Source: a virus. From it: a stretch of 49,698 nucleotides of DNA. Positions within the stretch are counted from its first letter, which is position 1; every line of letters starts with the position of its first letter. The stretch covers positions 1-49,698 of the IMG/VR virus record IMGVR_UViG_3300045988_135203. One strand, 5' to 3'. A model generated the notes under the pieces. It had not been told where the DNA came from and did not search any database. It worked only from the letters and a program-made list of their open reading frames with translations. This document shows positions 1 to 49,698 of this stretch, piece by piece. Both the position numbers and the translations under genes were made by a program.

Positions 1-33
1 TATTTTTCCTCTCTTTCTTAACTTTGTAAAATT

Positions 34-62
34 ATTATAACATTTTAAAAATAAAAAATCAA
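34..62 (-). promoter_or_regulatory. Class A promoter (TTGATT-N17-TATAAT) reading out of the window start
   Basis: Minus strand reads CTTTATTGATTTTTTATTTTTAAAATGTTATAATAATT. Confidence 0.55.
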
Positions 63-185
63 TAAAGTAATTATAACTCGGCGGAAAATATGTCCGTATC
101 CCATATATCAAGTTTATGTTCCATTTTACCTATAACCTATAACCTAAATTTACCTTTCACGCTATAACTACTTTATTGAATTGCG

Positions 186-258
186 TGCGCCAGGCGGGAC
201 TCGAACCCGCGGTATCTTGATTAAAAGTCAAGTGCATTAGCCGCTGTGCTACTGGCGC
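186..258 (-). tRNA. tRNA-Lys (anticodon UUU)
   Basis: Minus-strand cloverleaf: acceptor GCGCCAG/CUGGCGC, T-arm GCGGGTTCGAGTCCCGC, anticodon loop CUUUUAA. Confidence 0.8.
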
Positions 259-329
259 AAATTGCGGATGACGAAACCGCAAGAACCATATGTTGTCATC
301 ATTTGGTATAGCTTATGTTTTAAGCTAAG

Positions 330-402
330 GGTGACTGGAGGGAATTGAACCCCCATATTCTCATCCACAGTGAGAAGTCTTAGCCATTAGACCACAGCCA
401 CC
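330..402 (-). tRNA. tRNA-His (anticodon GUG) with genomically encoded G-1
   Basis: Acceptor GUGGCUG/CAGUCAC, extra 5' G opposite discriminator C (bacterial-type His), D-stem GUCU/AGAC, anticodon loop CUGUGGA, T-loop GGGGGTTCAATTCCCTC. Confidence 0.8.
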
Positions 403-609
403 GTAATAGATTTTGAGGAGTTGCACCTCACTTACTCTCGTAAGAAATAAGAACAATCTAATTTATTGTTTAAAATCTATAGCAGTTCAGTTTCTGCTCT
501 ATATATTCCGTATTGCTTTCCTTCCTTTTATTAATAGTAGTCTAACGAAAAACAGCGTGAATATACTTTTATCATACTCTAACCGGTATTGAATATGAAT
601 ACTGTTAAA

Positions 610-681
610 CGAGCCAACGGGGAATCGAACCCCGACCTCTGGAGAGACAGTCCAGCACACTAGCCATTATGCTACAAGCCC
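610..681 (-). tRNA. tRNA-Asp (anticodon GUC)
   Basis: Anticodon arm CTGGA-CTGTCTC-TCCAG, T-arm CGGGGTTCGATTCCCCG. The acceptor stem has one U-U mismatch and several G-U pairs. Confidence 0.7.
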
Positions 682-792
682 TTAACAAGACAGGTTTAAT
701 TTCGCACTTAAAATCCTCAATTTTACGCTGTATTAGAATTTAAAATTTTGCAGTTCCTGTCTTTAATTTATATATTTATTATATAATATTTT

Positions 793-1098
793 TTAAATAT
801 TATCAATTAAATCTTTTCGTCCTTCCGCAATGTATTCTTGCTCTTGATTTTCAAGTTCATTGATTTTAAGCAAATCAGAATGTTTCCAATTTCTTTTTGC
901 ATAATATCTACTTTTGCGGTTTTTACTTTTTATAGAACACATAGGACATGAGCAATGAATTTTTCCTTTAGAATAACATCCATCATGGTTATAATAATCC
1001 CAACCATATTCCTTTTGACATATTCTTTTCTTTCTGCGGATATGCTTTGCTCGCTGTTTACGATAATAAGCTCTATCTCTATTAGGCAAATACATCAC
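793..1098 (-). CDS. Small basic Cys/His-rich protein (putative zinc-binding)
   Basis: 101-aa ORF with CxC...CxxC cluster and a Lys/Arg-rich composition. Confidence 0.5.
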   Translation of the reverse strand: MMYLPNRDRAYYRKQRAKHIRRKKRICQKEYGWDYYNHDGCYSKGKIHCSCPMCSIKSKNRKSRYYAKRNWKHSDLLKINELENQEQEYIAEGRKDLIDNI

Positions 1099-1203
1099 TC
1101 CTATTCTGTTTATAATTGAGGGGCCTGCTTACCCCCTCATGCAGCAGTTAGTCCCTGCTTGCCGAAGCCAGTTATTTAAGGGAACTGTTAGATTGCACCC
1201 TGA

Positions 1204-1285
1204 TGGGGGAGGTAGGACTCGAACCTACGATGTTTCTTTGTCACGGTTTTACAGACCGCTACCCTCGCCACTAGGTTACTCCCCC
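1204..1285 (-). tRNA. tRNA-Tyr (anticodon GUA), type II with long variable arm
   Basis: Acceptor GGGGGAG/CUCCCCC, anticodon arm GCGGT-CTGTAAA-ACCGT, long variable arm, T-arm GTAGGTTCGAGTCCTAC. Confidence 0.75.
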
Positions 1286-1594
1286 ATAAACATATTAAGT
1301 TGGACAGCTATCCTTTAGAAGACGATGCTTCTGGAGCCTTAATAACACCCCAAGTAGTTTACCATCTCTACAAACTACCAAAGATTAGAACAATTTTCTC
1401 GTTTTGTTCATTAACGTCAGATTTTTCAGCTACGAGGTATCTGAAACATACCTTTCATTAAATTCATCCCAAGTGAAGATTTATGCCTTCAACTTAAAGA
1501 TATAGACTGTGTACTTTAGTCTGCCATTCACTTCACTCTCTGAATGGTCAACCCGTAATCGAGGCTTCGGGCGCTACCCGTGCATGTCGATTAA

Positions 1595-1665
1595 CACGCC
1601 CTCAAGGAATCGAACCCTGATTAACCGGGTTGGAGCCGGCTGTAATACCATTATACCAAAGGCGC
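1595..1665 (-). tRNA. tRNA-Trp (anticodon CCA)
   Basis: Anticodon arm GCCGG-CTCCAAC-CCGGT, T-arm CAGGGTTCGATTCCTTG, D-loop TATAATGGTAT. Confidence 0.7.
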
Positions 1666-1900
1666 AAACATGATAGACACCACACTCTCTATCACTCTCA
1701 TACTTAGCAATGAGTTTTCTGCAACGTGGAAGCTATACTCACTTTTTGTCAAGCTAAAGAAGTACAAGTAAAAAGCTACATTTACCTACATTCAGGTGTA
1801 GTTCCCTCTTCAACTACAAAGCCAAGTCATATAAAATGTATAGACTAAACATTCTATATCTAATAAATTTAAAGACGTCCTCAATATATTAGATATATAA

Positions 1901-1971
1901 TTGCGGAGACGGGATTTGAACCCGTGTCTCTAGGTTATGAGCCTAGCAAGGAGCCACTCCTCTACTCCGCA
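1901..1971 (-). tRNA. tRNA-Met (anticodon CAU; elongator Met or Ile2-lysidine type cannot be distinguished)
   Basis: Acceptor UGCGGAG/CUCCGCA, anticodon arm CTAGG-CTCATAA-CCTAG, T-arm CACGGGTTCAAATCCCGTC. Confidence 0.7.
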
Positions 1972-2065
1972 CTATTTTCAAGACACCTTTTGTCAACCGA
2001 AATTTTATTTTGAAGGTCTATTATATTGCTGAAAAGTGTCTTTTTTATTTATTTTGTATATATAT

Positions 2066-2094
2066 ATTATATATTATTTTTTATAAAAAATCAA
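2066..2094 (-). promoter_or_regulatory. Class A promoter upstream of the tRNA cluster
   Basis: Conserved module AAATTGATTTTTTATAAAAAATAATATATAATATATAC. Confidence 0.55.
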
Positions 2095-2242
2095 TTTAAA
2101 ATTTTTAACCAAGACATTTGTAAAGGTTTTGTTTTTACGGTTACTAAACTCTTTACTCTAAACCTACCGTCAATCATCAACCCAAATGATAATCTTTTTC
2201 TTGTTAGAAAATATTTGCTGTTTAAATGTCTTTTATATACTT

Positions 2243-2271
2243 ATTATATATTATTTTTTATAAAAAATCAA
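2243..2271 (-). promoter_or_regulatory. Class A promoter (tandem with 2066-2094)
   Basis: TTGATT-N17-TATAAT with conserved AT-rich spacer. Confidence 0.55.
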
Positions 2272-2273
2272 TG

Positions 2274-2621
2274 TTAAGAAAATGACCAGCCATTTTTCTT
2301 AATAATTCTCATCATATTATCCCTACCAACAGGATTCATAGAATGAATATGAAATGTAGCATCAATTTGCCATCCATCTACATGCTGCTTTTCTTCAAGC
2401 CATTCAAGAAACTTAATATAATCTCCCCCAAACATCCGCATTTCACCCGCATCATGGTCAAGACTTACATCTCCAAGATATAAACATCTTTTTCCAGAGT
2501 AAGAAAGCTCTGTCTCCGCTGTACAAGCAATAATCGCCGCATATACACTTCTAAGCCATGTATAATCAGAAGGTGCGGGTCTCACATCATCAATCCACAG
2601 ATTTGTCTTCATACTCTCCAT
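2274..2621 (-). CDS. Hypothetical protein
   Basis: 115-aa ORF. A class A promoter lies downstream of its stop and the gene is tightly packed with 2590-2865. Confidence 0.55.
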   Translation of the reverse strand: MESMKTNLWIDDVRPAPSDYTWLRSVYAAIIACTAETELSYSGKRCLYLGDVSLDHDAGEMRMFGGDYIKFLEWLEEKQHVDGWQIDATFHIHSMNPVGRDNMMRIIKKNGWSFS

Positions 2622-2865
2622 CCTCTTTCATAACTTCAATTATACCCTGATGTATAAGATAACGTTCCCATTTTTCTGGATGCTCATTACTTCCTACTAA
2701 AGTAGTAAGCATTTCTGGGGTGTATAATCCTAAATCTCCAGGAGGATTAATACTAAATATATTTGCCGCTTTCTTTACTGCAGCTCTGAGCATTCTTACT
2801 TTTTTCTCTAAGTGAAGAATTTGTGTATACAAAACTTCTTCTCTCGTCTTGGTTAAATCACTCAT
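2590..2865 (-). CDS. Hypothetical protein
   Basis: 91-aa ORF directly preceded by a class A promoter at 2898-2926. Confidence 0.6.
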   Translation of the reverse strand: MSDLTKTREEVLYTQILHLEKKVRMLRAAVKKAANIFSINPPGDLGLYTPEMLTTLVGSNEHPEKWERYLIHQGIIEVMKEDGEYEDKSVD

Positions 2866-2897
2866 TTTTATTTACCCTCTCTTAACTTTCTATAAAT

Positions 2898-2926
2898 ATT
2901 ATATTATAATTTTTATAAAAAATCAA
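2898..2926 (-). promoter_or_regulatory. Class A promoter for 2590-2865
   Basis: TTGATT-N17-TATAAT. Confidence 0.55.
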
Positions 2927-2939
2927 TTAAGAATAAAAG

Positions 2940-3488
2940 CTACTTTTCTTTCCATTGATGGCGTCTTTGGGATTTCCAGTTTCGCTCTCTAACACGATAC
3001 CAATCATCCCACCAACCATCAGGATAATCATTTCTACTACCACGGTTAAATTCCTTAAATTCAGGATTATCATACATTGCCGCAACCTGTCTAATTTTTC
3101 GTGGGCGTGTATGTGGACCACCTTTGTGTTTATGAATTCCTTCTACTGGTTCTCTGCGGAACTCACCACGATAAGTTTTGTTTTTCTTATACCTTTTCCA
3201 CCTCTGCTCAGAAGTTTCTAGTGGAAGATTTTTATACTTCTCTACCCAAAACAAATGTGCAGATTTGTAATAAATGTGCGGGTCAATCTGACGACCATAA
3301 CCATCATAATACTGGTCATTCATGCGGTCATTAACCAGAAAACCCCAAACATCTTTACGAAAACCTCTTGCTAAGTATCCAATAAATTCTCTTTCATTTT
3401 TAGCAATGCGCTGAATAGTTAAGTGCATATAGAATTTATTAAAACTATAACAATAAATTTCTTCTTTAGGCATTTCAATATTGTACAT
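2940..3488 (-). CDS. Hypothetical basic Trp/Tyr-rich protein
   Basis: 182-aa ORF with strong coding composition. Nested antisense ORFs were discarded. Confidence 0.6.
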   Translation of the reverse strand: MYNIEMPKEEIYCYSFNKFYMHLTIQRIAKNEREFIGYLARGFRKDVWGFLVNDRMNDQYYDGYGRQIDPHIYYKSAHLFWVEKYKNLPLETSEQRWKRYKKNKTYRGEFRREPVEGIHKHKGGPHTRPRKIRQVAAMYDNPEFKEFNRGSRNDYPDGWWDDWYRVRERNWKSQRRHQWKEK

Positions 3489-3541
3489 AGTAATCTCCTT
3501 TTTAAATTAAATTATTGGATAACTACCATATATCAAACTCC

Positions 3542-3745
3542 TTATGGACGAAGTATGCCTTCATCTGTCACTTCATATACATCCAAAATCTTCGTATAAT
3601 AACCTTGGAAATTTGGATATTTTTCTTTTACAAACTGAACTGCTTTATCCGCATCTGTAGTAAGTACAAAATTACACATAGCATACGTTTTCAGCATTTC
3701 ATCATCAAGGTCAAAAATAACTTTAAAAACTTTCATATTTATCAA
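3542..3745 (-). CDS. Hypothetical small protein
   Basis: 67-aa ORF with GAGG-type RBS context. Confidence 0.45.
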   Translation of the reverse strand: MINMKVFKVIFDLDDEMLKTYAMCNFVLTTDADKAVQFVKEKYPNFQGYYTKILDVYEVTDEGILRP

Positions 3746-3752
3746 CCTCCAA

Positions 3753-3874
3753 TGCCCAGAGAAGGACTTGAACCTTCACTCTAATAATAGAAACAGATTT
3801 ACGTCGCTAAATTGCAGTATAAGTATTTTACAAAACTTTTTAGCTTCTGCCGCGTCTACTTCCGCCATCTGGGC
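3753..3874 (-). tRNA. tRNA-like gene with ~45-nt insertion in the anticodon region (intron-containing, type II or pseudo-tRNA)
   Basis: Perfect acceptor GCCCAGA/TCTGGGC and T-arm GAAGGTTCAAGTCCTTC with a 3-bp D-stem. The anticodon stem GCAGA/TCTGT is separated by an AT-rich insert, and a canonical cloverleaf is only possible if this is spliced or ignored. Confidence 0.35.
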
Positions 3875-4134
3875 TTAATGATTATTCGATTGCCAATCAG
3901 GTTATCACCCTAGAAGTTTATGGACCTCCTCTTGGTGTATAAAGTCATACTCGCGGGCATTTTTAATTTCCTCTTATCTTTTTGTCCTTTATACGCTTCC
4001 AAAACCAAGCCAGGATTTACTTGCTTTACAGAAAACATTACTTTTCCAACCCTTGCAACAAAGTCACTAACGCTCTTTTAAACACTCGAATAAGCTTCAC
4101 CTATTATATTTATAGCTAGCATATCACTATAAAA

Positions 4135-4211
4135 TCCGGATTCTGGGATTCGAACCCAGGACAAACACCGCTTATAAGGCGGCCGCTCTAACCTGACTGA
4201 GCTAAACCCGG
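4135..4211 (-). tRNA. tRNA-Ile-like (anticodon UAU), 7-nt variable loop
   Basis: Typical TAGCTCAGTCAGGTTAGAGC D-arm, anticodon arm GCCGC-CTTATAA-GCGGT, T-arm CTGGGTTCGAATCCCAG. The acceptor starts with C. Confidence 0.6.
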
Positions 4212-4261
4212 TAATTCCCCAACCGACACTAACCAATGGTCTTATGTGGGGTAGTTGTATA

Positions 4262-4338
4262 TTTTTGCGGATTTCGCCGCAAAGGGGGTGAATCGCAGGG
4301 CGCCGCGGTACGAATCTCCGCACGTATTGACTTGGTTA
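4262..4338 (-). ncRNA. Truncated tRNA-Tyr-like element (pseudo-tRNA or small structured RNA)
   Basis: Shares its 5' end GGGGGAGTAACC(A/T)AG with the tRNA-Tyr at 1204-1285 and closes with CACCCCC. It is only ~62 nt of GC-rich sequence and lacks a canonical T-arm. Confidence 0.3.
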
Positions 4339-4406
4339 CTCCCCCGTCCTGCCTCTGGAGTCGGATTTATTTTAAAACGTTCTCATTCTCATAACGTTTG
4401 GTGTTG

Positions 4407-4811
4407 TTAATTCTCTTTAGCTGACTCAGAATCTTCATTTGAATCAGTAATTTCCTTAACACTTTCCACAATATAATTAATAATATCTTCACTTGTTTTA
4501 CCAACAGCAGAAATATTATCTGGCGTCACAACCTGAGCTGCCATCATCTTGTAACAAGTAGTTTCTGAAGGAACCGCACAATATAAAACTCCTGCGGCGA
4601 AGATAGTAATAATACTTCTTTTAAGATAACCATACCATCTTGCCCTTTCTTCTTCACTCTCAAAATCACCTTCAGTTTCTACAATAACGAGTATAAGAGC
4701 GAGAACACCAGCTAAAATTACTCCACCAATAATTAAAACCATCGCAAGACCTCCTACTTTGTCAGCTAAACTGACAAAGTAGAACCAAATTGGACTAATA
4801 ATAGGCTTCAT
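4407..4811 (-). CDS. Membrane protein (2 predicted TM helices)
   Basis: 134-aa ORF with two hydrophobic stretches. Its start ATG abuts the TAA of the shifted ORF upstream (TAAATG). Confidence 0.6.
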   Translation of the reverse strand: MKPIISPIWFYFVSLADKVGGLAMVLIIGGVILAGVLALILVIVETEGDFESEEERARWYGYLKRSIITIFAAGVLYCAVPSETTCYKMMAAQVVTPDNISAVGKTSEDIINYIVESVKEITDSNEDSESAKEN

Positions 4812-4814
4812 TTA

Positions 4815-5186
4815 AAGAATCTCCTCAATGTCAAAATAATCTTTGTTCAGGTCAACAAGTCCATGAAGAGTTGTAGGTCTACTTATTCCTGGAATCTCAA
4901 TTATATCTACATCAGCGCAGTAATAATTATGACCCCAATCCTCAAGTCCATTAACTCTTAAGCGTGCTCCTTTCTTAATTGTATAAGTCTCTCCTTTGCT
5001 AAACTCCTCGAACTCAAAATCCTTAACAGCATATAAAGTTACAAGATTATAGTCAGCAAGAGTTTTAATATACTTTCCAAATTCTACTCCTGGGTAGAGG
5101 CTTCTGGAGTCATATTTGCAACCACTGGATTCGGAACTGTAGCTGCCTGATTCATCATCCCCATCATCATCATCATTGGAAAAAAA
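4815..5186 (-). CDS. ATG-less ORF continuing 5084-5920 in the -1 frame (candidate frameshift extension)
   Basis: About 124 sense codons with protein-like composition and no ATG/GTG/TTG start exactly fill the gap between 5084 and 4811. The frame opens directly after an in-frame UGA at a U_UUU_UUU heptamer. Confidence 0.35.
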
Positions 5187-5920
5187 TCATTGCCTTCGCT
5201 GCCTCCCATAAGAGCCATCATCATAAGCGGATTACTCATATCCAGACCAAAAGCATTTGTACCTGTACTATTCATTCCGCCCATAAGCATCATCATTGGA
5301 AGCATATCTTTCATATTACCAGAATTCTCTCCCAGGAACATCAGCGGAAGCAGGTTTCCAAAAGGCTGGTCAGCAGAAGCATTTGCACCGGAAAAATCAA
5401 TCAGTGTAACAATTTTGGTCACAAAATCAAAGCCAAACATAGATTTTGTTGGAAGAATCTCTTTTTTCTCACCTGCGGCAACATCTACTACATGAATGCC
5501 ATTATCTACAGATGTTACAAATACTGCATTGCCATTTGTATGACGAATAACATCACCAACATGAACATCTTTAATTGCACATGGCATTGCATAAATCATG
5601 CCTCTTGCATCAAAGTCAATGAGGTCAACATTAACAATCTCATTCTTCTTCTTATCATAGGAAACGATATCTCCAGCCGCATTTTTAAGTGCAATACCCA
5701 GATGACTCAGATGATATTTGTTAACCGGTCCAAACTCAAGATTTCCAAACATTTTCTTCATTTCCATAGATTTTTTCTCCTTTTTCTCTTTTCTTTCTAT
5801 TCTCTTTTTAATTTTATTAAGTTCTAACTCATTTTTCTTTTCTCTATATAGCTCTTCGCTGATAGACCCATTACAGGTACAGCCATATAGATTATTTACA
5901 TAATGAGGCGGTAAACTCAT
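5084..5920 (-). CDS. Protein with Lys-rich coiled-coil N-terminus and Met/Gly-rich C-terminus (zero-frame product)
   Basis: 278-aa ORF. The C-terminus carries MMMLMGG/MMMALMGG/MMMMMGMM repeats. Confidence 0.6.
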   Translation of the reverse strand: MSLPPHYVNNLYGCTCNGSISEELYREKKNELELNKIKKRIERKEKKEKKSMEMKKMFGNLEFGPVNKYHLSHLGIALKNAAGDIVSYDKKKNEIVNVDLIDFDARGMIYAMPCAIKDVHVGDVIRHTNGNAVFVTSVDNGIHVVDVAAGEKKEILPTKSMFGFDFVTKIVTLIDFSGANASADQPFGNLLPLMFLGENSGNMKDMLPMMMLMGGMNSTGTNAFGLDMSNPLMMMALMGGSEGNDFFPMMMMMGMMNQAATVPNPVVANMTPEASTQE

Positions 5921-5931
5921 AATCCATCACC

Positions 5932-6288
5932 TTATAATCCTAATTCTTCAAGGATTGGTAAGATTTTATCTTCAAACTGCGGATACAGTTTATATAAAGT
6001 CTGTCTAGCGTTCAATGGTTTGTCTGGTTTTGTGTATCTTGCACATTCCCAATCAATTACCATCTGTACAAAATCGCTATGTGTTTTTGCTTTTACAGTA
6101 TGATGTTTAGCATGATTTCTGTGAAAGTTATGTACTTTCTTATAGTCAAAGAAAGGATACAAAAATACTTTATCCAGGTCATGAAAAAGACTTCTTACTG
6201 TATTGTAGCCAAGGAGTTCTTTTTCGATTTTTCTAAAAGCTTTTCTGTGAGCTAATGTGTATTTGATTCTTTCTTTGTTTTTAATCAT
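5932..6288 (-). CDS. Hypothetical protein
   Basis: 118-aa ORF preceded by a class A-like promoter at 6346-6374 and an AGGAGAGG RBS. Confidence 0.6.
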   Translation of the reverse strand: MIKNKERIKYTLAHRKAFRKIEKELLGYNTVRSLFHDLDKVFLYPFFDYKKVHNFHRNHAKHHTVKAKTHSDFVQMVIDWECARYTKPDKPLNARQTLYKLYPQFEDKILPILEELGL

Positions 6289-6345
6289 ACTCTCTTACCT
6301 CTCCTTTTCTATTTATTTTTTATTTCTTATCTTTATTACTTATTT

Positions 6346-6374
6346 ATTATATAATATTTTTTAAAAATTATCAA
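6346..6374 (-). promoter_or_regulatory. Class A-like promoter for 5932-6288
   Basis: TTGATA-N17-TATAAT. Confidence 0.5.
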
Positions 6375-6399
6375 ATATTATACATTTTTCTGGAAAACC

Positions 6400-6525
6400 T
6401 CACTTTTCAATCACCTCATAATCAATCTCCCCAAATCTTTCCCGCAGAAAGTTTAACTCATACATATCATTAGCTACACACAGATGTTTTACTTTAAAAT
6501 CGTCTACATAATGAACTAAGAACAT
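6400..6525 (-). CDS. Small hypothetical protein (41 aa), absent from the ORF track
   Basis: ATG with GGAGG RBS 7 nt upstream. A class A promoter at 6587-6615 lies directly upstream. Confidence 0.45.
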   Translation of the reverse strand: MFLVHYVDDFKVKHLCVANDMYELNFLRERFGEIDYEVIEK

Positions 6526-6586
6526 AAGCAATACCTCCATTGATTTGAATGATTTTTAAAAGTTTTTCCATTTCATTTACAAATAT

Positions 6587-6615
6587 ATTATAAAATATTT
6601 ATAAATAAAAATCAA
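6587..6615 (-). promoter_or_regulatory. Class A promoter for 6400-6525
   Basis: TTGATT-N17-TATAAT. Confidence 0.5.
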
Positions 6616-6659
6616 TTAAGATTTTCAAGACAGCAAATTTATTTTTTAACTGCGTACTA

Positions 6660-6730
6660 TCCTTTATACTAACCTCGGATATAACCGAGGTATTGGACTC
6701 GAACCAATATTTCAGGCTTGGAGGGCAAAT
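6660..6730 (-). other. tRNA T-arm-like motif followed by a hairpin (no full cloverleaf)
   Basis: TATTGGTTCGAGTCCAATA then CCTCGGTTATATCCGAGG. Possibly a tRNA remnant or a processing or termination signal. Confidence 0.25.
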
Positions 6731-6778
6731 AAAATTTTTTCTTTTTGCTGTTTCTGTCTTTCTTTATCTTATGTATAT

Positions 6779-6807
6779 ATTATATATTATTTTTAATAAA
6801 AAATCAA
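6779..6807 (-). promoter_or_regulatory. Class A promoter (transcribes through the T-arm-like element at 6660-6730)
   Basis: AAATTGATTTTTTATTAAAAATAATATATAATATATACATAAGATAAAG, a near-consensus copy. Confidence 0.55.
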
Positions 6808-6827
6808 TTTGATTTTATGAAGCTAGT

Positions 6828-7121
6828 TTACAGATTTAACCGCGCCATAAGGTCTTCCAGATTCTTCTTCTCCTGGTCTGTAAACTCTACTGACTGCGCT
6901 GACGTTGTAGTAGGAAACGCAGAATCAGAATCCGCAGACACTGCACCTGTCTCAATCTGAATTTTTGGGCAAGTTAAAGTAATGGCAATCTGTACACGAT
7001 CTCCGCCATCGTTAGCCCATACATAAATTTTTTTCTCATGCTCACCAATAAAATTATTTCCAAAAGACTCTCTAAGCTTTTCTGTTACTTCCTGTTTTGC
7101 TACTGTTCCTCTTGCTGCCAT
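6828..7121 (-). CDS. Hypothetical protein
   Basis: 97-aa ORF whose stop overlaps the start of 7121-8410. Confidence 0.55.
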   Translation of the reverse strand: MAARGTVAKQEVTEKLRESFGNNFIGEHEKKIYVWANDGGDRVQIAITLTCPKIQIETGAVSADSDSAFPTTTSAQSVEFTDQEKKNLEDLMARLNL

Positions 7122-8410
7122 TATTTATTCTCCTCTTCTATTTTTAAAATTTTATAATCTTTAAATTTTCTTCTTATTGCGGGTAAAAAATCTTCATAGC
7201 ATTCCCCACAAACGAATGAGCCATTATAATCAAGTTGATTTCCACAGATTACACAAGATACTCTTCCACCAATGCGGAATTTAGGTACGATTCTACCAGA
7301 TTCATCAAAAACACTATTTACTGCAGTTCGATAATGAGAATTCCCCCAATACCAATGTGAAATTTCTTTTACTTTATAAGCATATTGTGGAATATAGCAA
7401 CTAGACCTTAATAAATCATTAAAGTCAAGACTACCTGGAGCATCAATAATAATGTCATTTAAAGGCACAGCTTTACTATTGATTACCATATATTTATCAT
7501 ACAATTCTTCGTCGAAAGAAGCTAAAAAATTCTCCCCATCCATTTTTAAACCAATCCTTCCAGAAATGTATTGATTGGTGAAATCAGTATATTTGCAATT
7601 TAAAGAAGGTTCAATTAACTCTTTTTTAGCTAAATTAAGTCCAACATTAGAAGTAAAAGGATATTGTCTGCCTGCAAACATAATATCCCAAGTATCAGAT
7701 AAATGAATCCAAACTCGCCACTTCTTAGAATTCCATGGAACTTCAGTAGGAAAATCTGGTAAAATATAATCTTTTTTATCCGCCCGCAGATAGCACATAA
7801 TAGTATGCTTATCTACCATATAAGATAGATTACCCGCACGAAAATCACCATCTAAAGCATGACAAGAATGCCAGCTATGACAATTCTCACTGGCTGATAA
7901 ATAGTCTAATGGATGTACTGAAAGACATAATGTTCCTGTAATTTTATCTTCCTGAATGAGCATACTTGCGGCGTTCTGTAGATTTTCAAGCTTTTTAGAA
8001 TCTTTCTCAAAAAATTTAAAGGCTTTAATAATTTTCATGCCTTTTGGAATTTTTTCTCCATCATATTCAAAGTCTTCAACGACTTTGTTTTCATAAAAAC
8101 CATCTTTCTGTATATCAATGAATCTGGCAAGGTCTGAATTGTCATGGTTACAATCAACAGAAGTTAAAAAATCTTTTACTCTTCGTATTTTTTCTTCATC
8201 TGAAAGTTCAAAAGTAACTTTTTTAGGTAATTCAATGATAAATTTACCCCCAAAAGCTTCAATAAAATCTCTTTTTGCATTGAGCCATTCTTCAAAAAGG
8301 CTGTCAGTATTTACAAACCTCTCTCCTGGAACTTTAGGAATTTCCTGCGAATAATGAATTACAAGCTCAAATTGCTCCTGGATTTTCTTAATTTCATCAT
8401 TGAATACCAT
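7121..8410 (-). CDS. Large paralog 1 of a duplicated family (HPLDY...WNSKKWR core, C-terminal CxxC zinc ribbon)
   Basis: 429-aa ORF sharing S[VI]HPLDY-x7-N-x3-W-SC-x4-DG-x-[FY]R-G and WNSKKWR with 10956-12710. The C-terminus reads CVICGN...CGEC. Confidence 0.7.
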   Translation of the reverse strand: MVFNDEIKKIQEQFELVIHYSQEIPKVPGERFVNTDSLFEEWLNAKRDFIEAFGGKFIIELPKKVTFELSDEEKIRRVKDFLTSVDCNHDNSDLARFIDIQKDGFYENKVVEDFEYDGEKIPKGMKIIKAFKFFEKDSKKLENLQNAASMLIQEDKITGTLCLSVHPLDYLSASENCHSWHSCHALDGDFRAGNLSYMVDKHTIMCYLRADKKDYILPDFPTEVPWNSKKWRVWIHLSDTWDIMFAGRQYPFTSNVGLNLAKKELIEPSLNCKYTDFTNQYISGRIGLKMDGENFLASFDEELYDKYMVINSKAVPLNDIIIDAPGSLDFNDLLRSSCYIPQYAYKVKEISHWYWGNSHYRTAVNSVFDESGRIVPKFRIGGRVSCVICGNQLDYNGSFVCGECYEDFLPAIRRKFKDYKILKIEEENK

Positions 8411-9455
8411 TTTCTTTTAACTCCTCTTTTTCCTTTTTCTTTTTAGACCTCATTTTTGCATTATGAACTCTACACGCTGGACAAATTGTTGTTGGATTAT
8501 CTGCATCAATTTCAAACGCATTATTACATTGCGCGCACCAATCTACTTCAGTTGTACAACAATCTGGACAATAATATTTAGTTTTATTACCATCTTTGCT
8601 TAAAGCTGGAATAACTTCATAATCATGGAAATATTTATTACATTTATCGCATTTTAAAGTTGCATAATTATACTCAGCATCATCATCATCATACCAAGAT
8701 TTTTTTCTTCCTCTTTGAAAATAATAATTCCAAGAATTATTGGCATAACTATATTCAATATACTCAAAAAATGGTATATCTTTTACTTTTAGCATATTTT
8801 CAACTTTTTGTATAGTATTTAACATTGCCCCGACACGAAGAGTTTCACTAATGGTATGTTCATCTTCATAGCCAATAGATAAATTAACTCCTGCAATTCC
8901 CCAGGTTGGACAAATTACACTAATATCAGAAAAAGAACCAAAAGTTTCGACAAAGCCAAATTTTTCTATGTATTCTACAAAATCTCTATTATCACAATCA
9001 TAAAATACACAATCATTTGTACCTCTGCGGTCAAGCTGAATAATATATTTTAATTCTGATTCTGGAGATTTAATATCTTCAACTAATTGACTTGCTCCAA
9101 CAGCGCCAATTTCTTCATCTGTTGTAAAAATAATTGAAGGTCTATATCCATGTTTTAAAATTGTCAAAATAGCAAAAATACCTGCGCGGTCATCTGCCCC
9201 TAAACCATCTGGACTCCAGCAAACCCCTTTTCGTTCATCATAATATATATCTTCTGGGGGACTAGAAAACACTGTATCCATATGTGCAACTAAGGCTATT
9301 GGAATTTCACCTACCGCATAAAGATATTCTGATGCAACAATTACTTTTTTATATCTTTTCTTTAAATAACTATATAAAGCTCTACGCATTGAATTTTGTG
9401 TTAAAGAAGCTAAAGATTCAAAAAGTTTAAATTCATTTCGATTAAGTCTTTCCAT
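8397..9455 (-). CDS. M20/M28/M42-like Zn metallopeptidase domain fused to a C-terminal multi-CxxC zinc ribbon
   Basis: Motifs ALVAHMDTV (H-x-D), GADDRAG and TTDEEIGAVGA (Glu-Glu) in order, as in MH-clan aminopeptidases. The C-terminus reads CDKC...CPDCC...CAQC...CPAC. Confidence 0.65.
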   Translation of the reverse strand: MERLNRNEFKLFESLASLTQNSMRRALYSYLKKRYKKVIVASEYLYAVGEIPIALVAHMDTVFSSPPEDIYYDERKGVCWSPDGLGADDRAGIFAILTILKHGYRPSIIFTTDEEIGAVGASQLVEDIKSPESELKYIIQLDRRGTNDCVFYDCDNRDFVEYIEKFGFVETFGSFSDISVICPTWGIAGVNLSIGYEDEHTISETLRVGAMLNTIQKVENMLKVKDIPFFEYIEYSYANNSWNYYFQRGRKKSWYDDDDAEYNYATLKCDKCNKYFHDYEVIPALSKDGNKTKYYCPDCCTTEVDWCAQCNNAFEIDADNPTTICPACRVHNAKMRSKKKKEKEELKENGIQ

Positions 9456-9483
9456 TCACATTCCCCCTTTATTTTATATATAT

Positions 9484-9512
9484 ATTATATATTATTTATA
9501 ATAAAAAATCAA
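9484..9512 (-). promoter_or_regulatory. Class A promoter for 8397-9455
   Basis: TTGATT-N17-TATAAT. Confidence 0.55.
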
Positions 9513-10294
9513 TTATGGTCTATTTGCTCTTGAGCTTCCAAAAGAAAATCCTCATTAGCAAACATCATTGCTCTATAACATGCACGACAAGCTCCTCCAC
9601 TCATACAACGTTGTCCGCAACTAACTCTTTTTTTAATTACATCTTTTACAATTAAACGATTTAGTGCGGGATAGTCTAAATCTGTAACCAAAAGGTCTAA
9701 CCGCACATTCCATTCTTTTCTATTTTTATATATATCAAAAATAGCCTCTTCTTGATTGAGACCATCTGCATTAAATTCGTATGTAGTTATATATTTATCA
9801 TATATATCTAAGTCTTCTGGACGAATCCAAGAGCCACAAATGCCATTTTCTCTTTTTAAATCATCTTTTGCGGCGAGGTTAGGTGTTATGCGCAATGGAC
9901 ATTCGGTCAGCTCTGTTAATTGCGGTAATTGAAAAAATAGAGGCGCATCAATATTTAAGTAACATACTCCCATATGTACAAGCGCTTTTGCCTGATGAAA
10001 TGCAGTAACTGGTAAACCGCTATAAGAAGGAATACCATTATTTATACTATTTAATATTTCCCAGCTTTCAAAGGCTTCTGTAATTAATTTGTTTCTAGAT
10101 AAAGTATTATAATTTTTTAATTCTTCCCAATCTATAATTCTACTTCCTCTTGGCTGTAAAGAAAGAATTATAGTTTTATCAGGATATTGTTCAAATATTT
10201 CTGGTAATATTTTTCTATCTTTAAATGAGACTTTAATTTCATCTGCTTGGTCAAGAATGTTTTTTCTATGACCATATCTTAAACAAAACTTCAT
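9509..10294 (-). CDS. Hypothetical protein with C-terminal Cys cluster (CGQRCMSGGACRACY)
   Basis: 261-aa ORF preceded by a class A promoter at 9484-9512. Confidence 0.6.
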   Translation of the reverse strand: MKFCLRYGHRKNILDQADEIKVSFKDRKILPEIFEQYPDKTIILSLQPRGSRIIDWEELKNYNTLSRNKLITEAFESWEILNSINNGIPSYSGLPVTAFHQAKALVHMGVCYLNIDAPLFFQLPQLTELTECPLRITPNLAAKDDLKRENGICGSWIRPEDLDIYDKYITTYEFNADGLNQEEAIFDIYKNRKEWNVRLDLLVTDLDYPALNRLIVKDVIKKRVSCGQRCMSGGACRACYRAMMFANEDFLLEAQEQIDHN

Positions 10295-10367
10295 AAAAAT
10301 TCTCCTTTTTTATAATAATTATATCAAAATCAAGTTTTTTCGTCAAAAATTAGTATAAGGTCTTTTT

Positions 10368-10410
10368 GTTCCCGGGTTGCGATGCGCGCAGGCGTTGGCG
10401 CCCGGTTTTG
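10368..10410. terminator. GC-rich hairpin downstream of 10468-10902
   Basis: CCCGGGTTGCGATGCGCGCAGGCGTTGGCGCCCGG then TTTTGCTTTT on the plus strand. It is atypically GC-rich for this genome. Confidence 0.35.
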
Positions 10411-10467
10411 CTTTTCCTCTTTTGACTAAATAAAAAGAAAAGGGATAGATTTCTCTATCCCTTGGTC

Positions 10468-10902
10468 TTACTCTTCTACAGAATCAGTAGGCTCAACAGC
10501 CTGAGCTGCCTTATATCCTTTAACTACTCTGGATTTCTTACCTTCAGCCGCAGGTAACTCAATATCAGCTTTCTCTGCCTTACCAGCCTCAACCAGTTTA
10601 TTCAGACGGTATACACATTTACTTACAGTCACATCTTCCATATCAACTTTAGCTGCAATCTCAGCAATCGGCTCATAATCCTCTGTCAATACTGCTTCAA
10701 TAGCTTTTGTAAGCTCATCTCCTGCAGAACGTTTCTTAGCCGCCAGCTCTTTTGCCTTAATCTCTTTGTTATCAAGAATTGCAATCTGTCTTACACAAAA
10801 AGCTTCAAGAGTAGACTCATCCAGGTCCATTTTACCTGTTCTCGCAAGTGTAAGCAGCTCATTATAAATTTCCTTTTTTGTCCATTTTCTTTCTTCTTCC
10901 AT
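10468..10902 (-). CDS. Putative DNA-binding protein (helix-turn-helix-like segment), acidic C-terminus
   Basis: 144-aa ORF with the segment VSKCVYRLNKLVEAG, followed by a GC-rich hairpin at 10368-10410. Confidence 0.5.
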   Translation of the reverse strand: MEEERKWTKKEIYNELLTLARTGKMDLDESTLEAFCVRQIAILDNKEIKAKELAAKKRSAGDELTKAIEAVLTEDYEPIAEIAAKVDMEDVTVSKCVYRLNKLVEAGKAEKADIELPAAEGKKSRVVKGYKAAQAVEPTDSVEE

Positions 10903-10955
10903 TATTCTTTTCTCCTTTTTGTTTTTATTATATCATTATTTATTTATTTTGTCAA

Positions 10956-12710
10956 TTAAACATTTAATTCAAAAATTTTGCAAATCCTACCATCAGAATA
11001 CAAATCCATAATTACTTTTGAATCTGATTCATCAATTTTTTCTTTCTCTGCTGTCCAAAAAGTATTAGAATTTCTAATAATTGCAGCGATAGCTTTATCC
11101 GTAAGCTGATCTGTTGTAATATAGTCTAAATCATGCCAGAAAAATGATTCATACTTCTGATGTTTAATCTTACCATTAAAGAAACTACACTCTCCATCAC
11201 ATAAATCATCATAGTCATCATTATAAATTAATAAAGGACGTTTATAGAACTTATCTTCAGTTCCAGGTACTTTTACAAATACTTTAGATAAATTAGAAAT
11301 AAGGTGTAAATTTCCAGTTAAAATATCTTCATCTGTACCATATTCATAGCATGATTCACAAAGAATTTCACCATCTACTTCATAGAAATCTTCATCATAA
11401 ATTCTATCATCACATCTGTCACATCTGCGATATCCAGAACATTCAAGACAAATTGTATCTCCTTCAGAATCCCAAGTAAATTTTTCGCCAGCTGTTCCAC
11501 AAATCATACATTCTGATTTACCAGAATAACAAAATTTAATTTCTGTTTTAGGTCTACTTTCAATATATCTAGGAAAATAACCTAAATGTCCTGAGCAAAA
11601 ATCATTATACATCAAAGTTGTATATGGTTTAACAGAAATCTGATGTTCAACTACATACTCGCTACCTGCTGGATTATCATATGTATCAAAAGCATGGTAT
11701 TTTTCAGACCAATAATCCTCGTGTTCTGTACCCTCAACTTCTCTAATCATCTGATTAACCCAATACTCAGACCGCACTTTGTTATCAAGCTCTTTTAACC
11801 AATTTAAAACTTCTCCTGTAATATATTTATTGCGATATGGATAACTTTTAATTTCACAAATAATGTCATTATTTACAATAAAAAGTTCTCTCCACTTTTT
11901 ACTATTCCAATATTCAATTTTTCCATCAGAAAGCGGAATTGCCATTGGGTTATTTGCTGATTCAAGATAAGCAACCAATACCATTGGAGAGTTCATCATT
12001 TCAACAGTACCCTGGCGATAACATCCATCTTCTTTCCAACTCATACAAGAAGACCAATCACACTCATTATCACTCATGGTCATATAATCAAGAGGATGAA
12101 TGGAAAGAGTAAGTCTACCTTTCAGCTTCTTCTGGTTTAAAGCCTGAGAATGTTTAATTCTGAAATCCTCAAAATAAGGTAAATCATAAGCTGCCGCAAT
12201 TTTACCAATCATTTTGGTAATTTTACATCCAGTAGAAACTCTAATCGGCTTTTCTGGATTCTTAGGATTTGGAACGGCGAAAGAAGCATCACTCCACACA
12301 TTACTAACAAGATTACCAGTATCAAGCATGTAAGCTAACTGGTTACGTACTTTACTTAATCCAGATTCATATTTATAAGCAGAATCAGAATAAACAAAAC
12401 AATCAAACCAAGCATCATAAAAAGCATAAGAATGTCTACCTACTTCTTCAGAGGCACGAGAATCAAAGCAATTTTTGGATACTTTCGCATAGAGTTCATC
12501 AAAGTCGGCTTCAAACTCAATGTCTTTGGAAATCTGAAACTGATGACCAAGCATGGTATACAGATAGCTTTTATTTGCATTCCACTCTCTAAGAATATAA
12601 GAAAGGTCTGCCTTCAAAGGCATATACTGTCCATTGTTTGCAGCATTATCTTCGATATAACTCTTAATCATTGCTTTCTCTTTGTCAGATAATTTATCAA
12701 ATAACATCAT
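10956..12710 (-). CDS. Large paralog 2 of the duplicated family (HPLDY...WNSKKWR core, multiple C-terminal zinc ribbons)
   Basis: 584-aa ORF carrying the same core motifs as 7121-8410 plus CMICG...CLEC...CDRC...CESC. Confidence 0.7.
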   Translation of the reverse strand: MMLFDKLSDKEKAMIKSYIEDNAANNGQYMPLKADLSYILREWNANKSYLYTMLGHQFQISKDIEFEADFDELYAKVSKNCFDSRASEEVGRHSYAFYDAWFDCFVYSDSAYKYESGLSKVRNQLAYMLDTGNLVSNVWSDASFAVPNPKNPEKPIRVSTGCKITKMIGKIAAAYDLPYFEDFRIKHSQALNQKKLKGRLTLSIHPLDYMTMSDNECDWSSCMSWKEDGCYRQGTVEMMNSPMVLVAYLESANNPMAIPLSDGKIEYWNSKKWRELFIVNNDIICEIKSYPYRNKYITGEVLNWLKELDNKVRSEYWVNQMIREVEGTEHEDYWSEKYHAFDTYDNPAGSEYVVEHQISVKPYTTLMYNDFCSGHLGYFPRYIESRPKTEIKFCYSGKSECMICGTAGEKFTWDSEGDTICLECSGYRRCDRCDDRIYDEDFYEVDGEILCESCYEYGTDEDILTGNLHLISNLSKVFVKVPGTEDKFYKRPLLIYNDDYDDLCDGECSFFNGKIKHQKYESFFWHDLDYITTDQLTDKAIAAIIRNSNTFWTAEKEKIDESDSKVIMDLYSDGRICKIFELNV

Positions 12711-12754
12711 ATAATCAATTCCTCTCTTTTTCTTTTCTTTTTTATTATGTATAT

Positions 12755-12783
12755 ATTATATAATTTTTTTAATAAAAAATCAA
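12755..12783 (-). promoter_or_regulatory. Class A promoter for 10956-12710
   Basis: TTGATT-N17-TATAAT. Confidence 0.55.
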
Positions 12784-12789
12784 TGAAGA

Positions 12790-12978
12790 TTAATAGTCGC
12801 GTTTAATTCTGCCGTATCCGTAATATTCAAACATATCTTCCAAATTATCATCCATCGAATGATAATCTTCTTCTGGCTCTACAAAACCTCTTGGACAATC
12901 ATGAACATATTTAAACTCTGTATCACCCATCTGCGCTTTCTCCTGCTCCCTCTGTGCAAAAGTTTTAAGTTCTTCCAT
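12790..12978 (-). CDS. Small acidic hypothetical protein
   Basis: 62-aa ORF. Confidence 0.45.
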   Translation of the reverse strand: MEELKTFAQREQEKAQMGDTEFKYVHDCPRGFVEPEEDYHSMDDNLEDMFEYYGYGRIKRDY

Positions 12979-12991
12979 TATTTATCACCTC

Positions 12992-13192
12992 CTATTTTGA
13001 CATTAATTTAAAAAACTTAGCTTTATCCGCATAGTTGTAAATTAAGTTAAGCATAATAACAAATAACATAAACCAACTTGGTTTATCTCCTGCGGCAGCT
13101 AATCCAATAGAAGCCACCAATAAAATTGACCATATCCAGGCAAAAGTTTTATTATATTTATATTCTTTTGCCCATCTTTCTTTATCAGTCAT
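12992..13192 (-). CDS. Small membrane protein
   Basis: 66 aa with one long hydrophobic segment and a class A promoter at 13224-13252. Confidence 0.5.
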   Translation of the reverse strand: MTDKERWAKEYKYNKTFAWIWSILLVASIGLAAAGDKPSWFMLFVIMLNLIYNYADKAKFFKLMSK

Positions 13193-13223
13193 TTATTTTT
13201 CCTTTCCTTTATTTTGTAAATAT

Positions 13224-13252
13224 ATTATATAATTTTTTTAAATAAAAATCAA
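13224..13252 (-). promoter_or_regulatory. Class A promoter for 12992-13192
   Basis: TTGATT-N17-TATAAT. Confidence 0.55.
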
Positions 13253-13440
13253 TGGCTATCATTGTACCAGCTTTCTACAGTTTTTTTAATGTATTTAAGG
13301 TCATTCTCGCTAAGATCTTCTGGAACATCAATTTGAAAACTGTCAAGATTACCTAATGTTGCCTGCTTTTTAATTTCATTTATAATTTTATCAAGATAAC
13401 ATTGGTGTGCATAACTCATAAATTCTATGCTAGGAATCAT
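13249..13440 (-). CDS. Small hypothetical protein
   Basis: 63-aa ORF tightly packed with 13444-14244. Confidence 0.45.
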   Translation of the reverse strand: MIPSIEFMSYAHQCYLDKIINEIKKQATLGNLDSFQIDVPEDLSENDLKYIKKTVESWYNDSH

Positions 13441-13443
13441 AAT

Positions 13444-14244
13444 TTATTTCTCCTTTATAATATTGCATCTGGTTAAAATAGTCTGATTTACACCCTTATA
13501 AGTTTTATGTGCTTTTACAGTTCCTCTAAGATTATACTCTTCATTCTCTTCAAGGACAGTTTTCTGAGAACTAGTAATCCAAATATATACATTTCCGCAA
13601 ATATCTTCAAGAACATAAAGTGTTTGCATTCCAAAAGCTCCTTCAAGTTCTTTAATTTTTGTAACTTTTGCGGTAATTTCTATTCTTTCTCCTAAAATAC
13701 CCATGTACTGAGAGACAGATTCACCATAAATAAGTGAATCAACAACCTCTGAAATCTGAGTATCTGATAATAGTTTTCCAGTTTCTTCATTACCAATCTT
13801 AGACCATTCAAGTTTAAGAGGTATTAATTCTTCTGGAAAGTCTGATGGAAGTTCAATTTCAGAGCTTAAACCCCAACCCCAAAATTTAGTGTATTTACAA
13901 CCAATAGACTTTAAATAATCTTTATAATTATAAGTATTACCGGAAAAAATGGTAATATAGCCTTTTGTAAATCCAAAAAGTTCTTTCTGAGATTTCCAAT
14001 AGGGGTCATTGTCATGGTATGTTTCAGTGGCGGGACTCCAATAATATGAGTCTTTTGTTATAGTTTTTTGGGAAACCGCACTGCCTGGATACATCTTATT
14101 ATATTCTTTCTCAGTATACCATCTTACTTTACGCTCAGTACCAGTTTTTGGATTTCGTACTTTAATGTACATCTTTCCATTTTCTTTAAAAGGCTCAGTC
14201 AACATTTCCATATTCTGAAATGACTTTGCTACCATACTTATCAT
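13444..14244 (-). CDS. Hypothetical protein
   Basis: 266-aa ORF with a terminator-plus-promoter unit upstream at 14256-14320. Confidence 0.6.
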   Translation of the reverse strand: MISMVAKSFQNMEMLTEPFKENGKMYIKVRNPKTGTERKVRWYTEKEYNKMYPGSAVSQKTITKDSYYWSPATETYHDNDPYWKSQKELFGFTKGYITIFSGNTYNYKDYLKSIGCKYTKFWGWGLSSEIELPSDFPEELIPLKLEWSKIGNEETGKLLSDTQISEVVDSLIYGESVSQYMGILGERIEITAKVTKIKELEGAFGMQTLYVLEDICGNVYIWITSSQKTVLEENEEYNLRGTVKAHKTYKGVNQTILTRCNIIKEK

Positions 14245-14261
14245 CTTCCTTTCTTAACTTT

Positions 14262-14292
14262 CTATAATTATTATATTATATTTTTTATAAAA
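14262..14292 (-). promoter_or_regulatory. Degenerate class A promoter for 13444-14244 (no clear -35)
   Basis: TTTTTTATAAAAAATATAATATAATAATTATAG follows the terminator hairpin. Confidence 0.35.
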
Positions 14293-14320
14293 AATAAAGG
14301 GTGGACTTTTGTCCACCCTT
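14285..14320 (-). terminator. Intrinsic terminator after 14319-14600
   Basis: AAGGGTGGACAAAAGTCCACCCTT hairpin followed by a U-run on the minus RNA. Confidence 0.6.
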
Positions 14321-14600
14321 AATCATTTTTATCTTTACTTAAATCTATAGATTTAAAAAAGCCTCCAATCCAACCTAGCGCACCTGCAATAATTGGTAAG
14401 TTTTCCGGTACGAAAGTTTTAGTGTTAAAAAGAGTATTTAAACTATTACATAGAATATTTCCAAAAGTAATTTTACAGAGCCAGCCTCCAAAATAACTAA
14501 TGAAAAAAGAAATCATTGGAGCAAAAATAATTAAAGCAATAACTCCAACAAAAGCCGCAATTATTCCTAATCCTTCAAAAAAATCACTATCATTCTTCAT
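14319..14600 (-). CDS. Small membrane protein (2 TM helices)
   Basis: 93 aa with hydrophobic segments, followed by an intrinsic terminator. Confidence 0.55.
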   Translation of the reverse strand: MKNDSDFFEGLGIIAAFVGVIALIIFAPMISFFISYFGGWLCKITFGNILCNSLNTLFNTKTFVPENLPIIAGALGWIGGFFKSIDLSKDKND

Positions 14601-14601
14601 A

Positions 14602-14874
14602 TTATTTACTCTCCTTAAATATTACTTTTCCTTCAATAATACCAAAATTAGAATCTTCCTGAAACGTAAATGTTTCTGGTTTTTCATCTTCTCGCATAGG
14701 TCTTGTGAGATACCAAACATCACTATCTTTCCAAGTAGCTTCAATTACTTTCTGCCCTTTTGGAACATCAATAGATATAGTTCCACCCATTTTTTTAGCT
14801 ACTGATTTGCACCCTGTTAAGCTGAACCCCATTACTACTAAAAGCATAATCCCCGCAATTATTTTTTTCTTCAC
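14602..14874 (-). CDS. Lipoprotein (signal peptide plus lipobox LTGC)
   Basis: N-terminus MKKKIIAGIMLLVVMGFSLTGCKS, with a class A promoter at 14909-14937. Confidence 0.6.
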   Translation of the reverse strand: MKKKIIAGIMLLVVMGFSLTGCKSVAKKMGGTISIDVPKGQKVIEATWKDSDVWYLTRPMREDEKPETFTFQEDSNFGIIEGKVIFKESK

Positions 14875-14908
14875 TTTTCTTTTTTTCCTTTCTTTTTATT
14901 ATGTAAAT

Positions 14909-14937
14909 ATTATAGAATATTTTTTTTAAAAAATCAA
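14909..14937 (-). promoter_or_regulatory. Class A promoter for 14602-14874
   Basis: TTGATT-N17-TATAAT. Confidence 0.5.
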
Positions 14938-15017
14938 AAATTTTCTAAAAACAAGGACAAAAAAGTTTAAACTGGATTTTTAAAAAATTTTTTCATACAA
15001 TGTATTTAGAAATTAAA

Positions 15018-15221
15018 TCAACCCACAATCATTCCCTTAATGCTTAAATTTAAAGCAGCAATAATTACTATAATCACCACAATAAATAAAATTGTTATAC
15101 AAATTTTTTCATCTTTATTTCTACTTTTAAATATTACTTTAATGTAAATAGGAATAGTTATATGAAGCATAAAAATAGAAAATAAAAAATAAAAAATAGA
15201 AAAAATATAAATCATGTGCAT
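15018..15221 (-). CDS. Small membrane protein
   Basis: 67 aa, strongly hydrophobic. Confidence 0.45.
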   Translation of the reverse strand: MHMIYIFSIFYFLFSIFMLHITIPIYIKVIFKSRNKDEKICITILFIVVIIVIIAALNLSIKGMIVG

Positions 15222-15421
15222 AAAAAGTAATAAAATAAATAACTGCCGCCAACTAGAAATGCTATAATAACAGCGATTGTCATAGCAATTCCAAGACTAA
15301 TAAATCCCATGGCTACAACACTTCCAAATGAAATATGCTTTCGTTCAGTCCACGCGAAATAAATTCCAAAAGCAAACCAGATAATAAGCCAAATACCAAT
15401 AAATATAATAAAGTAAATCAT
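15212..15421 (-). CDS. Small membrane protein (2 TM helices)
   Basis: 69 aa, hydrophobic. Confidence 0.5.
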   Translation of the reverse strand: MIYFIIFIGIWLIIWFAFGIYFAWTERKHISFGSVVAMGFISLGIAMTIAVIIAFLVGGSYLFYYFLCT

Positions 15422-15439
15422 ATTATTCTCCTTTCTTGT

Positions 15440-15799
15440 TTAAAGATATGACGTATTAGAATATTTGTTGATTGCAGTTTTAGTTTCCTCAAATAAAGTT
15501 GAAGTTACACTTTCATTTGGTGGAAAGTTATAAAAAGTTTTACCAGCGGTTTTACGTGCCATATAGCCGTCAAGCGCAGACATAGCTTTTTCTTCTGTAC
15601 TGTATCGAGCCATTTCAAAATGATGGCTATTTTTACCATATTTTTCTTTAAAAACATCTTCAGTAGTTGGATATAGCCAAATCAAGTAATAATAACTAAT
15701 TCCTGTTTTAGCATTTACAATTTGTTCTTTACTAATACGAACAACTTCATCGGTTGTATTAATAATTGTTTTTCTACTCTGGCTTCTAAAAGTCATCAT
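15440..15799 (-). CDS. Hypothetical protein (start trimmed to the internal Met with GGAG RBS)
   Basis: The ORF-track entry 15440-15844 overlaps the upstream gene. ATGATG at 15799 has a GGAG RBS. Confidence 0.5.
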   Translation of the reverse strand: MMTFRSQSRKTIINTTDEVVRISKEQIVNAKTGISYYYLIWLYPTTEDVFKEKYGKNSHHFEMARYSTEEKAMSALDGYMARKTAGKTFYNFPPNESVTSTLFEETKTAINKYSNTSYL

Positions 15800-16271
15800 T
15801 TTTTCTTGGCTCCTTTTTGATTGGCAAGTCTTTGAGGTCTTCAATAAACCAATATTTATCTGGTCTTATAAAATCAAATTTAACTTTAAAAGACCGTAAA
15901 GTTGTACCAGCATATCCCCATCTTTCTTTATCTCCTTCTTTTCGCCAAACAGGAGCAGATACGGAGATAAAAAGTCCATCTACGGGATCTCTGCCCATAT
16001 ATTTATAGGATGAACGTAACATATCGAGAAAGCAATACTCCTGGTAAGTAAGAAAAGGCTGTGGTTTTTCATATTCTTCAATAAGCCATTTTTGAAACTT
16101 TTCCGTACATCTTCTATAAGAAACCGGGTCTGTAGGATTAAGTTTACAATTTTCACAGTCAAGACTACTACACACTCTTGGTTCATTGGTAGCTTTATCG
16201 ACGCCGTAGTTAAGATATTCTACGGCATCGTCTGCAAGTTTCTTAGCAAAATAGACTCTATTTGTAGGCAT
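15786..16271 (-). CDS. Hypothetical Cys-containing protein
   Basis: 161-aa ORF. Confidence 0.55.
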   Translation of the reverse strand: MPTNRVYFAKKLADDAVEYLNYGVDKATNEPRVCSSLDCENCKLNPTDPVSYRRCTEKFQKWLIEEYEKPQPFLTYQEYCFLDMLRSSYKYMGRDPVDGLFISVSAPVWRKEGDKERWGYAGTTLRSFKVKFDFIRPDKYWFIEDLKDLPIKKEPRKNDDF

Positions 16272-16272
16272 A

Positions 16273-16563
16273 TTATTTTACTTCCTCTACGTAATAAGTA
16301 ATCCAGCTTTCTACTTCTTCCTGATAAATTTCTTCTACGTCTTCTTCAGTATATCCTTCTTCAAGACCATAATCTTCCGGGTTTTCCCAAATATCACCAT
16401 AAGATACAATACCATGATAACCTTCATAAGACTGATAATCCTCAAGTGCGCATTCATATGCGTAATTTTCTGCGGCAGCTCGATTTTCAAACTCCTCTGC
16501 TTCAGCTACAAGTCGTGCACCGCCAAAACCGCCACCTAAGCCTGCATAAATATTATATTTCAT
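16273..16563 (-). CDS. Acidic Tyr/Glu-rich hypothetical protein (start trimmed to MKYNIYAG)
   Basis: GGAGG RBS 8 nt before the ATG at 16563. The longer track ORF overlaps its neighbour. Confidence 0.5.
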   Translation of the reverse strand: MKYNIYAGLGGGFGGARLVAEAEEFENRAAAENYAYECALEDYQSYEGYHGIVSYGDIWENPEDYGLEEGYTEEDVEEIYQEEVESWITYYVEEVK

Positions 16564-16897
16564 AATTAATTTCCTCCGTTGAGTTTGATTTATCTTTATC
16601 AAATTTAGCCTTATGCATATTCCAAATTGTTTCAGGCTGAATATTACCATGTTTTACCATATCAAATAAAAAACTTGTCATATTTGCGGCAGTGGTCGCA
16701 TCTGACTTTGCTTTAACTTTATTTTCTGGAATAAATTGAGTTGCATAATAGCATGTGTTTGCAATATCTCTAACTTCATCATAACTTAATTGTACAGTTA
16801 AATAAGAACTATTTTTATCTTCGCAATTTAATTTTTTAATAATCATATTATTATTATCACTACTCCTTTTCACAATTAATAGTTGTGTGAGCTGCAA
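16553..16897 (-). CDS. Hypothetical protein
   Basis: 114-aa ORF. Confidence 0.5.
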   Translation of the reverse strand: MQLTQLLIVKRSSDNNNMIIKKLNCEDKNSSYLTVQLSYDEVRDIANTCYYATQFIPENKVKAKSDATTAANMTSFLFDMVKHGNIQPETIWNMHKAKFDKDKSNSTEEINYEI

Positions 16898-17315
16898 TTA
16901 ATTCATCAATAACATAACATTCATTTTCTTTAATATTATTGAAATTAACATTTAAAGCAGAAATTCCAAAAATGATGTTATCATCAGTTCCAAGAGGTAA
17001 CTTAGCAAGATATAAGTAACTATCTTTGCGATAAATGTATTTGTATCCCTGAGTATAATTTTTTAAAAAATCGTGTTCAAGTTTAGTGATAAGTGGAACA
17101 TATGGGGCTGAAGCCCATTCCAAAGCACGATATTTACAATTAAAAAGCATTTGATGCGGATTTGTACGAACGCAATCAAATAAACAATTATCGCATTCGA
17201 TTGCTTCGCAAGGTGTTAATGTCCTATCTTTTTTATCAATGGCAAAACCGCTGCTACTAAAGTTAGTTATTTTAAGAATTTCATCTTTGTAATGCTCAAA
17301 ATTAGTTTTCATCAT
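16860..17315 (-). CDS. Cys-rich hypothetical protein
   Basis: 151 aa with CEAIECDNCLFDC...C motifs. Confidence 0.55.
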   Translation of the reverse strand: MMKTNFEHYKDEILKITNFSSSGFAIDKKDRTLTPCEAIECDNCLFDCVRTNPHQMLFNCKYRALEWASAPYVPLITKLEHDFLKNYTQGYKYIYRKDSYLYLAKLPLGTDDNIIFGISALNVNFNNIKENECYVIDELIAAHTTINCEKE

Positions 17316-17884
17316 GCATCAAAGTCTTTTCCGAAATGTTTTGCCAAAAGGAAAAGGCTAAATCTTGGGATACAAGCATAGTTTTTAAAAGTAGGACGGT
17401 CGATTTCACGTAATACAAAATCAAGGTCAAACCAGCTAACTGCCGCAATTTCCTCTTCCTGAATTTTAAAGTTGTTTATTTTTGTATCTTCTGGAACTTC
17501 ATAAAGATAAACATATGCAAGTTCTTTATCAATAAATTTTTTACCATGAAATACTTCAGTATAATCAATATTCATTGTTGAAAGAAATTTAAGCTTATCT
17601 TTATCAGTTTTGATACCGAGCTCTTCTGAAAGTTCTCTTAATGCTCCCTGCTCTGTTGTTTCACCTGCTGGAACATGACCTGCGCATGAAGTATCCCATT
17701 GTCCCGGGTAAGAATCTTTATTGAATGCGCGCAGCTGTAAGAGAATTTGCGGTTTTCCATTTTTGTATCTTATAACCCATACATGGGAAGTATGATGGCG
17801 GTATCCTTTAGCATGACATACATCTCTTGGTGCGGTTTTACCTGTTAAACGTCCAAATTCATCAATAATATCGAAATATTCCAT
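17312..17884 (-). CDS. NUDIX hydrolase
   Basis: Canonical Nudix box GHVPAGETTEQGALRELSEELGI (G-x5-E-x7-REUxEExGU). The start is trimmed to MEYFDII, which has a GGAGGA RBS. Confidence 0.85.
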   Translation of the reverse strand: MEYFDIIDEFGRLTGKTAPRDVCHAKGYRHHTSHVWVIRYKNGKPQILLQLRAFNKDSYPGQWDTSCAGHVPAGETTEQGALRELSEELGIKTDKDKLKFLSTMNIDYTEVFHGKKFIDKELAYVYLYEVPEDTKINNFKIQEEEIAAVSWFDLDFVLREIDRPTFKNYACIPRFSLFLLAKHFGKDFDA

Positions 17885-17888
17885 ATAA

Positions 17889-18128
17889 TTAATCCTCCGG
17901 CATAAAATAAGTTTTTGTATCTCGTTTGTAAGCATCCATAACCGCACAAAAGACTTGTTTCGCTCTTTCAAGAGTTTTATAACTTCCTAATTTGCGGCTA
18001 TTATACATCATATATTCTCCAACGGGGAAAGCTAAAATCTTACTTTCCCCATCGCCCCCGTTAATTACACTTATTGTAATCTGTTCTATTGGAACTGATG
18101 TTGTTTTTTTCTGATTTATTATAAGCAT
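17889..18128 (-). CDS. Hypothetical protein
   Basis: 79-aa ORF whose 3' end contains the RBS of the NUDIX gene. Confidence 0.5.
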   Translation of the reverse strand: MLIINQKKTTSVPIEQITISVINGGDGESKILAFPVGEYMMYNSRKLGSYKTLERAKQVFCAVMDAYKRDTKTYFMPED

Positions 18129-18133
18129 TTACT

Positions 18134-18598
18134 TCACTCCTGTTCTTTATAATTCATACAAGTTTGAGATATTTCTCTTAAACAGCCATTTGTTTCACTC
18201 CAACAGCAGCATCCTTTTTTACAAGTTTTTTCGATAAGCTCGGGATTTTTTACTACCGTCACGGAAATCATCGGACCTTGTTGAATTTGTTTTGATACCT
18301 GTTTCGGAAGTGTATCGTCCATAAGAAAAGCACAAGAAGTTTCTCCGTCACCAAATATTTTACACATATAACAAGTTCCATATAATGAGAAACAATGAGG
18401 GCAAACGCAAGCATTCTTATATGGGTCATAAATTACATTTTCTTTTGGAATAATTCTTCCGCATTTCCAGCAGACTTCAAGATTAGTAGTGAAATTTGAG
18501 CAAGATTCTTGTGCGGGATTGTGGATTGGTAATTTTGTTCTAATACATATACTATTATTTGCCAGCGCGCATTTACTACAGGTTTTATCTTCTCTCAA
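18134..18598 (-). CDS. Cys-rich zinc-finger-like protein
   Basis: 154 aa with more than 20 Cys, including CSKC, CWKCG, CVCPHC and CYMC. Confidence 0.55.
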   Translation of the reverse strand: MREDKTCSKCALANNSICIRTKLPIHNPAQESCSNFTTNLEVCWKCGRIIPKENVIYDPYKNACVCPHCFSLYGTCYMCKIFGDGETSCAFLMDDTLPKQVSKQIQQGPMISVTVVKNPELIEKTCKKGCCCWSETNGCLREISQTCMNYKEQE

Positions 18599-18809
18599 TT
18601 TTATTCATCTCCTCTTCTGTAATAACAACAACAGAACTTTCTTCAAAAAGATAAATACGGTCAATAGAAATAAGAGTTTCTTTGTATTCATCTTCAATAA
18701 TTTCTGCGGCATCTGTAAAGGAATCTGCAAAGCTAATACCGCATTCCTGTTTTTCTTTTTCAGAGATTTCATCATAATATGTAACTTTGTAGGTAAATGG
18801 ATATTTCAT
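18585..18809 (-). CDS. Small acidic hypothetical protein
   Basis: 74 aa with a class A promoter at 18847-18875. Confidence 0.5.
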   Translation of the reverse strand: MKYPFTYKVTYYDEISEKEKQECGISFADSFTDAAEIIEDEYKETLISIDRIYLFEESSVVVITEEEMNKIERR

Positions 18810-18846
18810 CTATTTTTTATTCTCCTTTCCTTTACTTTCTAAATAT

Positions 18847-18875
18847 ATTATATTATAATTTTATTAAGAAATCAA
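18847..18875 (-). promoter_or_regulatory. Class A promoter for 18585-18809
   Basis: TTGATT-N17-TATAAT. Confidence 0.5.
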
Positions 18876-18927
18876 TAAAGAACTTAATATTTAGTTGTAA
18901 TTTTTATAGAAAGGATTTTAAAGAAAA

Positions 18928-19134
18928 ATGGGAATGCTCCTAATAGATGAAAATAATATTACTGATAATGCTTTAATGTATATTGGATTTGATTTAGGTA
19001 TTGGAACGGATGATTGTATGTGCTTTAAAGTAGACCCAGATACTGGCGCGCAATGGCAAGCATTAGACCAAGTTAAATATGCAGAAAAGGTTAGAGAAAC
19101 AATTCGTGTAGATTATGAAGAGGAAGAGGATTAA
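18928..19134 (+). CDS. Small acidic hypothetical protein (plus-strand island)
   Basis: 68-aa ORF whose TAA overlaps the start of the next gene (TAATATG). Confidence 0.5.
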   Translation: MGMLLIDENNITDNALMYIGFDLGIGTDDCMCFKVDPDTGAQWQALDQVKYAEKVRETIRVDYEEEED

Positions 19135-19135
19135 T

Positions 19136-19582
19136 ATGACTGGAAGAATAGGTTCATGGAAAGGCATGGATGTTATTAAAGTTGGAAAGTATGAGTATGA
19201 TACCAGTAGTGAAATAAACCCTAAGAAATATATTTATGCGGTTTATAATTTAATTGGTGATGGAAATACTTATTTAATTAAGGATGATACTGTATTCGCG
19301 CAGTTACTTAATGAAGATGGCGATATTGATATGGTTGAAGAGAAGAAATATTATAGACCTGGAGAATTTAGTGTTCTAAAAAAGTATAAGAGAAAATTTA
19401 AAGATGCAGAGGGTGAATTTACTTTTAGTAAAGAAACTGTTTGTTTTAATGAGGATATACTTCCAAAAGGGAAAAGTAAAAATGCGGGAAAGCGCGCTGC
19501 CATTAAAACGGTAGATGATTGGATAGGATTTGGTATGAATGCTACTGTAGAAGAAATACTTAAAGGAAAGGGAAAAAGCTAA
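19136..19582 (+). CDS. Hypothetical protein (plus-strand island)
   Basis: Start MTGRIGSWKG with a GAGGAAGAGGA RBS, followed by the bidirectional terminator at 19593-19630. Confidence 0.55.
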   Translation: MTGRIGSWKGMDVIKVGKYEYDTSSEINPKKYIYAVYNLIGDGNTYLIKDDTVFAQLLNEDGDIDMVEEKKYYRPGEFSVLKKYKRKFKDAEGEFTFSKETVCFNEDILPKGKSKNAGKRAAIKTVDDWIGFGMNATVEEILKGKGKS

Positions 19583-19592
19583 CGCTTTTTCC

Positions 19593-19630
19593 TAAAAAAA
19601 TAAAAGGCTTAAAAGCCTTTTATTTTTTTA
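19593..19630. terminator. Bidirectional intrinsic terminator between convergent genes
   Basis: AAAAAAATAAAAGGCTTAAAAGCCTTTTATTTTTTTATT, a hairpin flanked by an A-run and a T-run. Confidence 0.7.
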
Positions 19631-20194
19631 TTAAAGTCCAATTTCCCGCAAAAACTTAGAAATATTGTCCTCTTTTTTAACGTTATCATATTTTTTAAGA
19701 TTCTCATACTCACAAGTAGGTTTAATTTTAAGTAAACCAGCTTTTGCTAATTCATCTAACAGTTCATCAAGGTTTTCTGCTTCTGGAATTAAGAATGGTT
19801 TGGTTAATGCTGGCTCAGTTTTTGCATTATCAATACATTTTATTGCCTCAAAAATTCCAGCCGGCAAAGTATCAATGATTTCTTTTGTAAAAGCTTTAAG
19901 GTCATTAGCTGCTTCATTTGCCATTTCATCAGTAAAAATAAAATCATTTGGAATAAGGTCTGGGTAAGAAACTGTAATAAAGTCAAATACAGCTTTTACC
20001 ACTTTAATCGCAGATTTGTTAATATTTTCTTCTCGTACTTTAGCCGCATCTTCTTTAGCTTTCTTCTCCATTGCTGCCTCAATAGAAGCATTAAGCTGTT
20101 TCTCGAACATGTTTGCCGCATCTGCTGTTGTCATTTCACCATTAAGAATTGCTGCTGTAATGTCACTGATTGTTAATACGTTTTTGTTTTCCAT
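19631..20194 (-). CDS. Acidic hypothetical protein
   Basis: 187 aa, convergent with 19136-19582, with a class A promoter at 20238-20266. Confidence 0.6.
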   Translation of the reverse strand: MENKNVLTISDITAAILNGEMTTADAANMFEKQLNASIEAAMEKKAKEDAAKVREENINKSAIKVVKAVFDFITVSYPDLIPNDFIFTDEMANEAANDLKAFTKEIIDTLPAGIFEAIKCIDNAKTEPALTKPFLIPEAENLDELLDELAKAGLLKIKPTCEYENLKKYDNVKKEDNISKFLREIGL

Positions 20195-20237
20195 AAATTT
20201 TTACCTCTTTTTTCTATTTATTATTTATTTTATATAT

Positions 20238-20266
20238 ATTATATATTTTTTTTATTTAAAAATCAA
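20238..20266 (-). promoter_or_regulatory. Class A promoter for 19631-20194
   Basis: TTGATT-N17-TATAAT. Confidence 0.5.
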
Positions 20267-20279
20267 GGAAGATTTTAAG

Positions 20280-20678
20280 CTAGCCTTTATGCGGCGTATA
20301 GGCATCAATCGCGCATAGGTCAAATGGATGAAATTGTTCATAAATGCGTATTTCCGCAAATGATGGTTCATCTTTAAAGGTTAATGCCGCTTTGATTATT
20401 TGTACTTTGCCATTGCAAAAATATGCTTTCCACACATCTCCCTGTTCTTCTCCTACTCCATAAAGTAAGAAATATGTATTTGGAAATGCAAGAGAAAGTA
20501 TTCTCATGTCATCTTTATAATCGTACCATTTGCGCGGTTCTTCAAATTCTTCTTCAAAAGATTCAGCATTTGGAGAAAATTCTTGGGGGTTAATTTCTGC
20601 AAGAACTTTGAGATAATCATGTTGAGAATAATTACGGTCTGTTAATGCTGTAAGTTTAAAGCGAGTTTCATATCCCAT
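20280..20678 (-). CDS. Hypothetical protein
   Basis: 132 aa with a class A promoter at 20765-20793. Confidence 0.6.
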   Translation of the reverse strand: MGYETRFKLTALTDRNYSQHDYLKVLAEINPQEFSPNAESFEEEFEEPRKWYDYKDDMRILSLAFPNTYFLLYGVGEEQGDVWKAYFCNGKVQIIKAALTFKDEPSFAEIRIYEQFHPFDLCAIDAYTPHKG

Positions 20679-20764
20679 TTAATATACCGAAGGTATAGGC
20701 GATAGCCATTTCCTTTTCCTTTTCTTTATTATGATGAAAACTTCGTTTTCATCTTTATGTATAT

Positions 20765-20793
20765 ATAATATAATATTTTTTATAAAAAATCAA
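20765..20793 (-). promoter_or_regulatory. Class A promoter for 20280-20678
   Basis: TTGATT-N17-TATTAT. Confidence 0.5.
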
Positions 20794-20825
20794 TGGGGTA
20801 AGATGAATGGCAATAAAGAGAATGG

Positions 20826-20997
20826 TAAATGGCGATTTGGCCTTGAAATTTTTAAATAGAATCATAATAAATGGTGAATTGCCCTTGAAATTTTTAAGTT
20901 AAATTGTCCTAAATTACGATTTGGCTTTTAATTTTTTAAATAGAATCATAGTAAATGGCAAAATGCCCTTGAAATTTTTAAGTTAAATTGTCCTAAA
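20826..20997. repeat. Tandem direct repeats (about 2 x 86 bp, each of two ~43-bp sub-repeats)
   Basis: AAATGG(C/T)GA(A/T)TTG(G/C)CCTTGAAATTTTTAA(A/G)T(A/T)(G/A)AAT... recurs four times, alternating with TAGAATCATA(A/G)TAAATGG and GTTAAATTGTCCTAAAT. Confidence 0.65.
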
Positions 20998-21039
20998 TCT
21001 TAAATAAATCATTTAAGATAGTGATTTGCCCTGCGCGGC

Positions 21040-21165
21040 CCTCGGCCAAGCACTCCCAAATTAAGTTCTTCCTCTCCATAAACCGAAATAAAAATATTAA
21101 TATGGGCGAAGCCAAGCACTCACATTTCTAATTCTTCCTTTCTGAAAACCGAAATAAAAATATTC
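21040..21165. repeat. Two ~57-bp direct repeats
   Basis: G(C/A)(C/A)AAGCCAAGCACTC(C/A)CA... T(T/A)CTTCCT(C/T)TC(C/T)... AACCGAAATAAAAATATT occurs twice. Confidence 0.6.
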
Positions 21166-21481
21166 TATTACTAGGGGACCCATTTCAAATATTCAAATGA
21201 AAAATTCAAAACCTCAAGGAACAAAGCAAAAATTGAACTGAAACAAAAATCTCTCAACTGCTGCTTAAGAACAAGCTTTAATAGGAAGTGATTAAATTTC
21301 ATCTACCCTATATATTTGTAATAAAATTAATCATTTTTCCTTAGACTCGTGGTGTCATAAAAACAAGAATCAGCAAAGTGGTTAAGAAAATTTCGTCTCA
21401 TATATAATGGGTGAGTGCAAAAAGTTAACCACTTTGTTAAAATCTCTTATAGAAGTCTAAAGGCTGGCCTTTAGGTAAACC

Positions 21482-21535
21482 ATGGACACTTTTTGTGTAT
21501 ACTATATATACATAGTATACACAAAAAGTGTCCAT
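21482..21535. repeat. Perfect 24-bp inverted repeat with 6-nt spacer
   Basis: ATGGACACTTTTTGTGTATACTAT atatac ATAGTATACACAAAAAGTGTCCAT, about 55 bp upstream of the plus-strand promoter of 21668-22354. Confidence 0.8.
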
Positions 21536-21588
21536 CCTTTGCAGAGGGTCCAGAGGATTATTGCTTACTTCAACTTTGGACAAAAGGA

Positions 21589-21617
21589 TTGAACTAGTTT
21601 AAAATAAATTATATAAT
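21589..21617 (+). promoter_or_regulatory. Plus-strand sigma70-type promoter for 21668-22354
   Basis: TTGAAC-N17-TATAAT just downstream of the 24-bp palindrome. Confidence 0.5.
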
Positions 21618-21667
21618 ATATAGAGGATAAAACCTCAATAAAATTTTTTAGAAAGGAAAAATACAAA

Positions 21668-22354
21668 ATGAATCAAGTGAATTTAAGTAGAACTGCATTA
21701 AATAAAAAATGCGGTTTAACGTCAAAACAATGGACTCGTTATCACGATAGTATTATTACTTATTTAAGTGAATACTTTAAAGTATTTGAAGAACACAAAA
21801 CAGAAGGAAATCTTTATTATTATGTAATTGGCTATGATAACGAATGGCCAGAAATCCCAAAATTTAGTATTAGAAATTTTAACAAACAACAGCGTGAACA
21901 AGATTATGAAGAATTTGTTAAAGGTAATTTACCAAATGAATTTGCACCAGAAAGTAAAGCTAGAATGTCAAGAGTTGCCATTAGAGAATTTGGTAATAGA
22001 AAATATAGACATTGTAGTAGTCAAGCAGTTGCAGAGCGTTATGTTGGTCCAGCTATGGAAAAGTTTGGAGAAAAAAGCGGTGTTAAAGTTTGGGTAAATC
22101 ATAAAACTTATACTAAATTAGATAAAGAACAACATGAGTTTTTAAAAGAATGTTTTGAAAGATTTGATTTACCAGAAGCTAAAAGAGCTAAGATATTAGA
22201 CCAAATTTGTTCAGCTATTCAATGTGGTGAAACAAATGTTCAAAGTCTTATTCCACTTAATACTTATCAACAAGTATTAGATGCTTTTAAACAGCGCTAT
22301 GATTTTATTCCAATAGTAGTAGATGAATGGAGAGCTAAAGAAGCAGCATGGTAA
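21668..22354 (+). CDS. Putative DNA-binding regulator or replication-initiator-like protein (N-terminal HTH-like segment); lone plus-strand gene
   Basis: 228 aa with the N-terminal segment LSRTALNKKCGLTSKQWTRY, its own plus-strand promoter TTGAAC-N17-TATAAT at 21589-21617, and flanking related repeats. Confidence 0.6.
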   Translation: MNQVNLSRTALNKKCGLTSKQWTRYHDSIITYLSEYFKVFEEHKTEGNLYYYVIGYDNEWPEIPKFSIRNFNKQQREQDYEEFVKGNLPNEFAPESKARMSRVAIREFGNRKYRHCSSQAVAERYVGPAMEKFGEKSGVKVWVNHKTYTKLDKEQHEFLKECFERFDLPEAKRAKILDQICSAIQCGETNVQSLIPLNTYQQVLDAFKQRYDFIPIVVDEWRAKEAAW

Positions 22355-22461
22355 TGTAGGGGAGAGATTTATTCTCTCCCTTTTATTTTTGCGGCGACGC
22401 AGGTTCATCACTCTTATAGCTGGAATTAAAGTAGAATAGGGGCAGTAAAATCTTATATAAA

Positions 22462-22506
22462 TTATATATAGTATTCACAGGAAGTGTACCTATTCGTCAG
22501 AGGGTC
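22462..22506. repeat. Direct-repeat copy of the right arm of the 21482-21535 palindrome plus CAGAGGGTC
   Basis: AGTATTCACAGGAAGTGTACCTATTCGTCAGAGGGTCTCGATT resembles 21514-21556 AGTATACACAAAAAGTGTCCATCCTTTGCAGAGGGTCCAGAGGATT. Confidence 0.6.
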
Positions 22507-22599
22507 TCGATTAAATCTACGGAGCGGCAGCAGGTGCGCGAATAAAATTATCTTTTTTTAATATTATAACATAATATAAATAATTAATCAATAATTCTC

Positions 22600-22888
22600 A
22601 TTACCCTCGCCCGCATTAAAGAACGAGTCTCCGTTTTGGCTTAAAGAAACCGCAGGTTTCTTTAGCCTAATGAGGAGACAAATTTGGGGCGCGCCCTTTT
22701 TAAAGGGCGCAAGGGCTTCTTCCCGCAATTCACTTTACTCATGGATAAGAGCCATATGCTAGGTAATGCGGCCGGGTGCGCGGTTTCGGGAAAATTAGGC
22801 GCCATATGAAAACCGCTAGAAGTAGAAAAAAATCGCCATATGGGGTTCGCGAGCGGGAATTCGGGCCTTGCCTGTCGTCGGCGGCCCG
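22600..22888 (-). ncRNA. Candidate ~290-nt GC-rich structured noncoding RNA
   Basis: A GC-rich island in an AT-rich genome driven by a consensus promoter. Nested helices include GUCUCC...GGAGAC enclosing GGCUAAAGAAACC-UGC-GGUUUCUUUAAGCC, GGGCGCGCCC/AAGGGCGC, and CAUAUG repeated three times. Only Arg-rich ORFs without an RBS are present. Confidence 0.4.
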
Positions 22889-22890
22889 CC

Positions 22891-22920
22891 ATTATATCAC
22901 ACTTATCATTCTTTTGTCAA
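22891..22920 (-). promoter_or_regulatory. Minus-strand promoter of cassette 1 driving the GC-rich ncRNA candidate
   Basis: TTGACA-N17-TGATATAAT. Confidence 0.55.
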
Positions 22921-23048
22921 GCCCTTTTCTGCATTTAATTTCGATTCAGCAATTTGCACAAATCTAACCTTCAAAATTCGTCAAATTGCACAAACCGCAA
23001 AAATGCACAAAAAAGAGAGCAAATCCGCTCTCAATTTTGTTTATTATT

Positions 23049-23348
23049 TTAAAAAATGTAAGTTGCGTATAAAATACAATCAGCTACTGGTTCTGTCTGA
23101 TTATTTACCGTAGTGGCAAATGCAACAGCCACCGCGTAAATATCACATCCAGGAGAATCGAACACATGGTCACATTCAACCTCAAAATCAAATTTTTCAT
23201 TATCTTCTGGAATATATTCTTTTCCAACTTCTGAGATAACATCTTCAAATGACTCATCGTTTTCATTTATCTCTTTCCAACAGTCATCTCCCTCACTCCA
23301 AAATCCTCTTTTAATTAACATCTTTTCCAGATAATCTGCAAAACTCAT
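23049..23348 (-). CDS. Acidic hypothetical protein
   Basis: 99 aa with promoter TTGACT-N17-TATACT at 23380-23408. Confidence 0.55.
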   Translation of the reverse strand: MSFADYLEKMLIKRGFWSEGDDCWKEINENDESFEDVISEVGKEYIPEDNEKFDFEVECDHVFDSPGCDIYAVAVAFATTVNNQTEPVADCILYATYIF

Positions 23349-23379
23349 TTTTTATACCTCTCTTTCATTTGTTGAATTA

Positions 23380-23408
23380 AGTATACCATGTTTTAATTAA
23401 AAAGTCAA
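23380..23408 (-). promoter_or_regulatory. Class B promoter for 23049-23348
   Basis: TTGACT-N17-TATACT overlapping the terminator hairpin at 23413-23439. Confidence 0.5.
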
Positions 23409-23409
23409 G

Positions 23410-23440
23410 CGTTTTGGGGAAAATTTTCCCCAAAACTTAC
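23410..23440 (-). terminator. Terminator hairpin after 23440-23838 overlapping the next promoter
   Basis: GTTTTGGGGAAAATTTTCCCCAAAAC, a 10-bp stem, then a U-rich stretch on the minus strand. Confidence 0.5.
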
Positions 23441-23838
23441 TATTTTTTGGCTTTTCGCTTCTGGACAAGCGTTAATTCATAGTCATTTGAACCAATTTGA
23501 AAGAAAATCTGCCTTTCTGTATTGGTAATTTGTACATTTTCCGCACAAATTTCAGAATTTTCATTCAAAAACCGCTCAATTTCAGTAATAATCTTCTGTT
23601 TTACAGGGTTTTCTTTCTTCTTTTTGGCGGTATCGAACTTGTAAACAGTTCGTTTTTTTGTACCCGTACCCGCATATTTTTTAGCAACTTTTTTCTGCTC
23701 GGCGGATAACTCAAACAACTTTTCGCCCTTGTCAACCGCTTTATCATCCATGACCAACTGAATTGCTTCTGCTTCTGGAATGTCAAGGACTTTCATGTGA
23801 TGTTTTACAAGTTCCATGTCTTTTTGTGTAAGTTTCAT
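23440..23838 (-). CDS. Lys-rich protein, paralog family 2 (with 28807-29181)
   Basis: Shares MELxDI..EEA.Q...DD...DKGEKLF.L..EQ.K..KK ... KKTVYKFDT.K.KK.EN..KQ.IIT ... ENV..TN.ER with 28807-29181. Confidence 0.65.
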   Translation of the reverse strand: MKLTQKDMELVKHHMKVLDIPEAEAIQLVMDDKAVDKGEKLFELSAEQKKVAKKYAGTGTKKRTVYKFDTAKKKKENPVKQKIITEIERFLNENSEICAENVQITNTERQIFFQIGSNDYELTLVQKRKAKK

Positions 23839-23868
23839 AAATTATCAACTCCTTTATTTGATATATTT

Positions 23869-23897
23869 ATTATACTACCTTTTGGCTATTTTGTCAA
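23869..23897 (-). promoter_or_regulatory. Class B promoter for 23440-23838
   Basis: TTGACA-N17-TATAAT. Confidence 0.6.
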
Positions 23898-23927
23898 GGG
23901 TTCGGGGGAAAATCCCCCGAACTTTCT
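23898..23927 (-). terminator. Terminator hairpin after 23928-24302 overlapping the next promoter
   Basis: GTTCGGGGGATTTTCCCCCGAAC, a 10-bp stem. Confidence 0.45.
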
Positions 23928-24302
23928 TCATTCCTCAACAAGTGTAAAATAAGCTCTACGTTTTTCAACAACTCTATCAACTTTACCCTCTTTATAAAGG
24001 GCGGTAACAAGAGAAGTAACACGCTGATTAGTAAGTTCCGCAAGGTCTGGAACGGTTTTCATCATTTCAGATACAGTCTGTTTGTCAACTGTTTTGAGAT
24101 GAGCAAGGATTTTGACCTTGAGTTCCTCATTTTCTACCTGAGTGGCGGTAGGTTTTTTATTTGCGGAAGATTTTTTGTTTACCTGTGCAAGCATTTTCTG
24201 AAGCTTTTCAACAACCTCATCATACTGGTTATCTTCTTTCAGAACCTCGATTGCAGTTTCCAGTGCCATAGCGTTTGTCATTTTTTTGTTTGTCATAATC
24301 AT
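23928..24302 (-). CDS. Winged-helix-like protein, paralog family 1 (with 25693-26061 and 29228-29608)
   Basis: Shares N-terminal MTNAMALE.A.EVLKE and C-terminal ELTNQRVTSLVTALYKEGKVDRVVEKRRAYF (ArsR/MarR-like wing). Confidence 0.65.
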   Translation of the reverse strand: MIMTNKKMTNAMALETAIEVLKEDNQYDEVVEKLQKMLAQVNKKSSANKKPTATQVENEELKVKILAHLKTVDKQTVSEMMKTVPDLAELTNQRVTSLVTALYKEGKVDRVVEKRRAYFTLVEE

Positions 24303-24328
24303 TACCTCTTTCTTTATTTTATGTATTT

Positions 24329-24357
24329 ATTATATCACTTCTATATTCAGTTGTCAA
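24329..24357 (-). promoter_or_regulatory. Class B promoter for 23928-24302
   Basis: TTGACA-N17-TATAAT. Confidence 0.6.
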
Positions 24358-24461
24358 GACTTTTTTAAAACTTTTTTATTTTGGTGGGCTTCTCATTTTT
24401 ATTATCTCCCTTCCTTTATCTTTATACTTATTATAACACCCTTGTGGCTTTTTGTCAAGTG

Positions 24462-25070
24462 TTAATTTACATATTCTGCAAAAAATTTGTCTGCTTCTGT
24501 CATGTCAAAATGTTCGCTAATAAAGCGGTCATTCTTAAAAAAGCTGTTCGGGTATTTTTTGATATACTTTGCTCGAAACATAGACTCTACACCCTCAGCC
24601 GGCAGATTACCGCAGTCATAAACCCTATTAATAACGCAATAGGTTGCTCCCATGCCTTTATAAGTTTTTGAATTTAGTTCTTCTCTGATTCTCTGGAATA
24701 CGCTTCTTGTGGTTGTGCCGACTTTACTGCATACAAGTTCCATCTGTTCATTGAAAAATGCAATTAAATAACATTTTTCTAAACCTTTAGAATCATCCCA
24801 TGTCTTACAATCTTCTGAAATTGCAATACCCTCTTTTTTAATTTTTGCGGTAACGACTTTCCGCACATCTGTAATTTTATTAATTACTTTTTCTACTGGA
24901 TTGAGAACGTATGTTTTTACCCATTCTTTACTACTGGAATAAATCTTTTCACATACTTCAAACCAACGTTTTTTCCAACAAGGTGAAGTTGCTTTCCATC
25001 TTTCGTATGCACCCTCAAAATCATTGTTTTCCAGATACCAGTCCATTTTTTTATTTGCCATTTTTATCAA
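24462..25070 (-). CDS. Hypothetical protein
   Basis: 202 aa with a class B promoter at 25095-25123. Confidence 0.6.
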   Translation of the reverse strand: MIKMANKKMDWYLENNDFEGAYERWKATSPCWKKRWFEVCEKIYSSSKEWVKTYVLNPVEKVINKITDVRKVVTAKIKKEGIAISEDCKTWDDSKGLEKCYLIAFFNEQMELVCSKVGTTTRSVFQRIREELNSKTYKGMGATYCVINRVYDCGNLPAEGVESMFRAKYIKKYPNSFFKNDRFISEHFDMTEADKFFAEYVN

Positions 25071-25094
25071 TCCTCTCTGTTTTTCTATGTCTTT

Positions 25095-25123
25095 ATTATA
25101 GCACCTATTGGTTAGCTTGTCAA
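25095..25123 (-). promoter_or_regulatory. Class B promoter for 24462-25070
   Basis: TTGACA-N17-TGCTATAAT (extended -10). Confidence 0.6.
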
Positions 25124-25284
25124 GCGTTTTCTATAACTTTTTCAATCATTTTAAAGCGGTTAAAAATTACCTTACCACCACGAAATGTCAGACAAATCAT
25201 AGCAGTACCCTCAATTTGTGTAACATCATACACAAGTTTCTGACTTTTCAGTAATCCTACTAAAATTTCATAATCTGTTCTCAT
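25120..25284 (-). CDS. Small hypothetical protein (start trimmed; the 5' part of the track ORF is cassette 2 read antisense)
   Basis: ATG at 25284 with a GAGAGG RBS. The upstream 78 codons of the track ORF overlap a conserved noncoding cassette. Confidence 0.45.
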   Translation of the reverse strand: MRTDYEILVGLLKSQKLVYDVTQIEGTAMICLTFRGGKVIFNRFKMIEKVIENA

Positions 25285-25442
25285 TTCGTTTACCTCTCTT
25301 TCATTTGATACATTAAGTATACCATGAGCGGAGTAGAAATGCAAGTAGTAATATTGCACAAAGATGCGGCGAATTTTTTGTGCAATGTGCTGACTGGAGA
25401 ATTTTGGGAAATTTTGCGGTAAAAATTTGTGCAATTTTACTA

Positions 25443-25471
25443 TTGACAAATTTTGTGTCGTGTGGTATAAT
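25443..25471 (+). promoter_or_regulatory. Plus-strand (antisense-oriented) promoter of cassette 2
   Basis: TTGACA-N17-TGGTATAAT. Confidence 0.6.
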
Positions 25472-25477
25472 GATGAA

Positions 25478-25592
25478 TTCGGCCTAGCACAGTCGTGCGC
25501 CGGCCGCTCAAAAGTCAAGATGTAATTTTACACAAAAATAATTTTCGTCAAATTGCACAAAAAAGAAAGAGTCTGAATATTCAGACTCTTTC
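25478..25592 (+). ncRNA. Candidate ~115-nt antisense/small RNA of cassette 2
   Basis: Bounded by a consensus promoter and an intrinsic terminator, with a conserved 5' GC hairpin. Confidence 0.4.
25565..25592 (+). terminator. Intrinsic terminator of the cassette 2 RNA
   Basis: AAAGAGTCTGAATATTCAGACTCTTT. Confidence 0.5.
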
Positions 25593-25639
25593 ACAAGAAA
25601 GGAGGAAAACAAAATGATTAGTCAAAACCTTTCGGTTTA

Positions 25640-25690
25640 GAAGAGGGGTGAGAGGGAATCGAACCCTCTCGAACAACCGTTCCCCCTGTG
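25640..25690 (-). ncRNA. tRNA T-arm/acceptor-like minihelix immediately after stop of 25693-26061
   Basis: GAGAGGGTTCGATTCCCTCTC (7-bp stem with a canonical GGTTCGATTCC T-loop) flanked by GGGGG...CCCC. There are no D or anticodon arms. Confidence 0.3.
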
Positions 25691-25692
25691 GC

Positions 25693-26061
25693 TTACTCTA
25701 CAAAGAAGTAAGCCTTTCTTTTCTCAACCTCTCTCTGGATTTTTAAATCTTTAACAAGAGCGGTCAGCAGAGAAGTGATTCTCTGGTTTGTGAGTTCCGC
25801 AAGCTCTGGAACCTCTTTAGCAAGCTCTGTTGCTGTGAATCTCTTTTCGGATTCTGTAAGGAAGTTTACAATGATTTCTTTCAGCTTTTCATTTTCTTCC
25901 TGAGTAGCTGTTTTCTTTGTAGAAGATTTCTTCTTTTCAAAACCCTCTTTGATTTTTTCAAGCTTCTCAACCAGTTCAACAGAACCGTTGTTTTCTTTTA
26001 CAACCTTGATTGCCATTTCCATTGCTACTACGTTTGTAAGTTTGTTTGTCATACTTATCAC
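25693..26061 (-). CDS. Winged-helix-like protein, paralog family 1
   Basis: 122 aa carrying ELTNQRITSLLTALVKDLKIQREVEKRKAYF, with a class B promoter at 26091-26119. Confidence 0.65.
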   Translation of the reverse strand: MISMTNKLTNVVAMEMAIKVVKENNGSVELVEKLEKIKEGFEKKKSSTKKTATQEENEKLKEIIVNFLTESEKRFTATELAKEVPELAELTNQRITSLLTALVKDLKIQREVEKRKAYFFVE

Positions 26062-26090
26062 CTTTTCCTTTTCTTTTATTTTATGTATTT

Positions 26091-26119
26091 ATTATACCAT
26101 TTCTTTATTTAGTTGTCAA
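26091..26119 (-). promoter_or_regulatory. Class B promoter for 25693-26061
   Basis: TTGACA-N17-TATAAT. Confidence 0.6.
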
Positions 26120-26145
26120 GTCTTTTTTTATTTTTTCTTAAGGGC

Positions 26146-26313
26146 TTACTCGATGTAAGCCCCAGCGACATTCTTAATAGTGCCGTCCTGTCCAAAGAAG
26201 ATTACGTTATCCGCAACCACTCTTACACCTTTGCATCTCATCTCATGGCGAAAACCATAATCCTCTTTAAATCTTTTAATAAACTCTCTTTTTGTCATTT
26301 TTGTGTTTGTCAT
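26146..26313 (-). CDS. Small hypothetical protein (55 aa), absent from the ORF track
   Basis: ATG with a GAGAGG RBS and a class B promoter at 26345-26373. Confidence 0.45.
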   Translation of the reverse strand: MTNTKMTKREFIKRFKEDYGFRHEMRCKGVRVVADNVIFFGQDGTIKNVAGAYIE

Positions 26314-26344
26314 AACTTATTACCTCTCTTTTTCTTTTTTCTTT

Positions 26345-26373
26345 ATTATAGCACCAACTGCTAGGTTTGTCAA
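26345..26373 (-). promoter_or_regulatory. Class B promoter for 26146-26313
   Basis: TTGACA-N17-TGCTATAAT. Confidence 0.55.
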
Positions 26374-26451
26374 GTATTTTTTTAAATTTTTTTGAAGGCT
26401 TTACGCTTAACACTTGACTAAAAGCATTTACCTTTACTTCTTTATGTCTTT

Positions 26452-26480
26452 ATTATAACACCAGAAGTTTAATTTGTCAA
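26452..26480 (-). promoter_or_regulatory. Class B promoter (tandem, ~110 bp upstream of 26345-26373)
   Basis: TTGACA-N17-TATAAT. Confidence 0.5.
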
Positions 26481-26495
26481 GAGGTTTTTCAAATT

Positions 26496-26750
26496 TTATT
26501 TTGAAAGATTAACCTCAGCATCAACAGGTTCTACTCTCTGTACTCTATTAAAAGCTCGAATCTGCCCAGTAGCAAGATTAACTGCCATTACATTGTCTTT
26601 GTAGCTGTCAAGGAAAATACCACTATTTCTATCAACAACCATGTACAATCCCACTTCATCAACACCACTTCTTTTACTAAAGAATGTGCTTCCCACTGTC
26701 AACTTGTAAACATAAATTCCTGTCGCTTTCCTATCATAATTAACTTTCAT
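26496..26750 (-). CDS. Hypothetical protein
   Basis: 84 aa with a promoter at 26784-26812. Confidence 0.55.
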   Translation of the reverse strand: MKVNYDRKATGIYVYKLTVGSTFFSKRSGVDEVGLYMVVDRNSGIFLDSYKDNVMAVNLATGQIRAFNRVQRVEPVDAEVNLSK

Positions 26751-26783
26751 TTTTTATCATTTCCTTTCCTTTATTATGTATAT

Positions 26784-26812
26784 ATAATATCATATTTTTT
26801 ATTGTTTGTCAA
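26784..26812 (-). promoter_or_regulatory. Class B-like promoter for 26496-26750
   Basis: TTGACA-N17-TATTAT. Confidence 0.5.
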
Positions 26813-26828
26813 TAGTTTTTTAAAATTT

Positions 26829-27311
26829 TTACAGATTTTTGGTTTCGCTCACAAAATACTTTGCATGATAAACATTTAATAAATCTTTAACTGCCTTGCT
26901 TTGATTTTGATTTGCACAATAGCAATTAATTAAAACATATTTGTCAATATCAATATAATTGCAAGGTACGTGACAATCTTTAAGTTTTTTAACAAGCTCT
27001 TCCCAGCCAACAGCTTTTAAAACAGTTGCTTCTACTTTCCACAGTTTGTCTTTTCTTGCTTTCTCTTCACCCCATTTTACAAGCCAAACACCAATTAAAT
27101 TAGCAAGAAAAGTTACAACAACTTTTTGCCATAATGGAAAATCTGCGACTGTATAAATAAGAACCACATTATAATAACCATAATATCCCGCAGAAATAAG
27201 GCTTGCGACTGTTTTTCCTGATTTAATTGTTACAATAGATTTAATAGTTGAAAAGATAACGTTTACAACTGTCAATAATGAAAATAAAATTAATACATTC
27301 ATTGATTTCAC
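26829..27311 (-). CDS. Membrane protein (multiple N-terminal TM helices) with Cys-rich C-terminal domain
   Basis: 160 aa with a class B promoter at 27331-27359. Confidence 0.6.
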   Translation of the reverse strand: MKSMNVLILFSLLTVVNVIFSTIKSIVTIKSGKTVASLISAGYYGYYNVVLIYTVADFPLWQKVVVTFLANLIGVWLVKWGEEKARKDKLWKVEATVLKAVGWEELVKKLKDCHVPCNYIDIDKYVLINCYCANQNQSKAVKDLLNVYHAKYFVSETKNL

Positions 27312-27330
27312 TCACTTTCTTTTTTCTTTT

Positions 27331-27359
27331 ATTATACACCTACTTATGGATTTTGTCAA
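27331..27359 (-). promoter_or_regulatory. Class B promoter for 26829-27311
   Basis: TTGACA-N17-TATAAT. Confidence 0.6.
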
Positions 27360-27367
27360 GGACTATT

Positions 27368-27658
27368 TTATAAAATAGTCCTTGTTGTAATTTTTAATAA
27401 TTCACCTGTATCTTTATCATAATAAATAGTTGCTTCTGTACCAATAGGACAAACATAATTATCAATAGAATAAATTATATCACCCTGTTTATTTTCAAAT
27501 TCCATAGTAGTAGAATCACTGTCCTCGTGGTAAATTTTCTTTGTTGCAGTAACTTCTGTATATCTTACATTGCTAGTGTAATTTTCTGTGCTGATAATTA
27601 CTATTATGATAATAACCGCCAAACCAATTCCGGCTAATACATCACGCCATACTTTCAT
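27368..27658 (-). CDS. Membrane-anchored small protein
   Basis: 96 aa with an N-terminal TM/signal segment. Confidence 0.55.
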   Translation of the reverse strand: MKVWRDVLAGIGLAVIIIIVIISTENYTSNVRYTEVTATKKIYHEDSDSTTMEFENKQGDIIYSIDNYVCPIGTEATIYYDKDTGELLKITTRTIL

Positions 27659-27660
27659 AA

Positions 27661-27789
27661 CTATATTTCCTCACTTTCTTTAAAAATTTCTTCAATCAGC
27701 TTTTTAGTTTCTTCTACACCAACGTATAAAGCTGACTTTTCGATTGCATCAAATAAAAGTGTTTTTGCTTCCATTTCTTTTTCTGTCAT
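27661..27789 (-). CDS. Small hypothetical protein (42 aa), absent from the ORF track
   Basis: ATG after a GAGAGG RBS, with a class B promoter at 27821-27849. Confidence 0.4.
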   Translation of the reverse strand: MTEKEMEAKTLLFDAIEKSALYVGVEETKKLIEEIFKESEEI

Positions 27790-27820
27790 GCTTTTTATCT
27801 CCTCTCTTAACTATGCACTT

Positions 27821-27849
27821 ATTATATCATAGGGGCTGAGGTTTGTCAA
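27821..27849 (-). promoter_or_regulatory. Class B promoter with the -35 inside a GGGG...CCCC hairpin
   Basis: GGGGGTTGACAAACCTCAGCCCC hairpin immediately after the stop of 27866-28204, then TATAAT. Confidence 0.55.
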
Positions 27850-27865
27850 CCCCCATTTTTAATTT

Positions 27866-28204
27866 TTAATGATTAAACCGCAAATAAATTTTAGTCCAGC
27901 TGAAGCCGAAACGCTCTTCTAACTGTTTTTCTTCTTCTGAATTCGTTTCCATGATTGAAATTTTCATAATTGTATCCCAGTCAATAGTTGTAAACCATGT
28001 TCCTTCTTTCATGCCTTTACTAAAGCGGAAATTGTCAAGAATGTAATCCATTACTTTCTGTTTTTTAATTGTTTTCATACATTCTTCCAGAGAAATAACC
28101 TGACTGCTAAAAACTGGTTTAGTTTCAAAACCTGTTACTTTCCATCCGCTAATTTTACTTTCAATATTTAACATAATTATCAACCTCTCTTTCATTTGAT
28201 ACAT
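27866..28204 (-). CDS. Hypothetical protein
   Basis: 112 aa with a class B promoter at 28207-28235. Confidence 0.55.
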   Translation of the reverse strand: MYQMKERLIIMLNIESKISGWKVTGFETKPVFSSQVISLEECMKTIKKQKVMDYILDNFRFSKGMKEGTWFTTIDWDTIMKISIMETNSEEEKQLEERFGFSWTKIYLRFNH

Positions 28205-28206
28205 TT

Positions 28207-28235
28207 ATTATATCACAGGGGATTGAACTTGTCAA
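28207..28235 (-). promoter_or_regulatory. Class B promoter for 27866-28204, hairpin-embedded -35
   Basis: TTGACA-N17-TGTGATATAAT. Confidence 0.55.
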
Positions 28236-28244
28236 CCCCTAATT

Positions 28245-28478
28245 TTATAAAATTCCTTCAATCTCACAACATTTGCGACAAGCATTAATGCAATCATTCC
28301 ATAAGCCATCAGTGCTTGCGTACTCTGTTAAAATTTCATCATCCCATCCATCCTCAAGACCGCAAGCAAGCCAAACATCAATTACTACATCTTCACTGAT
28401 ATTTTCTCTGATAAATGTATCCATCTGCCTGAGTAAGTTCTTTCTAATTCTAACCATTTCATTTCTTGATACTTTCAT
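28245..28478 (-). CDS. Small Cys-containing hypothetical protein
   Basis: 77 aa with a promoter at 28511-28539. Confidence 0.5.
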   Translation of the reverse strand: MKVSRNEMVRIRKNLLRQMDTFIRENISEDVVIDVWLACGLEDGWDDEILTEYASTDGLWNDCINACRKCCEIEGIL

Positions 28479-28510
28479 TTGCTTGTTCCCCTTTCCTTAT
28501 CTTTAAATAT

Positions 28511-28539
28511 AGTATACTATAGGTGTGCGGTTTTGTCAA
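28511..28539 (-). promoter_or_regulatory. Class B promoter for 28245-28478
   Basis: TTGACA-N17-TATACT. Confidence 0.5.
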
Positions 28540-28637
28540 TATACAAAATAACCAAAAGTATAAAGCAATTTTTGTGCGGTTTGCCGATTGGTAGAATTTT
28601 GGGATTTTCTAGGCGTTATTTTTGTGCAAAATGTCTA

Positions 28638-28667
28638 TTGACAAATAGTTGCTTCGTGTGTTATAAT
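28638..28667 (+). promoter_or_regulatory. Plus-strand promoter of cassette 3
   Basis: TTGACA-N18-TATAAT. Confidence 0.55.
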
Positions 28668-28673
28668 TGAAGT

Positions 28674-28795
28674 TCGGGCCTAAGCGCACGCTGCCGGCCC
28701 GCCGATTTGTCAAGATGTAATTTTGCACAAAGATTCAGCTAAAACTTTGTGAAAACCGCACAAAAAACGCCGAATTAAAAATTCAGCGTTTTGCA
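28674..28795 (+). ncRNA. Candidate ~120-nt small RNA of cassette 3
   Basis: Promoter-to-terminator unit with a conserved GC hairpin. Confidence 0.4.
28762..28795 (+). terminator. Intrinsic terminator of the cassette 3 RNA
   Basis: AAAAAACGCCGAATTAAAAATTCAGCGTTTT. Confidence 0.5.
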
Positions 28796-28806
28796 CAAAA
28801 ATTAAA

Positions 28807-29181
28807 TTATTTTCTTGGCATACTTAGTACAATTTTATACTTGGTGCCATTCAGTTCAAAAAAGAACTCACGTTCATTGTTAGTCACATCTAAATTTTCT
28901 GCTCCCAGTTTTTCGACCGATTCTGTCAAAGCTGTGATGATAGCTTGCTTTCCTTTATTTTCTGGTTTTTTTCTTTTGGAAGTATCAAACTTGTAAACAG
29001 TTGTTTTTTTCTTGCGGTCTGCCTGTCGTGCTTTTTTAGATGCTTTTTCCTGTTCTGGTGTCAATGTAAAAAGTTTTTCCCCCTTGTCTATTCTTCTGTC
29101 ATCTTCTAACATTTGCGTTGCTTCTTCTCTGCTAATGTCTAGCAGTTCCATGTTACGCTCTATAATTTCGTTGTCTGTCAT
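28807..29181 (-). CDS. Lys-rich protein, paralog family 2
   Basis: 124 aa, paralog of 23440-23838, directly downstream of the wHTH paralog 29228-29608. Confidence 0.65.
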   Translation of the reverse strand: MTDNEIIERNMELLDISREEATQMLEDDRRIDKGEKLFTLTPEQEKASKKARQADRKKKTTVYKFDTSKRKKPENKGKQAIITALTESVEKLGAENLDVTNNEREFFFELNGTKYKIVLSMPRK

Positions 29182-29227
29182 TTTTAAGCCCTTTCTTTAA
29201 GTGATAGGGGGCTTTCGCCCCCTTTAA

Positions 29228-29608
29228 TTATTTTGCAAAAAAGTATGCTTTGCGTTTTTCAACCATTCTGTCAACTTTGCCTTCACTGCAAAGGGAAGTT
29301 ACAAGAGAAGTTACACGCTGATTTGAAAGTTCTTTCAATTCTTCAACTTCTTTCATCAGCTCAGAAACAGTAAGTCCATTGCCCGTATCCACAAGGTATT
29401 CAACAATTTTTTCTTTTAAGTGTTCGTTTTCAAGCTGAGTTGCTGTTGGCTTACGATTTGCGGAAGATTTTTTGTTTACCTGTACAAGCATTTTGTCAAG
29501 TTTCTCGATAACCTCTGTATACTTCTCTACATCAGTTTCTTTCAGAACCTCAAGTGCGATTTCCAGTGCCATAGCGTTTGTCATTTTTTTGTTTGTCATA
29601 CTTATCAA
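29228..29608 (-). CDS. Winged-helix-like protein, paralog family 1
   Basis: 126 aa carrying MTNAMALEIALEVLKE ... ELSNQRVTSLVTSLCSEGKVDRMVEKRKAYF. Confidence 0.65.
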   Translation of the reverse strand: MISMTNKKMTNAMALEIALEVLKETDVEKYTEVIEKLDKMLVQVNKKSSANRKPTATQLENEHLKEKIVEYLVDTGNGLTVSELMKEVEELKELSNQRVTSLVTSLCSEGKVDRMVEKRKAYFFAK

Positions 29609-29662
29609 TTCCTTTCTTAATAAGAGATTTATTATTTGTTTTCTATGTCTTTATTATACCAC

Positions 29663-29690
29663 CTGTAGTCTTGTTTGTCAAGACCTTTTT
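29663..29690 (-). promoter_or_regulatory. Class B promoter for 29228-29608
   Basis: TTGACA-N16-TATAAT. Confidence 0.55.
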
Positions 29691-29799
29691 TATTTTTCTT
29701 TTGGGGGACTTCTCATTGTTTTTCACTTCCTTTCTTTATCTTGTAATAATAATACCATATTTTTTACATTTTGTCAATAGTTTTTTTAAATTTTTTTCT

Positions 29800-30522
29800 T
29801 TATTTTTCCCAGAGTCCAGTTCTCATTTTTTTGTGCTGTCTATAACAATAATGACAGATTTCTTTTTCAATCAGAACGTCCTCAAGTCCAGTGTGTTTTT
29901 CTACAAAAGTATTATCTTTTGTAATAAATCTGTAAAGAATTTCGGCTGTCACTCTTAACTGTCCTCTAGTTGTGAGATAGTTATTTTCTTCACAAAATCT
30001 TCTGTATGATGGCATTTTACACACTACATCACGAGCCATTTTCATAGTATCACAGATTTCCAAACCATAAGGAAAGAAATATCTATACTTTGATTTAGTC
30101 AGCCAACGCTGAGTAGTGTTTAATGTGCCATAGTCAAAACGCATATTGTGAGCGAAAACTTTTGTTACGTTGTAACGTTCACAGCACTCTACAAGTTGTT
30201 TTCTGATATTGTAGAAAGATGTTAAAATTCTTTTACCGCTTTTAATATCTTCCCAATACATCGGAATTTTATTTGCATAGTACGCAGATTTCATAAGCTG
30301 TTTTTCATCAAGAAAAATGTCAGCATTTACGAATGACCATGTTTCAAAAACTTCACCAGTACGCTTGTTAATGACAGCAAAACCGCAATCATAAACCCAC
30401 ATATTTGTTGGAAGTACCTGTTCTAATGTTTTGTCTACTGGACAAGTTTCTGTATCAATTACAATGGAGTAATCCATTCTTCTGTCAATCTTATTAGTGT
30501 TTGGTCTGTTGATAAATTCCAT
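29800..30522 (-). CDS. DEDDh-type 3'-5' exonuclease (DnaQ/RNase T-like)
   Basis: Exo I SIVIDTETCP (DxE), Exo II FAHNMRFDYGTL and Exo III HTGLEDVLIEKEI (H-x4-D) in canonical order. Confidence 0.75.
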   Translation of the reverse strand: MEFINRPNTNKIDRRMDYSIVIDTETCPVDKTLEQVLPTNMWVYDCGFAVINKRTGEVFETWSFVNADIFLDEKQLMKSAYYANKIPMYWEDIKSGKRILTSFYNIRKQLVECCERYNVTKVFAHNMRFDYGTLNTTQRWLTKSKYRYFFPYGLEICDTMKMARDVVCKMPSYRRFCEENNYLTTRGQLRVTAEILYRFITKDNTFVEKHTGLEDVLIEKEICHYCYRQHKKMRTGLWEK

Positions 30523-30555
30523 TTTTGTTTACCTCTCTCTCATCTCTATGTCTTT

Positions 30556-30584
30556 ATTATATCACCAGTGAAGAGGTTTGTCAA
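30556..30584 (-). promoter_or_regulatory. Class B promoter for 29800-30522
   Basis: TTGACA-N17-TGATATAAT. Confidence 0.6.
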
Positions 30585-30756
30585 GAACTTTTTTAACTTT
30601 TTTGTAAGTTTTTTTATTTGCTTTCTTGTCTCTCTCTTCCTTACAAGTATTATAATACCACAAGCCACTAAAGATTGCAAGGATTATTTTTAAAAAAAAT
30701 TGCACAAAATAGATGGTTAATTTTTGTATAAAATGACCAATAGAAAAAGTGTACAA
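30562..30756 (-). CDS. Doubtful small ORF overlapping operator repeats and a promoter
   Basis: 64 aa, hydrophobic N-terminus. It reads through TTGTGCAA repeats and the class B promoter of the next gene. Confidence 0.2.
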   Translation of the reverse strand: MYTFSIGHFIQKLTIYFVQFFLKIILAIFSGLWYYNTCKEERDKKANKKTYKKVKKVLDKPLHW

Positions 30757-30866
30757 AGATTAAGGTGCGGTTTGTCATTTTTTTGGTAATCCTGCACAAA
30801 GATATTTTTCATCACATCGCACAATTTCGGGAATTTTTTTGTTATTATTTTTGTCTATTTTGCCTA

Positions 30867-30895
30867 TTGACAAAAGTTGCTCCCTGTGGTATAAT
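30867..30895 (+). promoter_or_regulatory. Plus-strand promoter of cassette 4
   Basis: TTGACA-N17-TGGTATAAT. Confidence 0.6.
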
Positions 30896-30943
30896 GGAAT
30901 TTCGGGCCTTGGCGTAAGTGAAGCGCTCGCCTGCGGCCCGCCA

Positions 30944-30972
30944 ATTTTATCACCTTTTGGAAAGTTTGTCAA
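30944..30972 (-). promoter_or_regulatory. Minus-strand promoter of cassette 4, face-to-face with 30867-30895
   Basis: TTGACA-N17-TAAAAT about 50 bp from the plus promoter, so the transcripts overlap across the GC hairpin. Confidence 0.5.
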
Positions 30973-30987
30973 GTAATAAAATTGCAC

Positions 30988-31018
30988 AAAAAAGAGGGCT
31001 TAAAGCCCTCTTTATTTT
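30988..31018. terminator. Bidirectional intrinsic terminator in cassette 4
   Basis: AAAAAAGAGGGCTTAAAGCCCTCTTTATTTT. Confidence 0.65.
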
Positions 31019-31206
31019 ACATCTACCATTTTAATTTTGTGAGGCTTGTTTTTTGCCTCCGCATAACTTGTGGTTTCTTTTACAACTTTTTTACTTTCCA
31101 TAATCTGATAAACAACTTTTCTCATTTTTAATACCTCTCTTTTCTTCTTTTCTATGATTTAATTATACTATAGGGCTTGGCTTTTGTCAAGCCCCTTTTT
31201 CATTTT

Positions 31207-31464
31207 TTAATTTTTTTCAATGGTTCTAAAGTCCATGTTTAATGCAAGCAAGACCTCTTCTGGAGTAAGGCTGTGACCCTCACAAATAACGTTTAAATTT
31301 GTTCTGTCAATCAGTCGAATCCAATCTTCTGACCTTTCAACGATGATACAAGGTTCATCAGATAAACAAGGACAATAACATTTACAATCAGCTCTTCCTT
31401 CACCATGCTGTCCTGCATAGCATCCCTCGAGTTCCGCACATTTATAACATTTACTTTCTACCAT
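31207..31464 (-). CDS. Small Cys-rich protein
   Basis: 85 aa with CYKC...CKCYCPC. Confidence 0.5.
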   Translation of the reverse strand: MVESKCYKCAELEGCYAGQHGEGRADCKCYCPCLSDEPCIIVERSEDWIRLIDRTNLNVICEGHSLTPEEVLLALNMDFRTIEKN

Positions 31465-31496
31465 CTTTTATTTCCTCTCTTTCTTTTGATACATTT

Positions 31497-31525
31497 ATTA
31501 TAACACCTTTTGGTTTACTTGTCAA
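31497..31525 (-). promoter_or_regulatory. Class B promoter for 31207-31464
   Basis: TTGACA-N17-TATAAT. Confidence 0.6.
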
Positions 31526-31541
31526 TACTTTTGTTTAAAAA

Positions 31542-31736
31542 TTAAAAATTATTTGAATCCTTTTTAATTTTTGTATCTGCTGTACTATTATTCAAATAGT
31601 TAAACATTGATAAAATTTCCTTTAACTCCTCAATAGAAACAAGGTTATTATTATTAATAATAACAACCCCGTTGGAATCTCCAACACGCAACTCTGCATT
31701 TGCATTTTCCAATTTCATTGTAACTGTTTTCATCAT
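31542..31736 (-). CDS. Small hypothetical protein
   Basis: 64 aa with a class B promoter at 31771-31799. Confidence 0.45.
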   Translation of the reverse strand: MMKTVTMKLENANAELRVGDSNGVVIINNNNLVSIEELKEILSMFNYLNNSTADTKIKKDSNNF

Positions 31737-31770
31737 GCTTTATTCCTCTCTTTCTTTATCTTATACACTT

Positions 31771-31799
31771 ATTATAACAGAAGCTCAAATCTTTGTCAA
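31771..31799 (-). promoter_or_regulatory. Class B promoter for 31542-31736
   Basis: TTGACA-N17-TATAAT. Confidence 0.6.
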
Positions 31800-31816
31800 T
31801 ACCTTTTTTGGAACTC

Positions 31817-32296
31817 TCAGAAAAATTTTCTGAGAGTTCCAATAATGTCGTTTACATCAAAACTGTTTTCGCCCCACTCTTCTCTGTTGCGTTCTTCATC
31901 ATCAAAGAGCCATCCGTCACAATCAACAACTGTACTTTTTGGTGTGCCATAATTTACAATTTTGACTTCATCCCACTCGACACTCGGCAGATGTTTTTCG
32001 AGCCATGCAAGTTTTACACTTGTTACCGCTGTGTTATAAGCTGTCGAACCGCTTTTGCTTAACCAACTCACAATACCGATTCTATAACCGTTTCCCTGTA
32101 ATTTATGTAACATTCTTGCAAATACTGAGAAGTTGAAAAGCGGTCTTGCGATTGCATAAGGCGTGGTATCCTCATTTTCCAGATAGTCTAACCAGTTTTC
32201 TACACCATAGAAGTTAGCTAAAGTACCATCCATATCAAAGTAAATAGTTCCTTTTGTCTCCATCATTTCTTTAATTGTGTTCATCATAATCATCAA
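31817..32296 (-). CDS. HAD-superfamily 5'(3')-deoxyribonucleotidase-like hydrolase, paralog 1
   Basis: HAD motif I FDMDGTLA (DxDGT) and motif IV LFDDE. About 45 percent identical to 36422-36889. Confidence 0.7.
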   Translation of the reverse strand: MMIMMNTIKEMMETKGTIYFDMDGTLANFYGVENWLDYLENEDTTPYAIARPLFNFSVFARMLHKLQGNGYRIGIVSWLSKSGSTAYNTAVTSVKLAWLEKHLPSVEWDEVKIVNYGTPKSTVVDCDGWLFDDEERNREEWGENSFDVNDIIGTLRKFF

Positions 32297-32324
32297 TTCC
32301 TTTCTTTTCCTTTTCTTTAATTAT

Positions 32325-32353
32325 ATTATATACTATCTTTTATAATTTGTCAA
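32325..32353 (-). promoter_or_regulatory. Class B promoter for 31817-32296
   Basis: TTGACA-N17-TATAAT. Confidence 0.55.
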
Positions 32354-32374
32354 CAATTTTTTTTAAATTTTTTC

Positions 32375-32806
32375 TCAGATTTTTGTAATCCCTCTATCTC
32401 TTAAATATTCACAAAAACTGTCGGCATCCAGTAAATCCGCAAGTTCTTTAATTGTAAGATTTTCTTTCTTGTATACACAACGAAATTCAATAGGTTTAAA
32501 GTTTTTTTCTGTAATTCTGTCTCCGCCTGTATAAAAATCATCAACGTTACTAAGTACAACCATTGGTTTTCTAAACAGTGTTTTTTCAAGTCTACCGTTC
32601 ATAAAAAAACCATCTTTTACTAAACTAACAAGCTGAGGAAAATCTCTGATTAAACCTGTCCAGTTTTCAGCATCTTTTGGCTCAATGTATCTTGCGTGTC
32701 GCCAGACGCTAGTATCAACAAATTCTTTCTGTCCCTCAAGTCTGTATTCAAATCTGTAATTATAAACCTCTTTCATTTTTATTTTCCTCTCTTTCATTTG
32801 ATACAT
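32375..32806 (-). CDS. Hypothetical protein
   Basis: 143 aa with a class B promoter at 32809-32837. Confidence 0.55.
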   Translation of the reverse strand: MYQMKERKIKMKEVYNYRFEYRLEGQKEFVDTSVWRHARYIEPKDAENWTGLIRDFPQLVSLVKDGFFMNGRLEKTLFRKPMVVLSNVDDFYTGGDRITEKNFKPIEFRCVYKKENLTIKELADLLDADSFCEYLRDRGITKI

Positions 32807-32808
32807 TT

Positions 32809-32837
32809 ATTATAATCCTCTTTGCTTTATTTGTCAA
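32809..32837 (-). promoter_or_regulatory. Class B promoter for 32375-32806
   Basis: TTGACA-N17-TATAAT. Confidence 0.6.
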
Positions 32838-33087
32838 GTAATATTTTATAAATTTTTTCAACTAATTCTTTCTGCATTTCATACATTTTATCTTCGTTAT
32901 CTTCTTCTAAATAAAGACGAATAATTTCGTATGTGTCATCCATGTATCTGATTTCTACCCAACCTTCATAATAAACAGTAATAACACCTTTAGAAGTCTT
33001 TCTGTTTTTTCTAGTATCTTTAATCTCAACTTTCTTAATGTTCTGTAATCCATAAATTGTATTTTCAACTTTAATATATTTTTCCAT
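32827..33087 (-). CDS. Hypothetical protein
   Basis: 86 aa. Confidence 0.5.
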   Translation of the reverse strand: MEKYIKVENTIYGLQNIKKVEIKDTRKNRKTSKGVITVYYEGWVEIRYMDDTYEIIRLYLEEDNEDKMYEMQKELVEKIYKILLDK

Positions 33088-33116
33088 CTCTTTTTCCTCT
33101 CTCTCTTAACTTGATT

Positions 33117-33145
33117 ATAGTATATCACATGAGATTGAATTTGTC
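33117..33145 (-). promoter_or_regulatory. Class B promoter for 32827-33087
   Basis: TTGACA-N17-TGATATACT. Confidence 0.5.
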
Positions 33146-33154
33146 AACACATTT

Positions 33155-33379
33155 TTAAATTTCTTTTTTTGCTTCTTCTGTTGTTAATCCATAACCTTTC
33201 CAAGGGTCGTACTTTCCAAACAGAATTGTTTCATCAACAGTATCACACATTTTATTATTGACATTGTAATCATAATAAAACCATTTTTTACAATCCCATT
33301 TTAACGGACAGTGGTAGCAAGTTGTTGTAGTTGCAACAGTGTCTATATTAATTGCCATTAACGCTTTTATCTTAATCAT
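33155..33379 (-). CDS. Small Cys-containing hypothetical protein (start trimmed to MIKIKAL)
   Basis: The N-terminal 65 codons of the track ORF are cassette 5 read antisense, with the same MQFYYLT artefact as 30775-30987. Confidence 0.45.
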   Translation of the reverse strand: MIKIKALMAINIDTVATTTTCYHCPLKWDCKKWFYYDYNVNNKMCDTVDETILFGKYDPWKGYGLTTEEAKKEI

Positions 33380-33529
33380 TTTATTTACCCCTCTTCCTTT
33401 ATCTTGATTATAGTATAGCATGGTTACGGGAAAATGTCTATAGGCAAATTGCACAAAGATTTCGCTGTAAAATAGTTGAATTTCTCTGTTTTGCACAAAA
33501 ACCGGCCGCAGCGCTTGTCGCCGGCCGGC

Positions 33530-33558
33530 CATTTTATCACACTTCTTCATTTCTGTCA
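33530..33558 (-). promoter_or_regulatory. Minus-strand promoter of cassette 5
   Basis: TTGACA-N17-TGATAAAAT. Its leader contains the GC hairpin and TTGTGCAA repeats and runs into 33155-33379. Confidence 0.5.
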
Positions 33559-33573
33559 AGTAGTAAAATTGCA

Positions 33574-33608
33574 CAAAAAAAGAGCTGAAATTTCAGCTCT
33601 TTTTTTTT
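33574..33608. terminator. Bidirectional intrinsic terminator in cassette 5
   Basis: AAAAAAAGAGCTGAAATTTCAGCTCTTTTTTTTT. Confidence 0.65.
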
Positions 33609-33792
33609 ACTGTTCCTTTGTTACACTTTTAACAAGTGCCCGCAATTCCGCAACCCCAAAGCAGTCCATGTATTCGCCCATTGCCTTTTTTAATTCTGAG
33701 GTTCTTTTGGCTCTGAGCTGTCCTATCATCCATTCATATTCTTCTTTGTTTAATGTGTAAGGACAACAACCATTTTCTTTTAATTCATACAT
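33607..33792 (-). CDS. Small Cys-containing hypothetical protein
   Basis: 61 aa with a class B promoter at 33827-33855. Confidence 0.5.
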   Translation of the reverse strand: MYELKENGCCPYTLNKEEYEWMIGQLRAKRTSELKKAMGEYMDCFGVAELRALVKSVTKEQ

Positions 33793-33826
33793 TTTTTATT
33801 CCTCTCTTTCTTTATCTTATGTACTT

Positions 33827-33855
33827 ATTATACCAGAGGTTTGGGCTTTTGTCAA
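33827..33855 (-). promoter_or_regulatory. Class B promoter for 33607-33792
   Basis: TTGACA-N17-TATAAT. Confidence 0.6.
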
Positions 33856-34103
33856 GCCCTTTCCTCACTTTTATTCATGTTTGTTACAAACTCTGTACTA
33901 AATTTATCATAGACTTCTGGACTTACTTTGTCTGCGATAAATTCCATTACTGTACAAATACCATACATGAAACTATTGTTTCCATGCTTTGCATCATAGC
34001 AACCTTTGAATAACTTCGGTCCTTTTGATACCATGTCATCATAAACCAGATGATAAGCGGCTTTTAAAGTTTTTTCATATTCCTGTTCTGTCATAATTAT
34101 CAA
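33852..34103 (-). CDS. Hypothetical protein
   Basis: 83 aa with a promoter at 34133-34161. Confidence 0.5.
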   Translation of the reverse strand: MIIMTEQEYEKTLKAAYHLVYDDMVSKGPKLFKGCYDAKHGNNSFMYGICTVMEFIADKVSPEVYDKFSTEFVTNMNKSEERA

Positions 34104-34132
34104 TTCCTTTCTTTATCTCTTTTGTTGATTAT

Positions 34133-34161
34133 AGTATACCATAGGTTTAGAAGTTTGTCAA
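34133..34161 (-). promoter_or_regulatory. Class B promoter for 33852-34103
   Basis: TTGACA-N17-TATACT. Confidence 0.5.
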
Positions 34162-34192
34162 GACTTTTTATTTTTTTCTTTGATTTATTTTC

Positions 34193-34315
34193 TATGATAT
34201 AATTAAGTTGTCAAGAGGTTTTTTAAGGTATTTTTTGTGACGAGTGCCGATTTTACTTCACACAATTATGCGTCGTGGAGAGGTTGGTTGCTGTATCTCC
34301 TCTTGACACCTTAAT
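34193..34315. repeat. ~28-bp inverted repeat separated by ~60 bp, downstream of a class B promoter
   Basis: CCTCTTGACA(A/C)CTTAATTATATCATAG is present in both orientations at 34193-34224 and 34285-34312. Confidence 0.55.
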
Positions 34316-34342
34316 TATATCATAGGGGGTTGAGTTTGTCAA
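34314..34342 (-). promoter_or_regulatory. Class B promoter firing into the inverted-repeat region 34193-34315
   Basis: TTGACA-N17-TATAAT with hairpin-embedded -35. No ORF lies between it and the next promoter. Confidence 0.5.
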
Positions 34343-34358
34343 CCCCATTTTTTATTTT

Positions 34359-34706
34359 TTATCTTTCTTTCAGACTATGCATTACGATTGTATGACCGCA
34401 TTTATCACAAGTGTAATAGTATTCATCATCACCACTTCTATGATGTACTGTACTTGTAAACTTGTAAGGCTCATTACATTCTGTACAATATCCGTTGTTC
34501 CATGCTTCATCATCACCTTTACTCTGTAATGTAAATAATCCACCTATACCACATCCAATAGCAACCGCAAGTATAATTCCAATTATCCATTTTACTATTG
34601 GTTTATTGTTTTCAGCAATAGTATTTACAATACACATTGCCATGAAACCACCAACTATTAAACTCATAAATATTGATACTGAAATAAATTCTGCCATGTA
34701 ACTCAT
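34359..34706 (-). CDS. Membrane protein with C-terminal zinc ribbon
   Basis: 115 aa with two TM helices followed by CTEC...CDKCGH. Confidence 0.55.
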   Translation of the reverse strand: MSYMAEFISVSIFMSLIVGGFMAMCIVNTIAENNKPIVKWIIGIILAVAIGCGIGGLFTLQSKGDDEAWNNGYCTECNEPYKFTSTVHHRSGDDEYYYTCDKCGHTIVMHSLKER

Positions 34707-34737
34707 TTTATTTACCTCTCTTTCTTTAACTGTCTTT

Positions 34738-34766
34738 ATTATAGCACAAGGGGTTTAGTTTGTCAA
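34738..34766 (-). promoter_or_regulatory. Class B promoter for 34359-34706
   Basis: TTGACA-N17-TGCTATAAT. Confidence 0.6.
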
Positions 34767-34770
34767 CCCT

Positions 34771-35067
34771 TTATTTAAAAAATTCTTTCGCTGTTTCTCT
34801 ATATCTTTTTGGAACACCTGTGATAAATTTTTCTTTATCTTCTTCTGATAATGTTCTTCTTAATTGTTTTGGTGTTACTGAAAAAGGATTTAGATGATAT
34901 TTAATCATTAGTGGAAATACTTTAATAAATGTAAGTGTTTTAATCATGGTTATAATCTTGCCAAGGATTTCAATAGGCATCCAGAACCATTCCCACTCAT
35001 TGTAATAACTTAAATAACTCAGTGTGTACATTGCGATAATAATTGTTACTACTAATAATGTTTTCAT
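34771..35067 (-). CDS. Small membrane protein
   Basis: 98 aa with an N-terminal TM. Confidence 0.5.
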   Translation of the reverse strand: MKTLLVVTIIIAMYTLSYLSYYNEWEWFWMPIEILGKIITMIKTLTFIKVFPLMIKYHLNPFSVTPKQLRRTLSEEDKEKFITGVPKRYRETAKEFFK

Positions 35068-35098
35068 TTTATTTACCTCTCTCTCTTAACTTGATTAT

Positions 35099-35127
35099 AG
35101 TATATCACAAGGGGTTGAATTTGTCAA
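35099..35127 (-). promoter_or_regulatory. Class B promoter for 34771-35067, -35 in a perfect 8-bp hairpin
   Basis: GGGGTTGACAAATTCAACCCC then TGTGATATACT. Confidence 0.55.
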
Positions 35128-35147
35128 CCCCTTTTTGAATTTTTTTT
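35111..35147. terminator. Hairpin plus T-run containing the -35 of a class B promoter
   Basis: GGGGTTGAATTTGTCAACCCC followed by TTTTTGAATTTTTTTT on the plus strand, with an A-rich stretch before it. Confidence 0.5.
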
Positions 35148-35292
35148 AAATTAATTGTAACAGATAACTTCCATCATTCTGTGCAAGTATTCTGACAATT
35201 TCCTCTCGATTCTGCGAGAGAATTTCCCCTGTTGAGCAATCCACAAGTGCGGTTTCATAACCTTTTTCAATGTAAAGTCCTAAAATCATCAT
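35146..35292 (-). CDS. Small hypothetical protein (48 aa), absent from the ORF track
   Basis: ORF filling the gap between neighbours, with a GAGG RBS. Confidence 0.35.
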   Translation of the reverse strand: MMILGLYIEKGYETALVDCSTGEILSQNREEIVRILAQNDGSYLLQLI

Positions 35293-35308
35293 AAAAAACA
35301 CCTCTTTC

Positions 35309-35464
35309 TTAAATAAGTTTTAATAAGTTACCGTTTTTATCAAAACAAAAGCCTACAGTTTCATCTGATACAAGTTCAAAATAGTCTGAGTCATCTACTG
35401 GAATCCATATTCCAGCCTTTCTAAAGATTTCTAATAATTTTTCTTTATCAGTTTTTTTGACCAT
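35309..35464 (-). CDS. Small hypothetical protein (51 aa), absent from the ORF track
   Basis: ATG after GAGAGG, with a class B promoter at 35491-35519. Confidence 0.4.
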   Translation of the reverse strand: MVKKTDKEKLLEIFRKAGIWIPVDDSDYFELVSDETVGFCFDKNGNLLKLI

Positions 35465-35490
35465 CTCTTTTACCTCTCTTTCTAATACCT

Positions 35491-35519
35491 ATTATACCAG
35501 TCCTTGACTCATTTGTCAA
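35491..35519 (-). promoter_or_regulatory. Class B promoter for 35309-35464
   Basis: TTGACA-N17-TATAAT. Confidence 0.55.
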
Positions 35520-35793
35520 GGACTATTTTTTTAATTTCATCATCATAGATGTTATTATCAGTGTGCATTGTATCCATGATAAGCTTTACATTATCACCAG
35601 TTTCAAGGTTTGTACCATCCTCAAAATAATAATCCCAGTCATTTCCAGTAGAATCTGTGAAAGTTACAAGGTTGTCATTCTGTACTTTTACAACCTCTGC
35701 GGTTCTGGTGTATGTACTTTCATAAGTTCCTACACCACCAATTACTGCGATACCTAACATAACTGCTAATACTGTTTTAATCATCCTCATCAT
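35509..35793 (-). CDS. Secreted or membrane-anchored small protein (signal peptide)
   Basis: Hydrophobic N-terminus MIKTVLAVMLGIAVIGGVGT. Confidence 0.55.
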   Translation of the reverse strand: MMRMIKTVLAVMLGIAVIGGVGTYESTYTRTAEVVKVQNDNLVTFTDSTGNDWDYYFEDGTNLETGDNVKLIMDTMHTDNNIYDDEIKKIVLDK

Positions 35794-35808
35794 TTCCTCT
35801 CTTTCATT

Positions 35809-35837
35809 TGATACATTAAGTATAACATCAAGCTATT
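35809..35837 (-). promoter_or_regulatory. Class B promoter for 35509-35793
   Basis: TTGACA-N17-TATACT. Confidence 0.5.
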
Positions 35838-35905
35838 TATTTGTCAATATACAAAATAACCAATTTCGGGATGCAAATTATTTAATATTTTGTACAATTT
35901 TCCTA

Positions 35906-35935
35906 TTGACAAACTGCGGCGACCTGTGGTATAAT
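35906..35935 (+). promoter_or_regulatory. Plus-strand promoter of cassette 6, followed after about 10 nt by a terminator
   Basis: TTGACA-N18-TGGTATAAT. Confidence 0.55.
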
Positions 35936-35949
35936 TAGTCAGGGCAGCA

Positions 35950-35978
35950 GGCGACCATAGCGGTCGCCCCTTTCTTTT
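35950..35978 (+). terminator. Terminator of the cassette 6 mini-transcript
   Basis: GGCGACCATAGCGGTCGCC then CCTTTCTTTT. Confidence 0.5.
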
Positions 35979-36123
35979 AGTATTCTACGATTGTATACAT
36001 CAACCGCATTAACTGTTCATTAGTAAACTCTCCTGACTCACAATCCTCACAGAACATAACTGTTAATGGACTCTCAAAGCCTAACTGTTTAATTACGTTA
36101 TCCATCATTTCTTTTACTGTCAT
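35977..36123 (-). CDS. Small hypothetical protein (48 aa), absent from the ORF track
   Basis: ATG after a GGAGG RBS, with a class B promoter at 36156-36184. Confidence 0.4.
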   Translation of the reverse strand: MTVKEMMDNVIKQLGFESPLTVMFCEDCESGEFTNEQLMRLMYTIVEY

Positions 36124-36155
36124 CTTTAATGACCTCCTTCTCTTAACTTGATTAT

Positions 36156-36184
36156 AGTATACTACAATCAGATTGATTTGTCAA
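36156..36184 (-). promoter_or_regulatory. Class B promoter for 35977-36123
   Basis: TTGACA-N17-TATACT. Confidence 0.5.
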
Positions 36185-36190
36185 TAGGAA

Positions 36191-36215
36191 AATAAGAATA
36201 TTTTAAAAATATTCT
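36191..36215. repeat. 23-bp perfect palindrome
   Basis: AAGAATATTTTAAAAATATTCTT in the ~250-bp noncoding stretch that also holds CTTTACTACT twice and the hairpin GAGAGAGAACGTTTGTTCTCTCTC. Confidence 0.5.
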
Positions 36216-36421
36216 TTGCTTTCTCACATTAATCCTTTACTACTAGATTGCTGTACTGTTGCGTTACTTTAATGCTTTACTACTTTAGTGTAATGAAGTC
36301 TCGCTACTCATTGCCTTTGTTATTCTATTAACACTCCTGTTAATTTTTTAACAATCTGCGTCCCACGAACCGCAGAACATAGATAGAGAGAGAACGTTTG
36401 TTCTCTCTCCTCTTTATCCTT

Positions 36422-36889
36422 TTACACATGATACTGCATCAACTCTTTAAGCACATCCATCATAACTATAGCGTCAACACTTGCACCTTGCCACTCTTCT
36501 CTATTCCTTGCCTCATCATCGAATAGTATTCCACCGCAAGGCACTGCCGCACGTTTGTTCTGTCCATACTCTGTTACAATAATCTCATTCCAATTAACAC
36601 TAGGAAGATGCTTCTTTAGCCATGTTCTCTTGGCTTCTTCTATTGCTTGCACATAATCAAGTGTTGCGTTCTTACTTGCCCATGAGATAACACCTAACTT
36701 ATAACCTCTCCTCTGTAGTGCATTGACGCGCCTTGCAAATAGACTCATGGTAACAAGCGGTCTTGCTATCTCATAAGGCACTGTGCTACCATGTACCAGA
36801 TAGTCAAGCCATCCTTCTACACTGTAAAGGTCTGCAATAGTTCCATCTAAGTCGAACCATAACCATTTATTATCTAACATACTAATCAC
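36422..36889 (-). CDS. HAD-superfamily 5'(3')-deoxyribonucleotidase-like hydrolase, paralog 2
   Basis: FDLDGTIA and LFDDEARNREEW, collinear with 31817-32296. Confidence 0.7.
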   Translation of the reverse strand: MISMLDNKWLWFDLDGTIADLYSVEGWLDYLVHGSTVPYEIARPLVTMSLFARRVNALQRRGYKLGVISWASKNATLDYVQAIEEAKRTWLKKHLPSVNWNEIIVTEYGQNKRAAVPCGGILFDDEARNREEWQGASVDAIVMMDVLKELMQYHV

Positions 36890-36921
36890 TCTTTCTTTCT
36901 TTTATCTTTATCTTTATATTT

Positions 36922-36950
36922 ATTATAACACCTTTGTGCTTGCTTGTCAA
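36922..36950 (-). promoter_or_regulatory. Class B promoter for 36422-36889
   Basis: TTGACA-N17-TGTTATAAT. Confidence 0.6.
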
Positions 36951-37022
36951 GACCTTTCTTTGTGTCTTTCTCTCTGCCTTGTCTTGCCTCTTGGCTCAAG
37001 GGTTAGCCTAGGCTAACCCGCT

Positions 37023-37142
37023 CTATACCAGATAAGTATCAATAATAGAGCCACCTACTCTCTTGGCAGTTAGTTCAGCCAAACTCTTGCTACTTGTTAA
37101 CAAAACGAATTTTCCCTCTTTATCAATAACCTCATACTTCAT
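37023..37142 (-). CDS. Small hypothetical protein (39 aa), absent from the ORF track
   Basis: ATG after GAGAGG, with a class B promoter at 37178-37206. Confidence 0.35.
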   Translation of the reverse strand: MKYEVIDKEGKFVLLTSSKSLAELTAKRVGGSIIDTYLV

Positions 37143-37177
37143 GTCTTTGTTCCTCTCTTTCTCTCTTTCTTTATACA

Positions 37178-37206
37178 TAGTATAGCACATAGGTAGTCAC
37201 TTGTCA
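37178..37206 (-). promoter_or_regulatory. Class B promoter for 37023-37142
   Basis: TTGACA-N17-TATACT. Confidence 0.5.
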
Positions 37207-37306
37207 AGAGGTTTTAATAAATTTTCTTTGTTAATTTCTTAACAAACGAACTACTAGGAATCGCAGTTTTCGTCATTAACTTACACTCCATGAGAACATC
37301 AAGTCT

Positions 37307-37335
37307 ATTATACCACAGATGCGCGGCGATGTCAA
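37307..37335 (-). promoter_or_regulatory. Class B promoter with a ~130-nt leader
   Basis: TTGACA-N17-TGGTATAAT. Confidence 0.55.
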
Positions 37336-37510
37336 TAGGTAATATTGCACAAAGATTAATTATTATTTTTGTGCAACATGCTGTTGTGCAATGTGACGAA
37401 TTTTGGGAAATGAACTAAAATATTTTTGTGCAAGTTTTTGCTTGACAAATTGTTGTGTCTCGTGTTATAATTGAAATTAGGGCCTGCGCCTGCGTCTACG
37501 GCCCGAGGAT
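37320..37510. promoter_or_regulatory. Regulatory cassette 7
   Basis: TTGCACAAA, TTTGTGCAA twice, TTGTGCAA and GAATTTTGGGAAATG, then promoter at 37443-37471 and hairpin AGGGCCTGCGCCTGCGTCTACGGCCCG. Confidence 0.45.
37443..37471 (+). promoter_or_regulatory. Plus-strand promoter of cassette 7 pointing towards the homing-endonuclease region
   Basis: TTGACA-N17-TATAAT followed by the AGGGCC...GGCCCG hairpin. Confidence 0.55.
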
Positions 37511-37674
37511 TTAACGAGAGCGTCATTACTTTTTATGTATTTTTCTCAGATAAACCTGAAATGAAAGTGAACTTATGTTTCGTTTACCCCGGGGCATATT
37601 TCAGGAAGAAAAATTTTTGATTTTTGAAAATCGTTTTGCTCTGGACAAAATTCTTCTAAAAGGGATTTTAAAAT

Positions 37675-38400
37675 TCAGATTACGGATTTTAATTTATTAA
37701 GAATATATTCATCATTTATTTTATCATAATCATAATAAGGTATTCTTATTAATAAAATATTATTTTCTTTACAATATATATCTTTTCTTTCATCTCTTAT
37801 TTGTTGAATTTTAAATTTATTTTCACCACCAAAATATTCAACTGGTCTATAATGTTGCTCACCATCATACTCAATTAATGCTATAATATTATTTTCTTTC
37901 ATAATTATAAAGTCAAATATCATAACATTATTATTTTTATCTTTTATTCTATATTGTTCTTTAAAAGATAAATTCTTGTCCGTTAAAATATTTTTAATTT
38001 TTAATTCTCCACTACTTCTTTTAGCACATCCACAAGAAATAGTTCGAGCATGACTTTGTCCCTTAAGGTGTTCAAGTCTTACTTCAAAAGGTTTTGAACC
38101 GCAATCACATTGTACTTTTACATAAGTTTTATTATTTTTACATGGAGCATTTCCAATTATTGTTAATAAACCATATTTATCTCCAATTTCATATTTACGT
38201 CTATCTTTATCTTTACAATTATTACAACTTTTAGGATTTTTGTCTAAATCGCCTTTTCTTACACTAGAAATTTTTCCACAATTAAGACATTCACAAATCC
38301 AAAAAGTTTCATGTGATTTTGATTTAGGATTTTTATCTCTTTCAATTACTTTCCAACAGCCATGTATTTGTCCTGAATAATCTTTTAATTTTCTTCCCAT
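37675..38400 (-). CDS. Free-standing PD-(D/E)XK (Vsr/DUF559-like) homing-endonuclease-like protein with N-terminal zinc fingers
   Basis: The C-terminal FDFIIMKENNIIALIEYDGEQHY...IRIPY matches RxDF...IEvDGxxH nuclease cores and is homologous to 45384-45740. The N-terminus is multi-Cys. It sits in an extremely AT-rich, gene-poor segment. Confidence 0.6.
   Translation of the reverse strand: MGRKLKDYSGQIHGCWKVIERDKNPKSKSHETFWICECLNCGKISSVRKGDLDKNPKSCNNCKDKDRRKYEIGDKYGLLTIIGNAPCKNNKTYVKVQCDCGSKPFEVRLEHLKGQSHARTISCGCAKRSSGELKIKNILTDKNLSFKEQYRIKDKNNNVMIFDFIIMKENNIIALIEYDGEQHYRPVEYFGGENKFKIQQIRDERKDIYCKENNILLIRIPYYDYDKINDEYILNKLKSVI
37675..38400 (-). mobile_element. Putative free-standing homing endonuclease locus
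   Basis: The surrounding region 37540-38550 is gene-poor, differs in composition from neighbouring early genes and lacks the class B promoter pattern. Confidence 0.4.
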
Positions 38401-38551
38401 ACTAAAATTCCTTTATAGGAAAAGGAGAAACGCATTTGCATCTCTCCTTTTCTTTCTACTTTTTGTATATAATTAAAATATTTTCTTCGTTCCCGTTATC
38501 AGTAATTTCTTAATAAAATTAATACAGCAAGCGGAATAATGATTCCAATAA

Positions 38552-38773
38552 TCATTCTTTATTCTCCTTTATTTCAAACCCCAATAATGATTTAAACATT
38601 TTTCTTTGTAACCAATTAAATTTTTTATTACAAGGCAAAATAAAAAACTCTTTTCCATCATCATCTACCAATACAATTTTATATGGGGCAGGTTTAGGTT
38701 GCAATAAATTACAGTTGTACGGCGAACTCAGTATCTCCTGCGGATTTACCTTTACTTCTTTTTGCATCTTCAA
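38552..38773 (-). CDS. Small hypothetical protein
   Basis: 73-aa ORF. Confidence 0.45.
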   Translation of the reverse strand: MKMQKEVKVNPQEILSSPYNCNLLQPKPAPYKIVLVDDDGKEFFILPCNKKFNWLQRKMFKSLLGFEIKENKE

Positions 38774-38853
38774 TCTCTTTCTTCATCTGATAATCAAGTT
38801 TTGCCATGCGACTTCTCATAATCTGAAACTCTGTTCTTTTTGCTTTTTTACTT

Positions 38854-39105
38854 TTATTTTTCCCCATTCTTTCTATTCTCCTTAATCTTTTTTAATTCAA
38901 TTTCAACTGATTCTAAAAGTCTAATTGCGGATTCATCATCCAAAAAATCACTAACATTTATTGTATTTGGAATTGCAATAACATGTTTATCAGAAAACAC
39001 TTCTGAAACATGTTTAAATACTCCATAGACTTCATCAATACTATTTTCGCCAAGAGTATAAGTAATAATTACATAATCTCTTTTTTCCTCTGTTTTAATT
39101 TTCAT
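38854..39105 (-). CDS. Hypothetical protein
   Basis: 83-aa ORF whose stop overlaps the start of the next gene. Confidence 0.5.
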   Translation of the reverse strand: MKIKTEEKRDYVIITYTLGENSIDEVYGVFKHVSEVFSDKHVIAIPNTINVSDFLDDESAIRLLESVEIELKKIKENRKNGEK

Positions 39106-39401
39106 CTTATAATTACCGTTCCATGCTTTCCTTCTTTTCTCAACCTCTCCAAAACTGGATGGCAGGAATTTTTTTCATTCATAAATACAATAGCAAAATC
39201 AAGTTCTTTAATATAATCATTAAATGCGCCAAAAAAATATTTTTTGCCGGAACCATTATTTTCTGCCCATTTATCTCCCAAAGAATTGGGAGAACACACT
39301 ATATTAAATAAATATGTCCCCTTTATTTCAATAAGCTCATTTAATCTTTTGTCCAAAAGGTCATAATCATCAAGTGTGCCTCCAATTATTCCTACATTCA
39401 T
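39102..39401 (-). CDS. SLOG/DUF2493-like Rossmann-fold protein (YpsA/DprA-like)
   Basis: VGIIGGT ... LGDKWAENNG ... ELDFAIVFMNE ... GTVII pattern typical of DUF2493 SLOG domains. Confidence 0.5.
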   Translation of the reverse strand: MNVGIIGGTLDDYDLLDKRLNELIEIKGTYLFNIVCSPNSLGDKWAENNGSGKKYFFGAFNDYIKELDFAIVFMNEKNSCHPVLERLRKEGKHGTVIIR

Positions 39402-40267
39402 GCGATTGGCTCAATAAAAATTAACTTATCAATATAATCTCTATCCGCACCTTTGAAAATAGGAATTTTATAATCTATTTTCCATTTGCGGCGAACAATT
39501 ATTCTTTCACCAATTTGTTCTCCAAAATAAACATTTGGCTCTTTAATTGTTTCTTTAATTGTTTCTTTTTCTTCTATTTTGATACATGCGGTACCGCGTT
39601 TACATGGAATTGTAAAGTCATTCCAATTAATTCCACATTGAGTCATTAGCATATCTTGAATATCATTACAAGTTTTATCTTTAAGTTTGGCATGTGAAAA
39701 ACAAGCTTGTCCCACCATTTGAATACTATTCCGCGTTGCATCCAATTGCCGCCAATAAATAAGATTAGTTACTTCTTCTTTTGGAATATTAAAACATCTT
39801 GCGTCAAACATTGCTCCTTTTTCTGCGGCATTTACATATCTTTCAATAAGCCTTTTATTTCCCTCTATAAGAGGGTCATGAGTCGAATTATATTTAATTA
39901 TATTCTCAGAAAAATATTTATTAAAAGCCATTGTTGCCATAGAAGCTGATACGGAAGCCATTTTCTGAACCTCATAATTAAACCAAGCCTCTGAGGTTAA
40001 CTTTTGGTAATCAGTTAAAATTAAAGTAATTTCATCTGATTGAGTATATCCAAAAATACAACCCTGAATATTTTCACAAAGATACTTCATTGTCCTTTGC
40101 ATCGTATCCATTAATACAGGATCAAATGGTTTCTGAAAGCCTCGTGTAAAAGTATGAAAAGCTTTTCCATCAAGCCTAATAGCTACTGGCATGCGGCGAA
40201 GTAATTGTGTTTTTGCGGGATTTTCATAAAAATCTTTCATTCTTGCGGCAAGTTCACTATTATCCAT
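39398..40267 (-). CDS. Thg1-like protein (tRNA-His guanylyltransferase family 3'-5' nucleotidyltransferase)
   Basis: VAIRLDGKAFHTFT, YTQSDEITLIL and IYWRQLDATRNSI match the Thg1/TLP core motifs (RLDG-x-FH-x-F, YGQSDE, WRQ-D). Confidence 0.75.
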   Translation of the reverse strand: MDNSELAARMKDFYENPAKTQLLRRMPVAIRLDGKAFHTFTRGFQKPFDPVLMDTMQRTMKYLCENIQGCIFGYTQSDEITLILTDYQKLTSEAWFNYEVQKMASVSASMATMAFNKYFSENIIKYNSTHDPLIEGNKRLIERYVNAAEKGAMFDARCFNIPKEEVTNLIYWRQLDATRNSIQMVGQACFSHAKLKDKTCNDIQDMLMTQCGINWNDFTIPCKRGTACIKIEEKETIKETIKEPNVYFGEQIGERIIVRRKWKIDYKIPIFKGADRDYIDKLIFIEPIA

Positions 40268-40301
40268 TTTTCTTCCTTTTCTTTATTTATTTTATATATA
40301 T

Positions 40302-40330
40302 ATTATAATTTAATTTTTAAATTTTGTCCA
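40302..40330 (-). promoter_or_regulatory. Promoter for the Thg1-like gene
   Basis: TGGACA-N17-TATAAT in a class A-like AT-rich context. Confidence 0.45.
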
Positions 40331-40632
40331 TTCTGATCTTTTACTGTGACCTCTGTATGGTCTTCACTAATATTTGTTTCTTTTAAAAACCAATGCCATA
40401 CATAAGGTTCTTCAACTGTGGTTCCAATATATTGAGTATTTTGTAACACTTTTTCGGGAATCGGTTGTCCTGTTCCAATAGGATTTACAAAAAAACTTCT
40501 AATAGGAGCTGCAGTATCAGTTAAAGCCCAAAGATAAGTGCGGCCATTTATTTCTTTTACATTAAGAAATTTAACAAGTGGTAAATTAAGCACTCCAATA
40601 TCATTTAAACAATATTTAAGAATTCTTTTCAT
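40303..40632 (-). CDS. Hypothetical protein
   Basis: 109-aa ORF. Confidence 0.5.
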   Translation of the reverse strand: MKRILKYCLNDIGVLNLPLVKFLNVKEINGRTYLWALTDTAAPIRSFFVNPIGTGQPIPEKVLQNTQYIGTTVEEPYVWHWFLKETNISEDHTEVTVKDQNGQNLKIKL

Positions 40633-40882
40633 TAAGTTTATCCTCTAATTTTTCTGGAATCTCTGCGCCAATCTCTTCAAGAATTGATTTTGCGGCTAAG
40701 AATTTTGGATCTACTCCATCGGCAATAGATAAAGCAATATACATTTTACCATCTAAATCAAATGTAAAAAATTCAAGTTCTTCATTATCTCGCATAAACA
40801 TTCTATCTCTTAATCCTTTTGGAAGAGTAATTCTTCCTAATGAGTCTAATCTTCTTCTTGCGTTTTCTGGTCTTAATATCAT
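40616..40882 (-). CDS. AbrB/MazE/SpoVT-type swapped-hairpin DNA-binding regulator
   Basis: N-terminal LGRITLPKGLRDRM matches the AbrB-family looped-hinge motif, with an acidic tail. Confidence 0.6.
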   Translation of the reverse strand: MILRPENARRRLDSLGRITLPKGLRDRMFMRDNEELEFFTFDLDGKMYIALSIADGVDPKFLAAKSILEEIGAEIPEKLEDKLNEKNS

Positions 40883-40894
40883 TATTTTATCTCC

Positions 40895-41128
40895 TTAATT
40901 AAATTTAATATTATCATCATCGCTACCATCCCAATTACTACCCATTAAAATATCTAATATCCATGTAGCAATATTAGAGATGAAAAATGCGGGTGCCGTT
41001 ATTAAAAATATTATGAGTACAATTAACATTTCTACCCAGCCTATTTGATACAGCGAATCCGCAGATTGTATAGCCAAAGATAAAAACATAAGCAACCATA
41101 AAATATAAATAACTATTACTAAAGTCAT
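40895..41128 (-). CDS. Small membrane protein (2 TM helices)
   Basis: 77 aa, hydrophobic, with a promoter at 41167-41195. Confidence 0.5.
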   Translation of the reverse strand: MTLVIVIYILWLLMFLSLAIQSADSLYQIGWVEMLIVLIIFLITAPAFFISNIATWILDILMGSNWDGSDDDNIKFN

Positions 41129-41166
41129 ATTTGTATCCTCTTTATTTTTACCTTTAATTTACTAAT

Positions 41167-41195
41167 ATAATATCAAAAAATTTTAATGTTGTCAA
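41167..41195 (-). promoter_or_regulatory. Leftward promoter of the divergent pair at the early/late junction
   Basis: TTGACA-N17-TATTAT. Confidence 0.5.
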
Positions 41196-41200
41196 AGAAT

Positions 41201-41229
41201 TTGACTTTGTCCAAGATTTGCGATATAAT
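41201..41229 (+). promoter_or_regulatory. Rightward promoter for the structural/packaging module
   Basis: TTGACT-N17-TATAAT, then a GGAGG RBS and the ATG at 41253. Confidence 0.55.
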
Positions 41230-41252
41230 GTTTTTAATACTGGAGGTAAACT

Positions 41253-42311
41253 ATGATTAAATTAGACTATACTATACAAACTCCAGAAGAAAGAAACGAA
41301 TTAGTGAAAAAAATTTTGGAAGAAACTCCTGATCCTAGTGAGAGATATTTAGAAATTTTGGCTGACTACCTCGTTCTTTGTATGGAGAAACAAGAGAAGA
41401 AGCAGAAACAAATTTTAACAGAAAATCGAATGACAACTGTTAATAAGAGAGAAACTTCTTATGAAGGTCTTGTTTCCCAATTAGAAAATGGCGAAGATGG
41501 TATCTATAACCTAATAAATGAAAGTAAAACAACAATATTTCAACCAAAAGTGACAATAACAAAGAAAGATTTAGAAGAAATACCTTATTTGAGACAATTA
41601 CGTGATGCTATCAATAGTTGGGAAATAAAACTTAAAAAAGCGCAGGGGCGCGATGCGTATATAATTAAAAAAGCATTGATCGAAATGCGTAAAGACCAAT
41701 ATGTAATAAAAAATGCTTACCGCAAACCTATTATCTTTAATAAAATTAGTCGTTCTAATTTTGCATCTAGATTGGTTGAAGATTTTACATTAGATGAAAA
41801 TAATTATATTGTTCCTAGTGGGGTTTCTTTATGTGACCCCGCGGTTTGTTCATTAATTCTTTGTAATTATTCACAGCTTAAAGAAGAAAGTTGGGGAAAA
41901 TTTGAAGGTGATTTATGGTACCTTATGGAATCATTTGATAAAGTATCTACAGCCGCTTTAGAAGAGTATCCACTATATGAAGAAATAGTAAAATGTAAAA
42001 TAGATGGATTGCAGAATATAGAAATACAAAAAATACTAAAACAAAAATACGATACTACTCATAGCTTAGAATATATTTCTAGCTTATGGAGAAAAAAGAT
42101 TCCAAATCTTATTGCCTCGAAAGCAGAAGATGTAGAATTAAGTTGGTATTTTTTAAATACCGAAAAAGGCAAATATAAAAGATGTAGTCGATGCGGGAAA
42201 ATTAAACTTGCTCATAATAAATATTTTAGTAAAAATAAAACTAGCAAAGATGGCTGGTATTCTATTTGTAAAGAATGTAGAAATAAAAAAAATAAGGACA
42301 AAAAGAAATAA
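41253..42311 (+). CDS. Hypothetical protein with C-terminal zinc ribbon (first gene of the plus-strand late module)
   Basis: 352 aa with CSRCGK...CKEC, a GGAGG RBS, and a plus promoter TTGACT-N17-TATAAT at 41201-41229. Confidence 0.6.
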   Translation: MIKLDYTIQTPEERNELVKKILEETPDPSERYLEILADYLVLCMEKQEKKQKQILTENRMTTVNKRETSYEGLVSQLENGEDGIYNLINESKTTIFQPKVTITKKDLEEIPYLRQLRDAINSWEIKLKKAQGRDAYIIKKALIEMRKDQYVIKNAYRKPIIFNKISRSNFASRLVEDFTLDENNYIVPSGVSLCDPAVCSLILCNYSQLKEESWGKFEGDLWYLMESFDKVSTAALEEYPLYEEIVKCKIDGLQNIEIQKILKQKYDTTHSLEYISSLWRKKIPNLIASKAEDVELSWYFLNTEKGKYKRCSRCGKIKLAHNKYFSKNKTSKDGWYSICKECRNKKNKDKKK

Positions 42312-42356
42312 TAAAATTCAGACTTTCTTTATCCTTTTATAAAGGAGGTATAATTT

Positions 42357-43565
42357 ATGGCAACAAATACTGATACATTTTTCTGTGATAAATGCCAACG
42401 TACCATGAGAGGAACTGAGTTTTATGGTTCTAATAATTTAGAAAAATATCCAGAAGGTAAGTTGCATCAATGTAAGAAATGTCTTACAATGCATGTAGAT
42501 AATTGGGATTCTAGTACTTATATGTGGATATTAGAAGAGTGCGATGTGCCTTATATTCCAGAGGAATGGAACAAATTATTACAAAAATATGCAAGTGAAG
42601 GTAAAACAATTACTGGAACGACAATTATTGGTCGCTATCTTGCAAAGATGAAATTAAAACAATTTAGAGACTATCGTTTTAAAGATACAGAATTTCTTCA
42701 GCAAATGGCTGACCATAAGATGGAAGAAACTATGAAGCGGCAAGGATATGAGGCTGCGGAAATTGCTAAAGTTATTGAGCAAAGTCATATTTCAGCACCA
42801 GAAAGGCCAACTCCTCCGCCACTCACTATTCCAGATAGCAATAATGCAGGTAACATGCCTTTAGGCGCAGAAGATTATTTTGCAGAACAAAATTCTGATT
42901 ATGATATTGATATTGCGGCAGACCTTACAGATGATGATAAACGTTATTTATTACTTAAATGGGGTAAATCTTATACGCCAGAAGAATGGGTTAAACTTGA
43001 GCAACTTTATAATGAAATGATGCAATCTTATGATATTCAGTCTGCGGGTCATATTGATAACTTAAAACTTTTGTGTAAAACTTCATTAAAGTCTAATCAG
43101 CTTTTGGATATAGGTGATGTAGATGGCGCGCAAAAAATGCTTCGTATGTATGATTCATTAATGAAATCAGGTAAATTTACTGCGGCACAAAATAAAGCCG
43201 AAACTGGTGAATATGTAGATTCTATTTCAGAACTTGTAGCTATTTGTGAAAAAGAAGGATTTATACCTAGATATTATATTGACCAACCAGGAGATAGAGT
43301 AGATGAAACTATTGCAGATTTAAAAGGTTATACTCGCTCACTTGTTGTTGATGAAATGAATCTTGGTAATTTAATTGAAAGTGCTGTTAAGACTATGGCT
43401 CGTGAGGAAGCTAAAGAAGAAGATGAAGACATTGAAGATGAAATTATGAGCCTTGAAGATGTAGACCAATTAAAAGATGAAGATTTTGAAGAATTTAATG
43501 AGTTTGAAGAAGATGAAGAAAAAGCCTCAGAAGAAGCGATGAAAGAATACCTTGAGGAGGGCTAA
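42357..43565 (+). CDS. Zinc-ribbon protein with acidic C-terminus; possible small terminase subunit
   Basis: 402 aa with N-terminal CDKC...CKKC. Its stop overlaps the TerL start. Confidence 0.4.
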   Translation: MATNTDTFFCDKCQRTMRGTEFYGSNNLEKYPEGKLHQCKKCLTMHVDNWDSSTYMWILEECDVPYIPEEWNKLLQKYASEGKTITGTTIIGRYLAKMKLKQFRDYRFKDTEFLQQMADHKMEETMKRQGYEAAEIAKVIEQSHISAPERPTPPPLTIPDSNNAGNMPLGAEDYFAEQNSDYDIDIAADLTDDDKRYLLLKWGKSYTPEEWVKLEQLYNEMMQSYDIQSAGHIDNLKLLCKTSLKSNQLLDIGDVDGAQKMLRMYDSLMKSGKFTAAQNKAETGEYVDSISELVAICEKEGFIPRYYIDQPGDRVDETIADLKGYTRSLVVDEMNLGNLIESAVKTMAREEAKEEDEDIEDEIMSLEDVDQLKDEDFEEFNEFEEDEEKASEEAMKEYLEEG

Positions 43566-43567
43566 TT

Positions 43568-45298
43568 ATGGCATTACAAGATTTATTAGCTCTCTCTCAA
43601 TCCAGAGATAAAATTGGTTTATCTGAGGAACGTGTCAATGCTATTATTCCAGTAGCAAGGCAATATATAAGTTTCTGGAGAGAATATCCAGATATTTTTA
43701 TTGATTTTTTATTGAAAGATCGCAATCCACAAAATTTTAAATTCTTCTTTTATCAAAGAGTATTCTTGCGGATTTGTATGCGACATCAATATGTGTATGC
43801 AGTTTTCCCACGTGCATATTCAAAATCTTTTCTATCTATGATGGTATTAATGTGTCGTTGTGTATTATATCCTGGATGTAAATTATTCGTTACTTCTGGT
43901 GGTAAAGAGCAGGCTGCAGCAATTGTAAAAGAAAAAGTTCAAGAAATTTGTACATTGATACCCGCATTTAAAAATGAAATTGATTGGAATCGTGGTGTAA
44001 CTCTTGAAGGTAAAGATTATTGTAAATATGTGTTTAAAAATGGTTCATATTTTGATAATATTGCAGCTAGAGAAAGTTCGCGTGGTAAACGTCGTCATGG
44101 TGGACTTATAGAAGAGTGTGTAGGTGTTGATGGACAAATTCTTTCAGAAGTTATCATTCCAACGATGAATATTTCTCGAATGTGTATGGATGGTTCTACC
44201 CATCCTGAAGAGCAACTTAATAAAAGTCAAGTTTATATTACAACCGCAGGATATAAGAATACATATCCTTATGACAAACTAATTCAGTTACTGGTATGGC
44301 AAATAGTTAAACCAGAAAAATCAATGATAATGGGTGGTACATATCGTATTCCTGTATTAGTTAAATTGCTTGATAAGAATTTTATTAAAGACCTAAAAAT
44401 GGATGGTACTTTTAATGAAAGTTCTTTTGCTCGTGAATATGAATCTGTTTGGTCTGGTACCATTGAAGATGCTTTCTTTAGTTCTGAAGCATTCGACCGT
44501 AATAGAATTCTTAAACAACCAGAAAAAGAAGCCTCTGGCCGTTCAAGCAAAAATGCTTATTATATATTATCTATGGATGTTGGTCGTAAAGGTTGTGATT
44601 CTGTAGTATGCGTAATTAAAGTAACTCCACGTTCTCAAGACGTGTCTATGAAACAATTAGTTAATATTTATACATTTCATGATGACCATTTTGAAGACCA
44701 AGCTATTAAAGTAAAACGTTTATTTTATAGATATAAAGCCCGCAGATTAGTTATTGATGCTAATGGTATTGGTATTGGACTTATGGATTATTTGGTTAAA
44801 TCTCAAATCGATCCAGATACTAATGAATTTTTTGCGGATTTTGGGGTTTATAATGATGAAGAAAAATTTTATAAGAAGTTTCAAACTGTTGACTGTGAGC
44901 AAGATGCGATATATATGATAAAAGCTAATGCACCTATAAATACAGAAGCGCATGCTAATATGCAATCACAGCTTTCTTCTGGTAAAATTAAATTTCTTGA
45001 AGATGAACGTATAGCAAAAACTAAATTGCTTGGTACTAAAATGGGTCAGACAATGACTCCAGAAAAACGTGCAGAATACTTAAGACCTTTTACATTAACT
45101 TCTATTCTTAAAGAAGAACTTATGAACCTTCGTGAAGAAAATGAAGGAGTTAATATTATCCTTAAACAAGCCAACAGGTCAATTAAAAAAGATAAATTTT
45201 CCGCACTTGAATATGGCTTATATTATATAAAAACAGAAGAAGATTCAAAAAAGAAGAAAAAACGTTTTGTTGCAAGTGAATGGAAATTCTTTAATTAA
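43568..45298 (+). CDS. terL: Terminase large subunit
   Basis: 576 aa. The N-terminal region is ATPase-like (VFPRAYSKSF Walker A-like, GGLIEE) and the C-terminal region is an RNase-H-like nuclease (LSMDVGRKGCDSVVCV, VIDANGIGIGL). It sits immediately upstream of a portal-sized gene. Confidence 0.75.
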   Translation: MALQDLLALSQSRDKIGLSEERVNAIIPVARQYISFWREYPDIFIDFLLKDRNPQNFKFFFYQRVFLRICMRHQYVYAVFPRAYSKSFLSMMVLMCRCVLYPGCKLFVTSGGKEQAAAIVKEKVQEICTLIPAFKNEIDWNRGVTLEGKDYCKYVFKNGSYFDNIAARESSRGKRRHGGLIEECVGVDGQILSEVIIPTMNISRMCMDGSTHPEEQLNKSQVYITTAGYKNTYPYDKLIQLLVWQIVKPEKSMIMGGTYRIPVLVKLLDKNFIKDLKMDGTFNESSFAREYESVWSGTIEDAFFSSEAFDRNRILKQPEKEASGRSSKNAYYILSMDVGRKGCDSVVCVIKVTPRSQDVSMKQLVNIYTFHDDHFEDQAIKVKRLFYRYKARRLVIDANGIGIGLMDYLVKSQIDPDTNEFFADFGVYNDEEKFYKKFQTVDCEQDAIYMIKANAPINTEAHANMQSQLSSGKIKFLEDERIAKTKLLGTKMGQTMTPEKRAEYLRPFTLTSILKEELMNLREENEGVNIILKQANRSIKKDKFSALEYGLYYIKTEEDSKKKKKRFVASEWKFFN

Positions 45299-45326
45299 GA
45301 CAAAAATGTTGGGTAAAATATGTTTA

Positions 45327-45369
45327 TTGCTACTATTAATTTTTCAATAATAGTAGCAATAAAAAGCGA
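45327..45369. repeat. 15-bp inverted repeat between TerL and the homing-endonuclease-like ORF
   Basis: TTATTGCTACTATTA atttttcaa TAATAGTAGCAATAA. Confidence 0.55.
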
Positions 45370-45383
45370 AAGGAGGATAATAG

Positions 45384-45740
45384 ATGCGCGCTTCTAGAGG
45401 AGAAATAAAGATAGAAGAAATATTACAAAATGCAGAATTAAATTTTAAAGAAGAATATATATTCCCAGACCTTAAAAGCTCTAGTGGTAGACCATTACGT
45501 TTTGATTTTGTTGTATTTGATGATGATGGTAAAATTGATTTTCTTATTGAATATCAAGGTAAACAACATTATGAAGCAAGTTCAAAATTTGGTGGAAAAA
45601 GAGGATTATATCAGCAGCAATTTAATGATAATAAAAAACGTAGATTTTGCGCTTTACATGGACTTACTTTAATAGAAATTCCTTATACAGAAGAACATCT
45701 TATATCCTACGATTATATAATGGAAAAAGCTGGATATTAA
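45384..45740 (+). CDS. PD-(D/E)XK (Vsr/DUF559-like) homing-endonuclease-like protein between TerL and portal
   Basis: LRFDFVVFDDDGKIDFLIEYQGKQHY...IEIPY, homologous to the nuclease domain of 37675-38400, with a GGAGG RBS. Confidence 0.6.
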   Translation: MRASRGEIKIEEILQNAELNFKEEYIFPDLKSSSGRPLRFDFVVFDDDGKIDFLIEYQGKQHYEASSKFGGKRGLYQQQFNDNKKRRFCALHGLTLIEIPYTEEHLISYDYIMEKAGY

Positions 45741-45748
45741 GGAGGTAA

Positions 45749-47386
45749 TTGGTCTTGATAGATAGACAAAGACAAGAACAGATTCGCTCCAAAGGCTTTA
45801 GTATAGTAGATACAAGACGTGGAAATGAAGCACCAATAGAGTATGGAAGAATTAAAGTTGGAACTAAGACATTAGATGATGCTACTTTAAATTTAGGTTC
45901 TCTTAAAAAAATTAATCCTACATATGCGGATAAGCGCTGGATTTTAAGAGCTTTAGCAGAAAATAATGTTCCAGTTCTTCGTGAAATTTCTAATTACTTT
46001 TATAGAACTAGTGGCATATATTCTCGAGTATGCAATTATATTGCTACTCTATATAGATATGATTGGTATATTGTACCAGAAGTTTTAGATGATAAGATTA
46101 AAGAAGAAAAAATTTTAAAAGAATTTAATTATCTTTTAGATTATCTTGATAATACTCATATTAAAAAAATGTGCGCGGATATAGCTTTAGCAGTCGTCAA
46201 AGATGGTGCATACTATGGCTATTTGGTAGATGGAACAGATGGTTTGATGCTTCAACAGTTACCTATTAACTATTGTCGTTCTAGATATAATGTTGGCATG
46301 AATCCTGCTGTTGAATTTAATATGAAATTTTTTGATGACCATTTTAGAGATATTAATTATCGTATGAGAGTTCTTAAAATGTTTCCAAAAGAATTTCAAA
46401 AAGGTTATTTACTTTATAAACAAGGTAAATTACCAGTAGATAATATGATGGATCCTTTTGGAACCTGGTACTTACTTGACCCAGAATCAACTGTTAAATT
46501 TAATTTTAATAATAATGATATTCCAATGTTTGTAAATGCTATTCCAAATTTACTTGATTTGGATGCAGCACAGGATTTGGACCGCCGCAAGCAAATGCAA
46601 CAATTATTAAAAATTGTTATTCAAAAACTTCCACTAGATAAAAATGGGGATTTAATTTTTGATGTTGATGAAGCTAGGGATATACATAATAATGCGGTTG
46701 AAATGCTTTGTCGCGCTATTGGTGTAGATGTATTAACTACATTTGCAGATGTTAGTGTAGAAGATATGTCAGATAGTAATACTACCACTACTAAAGATGA
46801 TTTGGAAAAAGTAGAAAGAACATTATTTAATTCTCTTGGTATTTCTCAGAATATTTTTAATACTGATGGTAATTTATCTCTAGAGAAATCTATTTTAAAT
46901 GATGAGGCAACTACTAGAAATATTCTTTTACAATTTCATATATTCTTTGATAGGATTACTCGTGCTAAATGTAGTAATAAAAGAAAATTTGTGTTTAAAT
47001 TTTTTATGCTAGAAACTACTCAATATAATTATCAAACTTTATCTAAAATGTATAAAGAACAGGTACAAATTGGTTATTCTAAAATGTTGCCACAGATTGC
47101 ACTTGGACATTCTCAAAGTTCTATTATCCATACAGCTCATTTTGAAAATGAAGTATTGCATTTGAGTTCTATTATGATTCCACCATTAATGAGTTCTACA
47201 TTAAATGGAGAAGATATTTTGGGCACAAATAAACAAGATAATACAAATAAAAATCAAAATAATACGACAAATAATTCTGGAAAAAATATTAATCAAAAAC
47301 AGTCTAGTGGTGAAGCCGGTAGACCAGAAAAAGATGATAGTCAAAAAAGTGAAAAAACAATTCAGAATCGTGAATCAATGAGCTAG
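45749..47386 (+). CDS. Putative portal protein
   Basis: 545 aa, the gene size and position after TerL typical of portals. The start is uncertain (TTG at 45749 or 45755 after GGAGG). The assignment rests on position only. Confidence 0.45.
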   Translation: MVLIDRQRQEQIRSKGFSIVDTRRGNEAPIEYGRIKVGTKTLDDATLNLGSLKKINPTYADKRWILRALAENNVPVLREISNYFYRTSGIYSRVCNYIATLYRYDWYIVPEVLDDKIKEEKILKEFNYLLDYLDNTHIKKMCADIALAVVKDGAYYGYLVDGTDGLMLQQLPINYCRSRYNVGMNPAVEFNMKFFDDHFRDINYRMRVLKMFPKEFQKGYLLYKQGKLPVDNMMDPFGTWYLLDPESTVKFNFNNNDIPMFVNAIPNLLDLDAAQDLDRRKQMQQLLKIVIQKLPLDKNGDLIFDVDEARDIHNNAVEMLCRAIGVDVLTTFADVSVEDMSDSNTTTTKDDLEKVERTLFNSLGISQNIFNTDGNLSLEKSILNDEATTRNILLQFHIFFDRITRAKCSNKRKFVFKFFMLETTQYNYQTLSKMYKEQVQIGYSKMLPQIALGHSQSSIIHTAHFENEVLHLSSIMIPPLMSSTLNGEDILGTNKQDNTNKNQNNTTNNSGKNINQKQSSGEAGRPEKDDSQKSEKTIQNRESMS

Positions 47387-47396
47387 GGGGATAATA

Positions 47397-48947
47397 ATGC
47401 ATACAAGTGTTCAATTAGAAACACCATGCGAAATTATTAATGTTGTTCCACTTAATCCTCTAATCTCTAAATGCCAGATTAAAGTTTGCTATGTTGGAGA
47501 TGACCCAAACCGCAATAAATCTGTTATTACAAAAGAAGTAGCTAAACAGATGGCTAATTCTTTACCAGGAAGTCCAATTGTAGGTTTTTACAATGAGGCT
47601 TCTGGAGATTTTGAGGAACACAATAGAAGCATTGATATTTCTAATGGGAAAATTGTTGTACGTGATACAACTAGACCTTATGGATTCGTCGACTTGAATG
47701 CTAGAGTTTGGTTTCAAAAATATCTTGATGATGGTAAATATGAAAGAGAATATTTAGTAACTGAAGGATATTTATGGACTGGACAATACCCTGAATGTCA
47801 ACGAATTATTGATAATGGCAATAATCAGTCTATGGAATTAGACAATAATAGTTTAGATGGAACTTGGACAAATTTTAATAATGGAAAACCTAAACTTTTT
47901 ATTATTAATGAGGCAATAGTATCTAAACTATGCATTTTAGGTGAAAATTGTGAACCATGCTTTGAAGGTTCTAATATAACACCTACTCATTTTTCTTTTG
48001 ATAATGGATTTAAACATAAAATTTATTCCATGATGCAAGAATTAAAAGAATTAAAAACTATTATAAATAATAATAAAGGAGGAACACAAGTGTTTACTAA
48101 ATATTCAGTAACAGTTGGCGATAATCTGTGGAATCAACTTTATAGTAATATTGATAATGAGAATTATTCTTTATCCAATGTATTACTTGAAGGTAACCAG
48201 TTATTTGCTGTTCTTCAAAGTCGTTCTGATGATTCTAAATATTCTCGTATGAACTTTAGTTTAAATGAGGGTAAAGTAGAAAATATGTCTGAAGTCGAAG
48301 AGATGGCAGGATTTGTTCCATTAGCTGAAACTCAATTTGCACAAGCTGATGTTGAAGCATTTGAAGCTTCTTTTAAGAAGAAAAAAGAAGAAGACGAGGA
48401 CAAAAATAAACAAACAAAAGACCCTAATTCTGATAAAAATACAGAAGGAAATACTTCAAAATCTGGTAATAATAAAGATGGTGAAGGTGATGGGGATAAT
48501 AAATCAAATCCAGATGATGATGAAGATGAGAAAAAGAAAAAGAAAGGTAAATATAATCTTGAAGAAATTCCAGAATATGTTGAACTTTCTAATAAATATT
48601 CCGCACTTCAAACTGATTATGATTCTCTAAAAACTGAAGTTGAAAGTTTAAGAGCATTTAAACTTTCAAATGAAAGAACTCAGAAGCAAGAGATGATTGA
48701 TAAATTTTATATGTTATCAGATGAGGATAAAAAAGATGTTACAGATAACATTGACAAATATTCTCTTGATGATATTGAAGCTAAACTTTCTGTAATTTGT
48801 GTTCGTAATAAAGTTAACTTTAACTTAGATGATGAACATGAAGATACTCCACCAACTACATTTAATTTTAATGGTGAAGAATTTGATGATGTGTCAACTC
48901 CAGCTTGGGTAAAAGCAGCAATGGAAGTTGAGAAAGAAATGAAATAA
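47397..48947 (+). CDS. Head-morphogenesis protein (possible scaffold or protease-scaffold fusion)
   Basis: 516 aa with a globular N-terminal half and a highly charged, coiled-coil-like C-terminal half (KKKEEDEDKNKQ..., ESLRAFKLSNERTQKQEMIDKF). Confidence 0.35.
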   Translation: MHTSVQLETPCEIINVVPLNPLISKCQIKVCYVGDDPNRNKSVITKEVAKQMANSLPGSPIVGFYNEASGDFEEHNRSIDISNGKIVVRDTTRPYGFVDLNARVWFQKYLDDGKYEREYLVTEGYLWTGQYPECQRIIDNGNNQSMELDNNSLDGTWTNFNNGKPKLFIINEAIVSKLCILGENCEPCFEGSNITPTHFSFDNGFKHKIYSMMQELKELKTIINNNKGGTQVFTKYSVTVGDNLWNQLYSNIDNENYSLSNVLLEGNQLFAVLQSRSDDSKYSRMNFSLNEGKVENMSEVEEMAGFVPLAETQFAQADVEAFEASFKKKKEEDEDKNKQTKDPNSDKNTEGNTSKSGNNKDGEGDGDNKSNPDDDEDEKKKKKGKYNLEEIPEYVELSNKYSALQTDYDSLKTEVESLRAFKLSNERTQKQEMIDKFYMLSDEDKKDVTDNIDKYSLDDIEAKLSVICVRNKVNFNLDDEHEDTPPTTFNFNGEEFDDVSTPAWVKAAMEVEKEMK

Positions 48948-48967
48948 ATTTTTAAGGAGGATATATA

Positions 48968-49698
48968 ATGCTTAGTGATTTCTTAAAGAAAAATATTAAG
49001 AGCCAGGCATCATATGTTGAGTATGGTTATGGACAAGTAGAACCAAATCACCTGTCTGCTCAAAGAACCGCACAGATTTATGCTCAACTACCTGCTGATA
49101 GTAAAATTGATGTTCTTGAGCAAGGTCAGTTTGTTAAATATGATTATGCTTCAGGATTAGTTAATTTCACTGGAAAAGGTGAATGGATGCTTGTATACAA
49201 TGAAACAAAATTATATAGAGAATATCAAATTGATTGCGAATTTGCAATGAGAAAAGACGACTATCAGGCACGTATTTATAGCCCATTTGGATATGGAGTA
49301 GATAAAGCTGGTAATCCAACAGTCAATGGAGATGAAGCTTTTGATAGACAATCTCGTTATTACAATGGTGTAGATTCTGATGGAAATACTTCTACAACTA
49401 TTAATGAAAAGAAATTTAATTATGATGATGTTACAGCAGGTCCAGATATGTATGAACTTCATTACAATGAAGATCCATTCCACATTGTAGGACCTTATAA
49501 AGAAAAGAAAATGCCAGAAGGCACTACAATGGTACCACGTGTGTTTAAAACTAACGTAGGTGACATTTATACTACTAACACTGTTAATGAAACTACACTT
49601 GCGGTTGGAGATGTTCTGACACCTCAGGCTAAGGATGGTATCCTTGCAAAAACTGGTGCTGAAGATGCAGATATGCAATGGCAAGTAGTTAAAGTTTA
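48968..49698 (+). CDS. Structural protein, 5' partial (possibly major capsid or head protein), continues beyond the window
   Basis: AAGGAGG RBS 6 nt before the ATG at 48968, open to the end of the window, with balanced composition. Confidence 0.45.
   Translation, partial: MLSDFLKKNIKSQASYVEYGYGQVEPNHLSAQRTAQIYAQLPADSKIDVLEQGQFVKYDYASGLVNFTGKGEWMLVYNETKLYREYQIDCEFAMRKDDYQARIYSPFGYGVDKAGNPTVNGDEAFDRQSRYYNGVDSDGNTSTTINEKKFNYDDVTAGPDMYELHYNEDPFHIVGPYKEKKMPEGTTMVPRVFKTNVGDIYTTNTVNETTLAVGDVLTPQAKDGILAKTGAEDADMQWQVVKV

Follow-up and report, generated by a model that had tools for sequence, protein, structure and literature searches.

The window analysed here, a stretch of viral DNA of 49,698 nucleotides, carries about 60 sigma70/sigmaA-type promoters that fall into two clearly distinct families, a division claimed in the first-pass annotation and borne out by whole-window motif counts against shuffles. 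The first family, class A, comprises 13 exact matches to TTGATT-N15-19-TATAAT (0.44 expected from shuffles), all on the minus strand between 34 and 22,591. A weight matrix trained on 12 of these 13 sites finds 16 strong sites at 34–20,793 (scores 31–67, best shuffle 0.8), exclusively on the coding strand within 0–20.8 kb, plus a single weak hybrid at 40,302 whose −35 is TGGACA, so that the earlier figure of about 16 sites plus one at 40.3 kb holds. The second family, class B, comprises 30 exact TTGACA-N15-19-TATAAT sites (0.18 expected from shuffles) with spacers of 17 or 18, 29 of them falling within 22,891–37,471 and the remaining one at 10,927. If a single −10 mismatch is permitted, 37 TTGACA sites with a 17-bp spacer are present in 22–38 kb; about 30 TTGACA promoters had been announced, correctly as TTGACA-N17, although the pattern typed for them, CTTGACAAA-N14-GTGn, is wrong in its spacing. 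Each family occupies a contiguous block, and a 2-kb non-coding region lies between the two.

Class A promoters, all on the minus strand, head short operons that include tRNAs, enzymes and a 302-aa phage sigma factor. The promoter of the sigma gene (34..62, TTGATT-N17-TGTTATAAT, with TGn) is followed by a start codon just past window position 1. A TTGATA variant at 778..806 (score 33.9) lies upstream of tRNA-Asp (610–681), and an exact 29-mer at 2066..2094 lies upstream of tRNA-Met (1901–1971); a second copy of this 29-mer, at 2243..2271, has a non-coding leader running into the 2066 promoter. The site at 2898..2926 is 32 nt 5' of a 91-aa gene (2590–2865), another TTGATA variant at 6346..6374 stands ahead of genes 5932–6288 and 5084–5920, and the site at 6587..6615 was found both by exact motif and by weight matrix. 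At 6779..6807 is the best fit to the 45-nt consensus of the first-pass annotation (47 of 48 positions), with no ORF directly downstream. The promoter at 9484..9512 is placed 28 nt 5' of an M20/M28-like peptidase gene (8397–9455) in an operon continuing to 7121–8410, that at 12755..12783 ahead of a 584-aa gene (10956–12710), and that at 13224..13252 ahead of the small genes 12992–13192 and 12790–12978. A TTTATT variant at 14270..14298 has a hairpin abutting it upstream and gene 13444–14244 next, while 14909..14937 precedes genes 14602–14874 and 14319–14600. The site at 18847..18875 heads an operon of ~4 kb, from 18809 to ~15018, with a NUDIX hydrolase gene (17312–17971) among its members; no further promoter-like site was found in 15.0–18.8 kb. 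The block is completed by 20238..20266, ahead of gene 19631–20194, and by its first member, 20765..20793, with TATTAT as its −10 and gene 20280–20678 next. The outlying hybrid (40302..40330, minus strand, score 21.5) joins its TGGACA −35 to an A/T spacer and leader of class A type, and precedes the gene for a Thg1-like tRNA-His guanylyltransferase (39398–40267).

The class B array extends over 23380..37207 on the minus strand, with ~30 promoters consisting of an A-rich tract, TTGACAAA, N17, and (TGn)TATAAT or TATACT. Their −10 elements end at 23380, 23869, 24329, 24430, 25095, 26091, 26345, 26452, 26784, 27331, 27821, 28207, 28511, 29653, 29749, 30556, 31162, 31497, 31771, 32325, 32809, 33119, 33827, 34133, 34314, 34738, 35099, 35491, 35819, 36156, 36922 and 37179. 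Each promoter lies 26–38 nt ahead of a Shine-Dalgarno-led start codon, the ORFs being small (median 94 aa), and the genes served are ORFans, together with two 5'-3' deoxyribonucleotidase-like proteins (host takeover in PHROGs). With ~33 coding-strand promoters for ~35 genes, nearly every small early gene does have its own promoter; that many also have their own terminator applies to few genes only: of the canonical terminators in 22.5–38 kb, 3 are on the coding strand and 14 on the other, most hairpins thus being terminators of the antisense strand. The separation into zones, sound overall, is broken by two class-B-like sites with TGATATAAT on the minus strand within the class A zone (10318..10346, TTGACG, with gene 9509–10294 next, and 10927..10955, TTGACA, with gene 10468–10902 next), and by hybrids at 26,784 and 29,749 within the class B zone.

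A third family, class C, drives GC-hairpin RNAs, in places from convergent pairs. On the minus strand, the promoter at 22891..22920 is followed not by an ORF but by a GC-rich hairpin RNA, and that at 33531..33559, with a TAAAAT −10, is followed by the hairpin CCGGCCGG...CGGCCGG. On the plus strand, 25443..25471, with upstream box TTTGTGCAA, is antisense to the gene strand and leads to a hairpin at ~25480–25507; 28638..28667 is likewise antisense, with the hairpin CGGGCC...GGCCCG; and 35906..35968 holds a promoter and a hairpin RNA of ~40 nt ending in a plus-strand terminator (35950–35968). A convergent pair at 30867..30972 (30867–30895 on the plus strand facing 30944–30972 on the minus strand) encloses a 48-bp GC hairpin segment, and a divergent pair at 37307..37471 (37307–37335, minus; 37442–37471, plus) has several TTGTGCAA boxes between its members. 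Two further promoters stand back to back beyond the hybrid: TTGACA-N17-TATTAT at 41167..41195 (minus) serves the leftward genes 40895–41128 and beyond, and a host-type TTGACT-N17-TATAAT at 41201..41229 (plus) serves a 352-aa HTH/zinc-ribbon gene, which stands at the head of the genes for packaging and structure that run rightward. The form of the latter promoter, TTGACw-N17-(TGn)TATAAT, is kept across the phage family.

The two main families differ in several features at once: −35 positions 5–6, spacer composition and TGn co-vary in a bimodal manner. Among perfect TTGAnn-N17-TATAAT sites, TTGATT is found in 13 of the 18 with A/T spacers and TTGACA in 24 of the 26 with mixed spacers. The class A spacer is A/T-only (1% G+C), a T-run followed by an A-run whose junction moves 1–2 nt from site to site, whereas class B spacers are of mixed sequence (39% G+C) and mutually 41% identical. 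TGn, said earlier to be frequent in class B, occurs there in 30 of 37 sites; it is almost absent from class A (TG at −15/−14 in 0 of 15), and the only A/T-spacer sites in the window to have it are those at 34, 22563 and the class-B-like 10927. This shortage is a trait of the present lineage, TGn being found at 114 of 182 sites in the pooled relatives. Class B has an A-rich upstream tract, unlike class A, which has no A-tract 5' of the −35. Upstream of the class A −35 there is a tendency to AAATCTTAA, which makes an imperfect dyad with TTGATTT. The description of class A as a nearly invariant 45-nt module was an overstatement: sites match that consensus at 35–47 of 48 positions, with a mean pairwise identity of 76%, and the extra conservation is largely compositional rather than a fixed 45-nt sequence. 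The conserved downstream part is real (16.5 bits), yet class B has a conserved leader too (11.3 bits), and in class A this part is the leader and ribosome-binding site common to class B.

In both families the distance to Shine-Dalgarno-led start codons is 23–57 nt, some class A promoters preceding tRNAs instead. The assignment to the sigma70/sigmaA type is supported by sequence features that all fit: hexamers, 17-bp spacing, extended −10, orientation, start-codon distance and conservation. Only four paralogue families (23–71% identity) exist among the 70 genes; together with the 41% identity of the class B spacers, this argues that promoter uniformity is no by-product of recent duplication.

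The orthologues of the 34..62 promoter in related loci L013 and L142 precede an ORF with Pfam Sigma70 regions r1.2, r2, r3 and r4; the sigma gene was placed at window position 0 from the same phage (contig k99_17744, locus L142). The 302-aa protein is a primary-type sigma with regions 1.2–4 intact and without region 1.1, which is present in most of its bacterial homologues. It is ~55% identical to bacterial primary RpoD/SigA, Firmicutes SigA being closest, and its nearest solved relatives are SigA of C. difficile (7l7b, E 3e-94) and of B. subtilis (7ckq). Its −10- and TG-reading residues are those of SigA (WWVKQAITRAI, PAHIVE). Versions of 283–306 aa occur in related phages, nearly all downstream of an A/T-spacer promoter; no close homologue was found among isolate phages in a 50,697-record collection. 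In 21 sigma-bearing relatives, TTGATT is found at 140 of 182 A/T-spacer promoters (77%), whereas the sigma-less Enterococcus phage EF1, the single genome serving as negative control in a comparison confounded by shared ancestry, has a −35 mix of TTGAAA, TTGACT, TTGATT, TTGACA and TTGAAT. An additional factor for class A had been proposed, and the phage sigma is a candidate for it on correlative grounds. An explanation at the residue level failed: lysine replaces E. coli R584 in the −35-reading helix of 11/11 close phage sigmas and 0/109 bacterial RpoD, and R584K as the cause of TTGATT was rejected, as arginine-keeping relatives (L152–154, L163–167, L177, L183, L213) have identical TTGATT promoters. 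The promoter at the start of the rightward structural operon is of host type and does not belong to class A.

Hundreds of related phage contigs from metagenomes have both promoter families as well. The class A 29-mer seen at 2066 occurs unchanged in 32 IMG/VR stretches (~24 contigs) with at least 8 different genes downstream, and 84 more sites in these loci retain TTGATT and an A/T-only spacer. Class B-type arrays are present in 60+ related loci, including relatives in which the 352-aa protein next to them shares no more than 68–76% identity, and relatives with both families have 30–41% G+C. These sequences are best read as pointing to a Bacillota-type host, in line with the Firmicutes-type host named earlier: the hosts of isolated relatives are Bacillus, Enterococcus, Clostridioides, Staphylococcus and Lactococcus, 17 of the 22 related contigs found in genome bins carry a Bacillota, Mollicutes or Tenericutes label, the phage sigma is SigA-like, and the structural genes match SPbeta Yon families (Pfam YonG_N, YonD_N, YonB). 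The SPbeta-like structural module and the Bacillota-infecting relatives thus uphold the host assignment.

Taken with the phage sigma, the promoter families suggest a two-step transcription programme. In the best explanation, which we hold tentatively as falling a little short of even probability, class B would be read first via host sigmaA and class A would rise with the phage sigma, the source being an uncultured gut phage of ~180 kb and the window its leftward-transcribed early arm. The UP-like A-rich tract, TTGACAAA, free 17-bp spacer, TGn and TATAAT would mark class B as immediate-early, host-takeover-type promoters for the unmodified host sigmaA holoenzyme, and class A as a second regulon, presumably weaker at the start and longer-lasting. 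Since the sigma gene is itself driven by a class A promoter (with TGn), class A must be within reach of host sigmaA; the accumulating phage sigma may then compete for core RNA polymerase and raise class A output, a feed-forward switch in which the phage copy takes over from the host sigma. We infer the order of the classes from promoter quality and gene content; a preference of the phage sigma for class A is a further inference. TTGATT combined with a perfect −10 makes a respectable promoter for host sigmaA, and the two classes could therefore be active at the same time.

Stewart et al. are said to have described in 1998 a host-takeover module with an early promoter array in the Bacillus phage SPO1. 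In SPO1, transcription from middle and late promoters depends on gp28 and gp33/34, which recognise unrelated hexamers and act in that order as a sigma cascade. PMC13401047 also gives this cascade. In the Staphylococcus Kayvirus vB_SauM-515A1, 58 sigma70-consensus early promoters have TRTGN and TTGACW, and a second class without a −35 was ascribed to a divergent phage sigma (PMC7698491). The early arrays of Kayvirus and SPO1 resemble class B in having dozens of near-consensus promoters (TTGACW, 17-bp spacer, TRTGn, TATAnT, UP-like tract), each serving one or few small uncharacterised genes and read by unmodified host polymerase; here, in contrast, there is a second family, just as sigma70-like (TTGATT, A/T-only spacer), with a block to itself. 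As in the SPO1 cascade, there is a phage sigma-70-family protein behind a host-readable promoter and a hand-over of core polymerase is possible, but this sigma is no divergent phage type, only region 1.1 being missing, and its candidate targets differ from the host consensus at just two −35 positions. In the T4 early-to-middle switch, sigma is appropriated by AsiA and MotA. The present families similarly share a −10, differ around −35/−30 and may represent successive classes on one polymerase, whereas class A, unlike T4 middle promoters, keeps a −35-like TTGA core and canonical 17-bp spacing (for −35 recognition, see PMC2613000); no AsiA or MotA homologue was found.

It is possible, though rather unlikely, that host sigmaA alone reads both families throughout, the phage sigma serving other promoters, e.g. 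late ones outside the window. The class A constraints could then reflect the DNA-binding site of a regulator, whether activator or repressor and whether encoded by phage or host, or a DNA-structural need (bending, easy melting) that sets strength or timing. The required recognition of the sigma gene's own class A promoter by host sigmaA, the SigA-like −10- and TG-reading residues and the R/K variation at R584 without promoter change all agree with this, as does the imperfect dyad at the −35, and the SPBRE boxes of SPbeta provide an example of repeated promoter-proximal repressor sites (PMC10516654). However, no regulator was identified, a compositional spacer with a shifting T-run/A-run junction fits base-specific binding poorly, and the homogeneous TTGATT of sigma-bearing lineages against the mixture in EF1 is left unexplained. 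More doubtful is the view that the families are two inherited module dialects, kept uniform by cassette recombination and firing jointly from the start of infection, with no functional or temporal distinction. The contiguous blocks flanking the 2-kb non-coding region, the hybrids at 26,784, 29,749 and 40,302 and the two class-B-like sites within the class A block would suit it, and in Kayvirus a single early class accounts for 81% of genes while a middle class is lacking (PMC7698491). Against it, both families persist in relatives diverged to 68–76% protein identity and 30–41% G+C, which points to purifying selection on each type; paralogous genes are few, and the unconstrained class B spacers argue that gene conversion is not behind class B uniformity. 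Very improbable is a compact terminator–promoter junction in which the class A T-run (TTGATTTTTTAT) is the U-tract of the preceding gene's terminator: a GC hairpin abuts some sites, such as 14270 and, in relatives, ggatttgcgcaaaccgcaaatcc-TTTT-TTGATT, but of 111 unique class A-type sites just 17 have a hairpin end ≤4 nt from the −35, and many of these 17 are orthologues of one site, which largely refutes the junction as a general explanation.

In the early region, the repeated box TTTTGTGCAA lies 17 nt 5' of the −35 at ~7 intergenic sites. The Bacillus prophage SPbeta has SPBRE operator boxes at ~10 promoters, bound by the repressor MrpR (PMC10516654). Neither an MrpR homologue nor a lysogeny module was seen in the window. 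The resemblance to SPbeta, besides the Yon structural module, is one of placement; the boxes described here, unlike SPBRE, accompany class C promoters that make short GC-hairpin RNAs, often in convergent pairs.

Two families of promoters stand out in the window. Exact matches to TTGACA-N15-19-TATAAT number 30 (0.18 expected), 29 of them within 22,891–37,471, and exact matches to TTGATT-N15-19-TATAAT number 13 (0.44 expected), all on the minus strand at 34–22,591, which bears out the positions at which the first-pass annotation had placed two motif families. A weight matrix trained on 12 sites of the TTGATT family (class A) finds 16 strong sites at 34–20,793, as well as a weak hybrid at 40,302; the real sites score 31–67, compared with a maximum of 0.8 in shuffled sequence. 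Sites of the TTGACA family (class B) with a 17-bp spacer and at most one mismatch in the −10 hexamer number 37 in the region of 22–38 kb. The sharp separation claimed for the two families is equally clear, since perfect TTGAnn-N17-TATAAT sites with an A/T spacer have TTGATT in 13 of 18 cases, whereas those with a mixed spacer have TTGACA in 24 of 26. Genes run leftward in 1–41.2 kb and rightward past 41.25 kb, and the coding strand holds all class A sites and about 33 of class B. The −10 hexamer ends 23–57 nt ahead of a start codon with a strong Shine-Dalgarno sequence, or else the site lies upstream of tRNA genes. Both classes thus combine co-oriented placement at leader distance with the hexamers of sigma70/sigmaA promoters (a TTGACA-like −35 and a TATAAT-like −10, 16–18 bp apart), and, judged by sequence, both are sigmaA-type promoters.

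The two classes differ along their whole length. In class A (TTGATT-N17-TATAAT) the −35 hexamer is followed by a T-run, and in class B (TTGACA-N17(18)-TATAAT) by AA; the spacer has a G+C content of 1% and an information content of 14.7 bits in class A, compared with 39% and 7.5 bits in class B. The dinucleotide TG at −15/−14 is found in 30 of 37 class B sites and in 0 of 15 of class A, and an A-rich tract at −40 to −60 is present in class B and missing from class A. Class B therefore has the TRTGn extended −10 element and A-rich UP tract of strong Firmicutes-style promoters, which class A of this phage, with no TG, does not. Site 34–62 has a TGn extended −10 element, as do 22563 and the class-B-like 10927, whereas the other TTGATT-type class A sites of the window are without it. 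The leader with a ribosome-binding site 3′ of the −10 hexamer is conserved in both families (16.5 bits in class A and 11.3 in class B), so the downstream part of the 45-nt module that had been attributed to class A is not specific to it. To call this module nearly invariant was also too strong, as the consensus is matched at 35–47 of 48 positions, with a mean pairwise identity of 76%. Identity within the class A spacer is likewise 76%, compared with 50% expected from an A/T-only composition. Since the junction of the T-run and the A-run moves by 1–2 bases among the spacers of relatives, the constraint seems to act on composition or structure and not on individual bases. A role of the T-run as a terminator tail is largely excluded (17 of 111 sites).

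Dense arrays of consensus early promoters are a textbook feature of large Firmicutes phages, and class B resembles the early array of SPO1. It also resembles the early array of Kayvirus (PMC7698491). As in such arrays, one consensus promoter per small ORFan is clustered in one arm, with about 33 promoters for about 35 genes, a median product of 94 aa and nearly all products without a known family; this upholds the earlier statement that nearly every small early gene has its own promoter. Besides ORFans, the class B genes include two that encode deoxyribonucleotidase-like proteins. Class B would be suited to the host polymerase in its unmodified form, for use at once and at full strength.

The accompanying claim that many of these genes have their own terminator fares differently. 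Many class B −35 hexamers sit within a hairpin, for example GGGGTTGACAAAnTCAACCCC, which together with the upstream A-tract resembles an intrinsic terminator on the opposite strand. Between 22.5 and 38 kb there are 14 terminator-like sites on the plus strand, compared with 2.5 expected, five of them containing the −35 hexamer, and only three on the coding strand; thus, what had been taken for a gene's own terminator would mostly stop antisense transcription. GC hairpins containing the −35 hexamer lie on the plus strand at 27357–27384, 29668–29684, 31173–31194, 34326–34346, 35109–35133, and 35499–35524. The same arrangement of the −35 hexamer in a hairpin is seen in Enterococcus phage EF1.

A third family, class C, comprises nine promoters at about seven sites spaced 2.5–3 kb apart across the early region, four on the minus strand (22891–22920, 30944–30972, 33531–33559, 37307–37335) and five on the plus strand (25443–25471, 28638–28667, 30867–30895, 35906–35935, 37442–37471). 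Five of the nine are antisense to genes, and those at 30,867(+) and 30,944(−) converge over one shared hairpin segment. Each consists of the box TTTTTGTGCAA, followed 17 nt downstream by TTGACAAA and then by GTGnTATAAT; the transcript starts with GGAAATTYCG and forms a short GC-rich hairpin with no ORF. More than 40 related loci carry the module. Across the stem, 82.7% of cells are paired, compared with 63% in shuffles (the observed value was reached by 0 of 500) and with 30–54% when the partners are slid. As this pairing indicates, the stem is maintained by compensatory changes on both sides. Rfam, searched at the gathering and E-value thresholds, returned only seven tRNAs and left the hairpin RNAs unmatched. 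Plausibly, the antisense terminators of the class B region serve the class C RNAs. The repeated boxes of class C are reminiscent of SPBRE, to which MrpR binds in SPbeta (PMC10516654).

Both main promoter families extend well beyond this phage. The exact 29-nt class A core is present in 32 IMG/VR stretches (about 24 contigs of 32–197 kb), where it precedes at least eight different genes, and the same loci hold 84 further, non-identical TTGAT[TA]-N17-TATAAT sites in which the spacer is still A/T-only and the leader is retained. Most of the 80 related loci fetched for class B have arrays of perfect TTGACA-N17-TATAAT promoters that point away from the structural operon, including relatives with 68–76% protein identity and 30–41% G+C. 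Only four small paralogue families exist among the 70 genes of the window, and the class B spacers, at 41% identity, are essentially unrelated; recent copying of promoter-gene cassettes is therefore rejected as the source of uniformity, and the sequences show promoter conservation that reflects selection rather than duplication. Searches of PHROG, Pfam and NCBIfam assigned a function to only three class A genes of the window (a peptidase, a NUDIX hydrolase and Thg1), and in relatives the class A genes encode an RNA-binding protein, a phosphatase and a protein with a major-vault-protein shoulder domain, which is too little for assigning a temporal class. The last of these, a protein of 831 aa whose gene follows a class A promoter (L020:834–3329(−), contig 3300014039_000059; Pfam MVP_shoulder, E 1e-21), combines major-vault-protein shoulder and repeat domains, unusual for a phage. 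An exact-protein look-up of ORF 2274–2621 gave no match, its start codon being probably wrong.

Annotation of the genes behind class A promoters in relatives led to a sigma factor. On contig k99_17744, which belongs to the same phage, a class A promoter orthologous to window site 34–62 precedes a gene (L142:12866–13774) that starts exactly one base past the left end of the window and encodes a 302-aa protein with Pfam Sigma70 regions 1.2, 2, 3, and 4. Among solved structures it is closest to SigA of C. difficile (7l7b, E 3e-94), a 368-aa SigA (8x6f), and B. subtilis SigA (7ckq), and its identity to bacterial RpoD/SigA is about 55%. Regions 1.2–4 carry the core-binding and DNA-reading motifs of group 1 sigmas (DLIQEGN, WWVKQAITRAI, PAHIVE, ERIRQIEAKAL). 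Region 1.1 (PF03979), present in most bacterial homologues (about 350–430 aa), is absent from the phage clade (P0121–P0126, P0128 and P0129, 270–338 aa), the sole close member listed with it being P0127 (368 aa, 84% identical); by its domain content the phage sigma is therefore primary-like and not a full group 1 member. Versions of it across the phage family have 283–306 aa. No close homologue was found among isolate phages; the nearest matches, at 49–53% identity, are unannotated fragments of unclear origin.

In the helix that reads the −35 hexamer, all 11 close phage sigmas, and none of 109 bacterial ones, have Lys at the position of E. coli sigma70 Arg584. This arginine contacts position −31, the fifth base of TTGACA, and R584A alters the base preferred there (PMC2613000; PMC12262734); class A and class B differ at this very base. 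Of 80 loci fetched for their sigma homologues, about 30 belong to large phage contigs of low G+C within the same broad family, and the remainder look bacterial (FDVTRERIRQI in the helix, high G+C, no such promoters). Substitution at the Arg584 position does not covary with position 5 of the −35 hexamer in these loci, as the phage sigmas that keep Arg (L152–154, L163–167, L177, L183, and L213) sit among the same promoters, with 6–12 TTGATT sites per 17 kb around them. The change from Arg to Lys therefore does not specify TTGATT and is rejected as the cause of its recognition. Bootstrapping of the sigma gene through TGn on its own promoter, seen in this lineage and in 11 of the 16 lineages examined, does not discriminate where every class A site has TGn; in pooled relatives TGn is present at 114 of 182 sites, and class A promoters devoid of it are peculiar to this lineage.

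A broader association between the sigma and class A persists at the level of occurrence. In 21 sigma-bearing relatives TTGATT is found at 140 of 182 A/T-spacer promoters, whereas Enterococcus phage EF1 (142 kb), in which no sigma homologue was detected even at E = 10, has mixed −35 hexamers (TTGAAA 12, TTGACT 11, TTGATT 8, TTGACA 7, TTGAAT 5), nearly all with TGn. That the presence of the sigma goes with TTGATT is suggestive only, as the association has EF1 for its one negative control and is confounded by shared ancestry. Since class A is distinct and conserved in form, occupies a separate block and is tied to the phage sigma, the most economical reading is that it constitutes a second regulon, for which the phage-borne primary-type sigma is a specific candidate mechanism. 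While the first-pass annotation is upheld on what the promoters are, on how sharply the families are separated and on the type of host, the temporal classes are something that we infer from these sequences and that goes no further than that. Quite possibly, the phage sigma boosts class A, which would be a delayed or sustained class. More tentatively, and with doubt prevailing, it may be speculated that this widespread family of ~180-kb gut phages re-programmes the host RNA polymerase by means of a housekeeping sigma copy devoid of region 1.1, which prefers class A and feeds back on its own regulon. The trimmed copy would favor a promoter dialect made of TTGATT with a T-run, an A/T-only spacer and TATAAT; the temporal switch would rest on near-identical sigma/promoter pairs and not on a divergent phage sigma, and the sigma gene, placed inside its own regulon, would act as a positive-feedback switch.

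Host sigmaA must be able to read class A, given that a class A promoter drives the phage sigma gene itself, and throughout the family the rightward operon, headed by the gene of the 352-aa HTH/zinc-ribbon protein, has a host-type promoter. The latter fits the main alternative, in which class A is read by host sigmaA all along, a regulator or DNA structure sets timing or strength, and the phage sigma serves other promoters; set beside the association of sigma with TTGATT, we consider this rather unlikely. With selection indicated by the conserved promoters, a purely historical origin of two dialects is improbable.

Arrays of this basic kind are already known in large Firmicutes phages, and what sets the present case apart is a second family, no less sigma70-like, which has stayed distinct throughout a large, abundant family of uncultured gut phages and is tied to a phage-borne primary-type sigma. 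Should the link between sigma and class A hold, the second regulon would represent a minimal way of dividing one polymerase between two regulons, and would provide synthetic biology in Gram-positives with orthogonal sigma/promoter pairs ready for use; failing that, the two weight matrices still offer practical annotation of transcription units and likely early genes in these phages.

The sigmaA-type signals also back a Bacillota host for this phage group. A nucleotide search of 50,697 phage records found no close relative, only a 72% match inside the terminase gene. The protein kin of the portal and of the 352-aa protein (41,253–42,311) are large siphoviruses of Bacillota, among them Enterococcus phages EF1, H1, and VRE9, Brevibacillus phage Sundance, Geobacillus phage E3, Bacillus Tsamsa-like phages, C. 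difficile phiCD211, and gut phage phAss-1, whose predicted host belongs to Clostridia (PMC10607447). Rightward genes (right of 42.3 kb) match Pfam YonG_N, YonD_N, and YonB, which are SPbeta families, and portal and terminase PHROGs are matched in the window, so that a Yon-type packaging/head module like that of SPbeta is present. The same phage is on record in several ENA assemblies as contigs of 172–182 kb; relatives of the 352-aa protein occur in 476 IMG/VR loci, and the public assembly index lists the phage's own copy in 96 blocks. Binned related contigs are labeled as Bacillota, Mollicutes or Tenericutes in 17 of 22 cases, the few outliers (Bacteroidales, Treponema, Methanobrevibacter) being implausible and such labels indicative only. 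Taken with the Shine-Dalgarno leaders, the extended −10 element and the SigA-like phage sigma, the kinship and the bin labels support the Firmicutes-type host proposed earlier, with no genus named.

In the phAss-1 group (phAss-1, OQ749652) late genes recode TAG (PMC10607447). Unlike in that group, the packaging/head genes of the window (41253–49698) can be read with the standard code as ORFs without interruption, and its seven tRNAs include no suppressor. The large terminase, intact in the window (576 aa), is split into 205 aa and 370 aa in some otherwise near-identical genomes (L114 and L116, 12316–15083, corresponding to window 43568–45298) by an HNH/NUMOD homing-endonuclease gene.

A 2-kb non-coding gap with repeats and a long palindrome separates the class A and class B blocks and could be an origin or regulatory region. 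It contains a 42-bp unit repeated four times in tandem, a direct repeat of 66 bp, and a palindrome whose arms measure 45 nt, the repeat elements lying at 20826–20993, 21045–21164, and 21464–21553. A GC-rich non-coding stretch with hairpins (22600–22890), where G+C locally exceeds 55% compared with 32% for the genome, includes an inverted repeat (22627–22679) and lies downstream of the promoters at 22891 and 22563. The seven tRNA genes (185–4211) are those for Lys, His, Asp, Tyr, Trp, Met, and Ile-TAT, and 39398–40267(−) encodes a Thg1-like tRNA-His guanylyltransferase (Pfam Thg1, E 1.5e-30). The presence of both a tRNA-His gene and the Thg1-like gene suggests that the phage matures its own tRNA-His. 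In the related locus L024 the Thg1 homologue lies behind a class A promoter.

Follow-up and report, generated by a model that had tools for sequence, protein, structure and literature searches.

A conserved insert-bearing type II tRNA-shaped gene, tentatively a tRNA mimic, in the tRNA and small-RNA island of a gut phage

The phage DNA analysed here (a stretch of 49,698 nt, hereafter the window) contains, among seven ordinary tRNA genes, a gene referred to as element 1 which, on alignment with its homologues, is shown to be a copy of a conserved type II (Leu/Tyr-shaped) phage tRNA gene family and not a broken tRNA. Our preferred, still tentative, reading from sequence comparison is that element 1 is a conserved insert-bearing tRNA mimic that does not serve as a normal decoder, with elements 2 and 3 as separate matters and a Thg1-like protein (TLP) with no demonstrated link to them. 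Overall, the region forms an island of tRNAs and small RNAs in the genome of an AT-rich gut phage; this phage infects Bacillota, and its kin include phAss-1 and Herelle-like phages of Enterococcus and Bacillus; portal relatives and PMC10607447 indicate that the host is bacterial. The canonical tRNAs are the following:

186-258, minus strand: tRNA-Lys(UUU) (ARAGORN; Rfam, 70.4 bits)
330-402, minus strand: tRNA-His(GUG), encoded G-1 included (ARAGORN, 330-401; Rfam; sequence)
610-681, minus strand: tRNA-Asp(GUC), without insert in this phage (ARAGORN, Rfam)
1204-1285, minus strand: tRNA-Tyr(GUA), type II (ARAGORN, Rfam)
1595-1665, minus strand: tRNA-Trp(CCA) (ARAGORN, Rfam)
1901-1971, minus strand: tRNA with anticodon CAU, not initiator-like (ARAGORN, Rfam)
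4135-4211, minus strand: tRNA-Ile(UAU) (ARAGORN, Rfam)

The initial annotation had claimed seven canonical tRNAs, and the same seven are recovered by ARAGORN and by Rfam model RF00005, with RF00005 scores of 52-70 bits (gathering score, 29). All are minus-strand genes transcribed from phage promoters that recur (TTGATT-N17-TATAAT), and they supply codons heavily used by the phage, AAA making up 83% of the Lys codons and AUA 20% of the Ile codons. The tRNA-His was also rightly described as carrying G-1 opposite C73: the G is encoded at 402 and faces C73 at 330, both in the sequence and in the Rfam alignment, and G-1 addition is unnecessary for this tRNA. The CAU tRNA is possibly of Ile2 type, since its orthologue in three relatives (L002, L006 and L009) bears UAU; in the tRNA-Asp orthologue of the same three, a tRNA-shaped insert of 77 nt separates G34 from U35. 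The tRNAs are separated by structured spacer RNAs, which are kept conserved.

Element 1 and its insert are located as follows:

3753-3874, minus strand: element 1, type II tRNA-shaped gene (ARAGORN with introns allowed; covariation)
3804-3845, minus strand: insert of element 1, about 42 nt, between tRNA positions 31 and 32 (alignment to orthologues)

The gene has an acceptor stem of 7 bp and a D stem of 3 bp, along with a variable-arm hairpin and a T arm whose loop is TTCAAGT; the discriminator is A. Its 3' end is 4 nt away from the ribosome-binding site of the ORF that follows. With introns allowed, and not otherwise, ARAGORN reports it as a tRNA carrying a 43-nt insert. The anticodon-stem strands GCAGA (3846-3850) and TCTGT (3793-3797) lie on either side of the insert, pairs 29:89 and 31:87 covary across it, and the leftover loop, CGTAAA (3798-3803), lacks U33. 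The earlier description of a tRNA-like gene split by an insert at the anticodon region is confirmed, and so is the remark that the insert is below the size of a group I intron, as the corresponding model, RF00028, gives no match at E<=10.

Family members are found in this phage's clade, the L012 clade, L077, L081, L083, L088 and L098, with the insert present in every one. Selection acts on the fold: among 7 diverged members the cloverleaf, including the 5-bp anticodon stem that closes across the insert, has 100% of its cells paired (only 35-47% in slid controls) and shows compensatory changes in 10 of its 20 pairs, counts to be read with the caveat that the structure and the insert boundaries were derived from those same sequences; as many of the relatives are close, few independent evolutionary events are represented. 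The insert, of about 40 nt, is fixed in place (31/32) and variable in sequence, and it is there that variation and indels concentrate. No insert-free allele was seen among the type II members compared, which suggests that it belongs to the RNA as an integral component, unlike the Asn and Asp inserts described below, for which presence/absence polymorphism is observed. Outside this phage, a canonical CU-NNN-AA loop comes directly after the insert; its flanks C32, U33, A37 and A38 are kept, while the anticodon varies (GUA, UAA, UUA or GGG); L077 and L098, for example, differ at 5 of 126 positions, two of which fall in the anticodon. Such flanks are equally expected of a decoding tRNA, and splicing also fits.

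Inserts are not restricted to this family, since the Asn, Asp and Pro tRNAs of relatives bear inserts of 54-77 nt, some of them tRNA-shaped themselves. The Asn and Asp inserts have presence/absence alleles and perfect exons around them, and T-stem changes are compensatory; because relatives keep Asn, Asp and Pro genes that would otherwise be useless, an insert-removal activity probably exists in these phage-host systems. The 'enigmatic' tRNA introns of Lak megaphages are likewise short inserts (79-114 nt) in anticodon loops, with no Rfam match, presence/absence alleles and identical inserts across diverged genomes (Devoto et al. 2019, PMC6784885). Nested in the Lak insert is a tRNA-like module, made of a T arm and an acceptor stem of 7 bp, that runs right up to exon 2 at its 3' end; the architecture is the same in the Asn and Asp inserts of our phage's relatives, although the Lak host is Prevotella and not a member of the Bacillota. 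In contrast, the element 1 insert has no T loop, lies at 31/32 and not at 37/38 or inside the anticodon, and is never absent; neither anticodon variation nor cREC synteny is reported in the Lak paper (PMC6784885). Group I introns occur in bacterial tRNA anticodon loops, in Leu(UAA) and, at 35/36 in Patescibacteria, in Asn and Asp (PMC13011429), and resemble the present inserts in anticodon-loop insertion, in these tRNA identities and in presence/absence polymorphism. However, the inserts here (39-77 nt) are far under ribozyme size and have no RF00028 match, their 3' junction lacks an intron-terminal G and the 5' exon need not end in U, that of the Asp insert ending unambiguously in G34. Archaeal BHB introns at non-canonical positions are also short, sequence-variable, position-defined and spread over several anticodon-arm sites, but our host is bacterial, the junctions form no bulge-helix-bulge motif by inspection, and no splicing endonuclease was found among the ORFs of the window. 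Neither group I nor BHB introns fit as the class of these inserts.

Concerning proteins that may act on these RNAs, the relevant features are:

2274-2621, minus strand: cREC_REC protein, predicted 2',3'-cyclic-phosphate-processing receiver-like domain (PF20274, E=5.4e-16)
2940-3488, minus strand: ORF182, uncharacterised conserved phage protein of 182 aa, encoded between the element-1 family (upstream) and cREC (downstream)
3523-3537, minus strand: conserved motif TTTGAYATATGGTAG, in the stretch that separates element 1 from the start of ORF182
39398-40267, minus strand: Thg1-like protein of bacterial TLP type (PF04446, E=1.5e-30; phrog_4717, E=4e-85)

TLPs repair 5'-truncated tRNAs in vitro. 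The one encoded here was correctly recognised and is intact, with no inactivation of the RLDG or SDE motifs on checking; the best solved structure is that of Bacillus thuringiensis TLP (BtTLP, PDB 4KGK, E=5e-55, full length), to which it is similar in full length and catalytic motifs, and from which it differs in being encoded by a phage whose own tRNA-His already has G-1. Its gene lies 35 kb from the tRNA cluster, and no link between it and the aberrant elements can be demonstrated. An ORF182 homologue is found upstream of the cREC gene in 5 of the 6 contexts examined, with an element-1 family member directly upstream of it in 4 of the 6, and motif TTTGAYATATGGTAG recurs at the same relative position in L077, L083 and L081. 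The cREC domain is a predicted cyclic-phosphate-processing domain tied to RNA ligases in the literature (PMC7824862). It should be noted that this is a second RNA-end-repair gene, missed in the initial annotation, and its location inside the tRNA cluster strengthens an RNA-repair theme. A structural search with ORF182 gave no match. A Pfam scan of the approximately 60 ORFs of the window yielded no RNA ligase or polynucleotide kinase and identified no endonuclease.

In the mimic reading, RNase P and RNase Z would excise element 1 like a tRNA, freeing the downstream mRNA too, and the insert would hold the anticodon nucleotides in a large open loop, so that the RNA may act as a tRNA mimic rather than a decoder; the loss of U33 from the loop makes ordinary decoding even less likely in this phage, whose copy departs from a decoder also in having a D loop without GG. 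It could serve as bait for host factors that recognise tRNAs, for instance anticodon nucleases, or compete for them; alternatively, it could be a substrate of the adjoining ORF182-cREC RNA-end-processing genes. The UUA (ochre) anticodon is not obviously explained by a bait. A possible, if doubtful, alternative is that the family comprises intron-containing decoding tRNAs, from which proteins excise the insert, the two halves then being joined again within the anticodon loop. Candidates for this would be the products of the cREC gene and of ORF182, together with an endonuclease that leaves 2',3'-cyclic phosphate ends and a ligase from host or phage. The outcome would be tRNAs of Leu, Tyr or suppressor type that depend on the phage for their maturation. 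The CU-NNN-AA loops adjoining the 3' stem strand in L077, L083, L081 and L012 agree with splicing, as do the link of cREC to RNA ligases and its synteny with ORF182 and the tRNA family, and the perfect exons around the relatives' Asn and Asp inserts imply insert removal in these systems. Against it, no endonuclease or ligase was identified among the ORFs of the window, ORF182 has no structural match, the type II family shows no insert-free allele, and the L012 clade has the insert-bearing gene while no ORF182 homologue was found there, either in a viral-contig search, which gave only contigs of this phage's clade, or in the 3.8 kb of L012 inspected. Moreover, precise excision would leave this phage's copy with C33 or G33 or a 6-nt loop, and a Leu-like body with a GGG, GUA or UUA anticodon would lead to mistranslation.

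The initial annotation had suggested that the Thg1-like enzyme, together with the cluster and its aberrant elements, serves to repair or replace tRNAs as a counter-defence against anticodon nucleases of the host. The intact TLP and the cREC gene within the cluster speak for it, and Lys-UUU and GUN-anticodon tRNAs are known nuclease targets, as illustrated by PrrC and colicin E5, which the tRNA set covers with Lys-UUU and with His, Asp and Tyr; tRNA-Tyr is furthermore a target of Septu defence, and phage tRNA-Tyr overcomes that system (PMC13096335). Although defence against anticodon nucleases is plausible, the combined scheme is doubtful: TLP genes occur in 159 phage records of many hosts, so their co-occurrence is not specific, the TLP is distant, neither ligase nor kinase was found among the ORFs by Pfam, the three elements are separate phenomena, and codon supply alone explains the canonical tRNAs. 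Finally, it is improbable that element 1 is in this phage a decaying pseudogene, retained by chance or only as a site for RNase P/Z processing. Decay would account for the lost U33, for a 5' part of the loop that is variable and has indels, for a D loop without GG and for the lack of an Rfam tRNA match even at E<=10. However, every tRNA-body change in the clade keeps pairing (C2:G71 to U:A, a double compensatory change, A7:U to G.U and G27.U to A:U), the element has 1 variable column in 122 against 7 in its 26-nt upstream flank, and the U33-less loop CGUAAA is present in all 5 variants and fixed throughout a clade in which protein identity has dropped to 77-90%.

The three aberrant elements had been presented as one theme; all three are real, but they represent separate phenomena, namely an insert-bearing tRNA, a structured leader RNA and a 3'-UTR hairpin. 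The leader RNA and the spacers, all on the minus strand, are:

4217-4345, minus strand: structured leader RNA of 129 nt containing element 2, upstream of tRNA-Ile(UAU) (covariation)
4341-4345 with 4284-4288, minus strand: leader helix P1
4318-4322 with 4304-4308, minus strand: leader helix P2
4277-4279 with 4268-4270, minus strand: leader helix P3
4247-4251 with 4217-4221, minus strand: leader helix P4
4239-4241 with 4225-4227, minus strand: leader helix P5
4332-4338 with 4230-4236, minus strand: leader long-range helix, 7 bp
1287-1593, minus strand: Trp-Tyr spacer, conserved multi-hairpin structured RNA (RNAalifold)
3875-4134, minus strand: Ile-to-element-1 spacer, conserved structured RNA (10 compensatory pairs, 18 sequences)

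Element 2 had been placed at 4262-4338; it does share the 5' end of tRNA-Tyr, with a 12-nt identity (GGGGGAGTAACC), but those bounds were wrong, the true RNA being 4217-4345. In an alignment of 19 distinct sequences (A4), 99.8% of the leader cells are paired, versus 37-55% when slid, with compensatory changes in five pairs belonging to 4 helices. The Trp-Tyr spacer has 22 RNAalifold pairs with compensatory changes and 2 of 816 cells broken (12 distinct sequences), and it is 74% identical to that of a clade whose neighbouring protein is 73% identical. The tRNA cluster of phage T4 is an operon with two stable, tRNA-sized, non-tRNA structured RNAs freed by tRNA-processing enzymes, and is thus alike in encoding structured RNAs within a phage tRNA operon; there is no sequence relationship, and the spacer RNAs here are larger, one having a long-range loop-loop helix.

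Element 3 lies far from the cluster:

25644-25687, minus strand: element 3, small hairpin plus 7-bp T-arm-like hairpin, in the 3' UTR of ORF 25693-26061 (sequence)
25559-25596, minus strand: strong intrinsic terminator, downstream of element 3 (sequence)

Its hairpin, GAGAGGG TTCGATT CCCTCTC, has a canonical T-loop clamped by G and C runs and sits after a stop codon and before the terminator. It is conserved only in close relatives, paralogous loci having a plain GC hairpin there.

The features reported for the tRNA island near the start of the window, on its minus strand, do exist, and the tRNA-like gene with an insert in its anticodon region (element 1) is real; the finding is of more interest than degenerate tRNAs would be. 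The best-supported statement, a structural and comparative one, is that element 1 belongs to an old, always-interrupted, anticodon-variable family of type II tRNAs. In most of the contexts examined this family adjoins a homologue of ORF182, with a cREC_REC gene (cREC) downstream, in phages that also bear tRNA-shaped inserts of the Lak type. The features concerned are as follows.

Main features (coordinates in the window, strand)
2274-2621 (-), cREC gene
2940-3488 (-), ORF182, gene of a 182-aa protein
3753-3874 (-), element 1, insert-bearing type II tRNA-shaped gene
4217-4345 (-), structured RNA of 129 nt
25644-25687 (-), element 3, T-loop hairpin
39398-40267 (-), gene of a predicted Thg1-like protein

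Element 1 is detected by ARAGORN, when introns are allowed, as a tRNA with a 43-nt insert, and has no match to the Rfam tRNA model RF00005 even at E<=10. It presents a 7-bp acceptor stem, a Leu-like D stem of 3 bp with a D loop lacking GG, a hairpin UCUA-UUAU-UAGA as variable arm, a T-arm loop UUCAAGU and discriminator A, and most resembles the phage tRNA-Leu genes of relatives. Its anticodon stem encloses a 48-nt loop in which the remnant CGUAAA is without U33; an uninterrupted anticodon loop of 7 nt, with U33 and purine 37, is lacking. Five distinct variants were recovered from relatives. Pairing is kept by all tRNA-body substitutions, including the double change C2:G71 to U:A, and substitutions and indels collect in the 5' part of the insert (AGCUAAAAAG, AUCAGCAAAAAG, AGCUAAAAG). 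Covariation and the ARAGORN call thus bear out the annotated tRNA-like gene with an insert in the anticodon region. The loop alignment of the window clade, i.e. the close relatives sharing this type of element 1, reads GCGA-C-GUAAA-UCUGU, which is the loop of the related contig L077 minus U33, and is fixed in 5/5 variants. The ARAGORN parse as tRNA-Phe(AAA) with an intron at 38/39 was rejected as not conserved: the L004 variant disrupts its anticodon stem (AGAAG/TTTCT), and under the consensus fold its loop is 8, 9 or 11 nt long, depending on the variant.

A search with the ORF182 protein yielded 61 homologue clusters, and five contexts fetched from these were compared together with that of the window. 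A cREC_REC gene lies 1-3 genes downstream of the ORF182 homologue in 5/6 contexts, and in L077, L083 and L081 an orthologue of element 1 stands directly upstream of it. These orthologues are all type II tRNAs and carry a homologous insert of ~40 nt, across which the distal strand and the anticodon-stem 3' strand pair. The L012 clade holds a further family member, elsewhere within its tRNA region. When seven members are aligned, pairing in the cloverleaf, cross-insert stem included, reaches 100% versus 35-47% in slid controls, with compensatory changes at 10 of the 20 pairs (2 of them in the anticodon stem); the acceptor, D, anticodon and T helices are kept by covariation, as expected of a tRNA. 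No structure of the insert is conserved across the family, and its sequence is conserved only in patches, yet the insert is found in every member, always at position 31/32. In the orthologues it is followed by a canonical CU-NNN-AA loop with differing anticodon: GUA in L077, UAA in L083, L088 and L098, UUA in the L012 clade and GGG in L081. L077 and L098 show 5 differences in 126 positions, and 2 of the 5 fall in the anticodon.

Interrupted tRNAs also occur in the relatives' contigs, where ARAGORN with introns found Asn inserts of 54-65 nt, an Asp insert of 77 nt and a Pro insert of 57 nt, the latter 100% identical across clades. Insert-free alleles whose exons are identical exist for Asn and Asp and give the exact junctions, G34/U35, or 35/36 for Asn; the tRNA-Asp of the window is an insert-free allele. 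Asn and Asp inserts fold as miniature tRNAs: besides acceptor stem and T arm they have a small D-like hairpin whose loop is AAGUA. Their nucleotide 1 is nucleotide 1 of the acceptor stem and the discriminator sits at the 3' junction or 1 nt before it. With its threshold relaxed, ARAGORN reports tRNAs over practically the full length of the Asp insert and of one Asn insert. The Lak megaphage introns have the same 3' architecture, namely a 7-bp stem, T arm, C-A and exon 2 (Table S6 of Devoto et al., PMC6784885), and the relatives' Asn/Asp inserts likewise nest an acceptor and T-arm module in the anticodon loop, with the 3' end abutting exon 2. The insert of element 1, unlike these, has neither a T loop nor an acceptor-like stem. 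Devoto et al. termed the Lak introns enigmatic (PMC6784885); short non-ribozyme tRNA inserts of phages were noted once, in 2019, and left unexplained, and no explanation of the Lak introns was found in the later literature. Since the Asn/Asp inserts are tRNA-shaped and the Lak introns are alike at the 3' end, we infer that RNase P and RNase Z may excise this class of inserts, a ligase then sealing the loop. Inserts as multi-copy mobile elements were rejected, each insert being confined to its own tRNA with no free copies in 100 loci and the window. Presence of the 65-nt tRNA-Asn insert differs among close relatives (L029 15191 versus L005 11076 and L007 11077), and the Asn insert of L015, with a 5' end more like the L004 type than the L012 type, suggests that insert variants have recombined.

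To our knowledge, bacterial tRNA introns have been thought to be self-splicing group I ribozymes only. Such introns have a ribozyme core (P3-P9) of at least ~150-200 nt matching RF00028, whereas the inserts measure only 39-77 nt and RF00028 is unmatched at E<=10 in positions 1-4500 of the window, so the insert of element 1 is, as initially annotated, too short for a group I intron. The group I rule (5' exon ending in U, intron ending in G) is likewise broken, as G34 precedes the Asp insert, whose last nucleotides are AU, and the Asn insert ends in A/U. BHB introns of archaea and eukarya need the host splicing endonuclease, whereas the relatives are bacterial phages, and inspection alone of the L077 and L006 junctions revealed no BHB motif (two 3-nt bulges, 4-bp helix). 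An archaeal virus with ordinary BHB introns was rejected, since the portal and Thg1-like proteins have their relatives in phages that infect Bacillota and other bacteria, and a sigma-factor gene is present in the window; with a bacterial host, archaeal BHB splicing of the ordinary kind is ruled out. Among the products encoded in the window are a portal, a terminase-like and a sigma-factor-like protein. The first 12 kb of the window gave no megablast match among 50,697 phage records, and the nearest named portal relatives are phage phAss-1 (38.6%) and Enterococcus and Bacillus Herelle-like phages. The phAss-1 paper describes a monophyletic group of gut phages with Clostridia as probable hosts, some members of which recode TAG (PMC10607447). 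An amber or ochre suppressor for a recoded genome was rejected, because the 49.7-kb window carries no sign of TAG, TGA or TAA recoding. Reading TAG or TGA as sense brings the share covered by ORFs of 100 aa or more just from 71% to 77%, with hardly any change in the longest ORFs. TAG ends 12 ORFs, and the mark of phAss-1-type recoding, in-frame TAG/TGA in conserved late genes, is absent from the window.

Two readings of element 1 are left to weigh, a tRNA mimic serving as bait or competitor and an intron-containing decoder. The changing anticodon and conserved flanks of the family fit a decoder being re-targeted, or a bait imitating different host tRNAs. For the copy of this phage, in which the loop itself has lost U33, we tentatively favour the mimic over splicing, while stopping short of calling it probable. 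That the element 1 RNA is spliced into a decoder seems to us rather doubtful.

Broader still, and unlikely in our estimate, is the proposal that gut phages of Bacillota and Bacteroidota share tRNA intervening sequences of a third kind, distinct from group I and BHB introns, which occur in two forms. In the first, tRNA-shaped inserts would begin and end where RNase P and RNase Z cleave, which would let the cell's tRNA-end-processing enzymes excise them, after which an RNA ligase would seal the nicked anticodon loop. In the second, a fixed insert of ~40 nt at position 31/32 of a type II tRNA would be handled by the linked ORF182-cREC genes while the anticodon is rapidly re-targeted (GUA, UAA, UUA, GGG), and the outcome would be phage-controlled or nuclease-proof tRNAs, or tRNA baits. 

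The data extend the short tRNA-insert phenomenon to Bacillota phages, and add an insert-bearing tRNA family that is old and always interrupted, with an anticodon differing between close relatives and a predicted RNA-end-processing gene adjoining, as well as inserts of which some end exactly at expected tRNA-processing cut sites. Specific RNAs, junctions and candidate proteins become testable entry points to how bacteria or phages remove or use such inserts, and to how phages manipulate tRNA pools in conflict with tRNA-targeting defence systems.

Concerning the neighbouring genes, ORF182 has a confidently predicted N-terminal domain, without structural match, and a conserved C-terminal region that is basic and Trp-rich. 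The cREC gene (PF20274, 59.5 bits versus a cut-off of 27) is 31% identical to that of L081; the cREC domain is predicted to open 2',3'-cyclic phosphates and is tied to RNA ligases (PMC7824862). Further genes are a NUDIX gene and two NT5C-like HAD genes, and Pfam detected no RNA ligase, polynucleotide kinase or RtcB within the window. ORF91 was rejected as a member of the conserved module, being homologous only to a small ORF of L080; the small ORFs of L077 and L081 are of a different family. A 101-aa ORF in the tRNA cluster (793-1098, minus strand) is Arg/Lys/Trp/Tyr-rich like the ORF182 C-terminus and has the same (E/K)RNWK motif, which suggests a common nucleic-acid-binding module. Some 20-35 nt upstream of every ORF182 homologue examined lies the 15-nt motif TTTGAYATATGGTAG (3523-3537, minus strand, in the window; ~4960-4975 in L077; ~2960-2975 in L083 and L081), in the latter three the end of a tiny ORF (..R-K/R-F-D-I-W-stop), and the motif may encode a leader peptide or serve in regulation. 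Between tRNA-Ile(UAU) and the type II gene, L077 (4672-4792) and L083 (2661-2777) have a second insert-bearing tRNA-like gene, of class I, with an insert of ~50 nt that has the motif AACTGCAA in common with the element 1 insert of the window and an anticodon loop that is not clearly canonical. In L081 an acceptor/T-arm-like fragment (AGCCGAG TTCGAAT CTCGGGCT) lies at ~2740-2790, just 5' of the insert-bearing type II gene, with no ARAGORN call.

Element 2 had been annotated as a 62-nt GC-rich element at 4262-4338; it is real, but covariation makes it the first domain of a 129-nt structured RNA, which over 19 distinct sequences comprises five local helices and one long-range helix.

Helices of the 129-nt structured RNA
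P1, GGGGG/CCCCC
P2, UGCGG/CCGCG, loop AGAUUCGUA
P3, small hairpin
P4 and P5, stem-loop
Long-range helix, 7 bp, UAACCAA with UUGGUUA, covarying A:U to G:C

In this RNA 99.8% of cells are paired versus 37-55% in slid controls, five pairs show compensatory changes, and Rfam has no match. The inner hairpins of the RNAfold/RNAalifold minimum-free-energy fold are contradicted by covariation, in favour of P2 and the long-range helix. The 195-nt region from the ORF at 4407-4811 to tRNA-Ile keeps 86-87% identity in a clade where the neighbouring protein has only 73-74%, and RNase P cleavage of tRNA-Ile would free the structure as a leader RNA. Two conserved spacers without Rfam match are structured as well: the Trp-Tyr spacer (1287-1593, minus strand) is multi-hairpin, with 22 compensatory pairs and 2/816 cells broken, and that from Ile to element 1 (3875-4134, minus strand) is a conserved multi-hairpin with 10. 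The island is hence a tRNA array interleaved with structured non-tRNA RNAs.

Element 3, annotated as a T-arm plus acceptor minihelix, exists as a T-loop hairpin, and its place is a 3' UTR: the 44-nt structure lies between the stop codon of the ORF at 25693-26061 and a strong terminator, with a 7-bp hairpin and a perfect T loop. It is kept only in close relatives, without compensatory change, and paralogous loci carry a plain GC hairpin at the same position. The idea that it is an att site, or the 3' end of a captured host tRNA, was rejected: its 24-mer is absent from gut bacterial tRNAs, the sole match being a tRNA fragment in a single unrelated viral contig and a single Steroidobacteraceae MAG, and no integrase was found. 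In our view it is a tRNA-like hairpin of the 3' UTR whose meaning is uncertain.

The seven canonical tRNA genes of the initial annotation (Lys-UUU, His-GUG, Asp-GUC, Tyr-GUA, Trp-CCA, CAU and Ile-UAU, all minus strand) are found by ARAGORN and Rfam alike, as RF00005 members of 52-70 bits (gathering threshold 29) with a cloverleaf and 7-nt anticodon loop, and the G-1 opposite C73 of tRNA-His is encoded at position 402. The usual role of codon supply fits them, given a strongly AT-biased codon usage (AAA makes up 83% of Lys codons, AUA 20% of Ile codons). The CAU tRNA (1901-1971, minus strand) has anticodon UAU in a close relative (L002 1865-1936, L006 7518-7589 and L009 9879-9950 were compared), which suggests an Ile2-type, lysidine-dependent tRNA, not tRNA-Met, that can switch to a TilS-independent form.

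The annotated Thg1-like gene is upheld by its predicted product (PF04446, E=1.5e-30, 106 bits versus a cut-off of 29.2), closest to the Bacillus thuringiensis structure 4KGK (E=5e-55); inactivating substitutions were looked for in the catalytic motifs and these are intact, RLDG and QSDE aligning to 4KGK. Nothing specific supports the suggested link of this gene to the aberrant elements. A free-standing HNH/homing-endonuclease-like gene (37675-38400, minus strand) lies 1 kb from it, and the sigma-factor-like protein (41253-42311, plus strand) has an HNH/endonuclease VII-like zinc-finger C-terminal region. Two large minus-strand ORFs (7121-8410 and 10956-12710) match phrog_18912, of unknown function, and are likely paralogues. 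The promoter-like motif ATTGATTTTTTATAAAAA (TTGATT-N17-TATAAT) occurs in 10 copies versus 0.18 expected, 9 of them on the minus strand (e.g. 2078-2095, 2255-2272, 2910-2927 and 20777-20794), and several copies stand directly 5' of island tRNAs or ORFs.

Follow-up and report, generated by a model that had tools for sequence, protein, structure and literature searches.

A probable programmed −1 ribosomal frameshift in a large uncharacterised phage protein family would append a predicted SH3-like domain

Introduction

The E. coli dnaX cassette combines the slippery heptamer A_AAA_AAG with a 5′ Shine-Dalgarno (SD)-like stimulator, at a spacing of 10 nt, and a 3′ hairpin. Tailed phages reportedly use a frameshift to make the G and GT forms of the tail assembly chaperone, a system said to have been treated by Xu, Hendrix and Duda in 2004. 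C-terminal domains appended by frameshifting have been described for gene 10A/10B of phages T3 and T7, for Lactobacillus phage A2 and for the Listeria phages A118, A500 and PSA (PMC5009743). The same source summarises the survey of Ig-like domains by Fraser et al. and states that U_UUU_UUU shifts less than A_AAA_AAG in E. coli (PMC5009743).

Here we analyse gene 5920..5084 of an uncultured human-gut phage. The window is the whole stretch of DNA that was analysed, 49,698 nucleotides (IMG/VR record IMGVR_UViG_3300045988_135203). The mechanism that we consider probable for this gene is already known; the locus would be a new, well-conserved example of it, from a phage protein family that is very common and uncharacterised.

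Results

Reading frames of the gene

The gene and its surroundings comprise the following features.

5084..5920, minus strand: zero-frame ORF of 278 aa, the product of standard translation; stop TAG at 5086..5084.
4815..5186, minus strand: −1 frame ORF of 124 codons; stop TAA at 4814..4812.
5180..5186, minus strand: slippery heptamer U_UUU_UUU; after a shift, the next codon is UCC (5180..5178).
5084..5186, minus strand: dual-coding overlap; zero frame FFPMMMMMGMMNQ...TQE*, −1 frame FFSNDDDDGDDESGSYSSESSGCKYDSRSLYPGV.
4407..4811, minus strand: next gene, a predicted membrane protein (phrog_3878), whose ATG adjoins the TAA of the extension.

The zero-frame ORF has the C-terminus ...DFFPMMMMMGMMNQAATVPNPVVANMTPEASTQE, and the Met-rich tail ascribed to it in a preliminary description is present as Met-rich repeats near this end. 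That description also placed behind the gene a −1 ORF of 124 codons without ATG, GTG or TTG, opening after a UGA at seven U residues and closing with a TAA fused to the next ATG. It is accurate in these respects: a codon check finds none of the three starts, the −1 frame has many stops upstream and is open after TGA 5189..5187, the T7 run occupies 5186..5180 in the zero-frame phase GA_U UUU UUU, and TAA 4814..4812 directly adjoins ATG 4811..4809. The gap described also exists; from the zero-frame stop to the next start it measures 272 nt rather than the 270 nt given. The SD of the next gene, GAGGAG (4826..4821), lies within the last codons of the extension.

The X_XXY_YYZ heptamer is in the zero-frame phase, and its first U marks the opening of the −1 frame. 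The predicted trans-frame product has 247 + 122 = 369 aa and the junction peptide ...GSEGNDFFSNDDDDGDDE..., also given as ...GGSEGNDFFSNDDDD.... In the overlap (5084..5186), (AUG)n in frame 0 corresponds to (GAU)n in frame −1. When the 372 nt were shuffled 20,000 times by mononucleotide, the −1 frame came out free of stops only once, a chance of about 5e-5, and the off-frames of neighbouring genes have 5–19% stops per codon. A DNA search with the region against 50,697 phage genomes gave no match.

The nearest named relative is phAss-1, which recodes TAG (PMC10607447). Because of this, and because the ORF ends in TAG, we considered TAG reassignment and rejected it: terminase and portal in the window are intact under the standard code, a further stop follows 0–17 codons after TAG stops, and none of the seven tRNAs is a suppressor (0/7). 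If TAG were read, the zero-frame product would gain only 14 residues and the −1 ORF would be unchanged.

Conservation of the slippery heptamer

Relatives at 53% identity or above comprise 42 loci, 16 from IMG/VR and 26 complete metagenome loci. All 42 have an in-phase heptamer, followed in 41 of them by a start-less −1 ORF of 83–156 codons. The heptamer is exactly T7 in 39/42, across many samples and assemblers; in-phase U7 is seen in 16/16 IMG/VR and 25/26 metagenome loci, and also in three more distant loci with the same heptamer and −1 ORF pattern (L019, L020 and L023). One locus (L008) has T8 through a C-to-T substitution that keeps the frames, two have C_CCT_TTT instead (L056 and, among Logan loci, L021), and L024 has A_AAT_TTT at the homologous position and in the same phase. 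T8 by insertion occurs in none of the 42. The C_CCU_UUU heptamers are completed by rare C-ending codons (ATC, 7% of Ile; AAC, 12% of Asn). In L001–L016 the in-phase T_TTT_TTT precedes a start-less −1 ORF of 86–144 codons, and the arrangement is kept as the identity of the extension falls from 86% to undetectable. Among the metagenome loci, 25/26 have a −1 ORF of 83–156 codons reaching beyond the zero-frame stop.

At the protein level, the top 120 homologs are 204–298 aa long with matches that end at DFF, and 119 of 120 protein clusters read [DN]FF followed by a Met-rich tail, which is the split arrangement. A fused protein is found in none of the 120 clusters and nowhere among 5.8 billion clustered proteins; searches with the extension sequence return only fragments of 62–151 aa.

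The arrangement is not absolutely fixed, since there are two T6 deletion variants (L031 and L032) and an indel breaks the extension frame in L043. Both T6 variants, from the runs ERR4089850 and SRR18491138, are single-sample contigs of 1.5 kb nested within T7 lineages; their upstream ORF ends after DFF, and the extension gains an ATG with GGAGG 11 nt upstream. The preliminary description had held that a run of six or eight residues, or homologs encoded as two genes with a proper downstream start, would speak against frameshifting. The 42 loci do not follow the former as a rule, and the latter is seen only in the rare L031 and L032.

A distant clade (L025, L026 and L028) retains the −1 ORF with no canonical heptamer at the corresponding site. 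Neither heptamer nor extension is present in relatives at 48% identity or below. Most of the family reads D[ML]LP where this clade has DFFP; the DFFP heptamer/extension arrangement therefore appears, from this distribution, to be a derived state.

An argument from heptamer rarity was dropped: in-phase T_TTT_TTT is neither rare nor avoided in this genome (32% GC), whose ORFs, about 32 kb, contain five such sites and use TTT for 86% of Phe codons. Together with codon bias, the conserved D-F-F residues account in part for the conservation of GAU UUU UUU, the expected frequency of which is about 0.6 per independent lineage. At the other four in-phase U7 sites in the window, the −1 frame meets a stop after 0, 3, 3 and 25 codons.

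Selection on the extension and its predicted fold

Two regions are distinguished in the extension.

5097..5186, minus strand: acidic disordered linker, extension residues 1–30; pLDDT below 50.
4815..5096, minus strand: SH3-like beta-barrel domain of the extension; one helix and seven strands (predicted).

For the pair formed by the window and L001, dN/dS is 0.09 in the extension frame and about 1.0–1.5 in the other two frames. Three close pairs give 0.09, 0.06 and 0.14, with values of about 1 in the other frames, and the L011 clade has higher values of 0.5–0.85. Indels between lineages in the extension are all multiples of three. As judged from these substitution patterns, purifying selection acts on the extension in its own reading frame.

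An acidic extension that continues into a globular domain had been proposed, and the structure prediction agrees, giving a disordered linker followed by a domain for which an SH3 beta-barrel fold is predicted. The acidic linker is found between heptamer and domain in every lineage, and the extension ends in a conserved motif, G-[YLM]-[VI]-x-L-N-x-D. For ten extension sequences from different lineages, no SH3 Pfam family was matched at E ≤ 1, and a PDB profile search with the extension returned noise only. Eukaryotic SH3 domains score as well against the domain as bacterial SH3b.

Upstream element and downstream RNA

An SD-like element precedes the heptamer.

5202..5206, minus strand: SD-like GGAGG, 15 nt 5′ of the heptamer; candidate 5′ stimulator.

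All loci of the frameshift type have an element at the same spacing, as GGAGG, GGGAG, GAGGA or GGGGGA, and GGAGG itself lies 15 nt upstream of an in-phase heptamer in 26/26 metagenome loci at ≥53% identity. At codons 237–247 the identity of synonymous codons reaches 0.80, compared with 0.61 in the core (p = 0.007), and Ser241 is always encoded by AGC, though AGC makes up only 6% of Ser codons here. None of the four control U7 sites in the window is preceded by GGAGG. The conservation singles out GGAGG as the one conserved candidate for stimulating the −1 shift, a role that we infer.

A downstream pseudoknot had been suggested as something to look for; in a canonical cassette, a stimulatory stem-loop or pseudoknot stands 5–9 nt 3′ of the heptamer. 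Single-sequence folds 3′ of the heptamer in five lineages do not differ from shuffles (z-scores −0.2 to +0.9), RNAalifold on eight lineages gives a consensus of −0.64 kcal/mol with no covariation, and no Rfam family is matched downstream of the heptamer; with these three approaches no 3′ structure was found.

Protein family and gene neighbourhood

The 278-aa ORF has 1268 homologs and 1315 clusters at 50% identity; by sequence similarity, the protein belongs to a very large family of phage proteins that is uncharacterised. No informative family emerged when both parts, the neighbours and ten long family members were compared with Pfam and PHROG. The zero-frame protein is divided as follows.

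5750..5863, minus strand: variable Lys/Glu-rich N-terminal helix, residues ~20–57; AF2 model, homolog sequences.
5396..5743, minus strand: conserved beta-rich core, residues ~60–175; family hallmark.
5147..5365, minus strand: Met-rich repeat region, PFGNLLPLMF ... LPMMMLMGG ... NPLMMMALMGG ... DFFPMMMMMGMMN.

Many homologs begin only at MEMKKMFGN (residue 52). The beta-rich core resembles two small SH3/Tudor/KOW-like barrels. In the Met-rich region the family consensus is NPMMMYFLMKD..DMLPLMFMMNQNK, and AF2 places low-confidence helices over the repeats. The shift site precedes the last repeat, which would be missing from the frameshift product.

Around the gene, which lies outside any head or tail module, tRNA genes and small ORFs form a block; a membrane protein and a peptidase-like protein are also encoded nearby. 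A homolog in Bacillus phage vB_BceM_WH1 (29% identity) is annotated 'virion structural protein', and this distant annotation is the sole link to the virion. We found no proteomic evidence for virion association in the literature, and the phage G literature that we searched does not cover gp39.

Alternative explanations

The same 369-aa protein would be encoded if the polymerase added a U on the T7/A7 tract to give U8 mRNAs. Such programmed transcriptional slippage would suit a homopolymeric site whose T-tract length varies in the DNA of two contigs, and at the U7 loci the sequence alone cannot separate it from ribosomal slippage, because the product is identical. However, L021, L056 and L024 keep the arrangement with a U run of only 4 nt. 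Polymerase slippage is disfavoured there because four U's are too short for it, yet the canonical tandem-slippage motif stands in the right phase; it is the presence of C_CCU_UUU or A_AAU_UUU instead of U7, with position and phase unchanged, that favours the ribosome over the polymerase. The run here, at 7 nt, is also shorter than the typical ~9 nt or more; to our knowledge, bacterial transcriptional slippage involves runs of about 9 or more. The heptamer is preceded by a conserved SD-like element, for which we know of a role in ribosomal but not in polymerase slippage, and the eight T's of L008 arose by substitution and leave the frames unchanged. We regard transcriptional slippage as quite improbable. 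An artefact or phase-variable state of the DNA, in which the real gene is fused (T8) or consists of two genes (T6), draws on the two independent T6 contigs, where the extension has its ATG and GGAGG. We consider it very improbable given the breadth of T7 (39/42 loci plus L019, L020 and L023), the lack of any T8 insertion or fused protein, the single-sample origin and nested position of the short T6 contigs, and the lineages with the same arrangement at a heptamer that is not a homopolymer. Moreover, the ATG of the T6 variants is missing in many T7 lineages, which read AAC GAT, AAA GAT or AAT AAT, whereas GGAGG is always kept.

Translation of the −1 ORF on its own, from a non-canonical internal start or by reinitiation, would give a separate small SH3 protein. 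Some lineages do have internal ATG, GTG or TTG codons from which gene callers derive fragments of 62–94 aa, and ATT and ATA codons are present in the ORF of the window. That ORF has none of the three usual starts, though. Those of the other lineages vary in position, and a protein begun there would lack the helix and first strands of the predicted fold. In most lineages the opening of the −1 frame coincides exactly with the heptamer, and the conserved acidic linker makes sense only in a fusion, which further disfavours independent translation; it is highly unlikely. The notion that the −1 ORF is an unexpressed, non-functional remnant of a decaying domain or gene is least plausible of all: it would accommodate the broken frame of L043 and the relaxed dN/dS of the L011 clade, but not the dN/dS of 0.06–0.14 in three clades, an ORF intact in 41/42 loci across deep divergence, in-frame indels or the small chance of so long an open frame.

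Discussion

Proposed mechanism

A programmed −1 ribosomal frameshift (PRF) at U_UUU_UUU (5186..5180), as first put forward in the preliminary description, is the probable origin of a C-terminally extended protein here, and comparative analysis supports it through the conserved in-phase heptamer, the purifying selection on the extension and the other canonical heptamers at the same position. Near the 3′ end of ORF 5920..5084, tandem tRNA-Phe slippage would take place on U_UUU_UUU. The majority of ribosomes would stay in frame and make the 278-aa protein with its N-terminal helix, beta-barrel core and Met-rich tail; a minority would slip by −1 with Phe-tRNAs on UUU UUU, continue at UCC and read 122 codons to TAA 4814..4812. 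In the resulting 369-aa isoform, a disordered acidic linker and an SH3-like barrel would take the place of the last Met-rich repeat. As in dnaX, GGAGG may base-pair with the tail of the 16S rRNA while the ribosome translates, and the shift would involve no 3′ structure.

We infer that the shift occurs, and likewise its efficiency; as U_UUU_UUU is the weaker site in E. coli, this efficiency may be low. Both isoforms may be required in a set ratio, and the SH3-like domain may anchor some of the molecules, either to the cell wall or to a partner. A bolder reading, which we think rather unlikely, treats GGAGG...U7 as a two-way cassette: with T7, GGAGG would stimulate PRF by pairing internally with the anti-SD and so fix the ratio of Met-tailed to SH3-tailed isoforms, and with T6 it would be the ribosome binding site of a free SH3 protein, the isoforms being those of a membrane-active, virion-associated protein whose SH3b-like domain tethers a subset to the Gram-positive cell wall. 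Were this true, the locus would be a naturally occurring and reversible halfway state between fusion and fission of genes, and an instance of PRF stimulated by an SD alone, without 3′ structure, in a Clostridia-type host.

For the frameshift reading itself, the consequences are mainly those of annotation. The 122-codon extension is systematically missed by gene callers, and the more than 1,000 database entries of the family, from human-gut viromes, are cut at the zero-frame stop or are 'hypothetical protein' fragments of 62–151 aa. Recognising the frameshift would correct a common gut-phage gene annotation and uncover a hidden domain, predicted to be SH3-like; it would also add a well-supported, deeply conserved bacterial-type −1 PRF beyond the tail-chaperone and capsid paradigms. 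The natural heptamers U_UUU_UUU, C_CCU_UUU and A_AAU_UUU, with a 5′ SD-like element and no 3′ structure, offer a small natural system in which SD-stimulated frameshifting could be tested for Bacillota. The overlap, where (AUG)n specifies a Met-rich tail and (GAU)n an Asp-rich linker, illustrates the constraint of overlapping frames.

Comparison with known systems

Like dnaX, the locus has the hallmarks of bacterial-type −1 tandem slippage on X_XXY_YYZ with a conserved upstream SD-like element. It differs in the spacing of this element, 15 nt here and 10 nt in dnaX, in the lack of a detected 3′ hairpin and in the outcome, since the shift would lengthen the product here and truncates it in dnaX. 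The heptamer also differs, U_UUU_UUU being less shifty in E. coli (PMC5009743).

The resemblance to frameshifts of the T3/T7/A2/A118 type lies in a shift late in the ORF that would yield, from one gene, a minor isoform with an extra small C-terminal beta-domain; the appended domain evolves quickly, and some relatives are without it. In contrast to these systems, the carrier is neither a capsid nor a tail-tube protein and comes from an uncharacterised family, its gene is found in a tRNA/small-ORF block and not in a head or tail module, and the extension would replace part of a Met-rich tail instead of being a simple addition. The appended domain is predicted to be SH3-like, unlike the Ig-like domains surveyed, and differs from the bacterial SH3b domains of endolysins and NlpC/P60 hydrolases in matching no SH3 Pfam profile.

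We also considered whether the gene could be the tail assembly chaperone G/GT itself and rejected this identity: Pfam and PHROG give no chaperone homology, and tail-tube and tape-measure genes do not flank the gene. The proteins here are larger and of another architecture. What the two systems would share is a conserved −1 PRF in dsDNA phages that gives a short and a C-terminally extended protein in a fixed ratio, and a frameshift arrangement that outlasts strong sequence divergence.

Architecture of the locus

The slippery site lies near the 3' end of a gene whose zero-frame product terminates in a Met-rich tail. The relevant features are:

5920..5084, minus strand: zero-frame ORF, 278 aa, C-terminus ...GGSEGNDFFPMMMMMGMMNQAATVPNPVVANMTPEASTQE followed by TAG
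5186..5180, minus strand: T7 run, in zero-frame phase GA_U UUU UUU
ATG at 4811, minus strand: next gene, adjoining the TAA of the extension; predicted membrane protein, phrog_3878

Upstream of the T7 run the -1 frame contains many stops. It is open directly past a TGA at 5189..5187 (-) and remains so for 124 codons, up to a TAA at 4814..4812 (-). None of these codons is ATG, GTG or TTG, and shuffling the 372 nt of the extension gave a stop-free sequence once in 20,000 trials. The anatomy in the preliminary description is correct except for the gap between the two genes, which is 272 nt and not 270 nt. Its interpretation, a -1 programmed ribosomal frameshift (PRF) at U_UUU_UUU that yields a C-terminally extended protein, is supported to the extent that sequence analysis allows.

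The Shine-Dalgarno (SD) sequence of the membrane-protein gene, GAGGAG at 4821-4826 (-), lies 9 nt before the ATG and is embedded in the final codons of the extension (ATT GAG GAG ATT CTT). The ...IEE C-terminus of the extension may be conserved for this reason, and the arrangement suggests that translation of the downstream gene is coupled to the -1 frame.

Genomic context

The source is a large uncultured human-gut phage with related contigs of 31-196 kb. Its portal protein shares 55% identity with that of a faecal contig and 39% with that of phAss-1, and has distant similarity to those of Enterococcus and Bacillus myophages. The gene belongs to a long minus-strand block that also contains seven tRNA genes, many small ORFs and a peptidase-like gene; no tail module surrounds it in the window. 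The tRNA cluster (Lys, His, Asp, Tyr, Trp, Met, Ile-TAT; 185-4211) includes the phage's own tRNA-His gene at 329-401 (-), and a Thg1-like tRNA-His guanylyltransferase is encoded at 39398-40267 (-) (phrog_4717, E = 4e-85). HNH/homing-endonuclease genes are found at 37675-38400 (-) and at 45384-45740 (+), the latter an insertion that separates a terminase-like gene (43568-45298) from the portal gene (45749-47386). The sigma-factor-like gene at 41253-42311 has an HNH-like C-terminus.

In phAss-1, the nearest named relative, TAG is recoded to Gln (PMC10607447). The zero-frame stop (5084-5086, -) is TAG in most lineages (L001-L008 and L011-L016). The window, roughly a quarter to a third of the genome, shows no sign of TAG recoding, which in any case would not affect the -1 ORF.

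The window has a GC content of 32%, and TTT accounts for 86% of Phe codons. Its ORFs (~32 kb) contain about 90 in-phase X_XXY_YYZ heptamers, five of them T_TTT_TTT, and a heptamer by itself means little as evidence of frameshifting. Four other ORFs carry U7 in phase, which shows that the genome does not avoid it; these served as negative controls:

14319-14600, minus strand: control ORF with in-phase T_TTT_TTT
32375-32806, minus strand: control ORF with in-phase T_TTT_TTT
39102-39401, minus strand: control ORF with in-phase T_TTT_TTT
40303-40632, minus strand: control ORF with in-phase T_TTT_TTT

At the control sites the -1 frame reaches a stop after 0, 3, 3 and 25 codons, whereas 122 codons are open past the heptamer at the study site. 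No GGAGG precedes any of the four control sites.

Coding selection on the extension

We computed dN/dS in the extension frame for the region past the zero-frame stop. From 38 differences across 270 nt, the window and its homologous locus L001 give a value of 0.09 in this frame; the other two frames give 1.0-1.5. The pairs L005-L006 and L009-L010 give 0.06 and 0.14, and the L011 clade evolves faster (0.5-0.85). Between lineages, lengths differ by multiples of three. All extensions are built alike: an acidic linker leads into a domain of ~90 residues with the C-terminal motif G-[YLM]-[VI]-x-L-N-x-D. By its pattern of substitution, the -1 ORF is protein-coding.

Conservation of the arrangement

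The conceptual fused product retrieved 1268 homologs; the best 120 are 204-298 aa long and cover the upstream part alone. Among the 120 closest clusters none is a fused protein; in 119 a Met-rich tail comes after [DN]FF, and the remaining one is truncated. An exhaustive HMMER search returned 1315 clusters at 50% identity, and all matches listed stop at query residue 240-247, the D-F-F. Queried separately, the extension gave five matches as a single sequence and 34 as a multi-lineage profile, all fragments of 62-151 aa.

Eighteen loci were retrieved from IMG/VR. L001-L016 share 59-88% upstream identity, save L016, a truncated recombinant. All sixteen have GAT TTT TTT in phase and a start-less -1 ORF of 86-144 codons, although their extensions diverge from 86% identity to beyond tblastn detection. 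The eight T's of L008 stem from a CCG-to-TCG substitution, and its frames are intact. Among 41 metagenome loci, the heptamer is in phase in all 26 that are complete and at least 53% identical (exactly T7 in 25, C_CCT_TTT in one), and in 25 of these the -1 ORF extends 83-156 codons beyond the zero-frame stop. The sole exception, L043, has an added indel in the acidic linker (L043:1836-2290), after which the SH3-like domain no longer lies in the -1 frame; this reflects either decay of the copy or an error of assembly.

Relatives at or below 48% identity (L017, L018, L059, L063-L069, L071-L073) terminate in ...MLPLLLMMNMKK* and lack both heptamer and extension, as do the cultured-phage homologs phage G gp39 and vB_BceM_WH1 gp208. 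Because of these distant relatives, and because the wider family has D[ML]LP where the study clade has DFFP, the slippery site is taken to be a derived trait paired with the extension.

Two single-sample Logan contigs have T6 in place of T7 in the region related to window 5186..4815:

L031:1085-1483: T6 variant
L032:1103-1492: T6 variant

In both, the upstream ORF terminates directly past DFF and the extension is an independent ORF (MIFSD...), with an ATG overlapping AAT GAT (A-ATG-AT) and GGAGG 11 nt upstream. They nest inside T7 lineages, and their ATG is not conserved among T7 genomes; they could be genuine split-gene variants or homopolymer errors. In a distant clade, L025-L028 (about 1935-2373) and L060, a protein-like -1 ORF is conserved; it reaches ~70 codons beyond the stop and has an overlap of at least 60 codons. 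A canonical heptamer is found there only in L027 (T_TTT_TTA) and L060 (A_AAT_TTA); the homologous site in L025, L026 and L028 (AAT CTT TTA / AGC ATT CTT) has no canonical X_XXY_YYZ.

Probable slippage mechanism and candidate stimulatory element

The extended product could also arise by polymerase (transcriptional) slippage on the T7 run. However, three lineages without U7 retain the arrangement: L021/L022 and L056 have C_CCT_TTT (I-P-F and N-P-F, respectively) and L024 has A_AAT_TTT (E-N-F), each at the homologous site, in zero-frame phase and within the overlap. The C_CC portion requires ATC or AAC, which make up 7% of Ile codons and 12% of Asn codons, respectively. Four-U runs are too short for polymerase slippage, yet they form part of canonical tandem-slippage motifs. 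Mainly because these lineages carry canonical heptamers with four-U runs, we prefer ribosomal frameshifting. Judged from the sequences, the slippage is of the canonical tandem type, and an SD-like element probably aids it.

We detected no structure 3' of the heptamer: folds of the region from five lineages were no better than shuffles, RNAalifold gave -0.64 kcal/mol without covariation, and no Rfam family matched. The sole conserved RNA-level island is GGAGG(N)AGC...U7. Every PRF-type locus has GGAGG (or GGGAG, GAGGA, GGGGGA) 15 nt 5' of the heptamer. Codons 237-247 show a synonymous codon identity of 0.80, versus 0.61 for the core (p = 0.007), and Ser241 is encoded by AGC, 6% of Ser codons, in all 14 sequences with Ser there. 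In L009, Gly-Gly is replaced by Gly-Arg (GGG AGA) and the purine motif is retained. By likeness to dnaX (PMC5009743 and general background), the SD-like GGAGG is a candidate 5' stimulator. In E. coli, U_UUU_UUU is less shifty than A_AAA_AAG (PMC5009743), so frameshifting is likely to give a low, set isoform ratio.

Protein products

An AF2 model of the zero-frame protein has a variable N-terminal helix and Met-rich helices of low confidence. Among its relatives are Bacillus phage G gp39 and vB_BceM_WH1 gp208, the latter annotated as 'virion structural protein'; we found no family annotation. The shift would exchange the last Met-rich repeat (PMMMMMGMMN...) for DDDDGDDE... and the SH3-like domain, the Met and Asp runs being one (ATG)n sequence in two reading frames. 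The extended isoform may act as a tether, attaching some of the molecules to a partner or the cell wall.

Many wider-family members (P0132, P0137, P0145, P0151, P0172, P0232 and others; also L070) have Cys/His-rich tails past the Met-rich repeats (for example HECKCGGNCGEHH or CNCDCHNGDNHQ). Together with the MxxM-type repeats, these hint at metal binding in the wider family.

Comparison with known systems

Our data support a -1 PRF cassette that is conserved in a widespread family of gut-phage genes and had not been annotated before. The spacing between GGAGG and heptamer (15 nt) is longer than in dnaX. In its outcome, the cassette resembles the known practice of phage proteins with frameshift-appended small domains.

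Follow-up and report, generated by a model that had tools for sequence, protein, structure and literature searches.

A long, near-perfect palindrome accompanies a replaceable early gene for a predicted winged-helix protein in uncultured gut phages

Among the early genes of an uncultured gut phage we found a replaceable cassette whose single gene, with a 228-aa product that carries a predicted N-terminal winged helix, lies downstream of a long perfect palindrome. As the palindrome stands upstream of the gene in most family lineages examined, we predict a self-regulating DNA-binding protein and its target site. The explanation we tentatively prefer is that the cassette encodes a site-specific DNA-binding protein acting on GG(A/G)CA boxes within the palindrome and next to its own promoter. 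The window, by which we mean the whole 49,698-nt (49.7-kb) stretch of DNA analysed, comes from a group of uncultured phages of the gut, about 90-135 kb in size, with a host probably within Clostridia (PMC10607447). The surrounding early operons are on the minus strand, and in this neighbourhood small early genes with consensus promoters follow one another. Megablast and tblastn searches of 50,697 GenBank phages, with the region, the protein or two members of its family as queries, gave no match, and the neighbouring genes in relatives (given L numbers here) offered no functional clue save one ScpB-like protein in L002.

The gene occupies positions 21668-22354 of the plus strand. Its promoter region (21577-21617) contains a TTGAAC-N17-TATAAT sequence (21589-21617) and, six nt upstream of the -35, a TGGACA box (21577-21582); an intrinsic terminator follows at 22358-22382, also on the plus strand. 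Both the reading frame and the promoter had been recognised in the first-pass annotation, but its description of the gene as the only one of the area on the plus strand was incorrect, since the ORFs at 18928-19134 and 19115-19582 have the same orientation. A box at a similar position was seen in 13 of the 15 loci carrying a family gene or gene X, the alternative gene described below.

By sequence, the 228-aa protein is assigned to an undescribed family with 215 cluster representatives (E <= 1e-3), all about 215-265 aa in length; the contigs that carry them are exclusively metagenomic and phage-like in gene content. Only at W142 and Y148 is the family nearly invariant. Searches of Pfam, PHROGs, NCBIfam and PADLOC with the protein, the family members and gene X yielded nothing above noise, a profile search of PDB sequences with the protein gave no match, and Foldseek comparison with PDB and BFVD returned no significant whole-protein match. 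The AlphaFold2 model (pLDDT 80) has an N-terminal beta-alpha-alpha-alpha-beta-beta unit, for which the only fold matches were winged-helix DNA- or RNA-binding domains (PadR, E2F/DP, forkhead, ROQ), suggesting that the N-terminus of the protein is a winged helix. The C-terminal two-thirds of the protein, where a conserved domain lies, matched no known fold. A search with the degenerate DNA pattern for GPAMEK[FY]GE recovered a single viral locus and, from metagenomes, five true loci; its two bacterial matches, in Caulobacter and Rhizomicrobium MAGs, were set aside as probably due to chance, as was L042, a chance match and the only addition obtained with the anchor GGGGACCCATTTCAAAT in viral contigs.

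Upstream of the promoter lies the palindrome (21482-21535), with perfect 24-nt arms ATGGACACTTTTTGTGTATACTAT and the six-nt centre ATATAC; the first-pass annotation had already placed a perfect 24-bp inverted repeat at these coordinates. Imperfect complementarity around it extends to 21464-21553. It is the longest perfect hairpin of the window, where just five perfect stems reach 16 bp or more; the longest stems in 30 block shuffles were 9-15 nt, and the z-score of the DNA fold was -8.6. The arm motif was found nowhere else in the window: its three copies are all at this locus, with a chance expectation of 0. A degenerate copy of the palindrome (22434-22506), whose right arm is intact, whose left arm has decayed and which ends in CAGAGGGTC, stands beyond the gene. 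The previously noted recurrence of the right arm after the stop codon was confirmed, positions 22454-22506 being 72% identical over 53 nt to the palindrome right arm plus CAGAGGGTC. This copy keeps the outer pair GAATAGG/CCTATTC, and its right arm (22467-22489) is identical at 23/23 positions to the arm of the upstream palindrome in L025 and resembles that of L036. A minus-strand promoter, TTGATT-N17-TGTTATAAT (22563-22591), with a counterpart in L002 at 7133-7178, fires through the degenerate element toward the 3' end of the gene.

Comparison of alleles revealed that the palindrome arms change together. The inner arm blocks of four window-type alleles read TACAC, CGGAA, TTCAC and TTGAC, and the arms of each are still mirror-perfect; likewise, between L002 and L016, whose proteins are 91% identical, the arms have changed yet remained mirror-perfect. 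The palindrome of L036 has arms of up to 34 nt and no loop. Among relatives the centres were found in both orientations, and the few mismatches of imperfect copies are of the G-G, C-C or T-T type, not G-U wobbles. We regard it as very unlikely that such a 24-bp hairpin functions as RNA, either in a long 5' leader or in a separate transcript, for example as an RNase III processing or stability site through which the gene's expression would be controlled. The preservation of pairing by compensatory changes fits an RNA, as does the A-rich plus strand over 21100-21660, which resembles a sense strand, and by our own reading a weak promoter-like TGGTTA-N18-TATAAT lies upstream of the palindrome, in the interior of the inverted repeat IR1 (see below). 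However, the best promoter is downstream of the palindrome, the mismatches are not wobbles, the symmetry is equal on both strands, and the flipped centres represent a DNA-level event. Rfam searches under gathering and E-value thresholds reported only tRNAs, and matches of the palindrome were generic hairpins far below threshold.

The pairing of palindrome and gene family recurs in separate lineages. In seven of the nine independent gene contexts with enough upstream sequence, a palindrome with a TATA-rich centre and 17-34-bp arms was located 54-233 nt upstream of the gene. The bearers are the window-type phages, L002/L016, L011, L013, L014 (twice) and both tandem paralogues of L018, and each tandem paralogue (L018, L011/L012) has a palindrome of its own. 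The association extends to lineages with unrelated flanks and with proteins only about 24-44% identical to that of the window; in L021 and L024 no long palindrome precedes the gene.

The arms also share a short motif with the promoter. The purine of GG(A/G)CA agrees between the promoter-proximal box and the palindrome arms in 5/5 comparable alleles, being A in the window, L001 and L025 and G in L026 and L036. It tracks residue 14 of the protein (K14/R14) as well, a co-variation of box, arm and residue that could partly reflect linked inheritance. Five TGG[AT][CT]A[AC] motifs fall within 250 nt at 21375-21625, the densest cluster of the window, where the background is 1.27 per kb, for a motif defined only after the sites were seen. 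Two inverted pairs of the motif are spaced 45-46 nt apart. TGGACA is, in addition, a 5/6 match to the -35 hexamer.

According to the explanation we prefer, the cassette would be self-contained, its one gene being served by a sigma-70-type promoter and an intrinsic terminator of its own, and GG(A/G)CA-type boxes would be the cognate sites of the protein. Two inverted boxes, about 130 nt upstream of the gene, would form the outer arms of the palindrome, and a third would lie directly upstream of the gene's own -35. Protein dimers would occupy the dyad and the promoter-proximal box and so set the protein's own level, and their binding would probably also set transcription that starts in, or passes, the control region. 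What the sequences show is the anatomy, the pairing of gene and palindrome throughout the family, the compensated changes of the arms and the replacement of the cassette; binding to DNA, autoregulation and whatever part a hairpin may play are inferred. An autoregulated locus had been one of three readings proposed in the first-pass annotation, beside a replication origin and an inserted moron, and with the predicted winged helix, the family-wide link to the palindrome and the common boxes it is now the best supported of the three, although it remains tentative.

Several features sit uneasily with a simple repressor. Operators normally measure 15-25 bp in total, and arms of 24-34 bp that are perfect throughout are not needed by a repressor. 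The palindrome ends 54 nt before the -35, placing the dyad about 55-110 nt upstream and not over the promoter. We considered palindromes as symmetric bidirectional promoters, which is plausible in the window and L018; this was dropped as a general explanation, being inconsistent in L013 and L014 and only partly consistent in L011. In L013 a TTGACA is present in the right arm, 60-odd nt upstream of the ATG, but no properly spaced -10 was found. The full-length mirror symmetry of the arms led us to propose that the site may work as a hairpin or cruciform, or may undergo continual homogenisation by intrastrand template switching. That the palindrome serves as an extruded hairpin or cruciform with the small winged-helix family as its dedicated partner, specific for both structure and sequence, in a new type of phage cis/trans module (a hairpin-type replication origin or a site at which hairpins mediate DNA processing), we consider distinctly unlikely; if it were so, perfect arm symmetry at otherwise unconserved positions, flipped centres and chimeric arms would be the footprints of hairpin chemistry in vivo.

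With lengths of 52-68 bp and a centre of alternating TA, the perfect palindromes also resemble telRL-type sites, and a DNA-processing site (hairpin-telomere resolution, cruciform cleavage or a genome terminus), with the protein performing or recruiting the processing, would be in keeping with centres present in both orientations. Moreover, the L025 and L026 contigs begin exactly at the palindrome centre, and L028 has a 97-kb contig that stops shortly after the right arm. Assembly on De Bruijn graphs is interrupted by perfect palindromes regardless of any real end of the DNA. Unique sequence is present on both sides of the palindrome in the window and in many relatives, no tyrosine-recombinase-like resolvase was found in the 49.7-kb window, and a protein in which only W142 and Y148 are nearly invariant does not look as if it had an active site. 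We thus regard DNA processing as extremely improbable. The recurrent contig breaks in assemblies of these phages can be attributed to the palindrome together with the iteron array described below.

Results showed clearly that the gene and its immediate surroundings can be replaced as a unit. In L027 and L029 the flanks align with the window, and positions 21564-22503 are exchanged for about 1150 nt carrying gene X, which encodes 268 aa. The boundaries of the swap coincide with a repeated element: on the left the CAGAGGGTC(CAG) motif at 21542-21564, where the L029rc and L027rc alignments stop at 21554 and 21564, respectively, and on the right GGTCTCGATT, at about 22503. Gene X is a distant homologue (family HMM E 1e-7 to 1e-9; hhalign E 5.8e-5), with a product about 18% identical to the window protein within the winged helix, and from these sequence comparisons the swap is best described as allelic replacement by a distant homologue. 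The earlier idea of an inserted moron, which was to be checked by presence or absence of the segment in relatives, therefore stands insofar as a replaceable cassette exists; presence or absence of a foreign moron was not what the aligned flanks of L027 and L029 revealed. Phages with gene X carry a hybrid or imperfect palindrome, that of L029 being a chimera that joins an L001-type left arm to a window-type right arm. Across the swap both flanks were retained, as were IR1 and the iterons, and in L027 IR1 is duplicated and positioned downstream of the palindrome.

Such boundaries raise the question of whether the palindrome elements are simply recombination-prone regulatory motifs around a shuffled accessory gene, like the promoter/stem-loop (PeSL) cassettes of T4-type phages, with the function of the protein being unrelated to the palindrome. 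PeSL-mediated shuffling is documented (PMC2839356), and the swap boundaries at a repeated element, the chimeric palindrome of L029 and the setting among small early genes with consensus promoters are all in agreement with it. So is another indel, at window position ~22946 and about 580 nt long, which is bordered by repeated TGCACAAAAAAGAGGG motifs. Yet the element is confined to this locus in 49.7 kb instead of being spread across the early region, it tracks the gene family across distant lineages and precedes each tandem paralogue, and the palindrome stem, unlike a terminator, is not followed by a T-run. We consider this alternative unlikely.

The noncoding stretch upstream of the gene, previously given as 860 bp, measured about 990 nt (20679-21667) and contains further repeats. 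The iteron-like array at 20826-20998 was confirmed, its period being corrected from about 43 to 42 nt with 3.7-4 copies; the four 42-nt units are really two of 84 nt at 89% identity. Its core is AAAT[GAT][GA][CT][GA]A[TA][TA]TG. Relatives have 2-8 cores, variable in copy number and with a spacing of mostly 31-42 or 83 nt, and the array is hypervariable, only 52-78% conserved among them. Next comes a repeat pair (21045-21098 and 21111-21164), earlier described as two copies of 57 bp; the pair exists, with a length of 54 nt and 81% identity between copies. A GC-rich junction gccctgcgcggccctcgg lies 5' of this pair, and the second copy is a duplication private to the window, relatives having one. 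The block at 21140-21262, A-rich on the plus strand (AT skew +0.35 to +0.43), is conserved at 91-97% identity, better than most of the coding gene; a 43-codon minus-strand ORF at 21171-21302 was rejected as coding. Two dyads complete the region. IR0 (21286-21336) is a degenerate one, AAGTGATTAAATTT ... AAAATTAATCATTT around TATATA, with arms (one mismatch allowed) of 12 nt in L004-type phages and 16-18 nt in L036/L038, and in L029 it forms a longer near-perfect dyad of about 23-24 nt (L029rc 6137-6200; arm length judged by eye). IR1 (21375-21435), already recognised as an inverted repeat around a central motif, pairs AAAGTGGTTAA (21375-21385) with TTAACCACTTT (21425-21435) around TATATAAT; it is 94-98% conserved and in L001 has 16-nt arms at 94%. 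Both IR1 and IR0 are highly conserved whichever gene is present, which counts against the explanation we prefer.

With iterons, AT-rich palindromes and a predicted winged-helix protein side by side, the locus could be a phage replication origin with its initiator, a possibility we regard as real though doubtful. The protein would bind the palindrome or the iterons and melt the TATA-rich centre, and flanking promoters may help in activation. The layout is classical: direct repeats with 42-nt (four-turn) phasing, dyads and a winged-helix gene of roughly 230 aa. Hypervariability, which the array displays, is common among iterons, the noncoding DNA nearby is more conserved than the coding DNA, strong promoters fire into the region, and assemblies of relatives break at the array and the palindrome. 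Precedent exists in AT-centred palindromic viral origins bound by a viral origin-binding protein, as in HSV oriS/UL9 and SV40. On the other hand, the iteron core, AAAT[GA]GCGATTTG, and IR1 are unchanged in L027 and L029 despite the replaced gene. As the core is retained in phages with the alternative gene, it does not track the gene, and the array is probably read by another factor; in the explanation we prefer it would be a separate element. DnaA boxes are neither enriched nor clustered in the region, no GC-skew switch was seen beyond the effect of gene orientation, and no helicase, loader or primase neighbours were present at any locus examined. Tandem paralogues each with a palindrome (L018, L011/L012) suit regulators better. 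No Rep family in Pfam appeared among the matches of 93 members or of the window protein, and hhalign of the family profile with F RepE gave a probability of 0.45%.

Our analyses define an unannotated family with a recognisable cis partner and make the hypothesis accessible to binding assays. If the module is regulatory, it gives a handle on early-gene control in gut phages about whose early regions nothing else is known; if it is an origin or a hairpin-dependent site, it would represent a new origin type.

Among known systems, iteron replicons (F RepE, P1 RepA, lactococcal theta RepB) consist of an AT-rich region, iterons, inverted repeats and a rep gene; they share with the locus the succession of direct repeats, inverted repeats and a winged-helix gene of ~230 aa, with at least three phased direct repeats of variable copy number beside the gene. 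Unlike them, the window protein has neither a Rep_3 match nor appreciable hhalign similarity to RepE, the iteron core stays the same whichever gene allele is present, DnaA boxes are not enriched, and the palindrome greatly exceeds a rep operator in length. N15 telRL-type sites are perfect palindromes, about 50-70 bp long and alternating between pyrimidine and purine at the centre, located internally in the phage genome next to a gene; the window palindrome is likewise perfect with such a centre, but a resolvase is absent from the window and the adjacent 228-aa protein has no conserved catalytic set. RTP of Bacillus subtilis, a small winged-helix protein of 122 aa, binds the Ter inverted repeats upstream of rtp and autoregulates. 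The predicted winged-helix gene lies similarly just downstream of inverted repeats, although its product has 228 aa, no specific similarity was seen, and fork arrest is without support. As in T4-type PeSL cassettes (PMC2839356), a small early gene is bounded by related stem-loop and promoter motifs at which the boundaries of replacement and indel polymorphisms fall; unlike PeSL, the motif does not recur throughout the early region, it keeps to a single protein family across distant phages, and it is not of the terminator type. Compared with PadR/MarR-type regulators, the window protein belongs to no described regulator family by sequence and its C-terminal two-thirds match no known fold, and, in contrast to repressor operators, the arms of 17-34 bp are perfect throughout and the dyad is not over the promoter. 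Even so, a small, predicted winged-helix-type protein with its own promoter recalls lambdoid immunity and PadR/MarR-type regulators, upstream dyads with a related half-site at the promoter are a feature of autoregulated repressors, and the exchange of the whole gene for a distant homologue between conserved flanks is what lambdoid immunity regions display.

Re-examination of the locus confirmed the observation made in the first-pass annotation as a whole, and all of the features listed there were found in the window. The left part is formed by an iteron-like array at 20826-20998 that repeats every 42 nt (2 x 84 nt) and by a 54-nt repeat in two copies, the second being a duplication private to the window. 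To the right lie the inverted boxes IR1 (21375-21435), the perfect palindrome with 24-nt arms (21482-21535), a good promoter (21589-21617), the 228-aa open reading frame (21668-22354) and its terminator (22358-22382). The palindrome is the longest perfect hairpin of the window; 30 shuffles gave longest stems of 9-15 nt, and its DNA fold z-score was -8.6. A search of the window showed that the arm motif is confined to this gene-palindrome locus. The repeat 3′ of the gene, described at first as a copy of one arm, is indeed present (22454-22506; 53 nt, 72% match), yet comparison with relatives revealed that it is the whole palindrome element, in decayed form, that is duplicated there. Its outer pair GAATAGG/CCTATTC still matches, and the left flank GCTGGCCTTTAGGTAAA of the relative contig L026 is also found there. 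The promoter -10 and the centres of the degenerate dyad IR0 (21286-21336), of IR1 and of the palindrome are also spaced ~97-105 nt apart; in the relative L014 the family gene is preceded (3590-3905) by about four tandem units of 87-105 nt, each with a TATA-rich-centred dyad.

The 228-aa protein had no match in Pfam, PHROGs, NCBIfam, PADLOC, PDB sequences or GenBank phages, and Foldseek with the protein model gave no whole-protein match. An exhaustive profile search recovered 215 cluster representatives at E <= 1e-3, with 53 at E <= 1e-30. Almost all members are 215-265 aa long and share a conserved core in which W142 and Y148 are nearly invariant, and the AlphaFold2 model (pLDDT 80) contains an N-terminal beta-alpha-alpha-alpha-beta-beta unit. 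Tandem paralogues were detected by local HMM search in L018 (877-1530 and 1981-2706) and in L011/L012 (399-1079 and 1184-1588 in L011).

When the retrieved loci carrying family members were scanned for palindromes, long inverted repeats centred on TATA-rich sequence were seen upstream of the gene in window-type phages (arms of 24-34 bp, 127-135 nt upstream), as well as in L002 (25 bp, 166 nt), L016 (25 bp, 233 nt), L011 (24 bp, 142 nt), L013 (19 bp, 54 nt), both copies of L014 (17 bp each, 100 and 205 nt) and L018 (21 bp, 129 nt). The 35-bp-arm palindrome 'downstream' of the first L018 gene lies 144 nt upstream of the second, so each L018 paralogue has its own palindrome; the first L011 paralogue also has its own upstream. 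The same scan found no long palindrome upstream of the family gene in L021 and L024.

It is the long palindrome that is unusual: it is perfect, its arms evolve in concert and its centre flips. In window-type alleles the inner block of the arm reads TACAC, CGGAA, TTCAC or TTGAC, and the other arm is always the exact mirror. L002 and L016, whose proteins are 91% identical, differ in a 7-nt arm block (GGTACAC vs. TTGATGC) that is compensated on the opposite arm, and their 15-nt centres are reverse-complemented; the centre is also flipped between L001 and L004 and between the window and L038. Counted outward from the centre, the positions conserved across alleles (TATAGTA, A13, AA16-17, TG19-20 and C23) look like protein contacts. 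Mirror symmetry at the variable positions requires base pairing or some homogenising mechanism, e.g., intrastrand template switching. Because the palindromes are perfect, contigs L025 and L026 start exactly at the centre and the 97-kb contig L028 stops just beyond the right arm.

The suggestion of an inserted cassette held in that the segment is replaceable. Two relatives found via the left-flank gene, L027 and L029, align with the window on both sides, and in them 21564-22503 is replaced by ~1150 nt that carry gene X, which codes for a 268-aa protein; homology restarts where the repeated element ends, at GGTCTCGATT. Gene X is a distant relative of the family: the family HMM matched its N-terminus and a C-terminal segment (E 8.6e-7 and 1.5e-9) and hhalign gave E 5.8e-5 across 57 winged-helix columns. 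The iteron core and the conserved block are kept in these phages, and so is IR1, duplicated and moved. Their palindrome is imperfect, and in L029 its left arm is of the L001 type and its right arm of the window type. The window's downstream copy (22467-22489) is matched at 23/23 positions by the upstream arm of L025, indicating that the two element copies exchange sequence between lineages. The simplest history starts from an ancestral tandem pair of palindrome-plus-gene units, followed by loss of the second gene and then by an allele swap through recombination at the shared element. The locus is best described as a replaceable cassette for a protein of a new, predicted winged-helix family and its putative cognate long palindrome.

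The pattern TGG[AT][CT]A[AC] is common to the palindrome's outer arms (ATGGACAC), those of IR1 (GTGGTTAA) and a promoter box (TTGGACAA) that precedes the gene's -35 by 6 nt. Five copies, namely two inverted pairs 45-46 nt apart and the promoter box, occur within 21375-21625 vs. 1.27 per kb overall; the motif itself was defined post hoc. Of 15 loci, 13 have a similar box ~70-100 nt before the ATG, and L002 and L016 have an additional ATGGACAC immediately left of the palindrome. In five alleles the purine of GG(A/G)CA is the same in box and arms, and it tracks K14/R14. As to the mode of action, we tentatively favor site-specific binding and autoregulation by the 228-aa protein.

The main rival, also raised in the first-pass annotation, is a replication origin with its initiator, and we regard it as rather unlikely. 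The iterons are hypervariable in relatives (2-8 cores), as fits iterons, and the noncoding blocks conserved in relatives at 21140-21262 (91-97% identity) and 22540-22900 (96-99%) would suit a transcription-activated origin, as would promoters firing into the region. However, the iterons remain unchanged when the gene changes, hhalign against F-plasmid RepE was negative, DnaA boxes occur at chance level, GC skew is only what gene orientation predicts, and replication genes were absent among the neighbours of every family member examined. Contigs L003, L006, L010, L004 and L007 (position 1) start within ~20 nt (window ~20796-20812), just left of the first iteron; these starts come from different samples and assemblers, three at the identical base, and may mark either a physical end or an assembly break due to repeats or strain differences.

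The minus strand carries a noncoding block (22600-22920) of 48-54% GC that is 96-99% identical in relatives. It is preceded by a perfect TTGACA-N18-TATAAT promoter (22920-22891) and ends in a long hairpin (22679-22627) and a U-rich tail. The block is a candidate structured RNA of ~270 nt, with no Rfam match and a fold z-score of -2.1. Another minus-strand promoter, TTGATT-N17-TGTTATAAT (22591-22563), is directed across the degenerate palindrome relic (region 22380-22591), and L002 shows the same layout at 7133-7178. On the minus strand the terminator stem in this region lacks a T-run, so this promoter could send antisense transcripts into the 228-aa gene.

The window comes from a low-GC (~31%) tailed-phage genome, and the gene-palindrome locus sits within its early-gene arm. 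Small minus-strand genes with numerous perfect TTGACA-N17-TATAAT promoters fill ~40 kb; five perfect 12-of-12 TTGACA-N17/18-TATAAT promoters in 2.3 kb of the minus strand (22891-25123) are typical of an early or host-takeover region. At window ~22946 relatives have an extra ~580-nt segment (L001 7281-7867; L027 reverse complement 7657-8236) with a 103-aa minus-strand gene inside and repeated TGCACAAAAAAGAGGG motifs on both sides, which is a second cassette-type polymorphism of the early region. Two kb left of the locus, a second plus-strand island (18928-19582) ends in an 18-bp perfect hairpin (19593-19630); its 68- and 155-aa ORFs had no match in family searches. Also encoded are seven tRNA genes, tRNA-His among them (185-4211), a Thg1-like tRNA-His guanylyltransferase (39398-40267; Pfam E 1.5e-30) and a NUDIX hydrolase (17312-17971).

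The plus-strand late block includes a sigma-factor-like gene, terminase and portal, the last sharing 55% identity with the portal of a gut virome contig and 38.6% with that of phage phAss-1. The phAss-1 group comprises uncultured gut siphoviruses of ~136 kb, probably of Clostridia, with TAG recoded (PMC10607447). In the relatives L024 and L017 in-frame stops block table 11 translation of called genes, which suggests stop-codon recoding as described for the phAss-1 group (PMC10607447).
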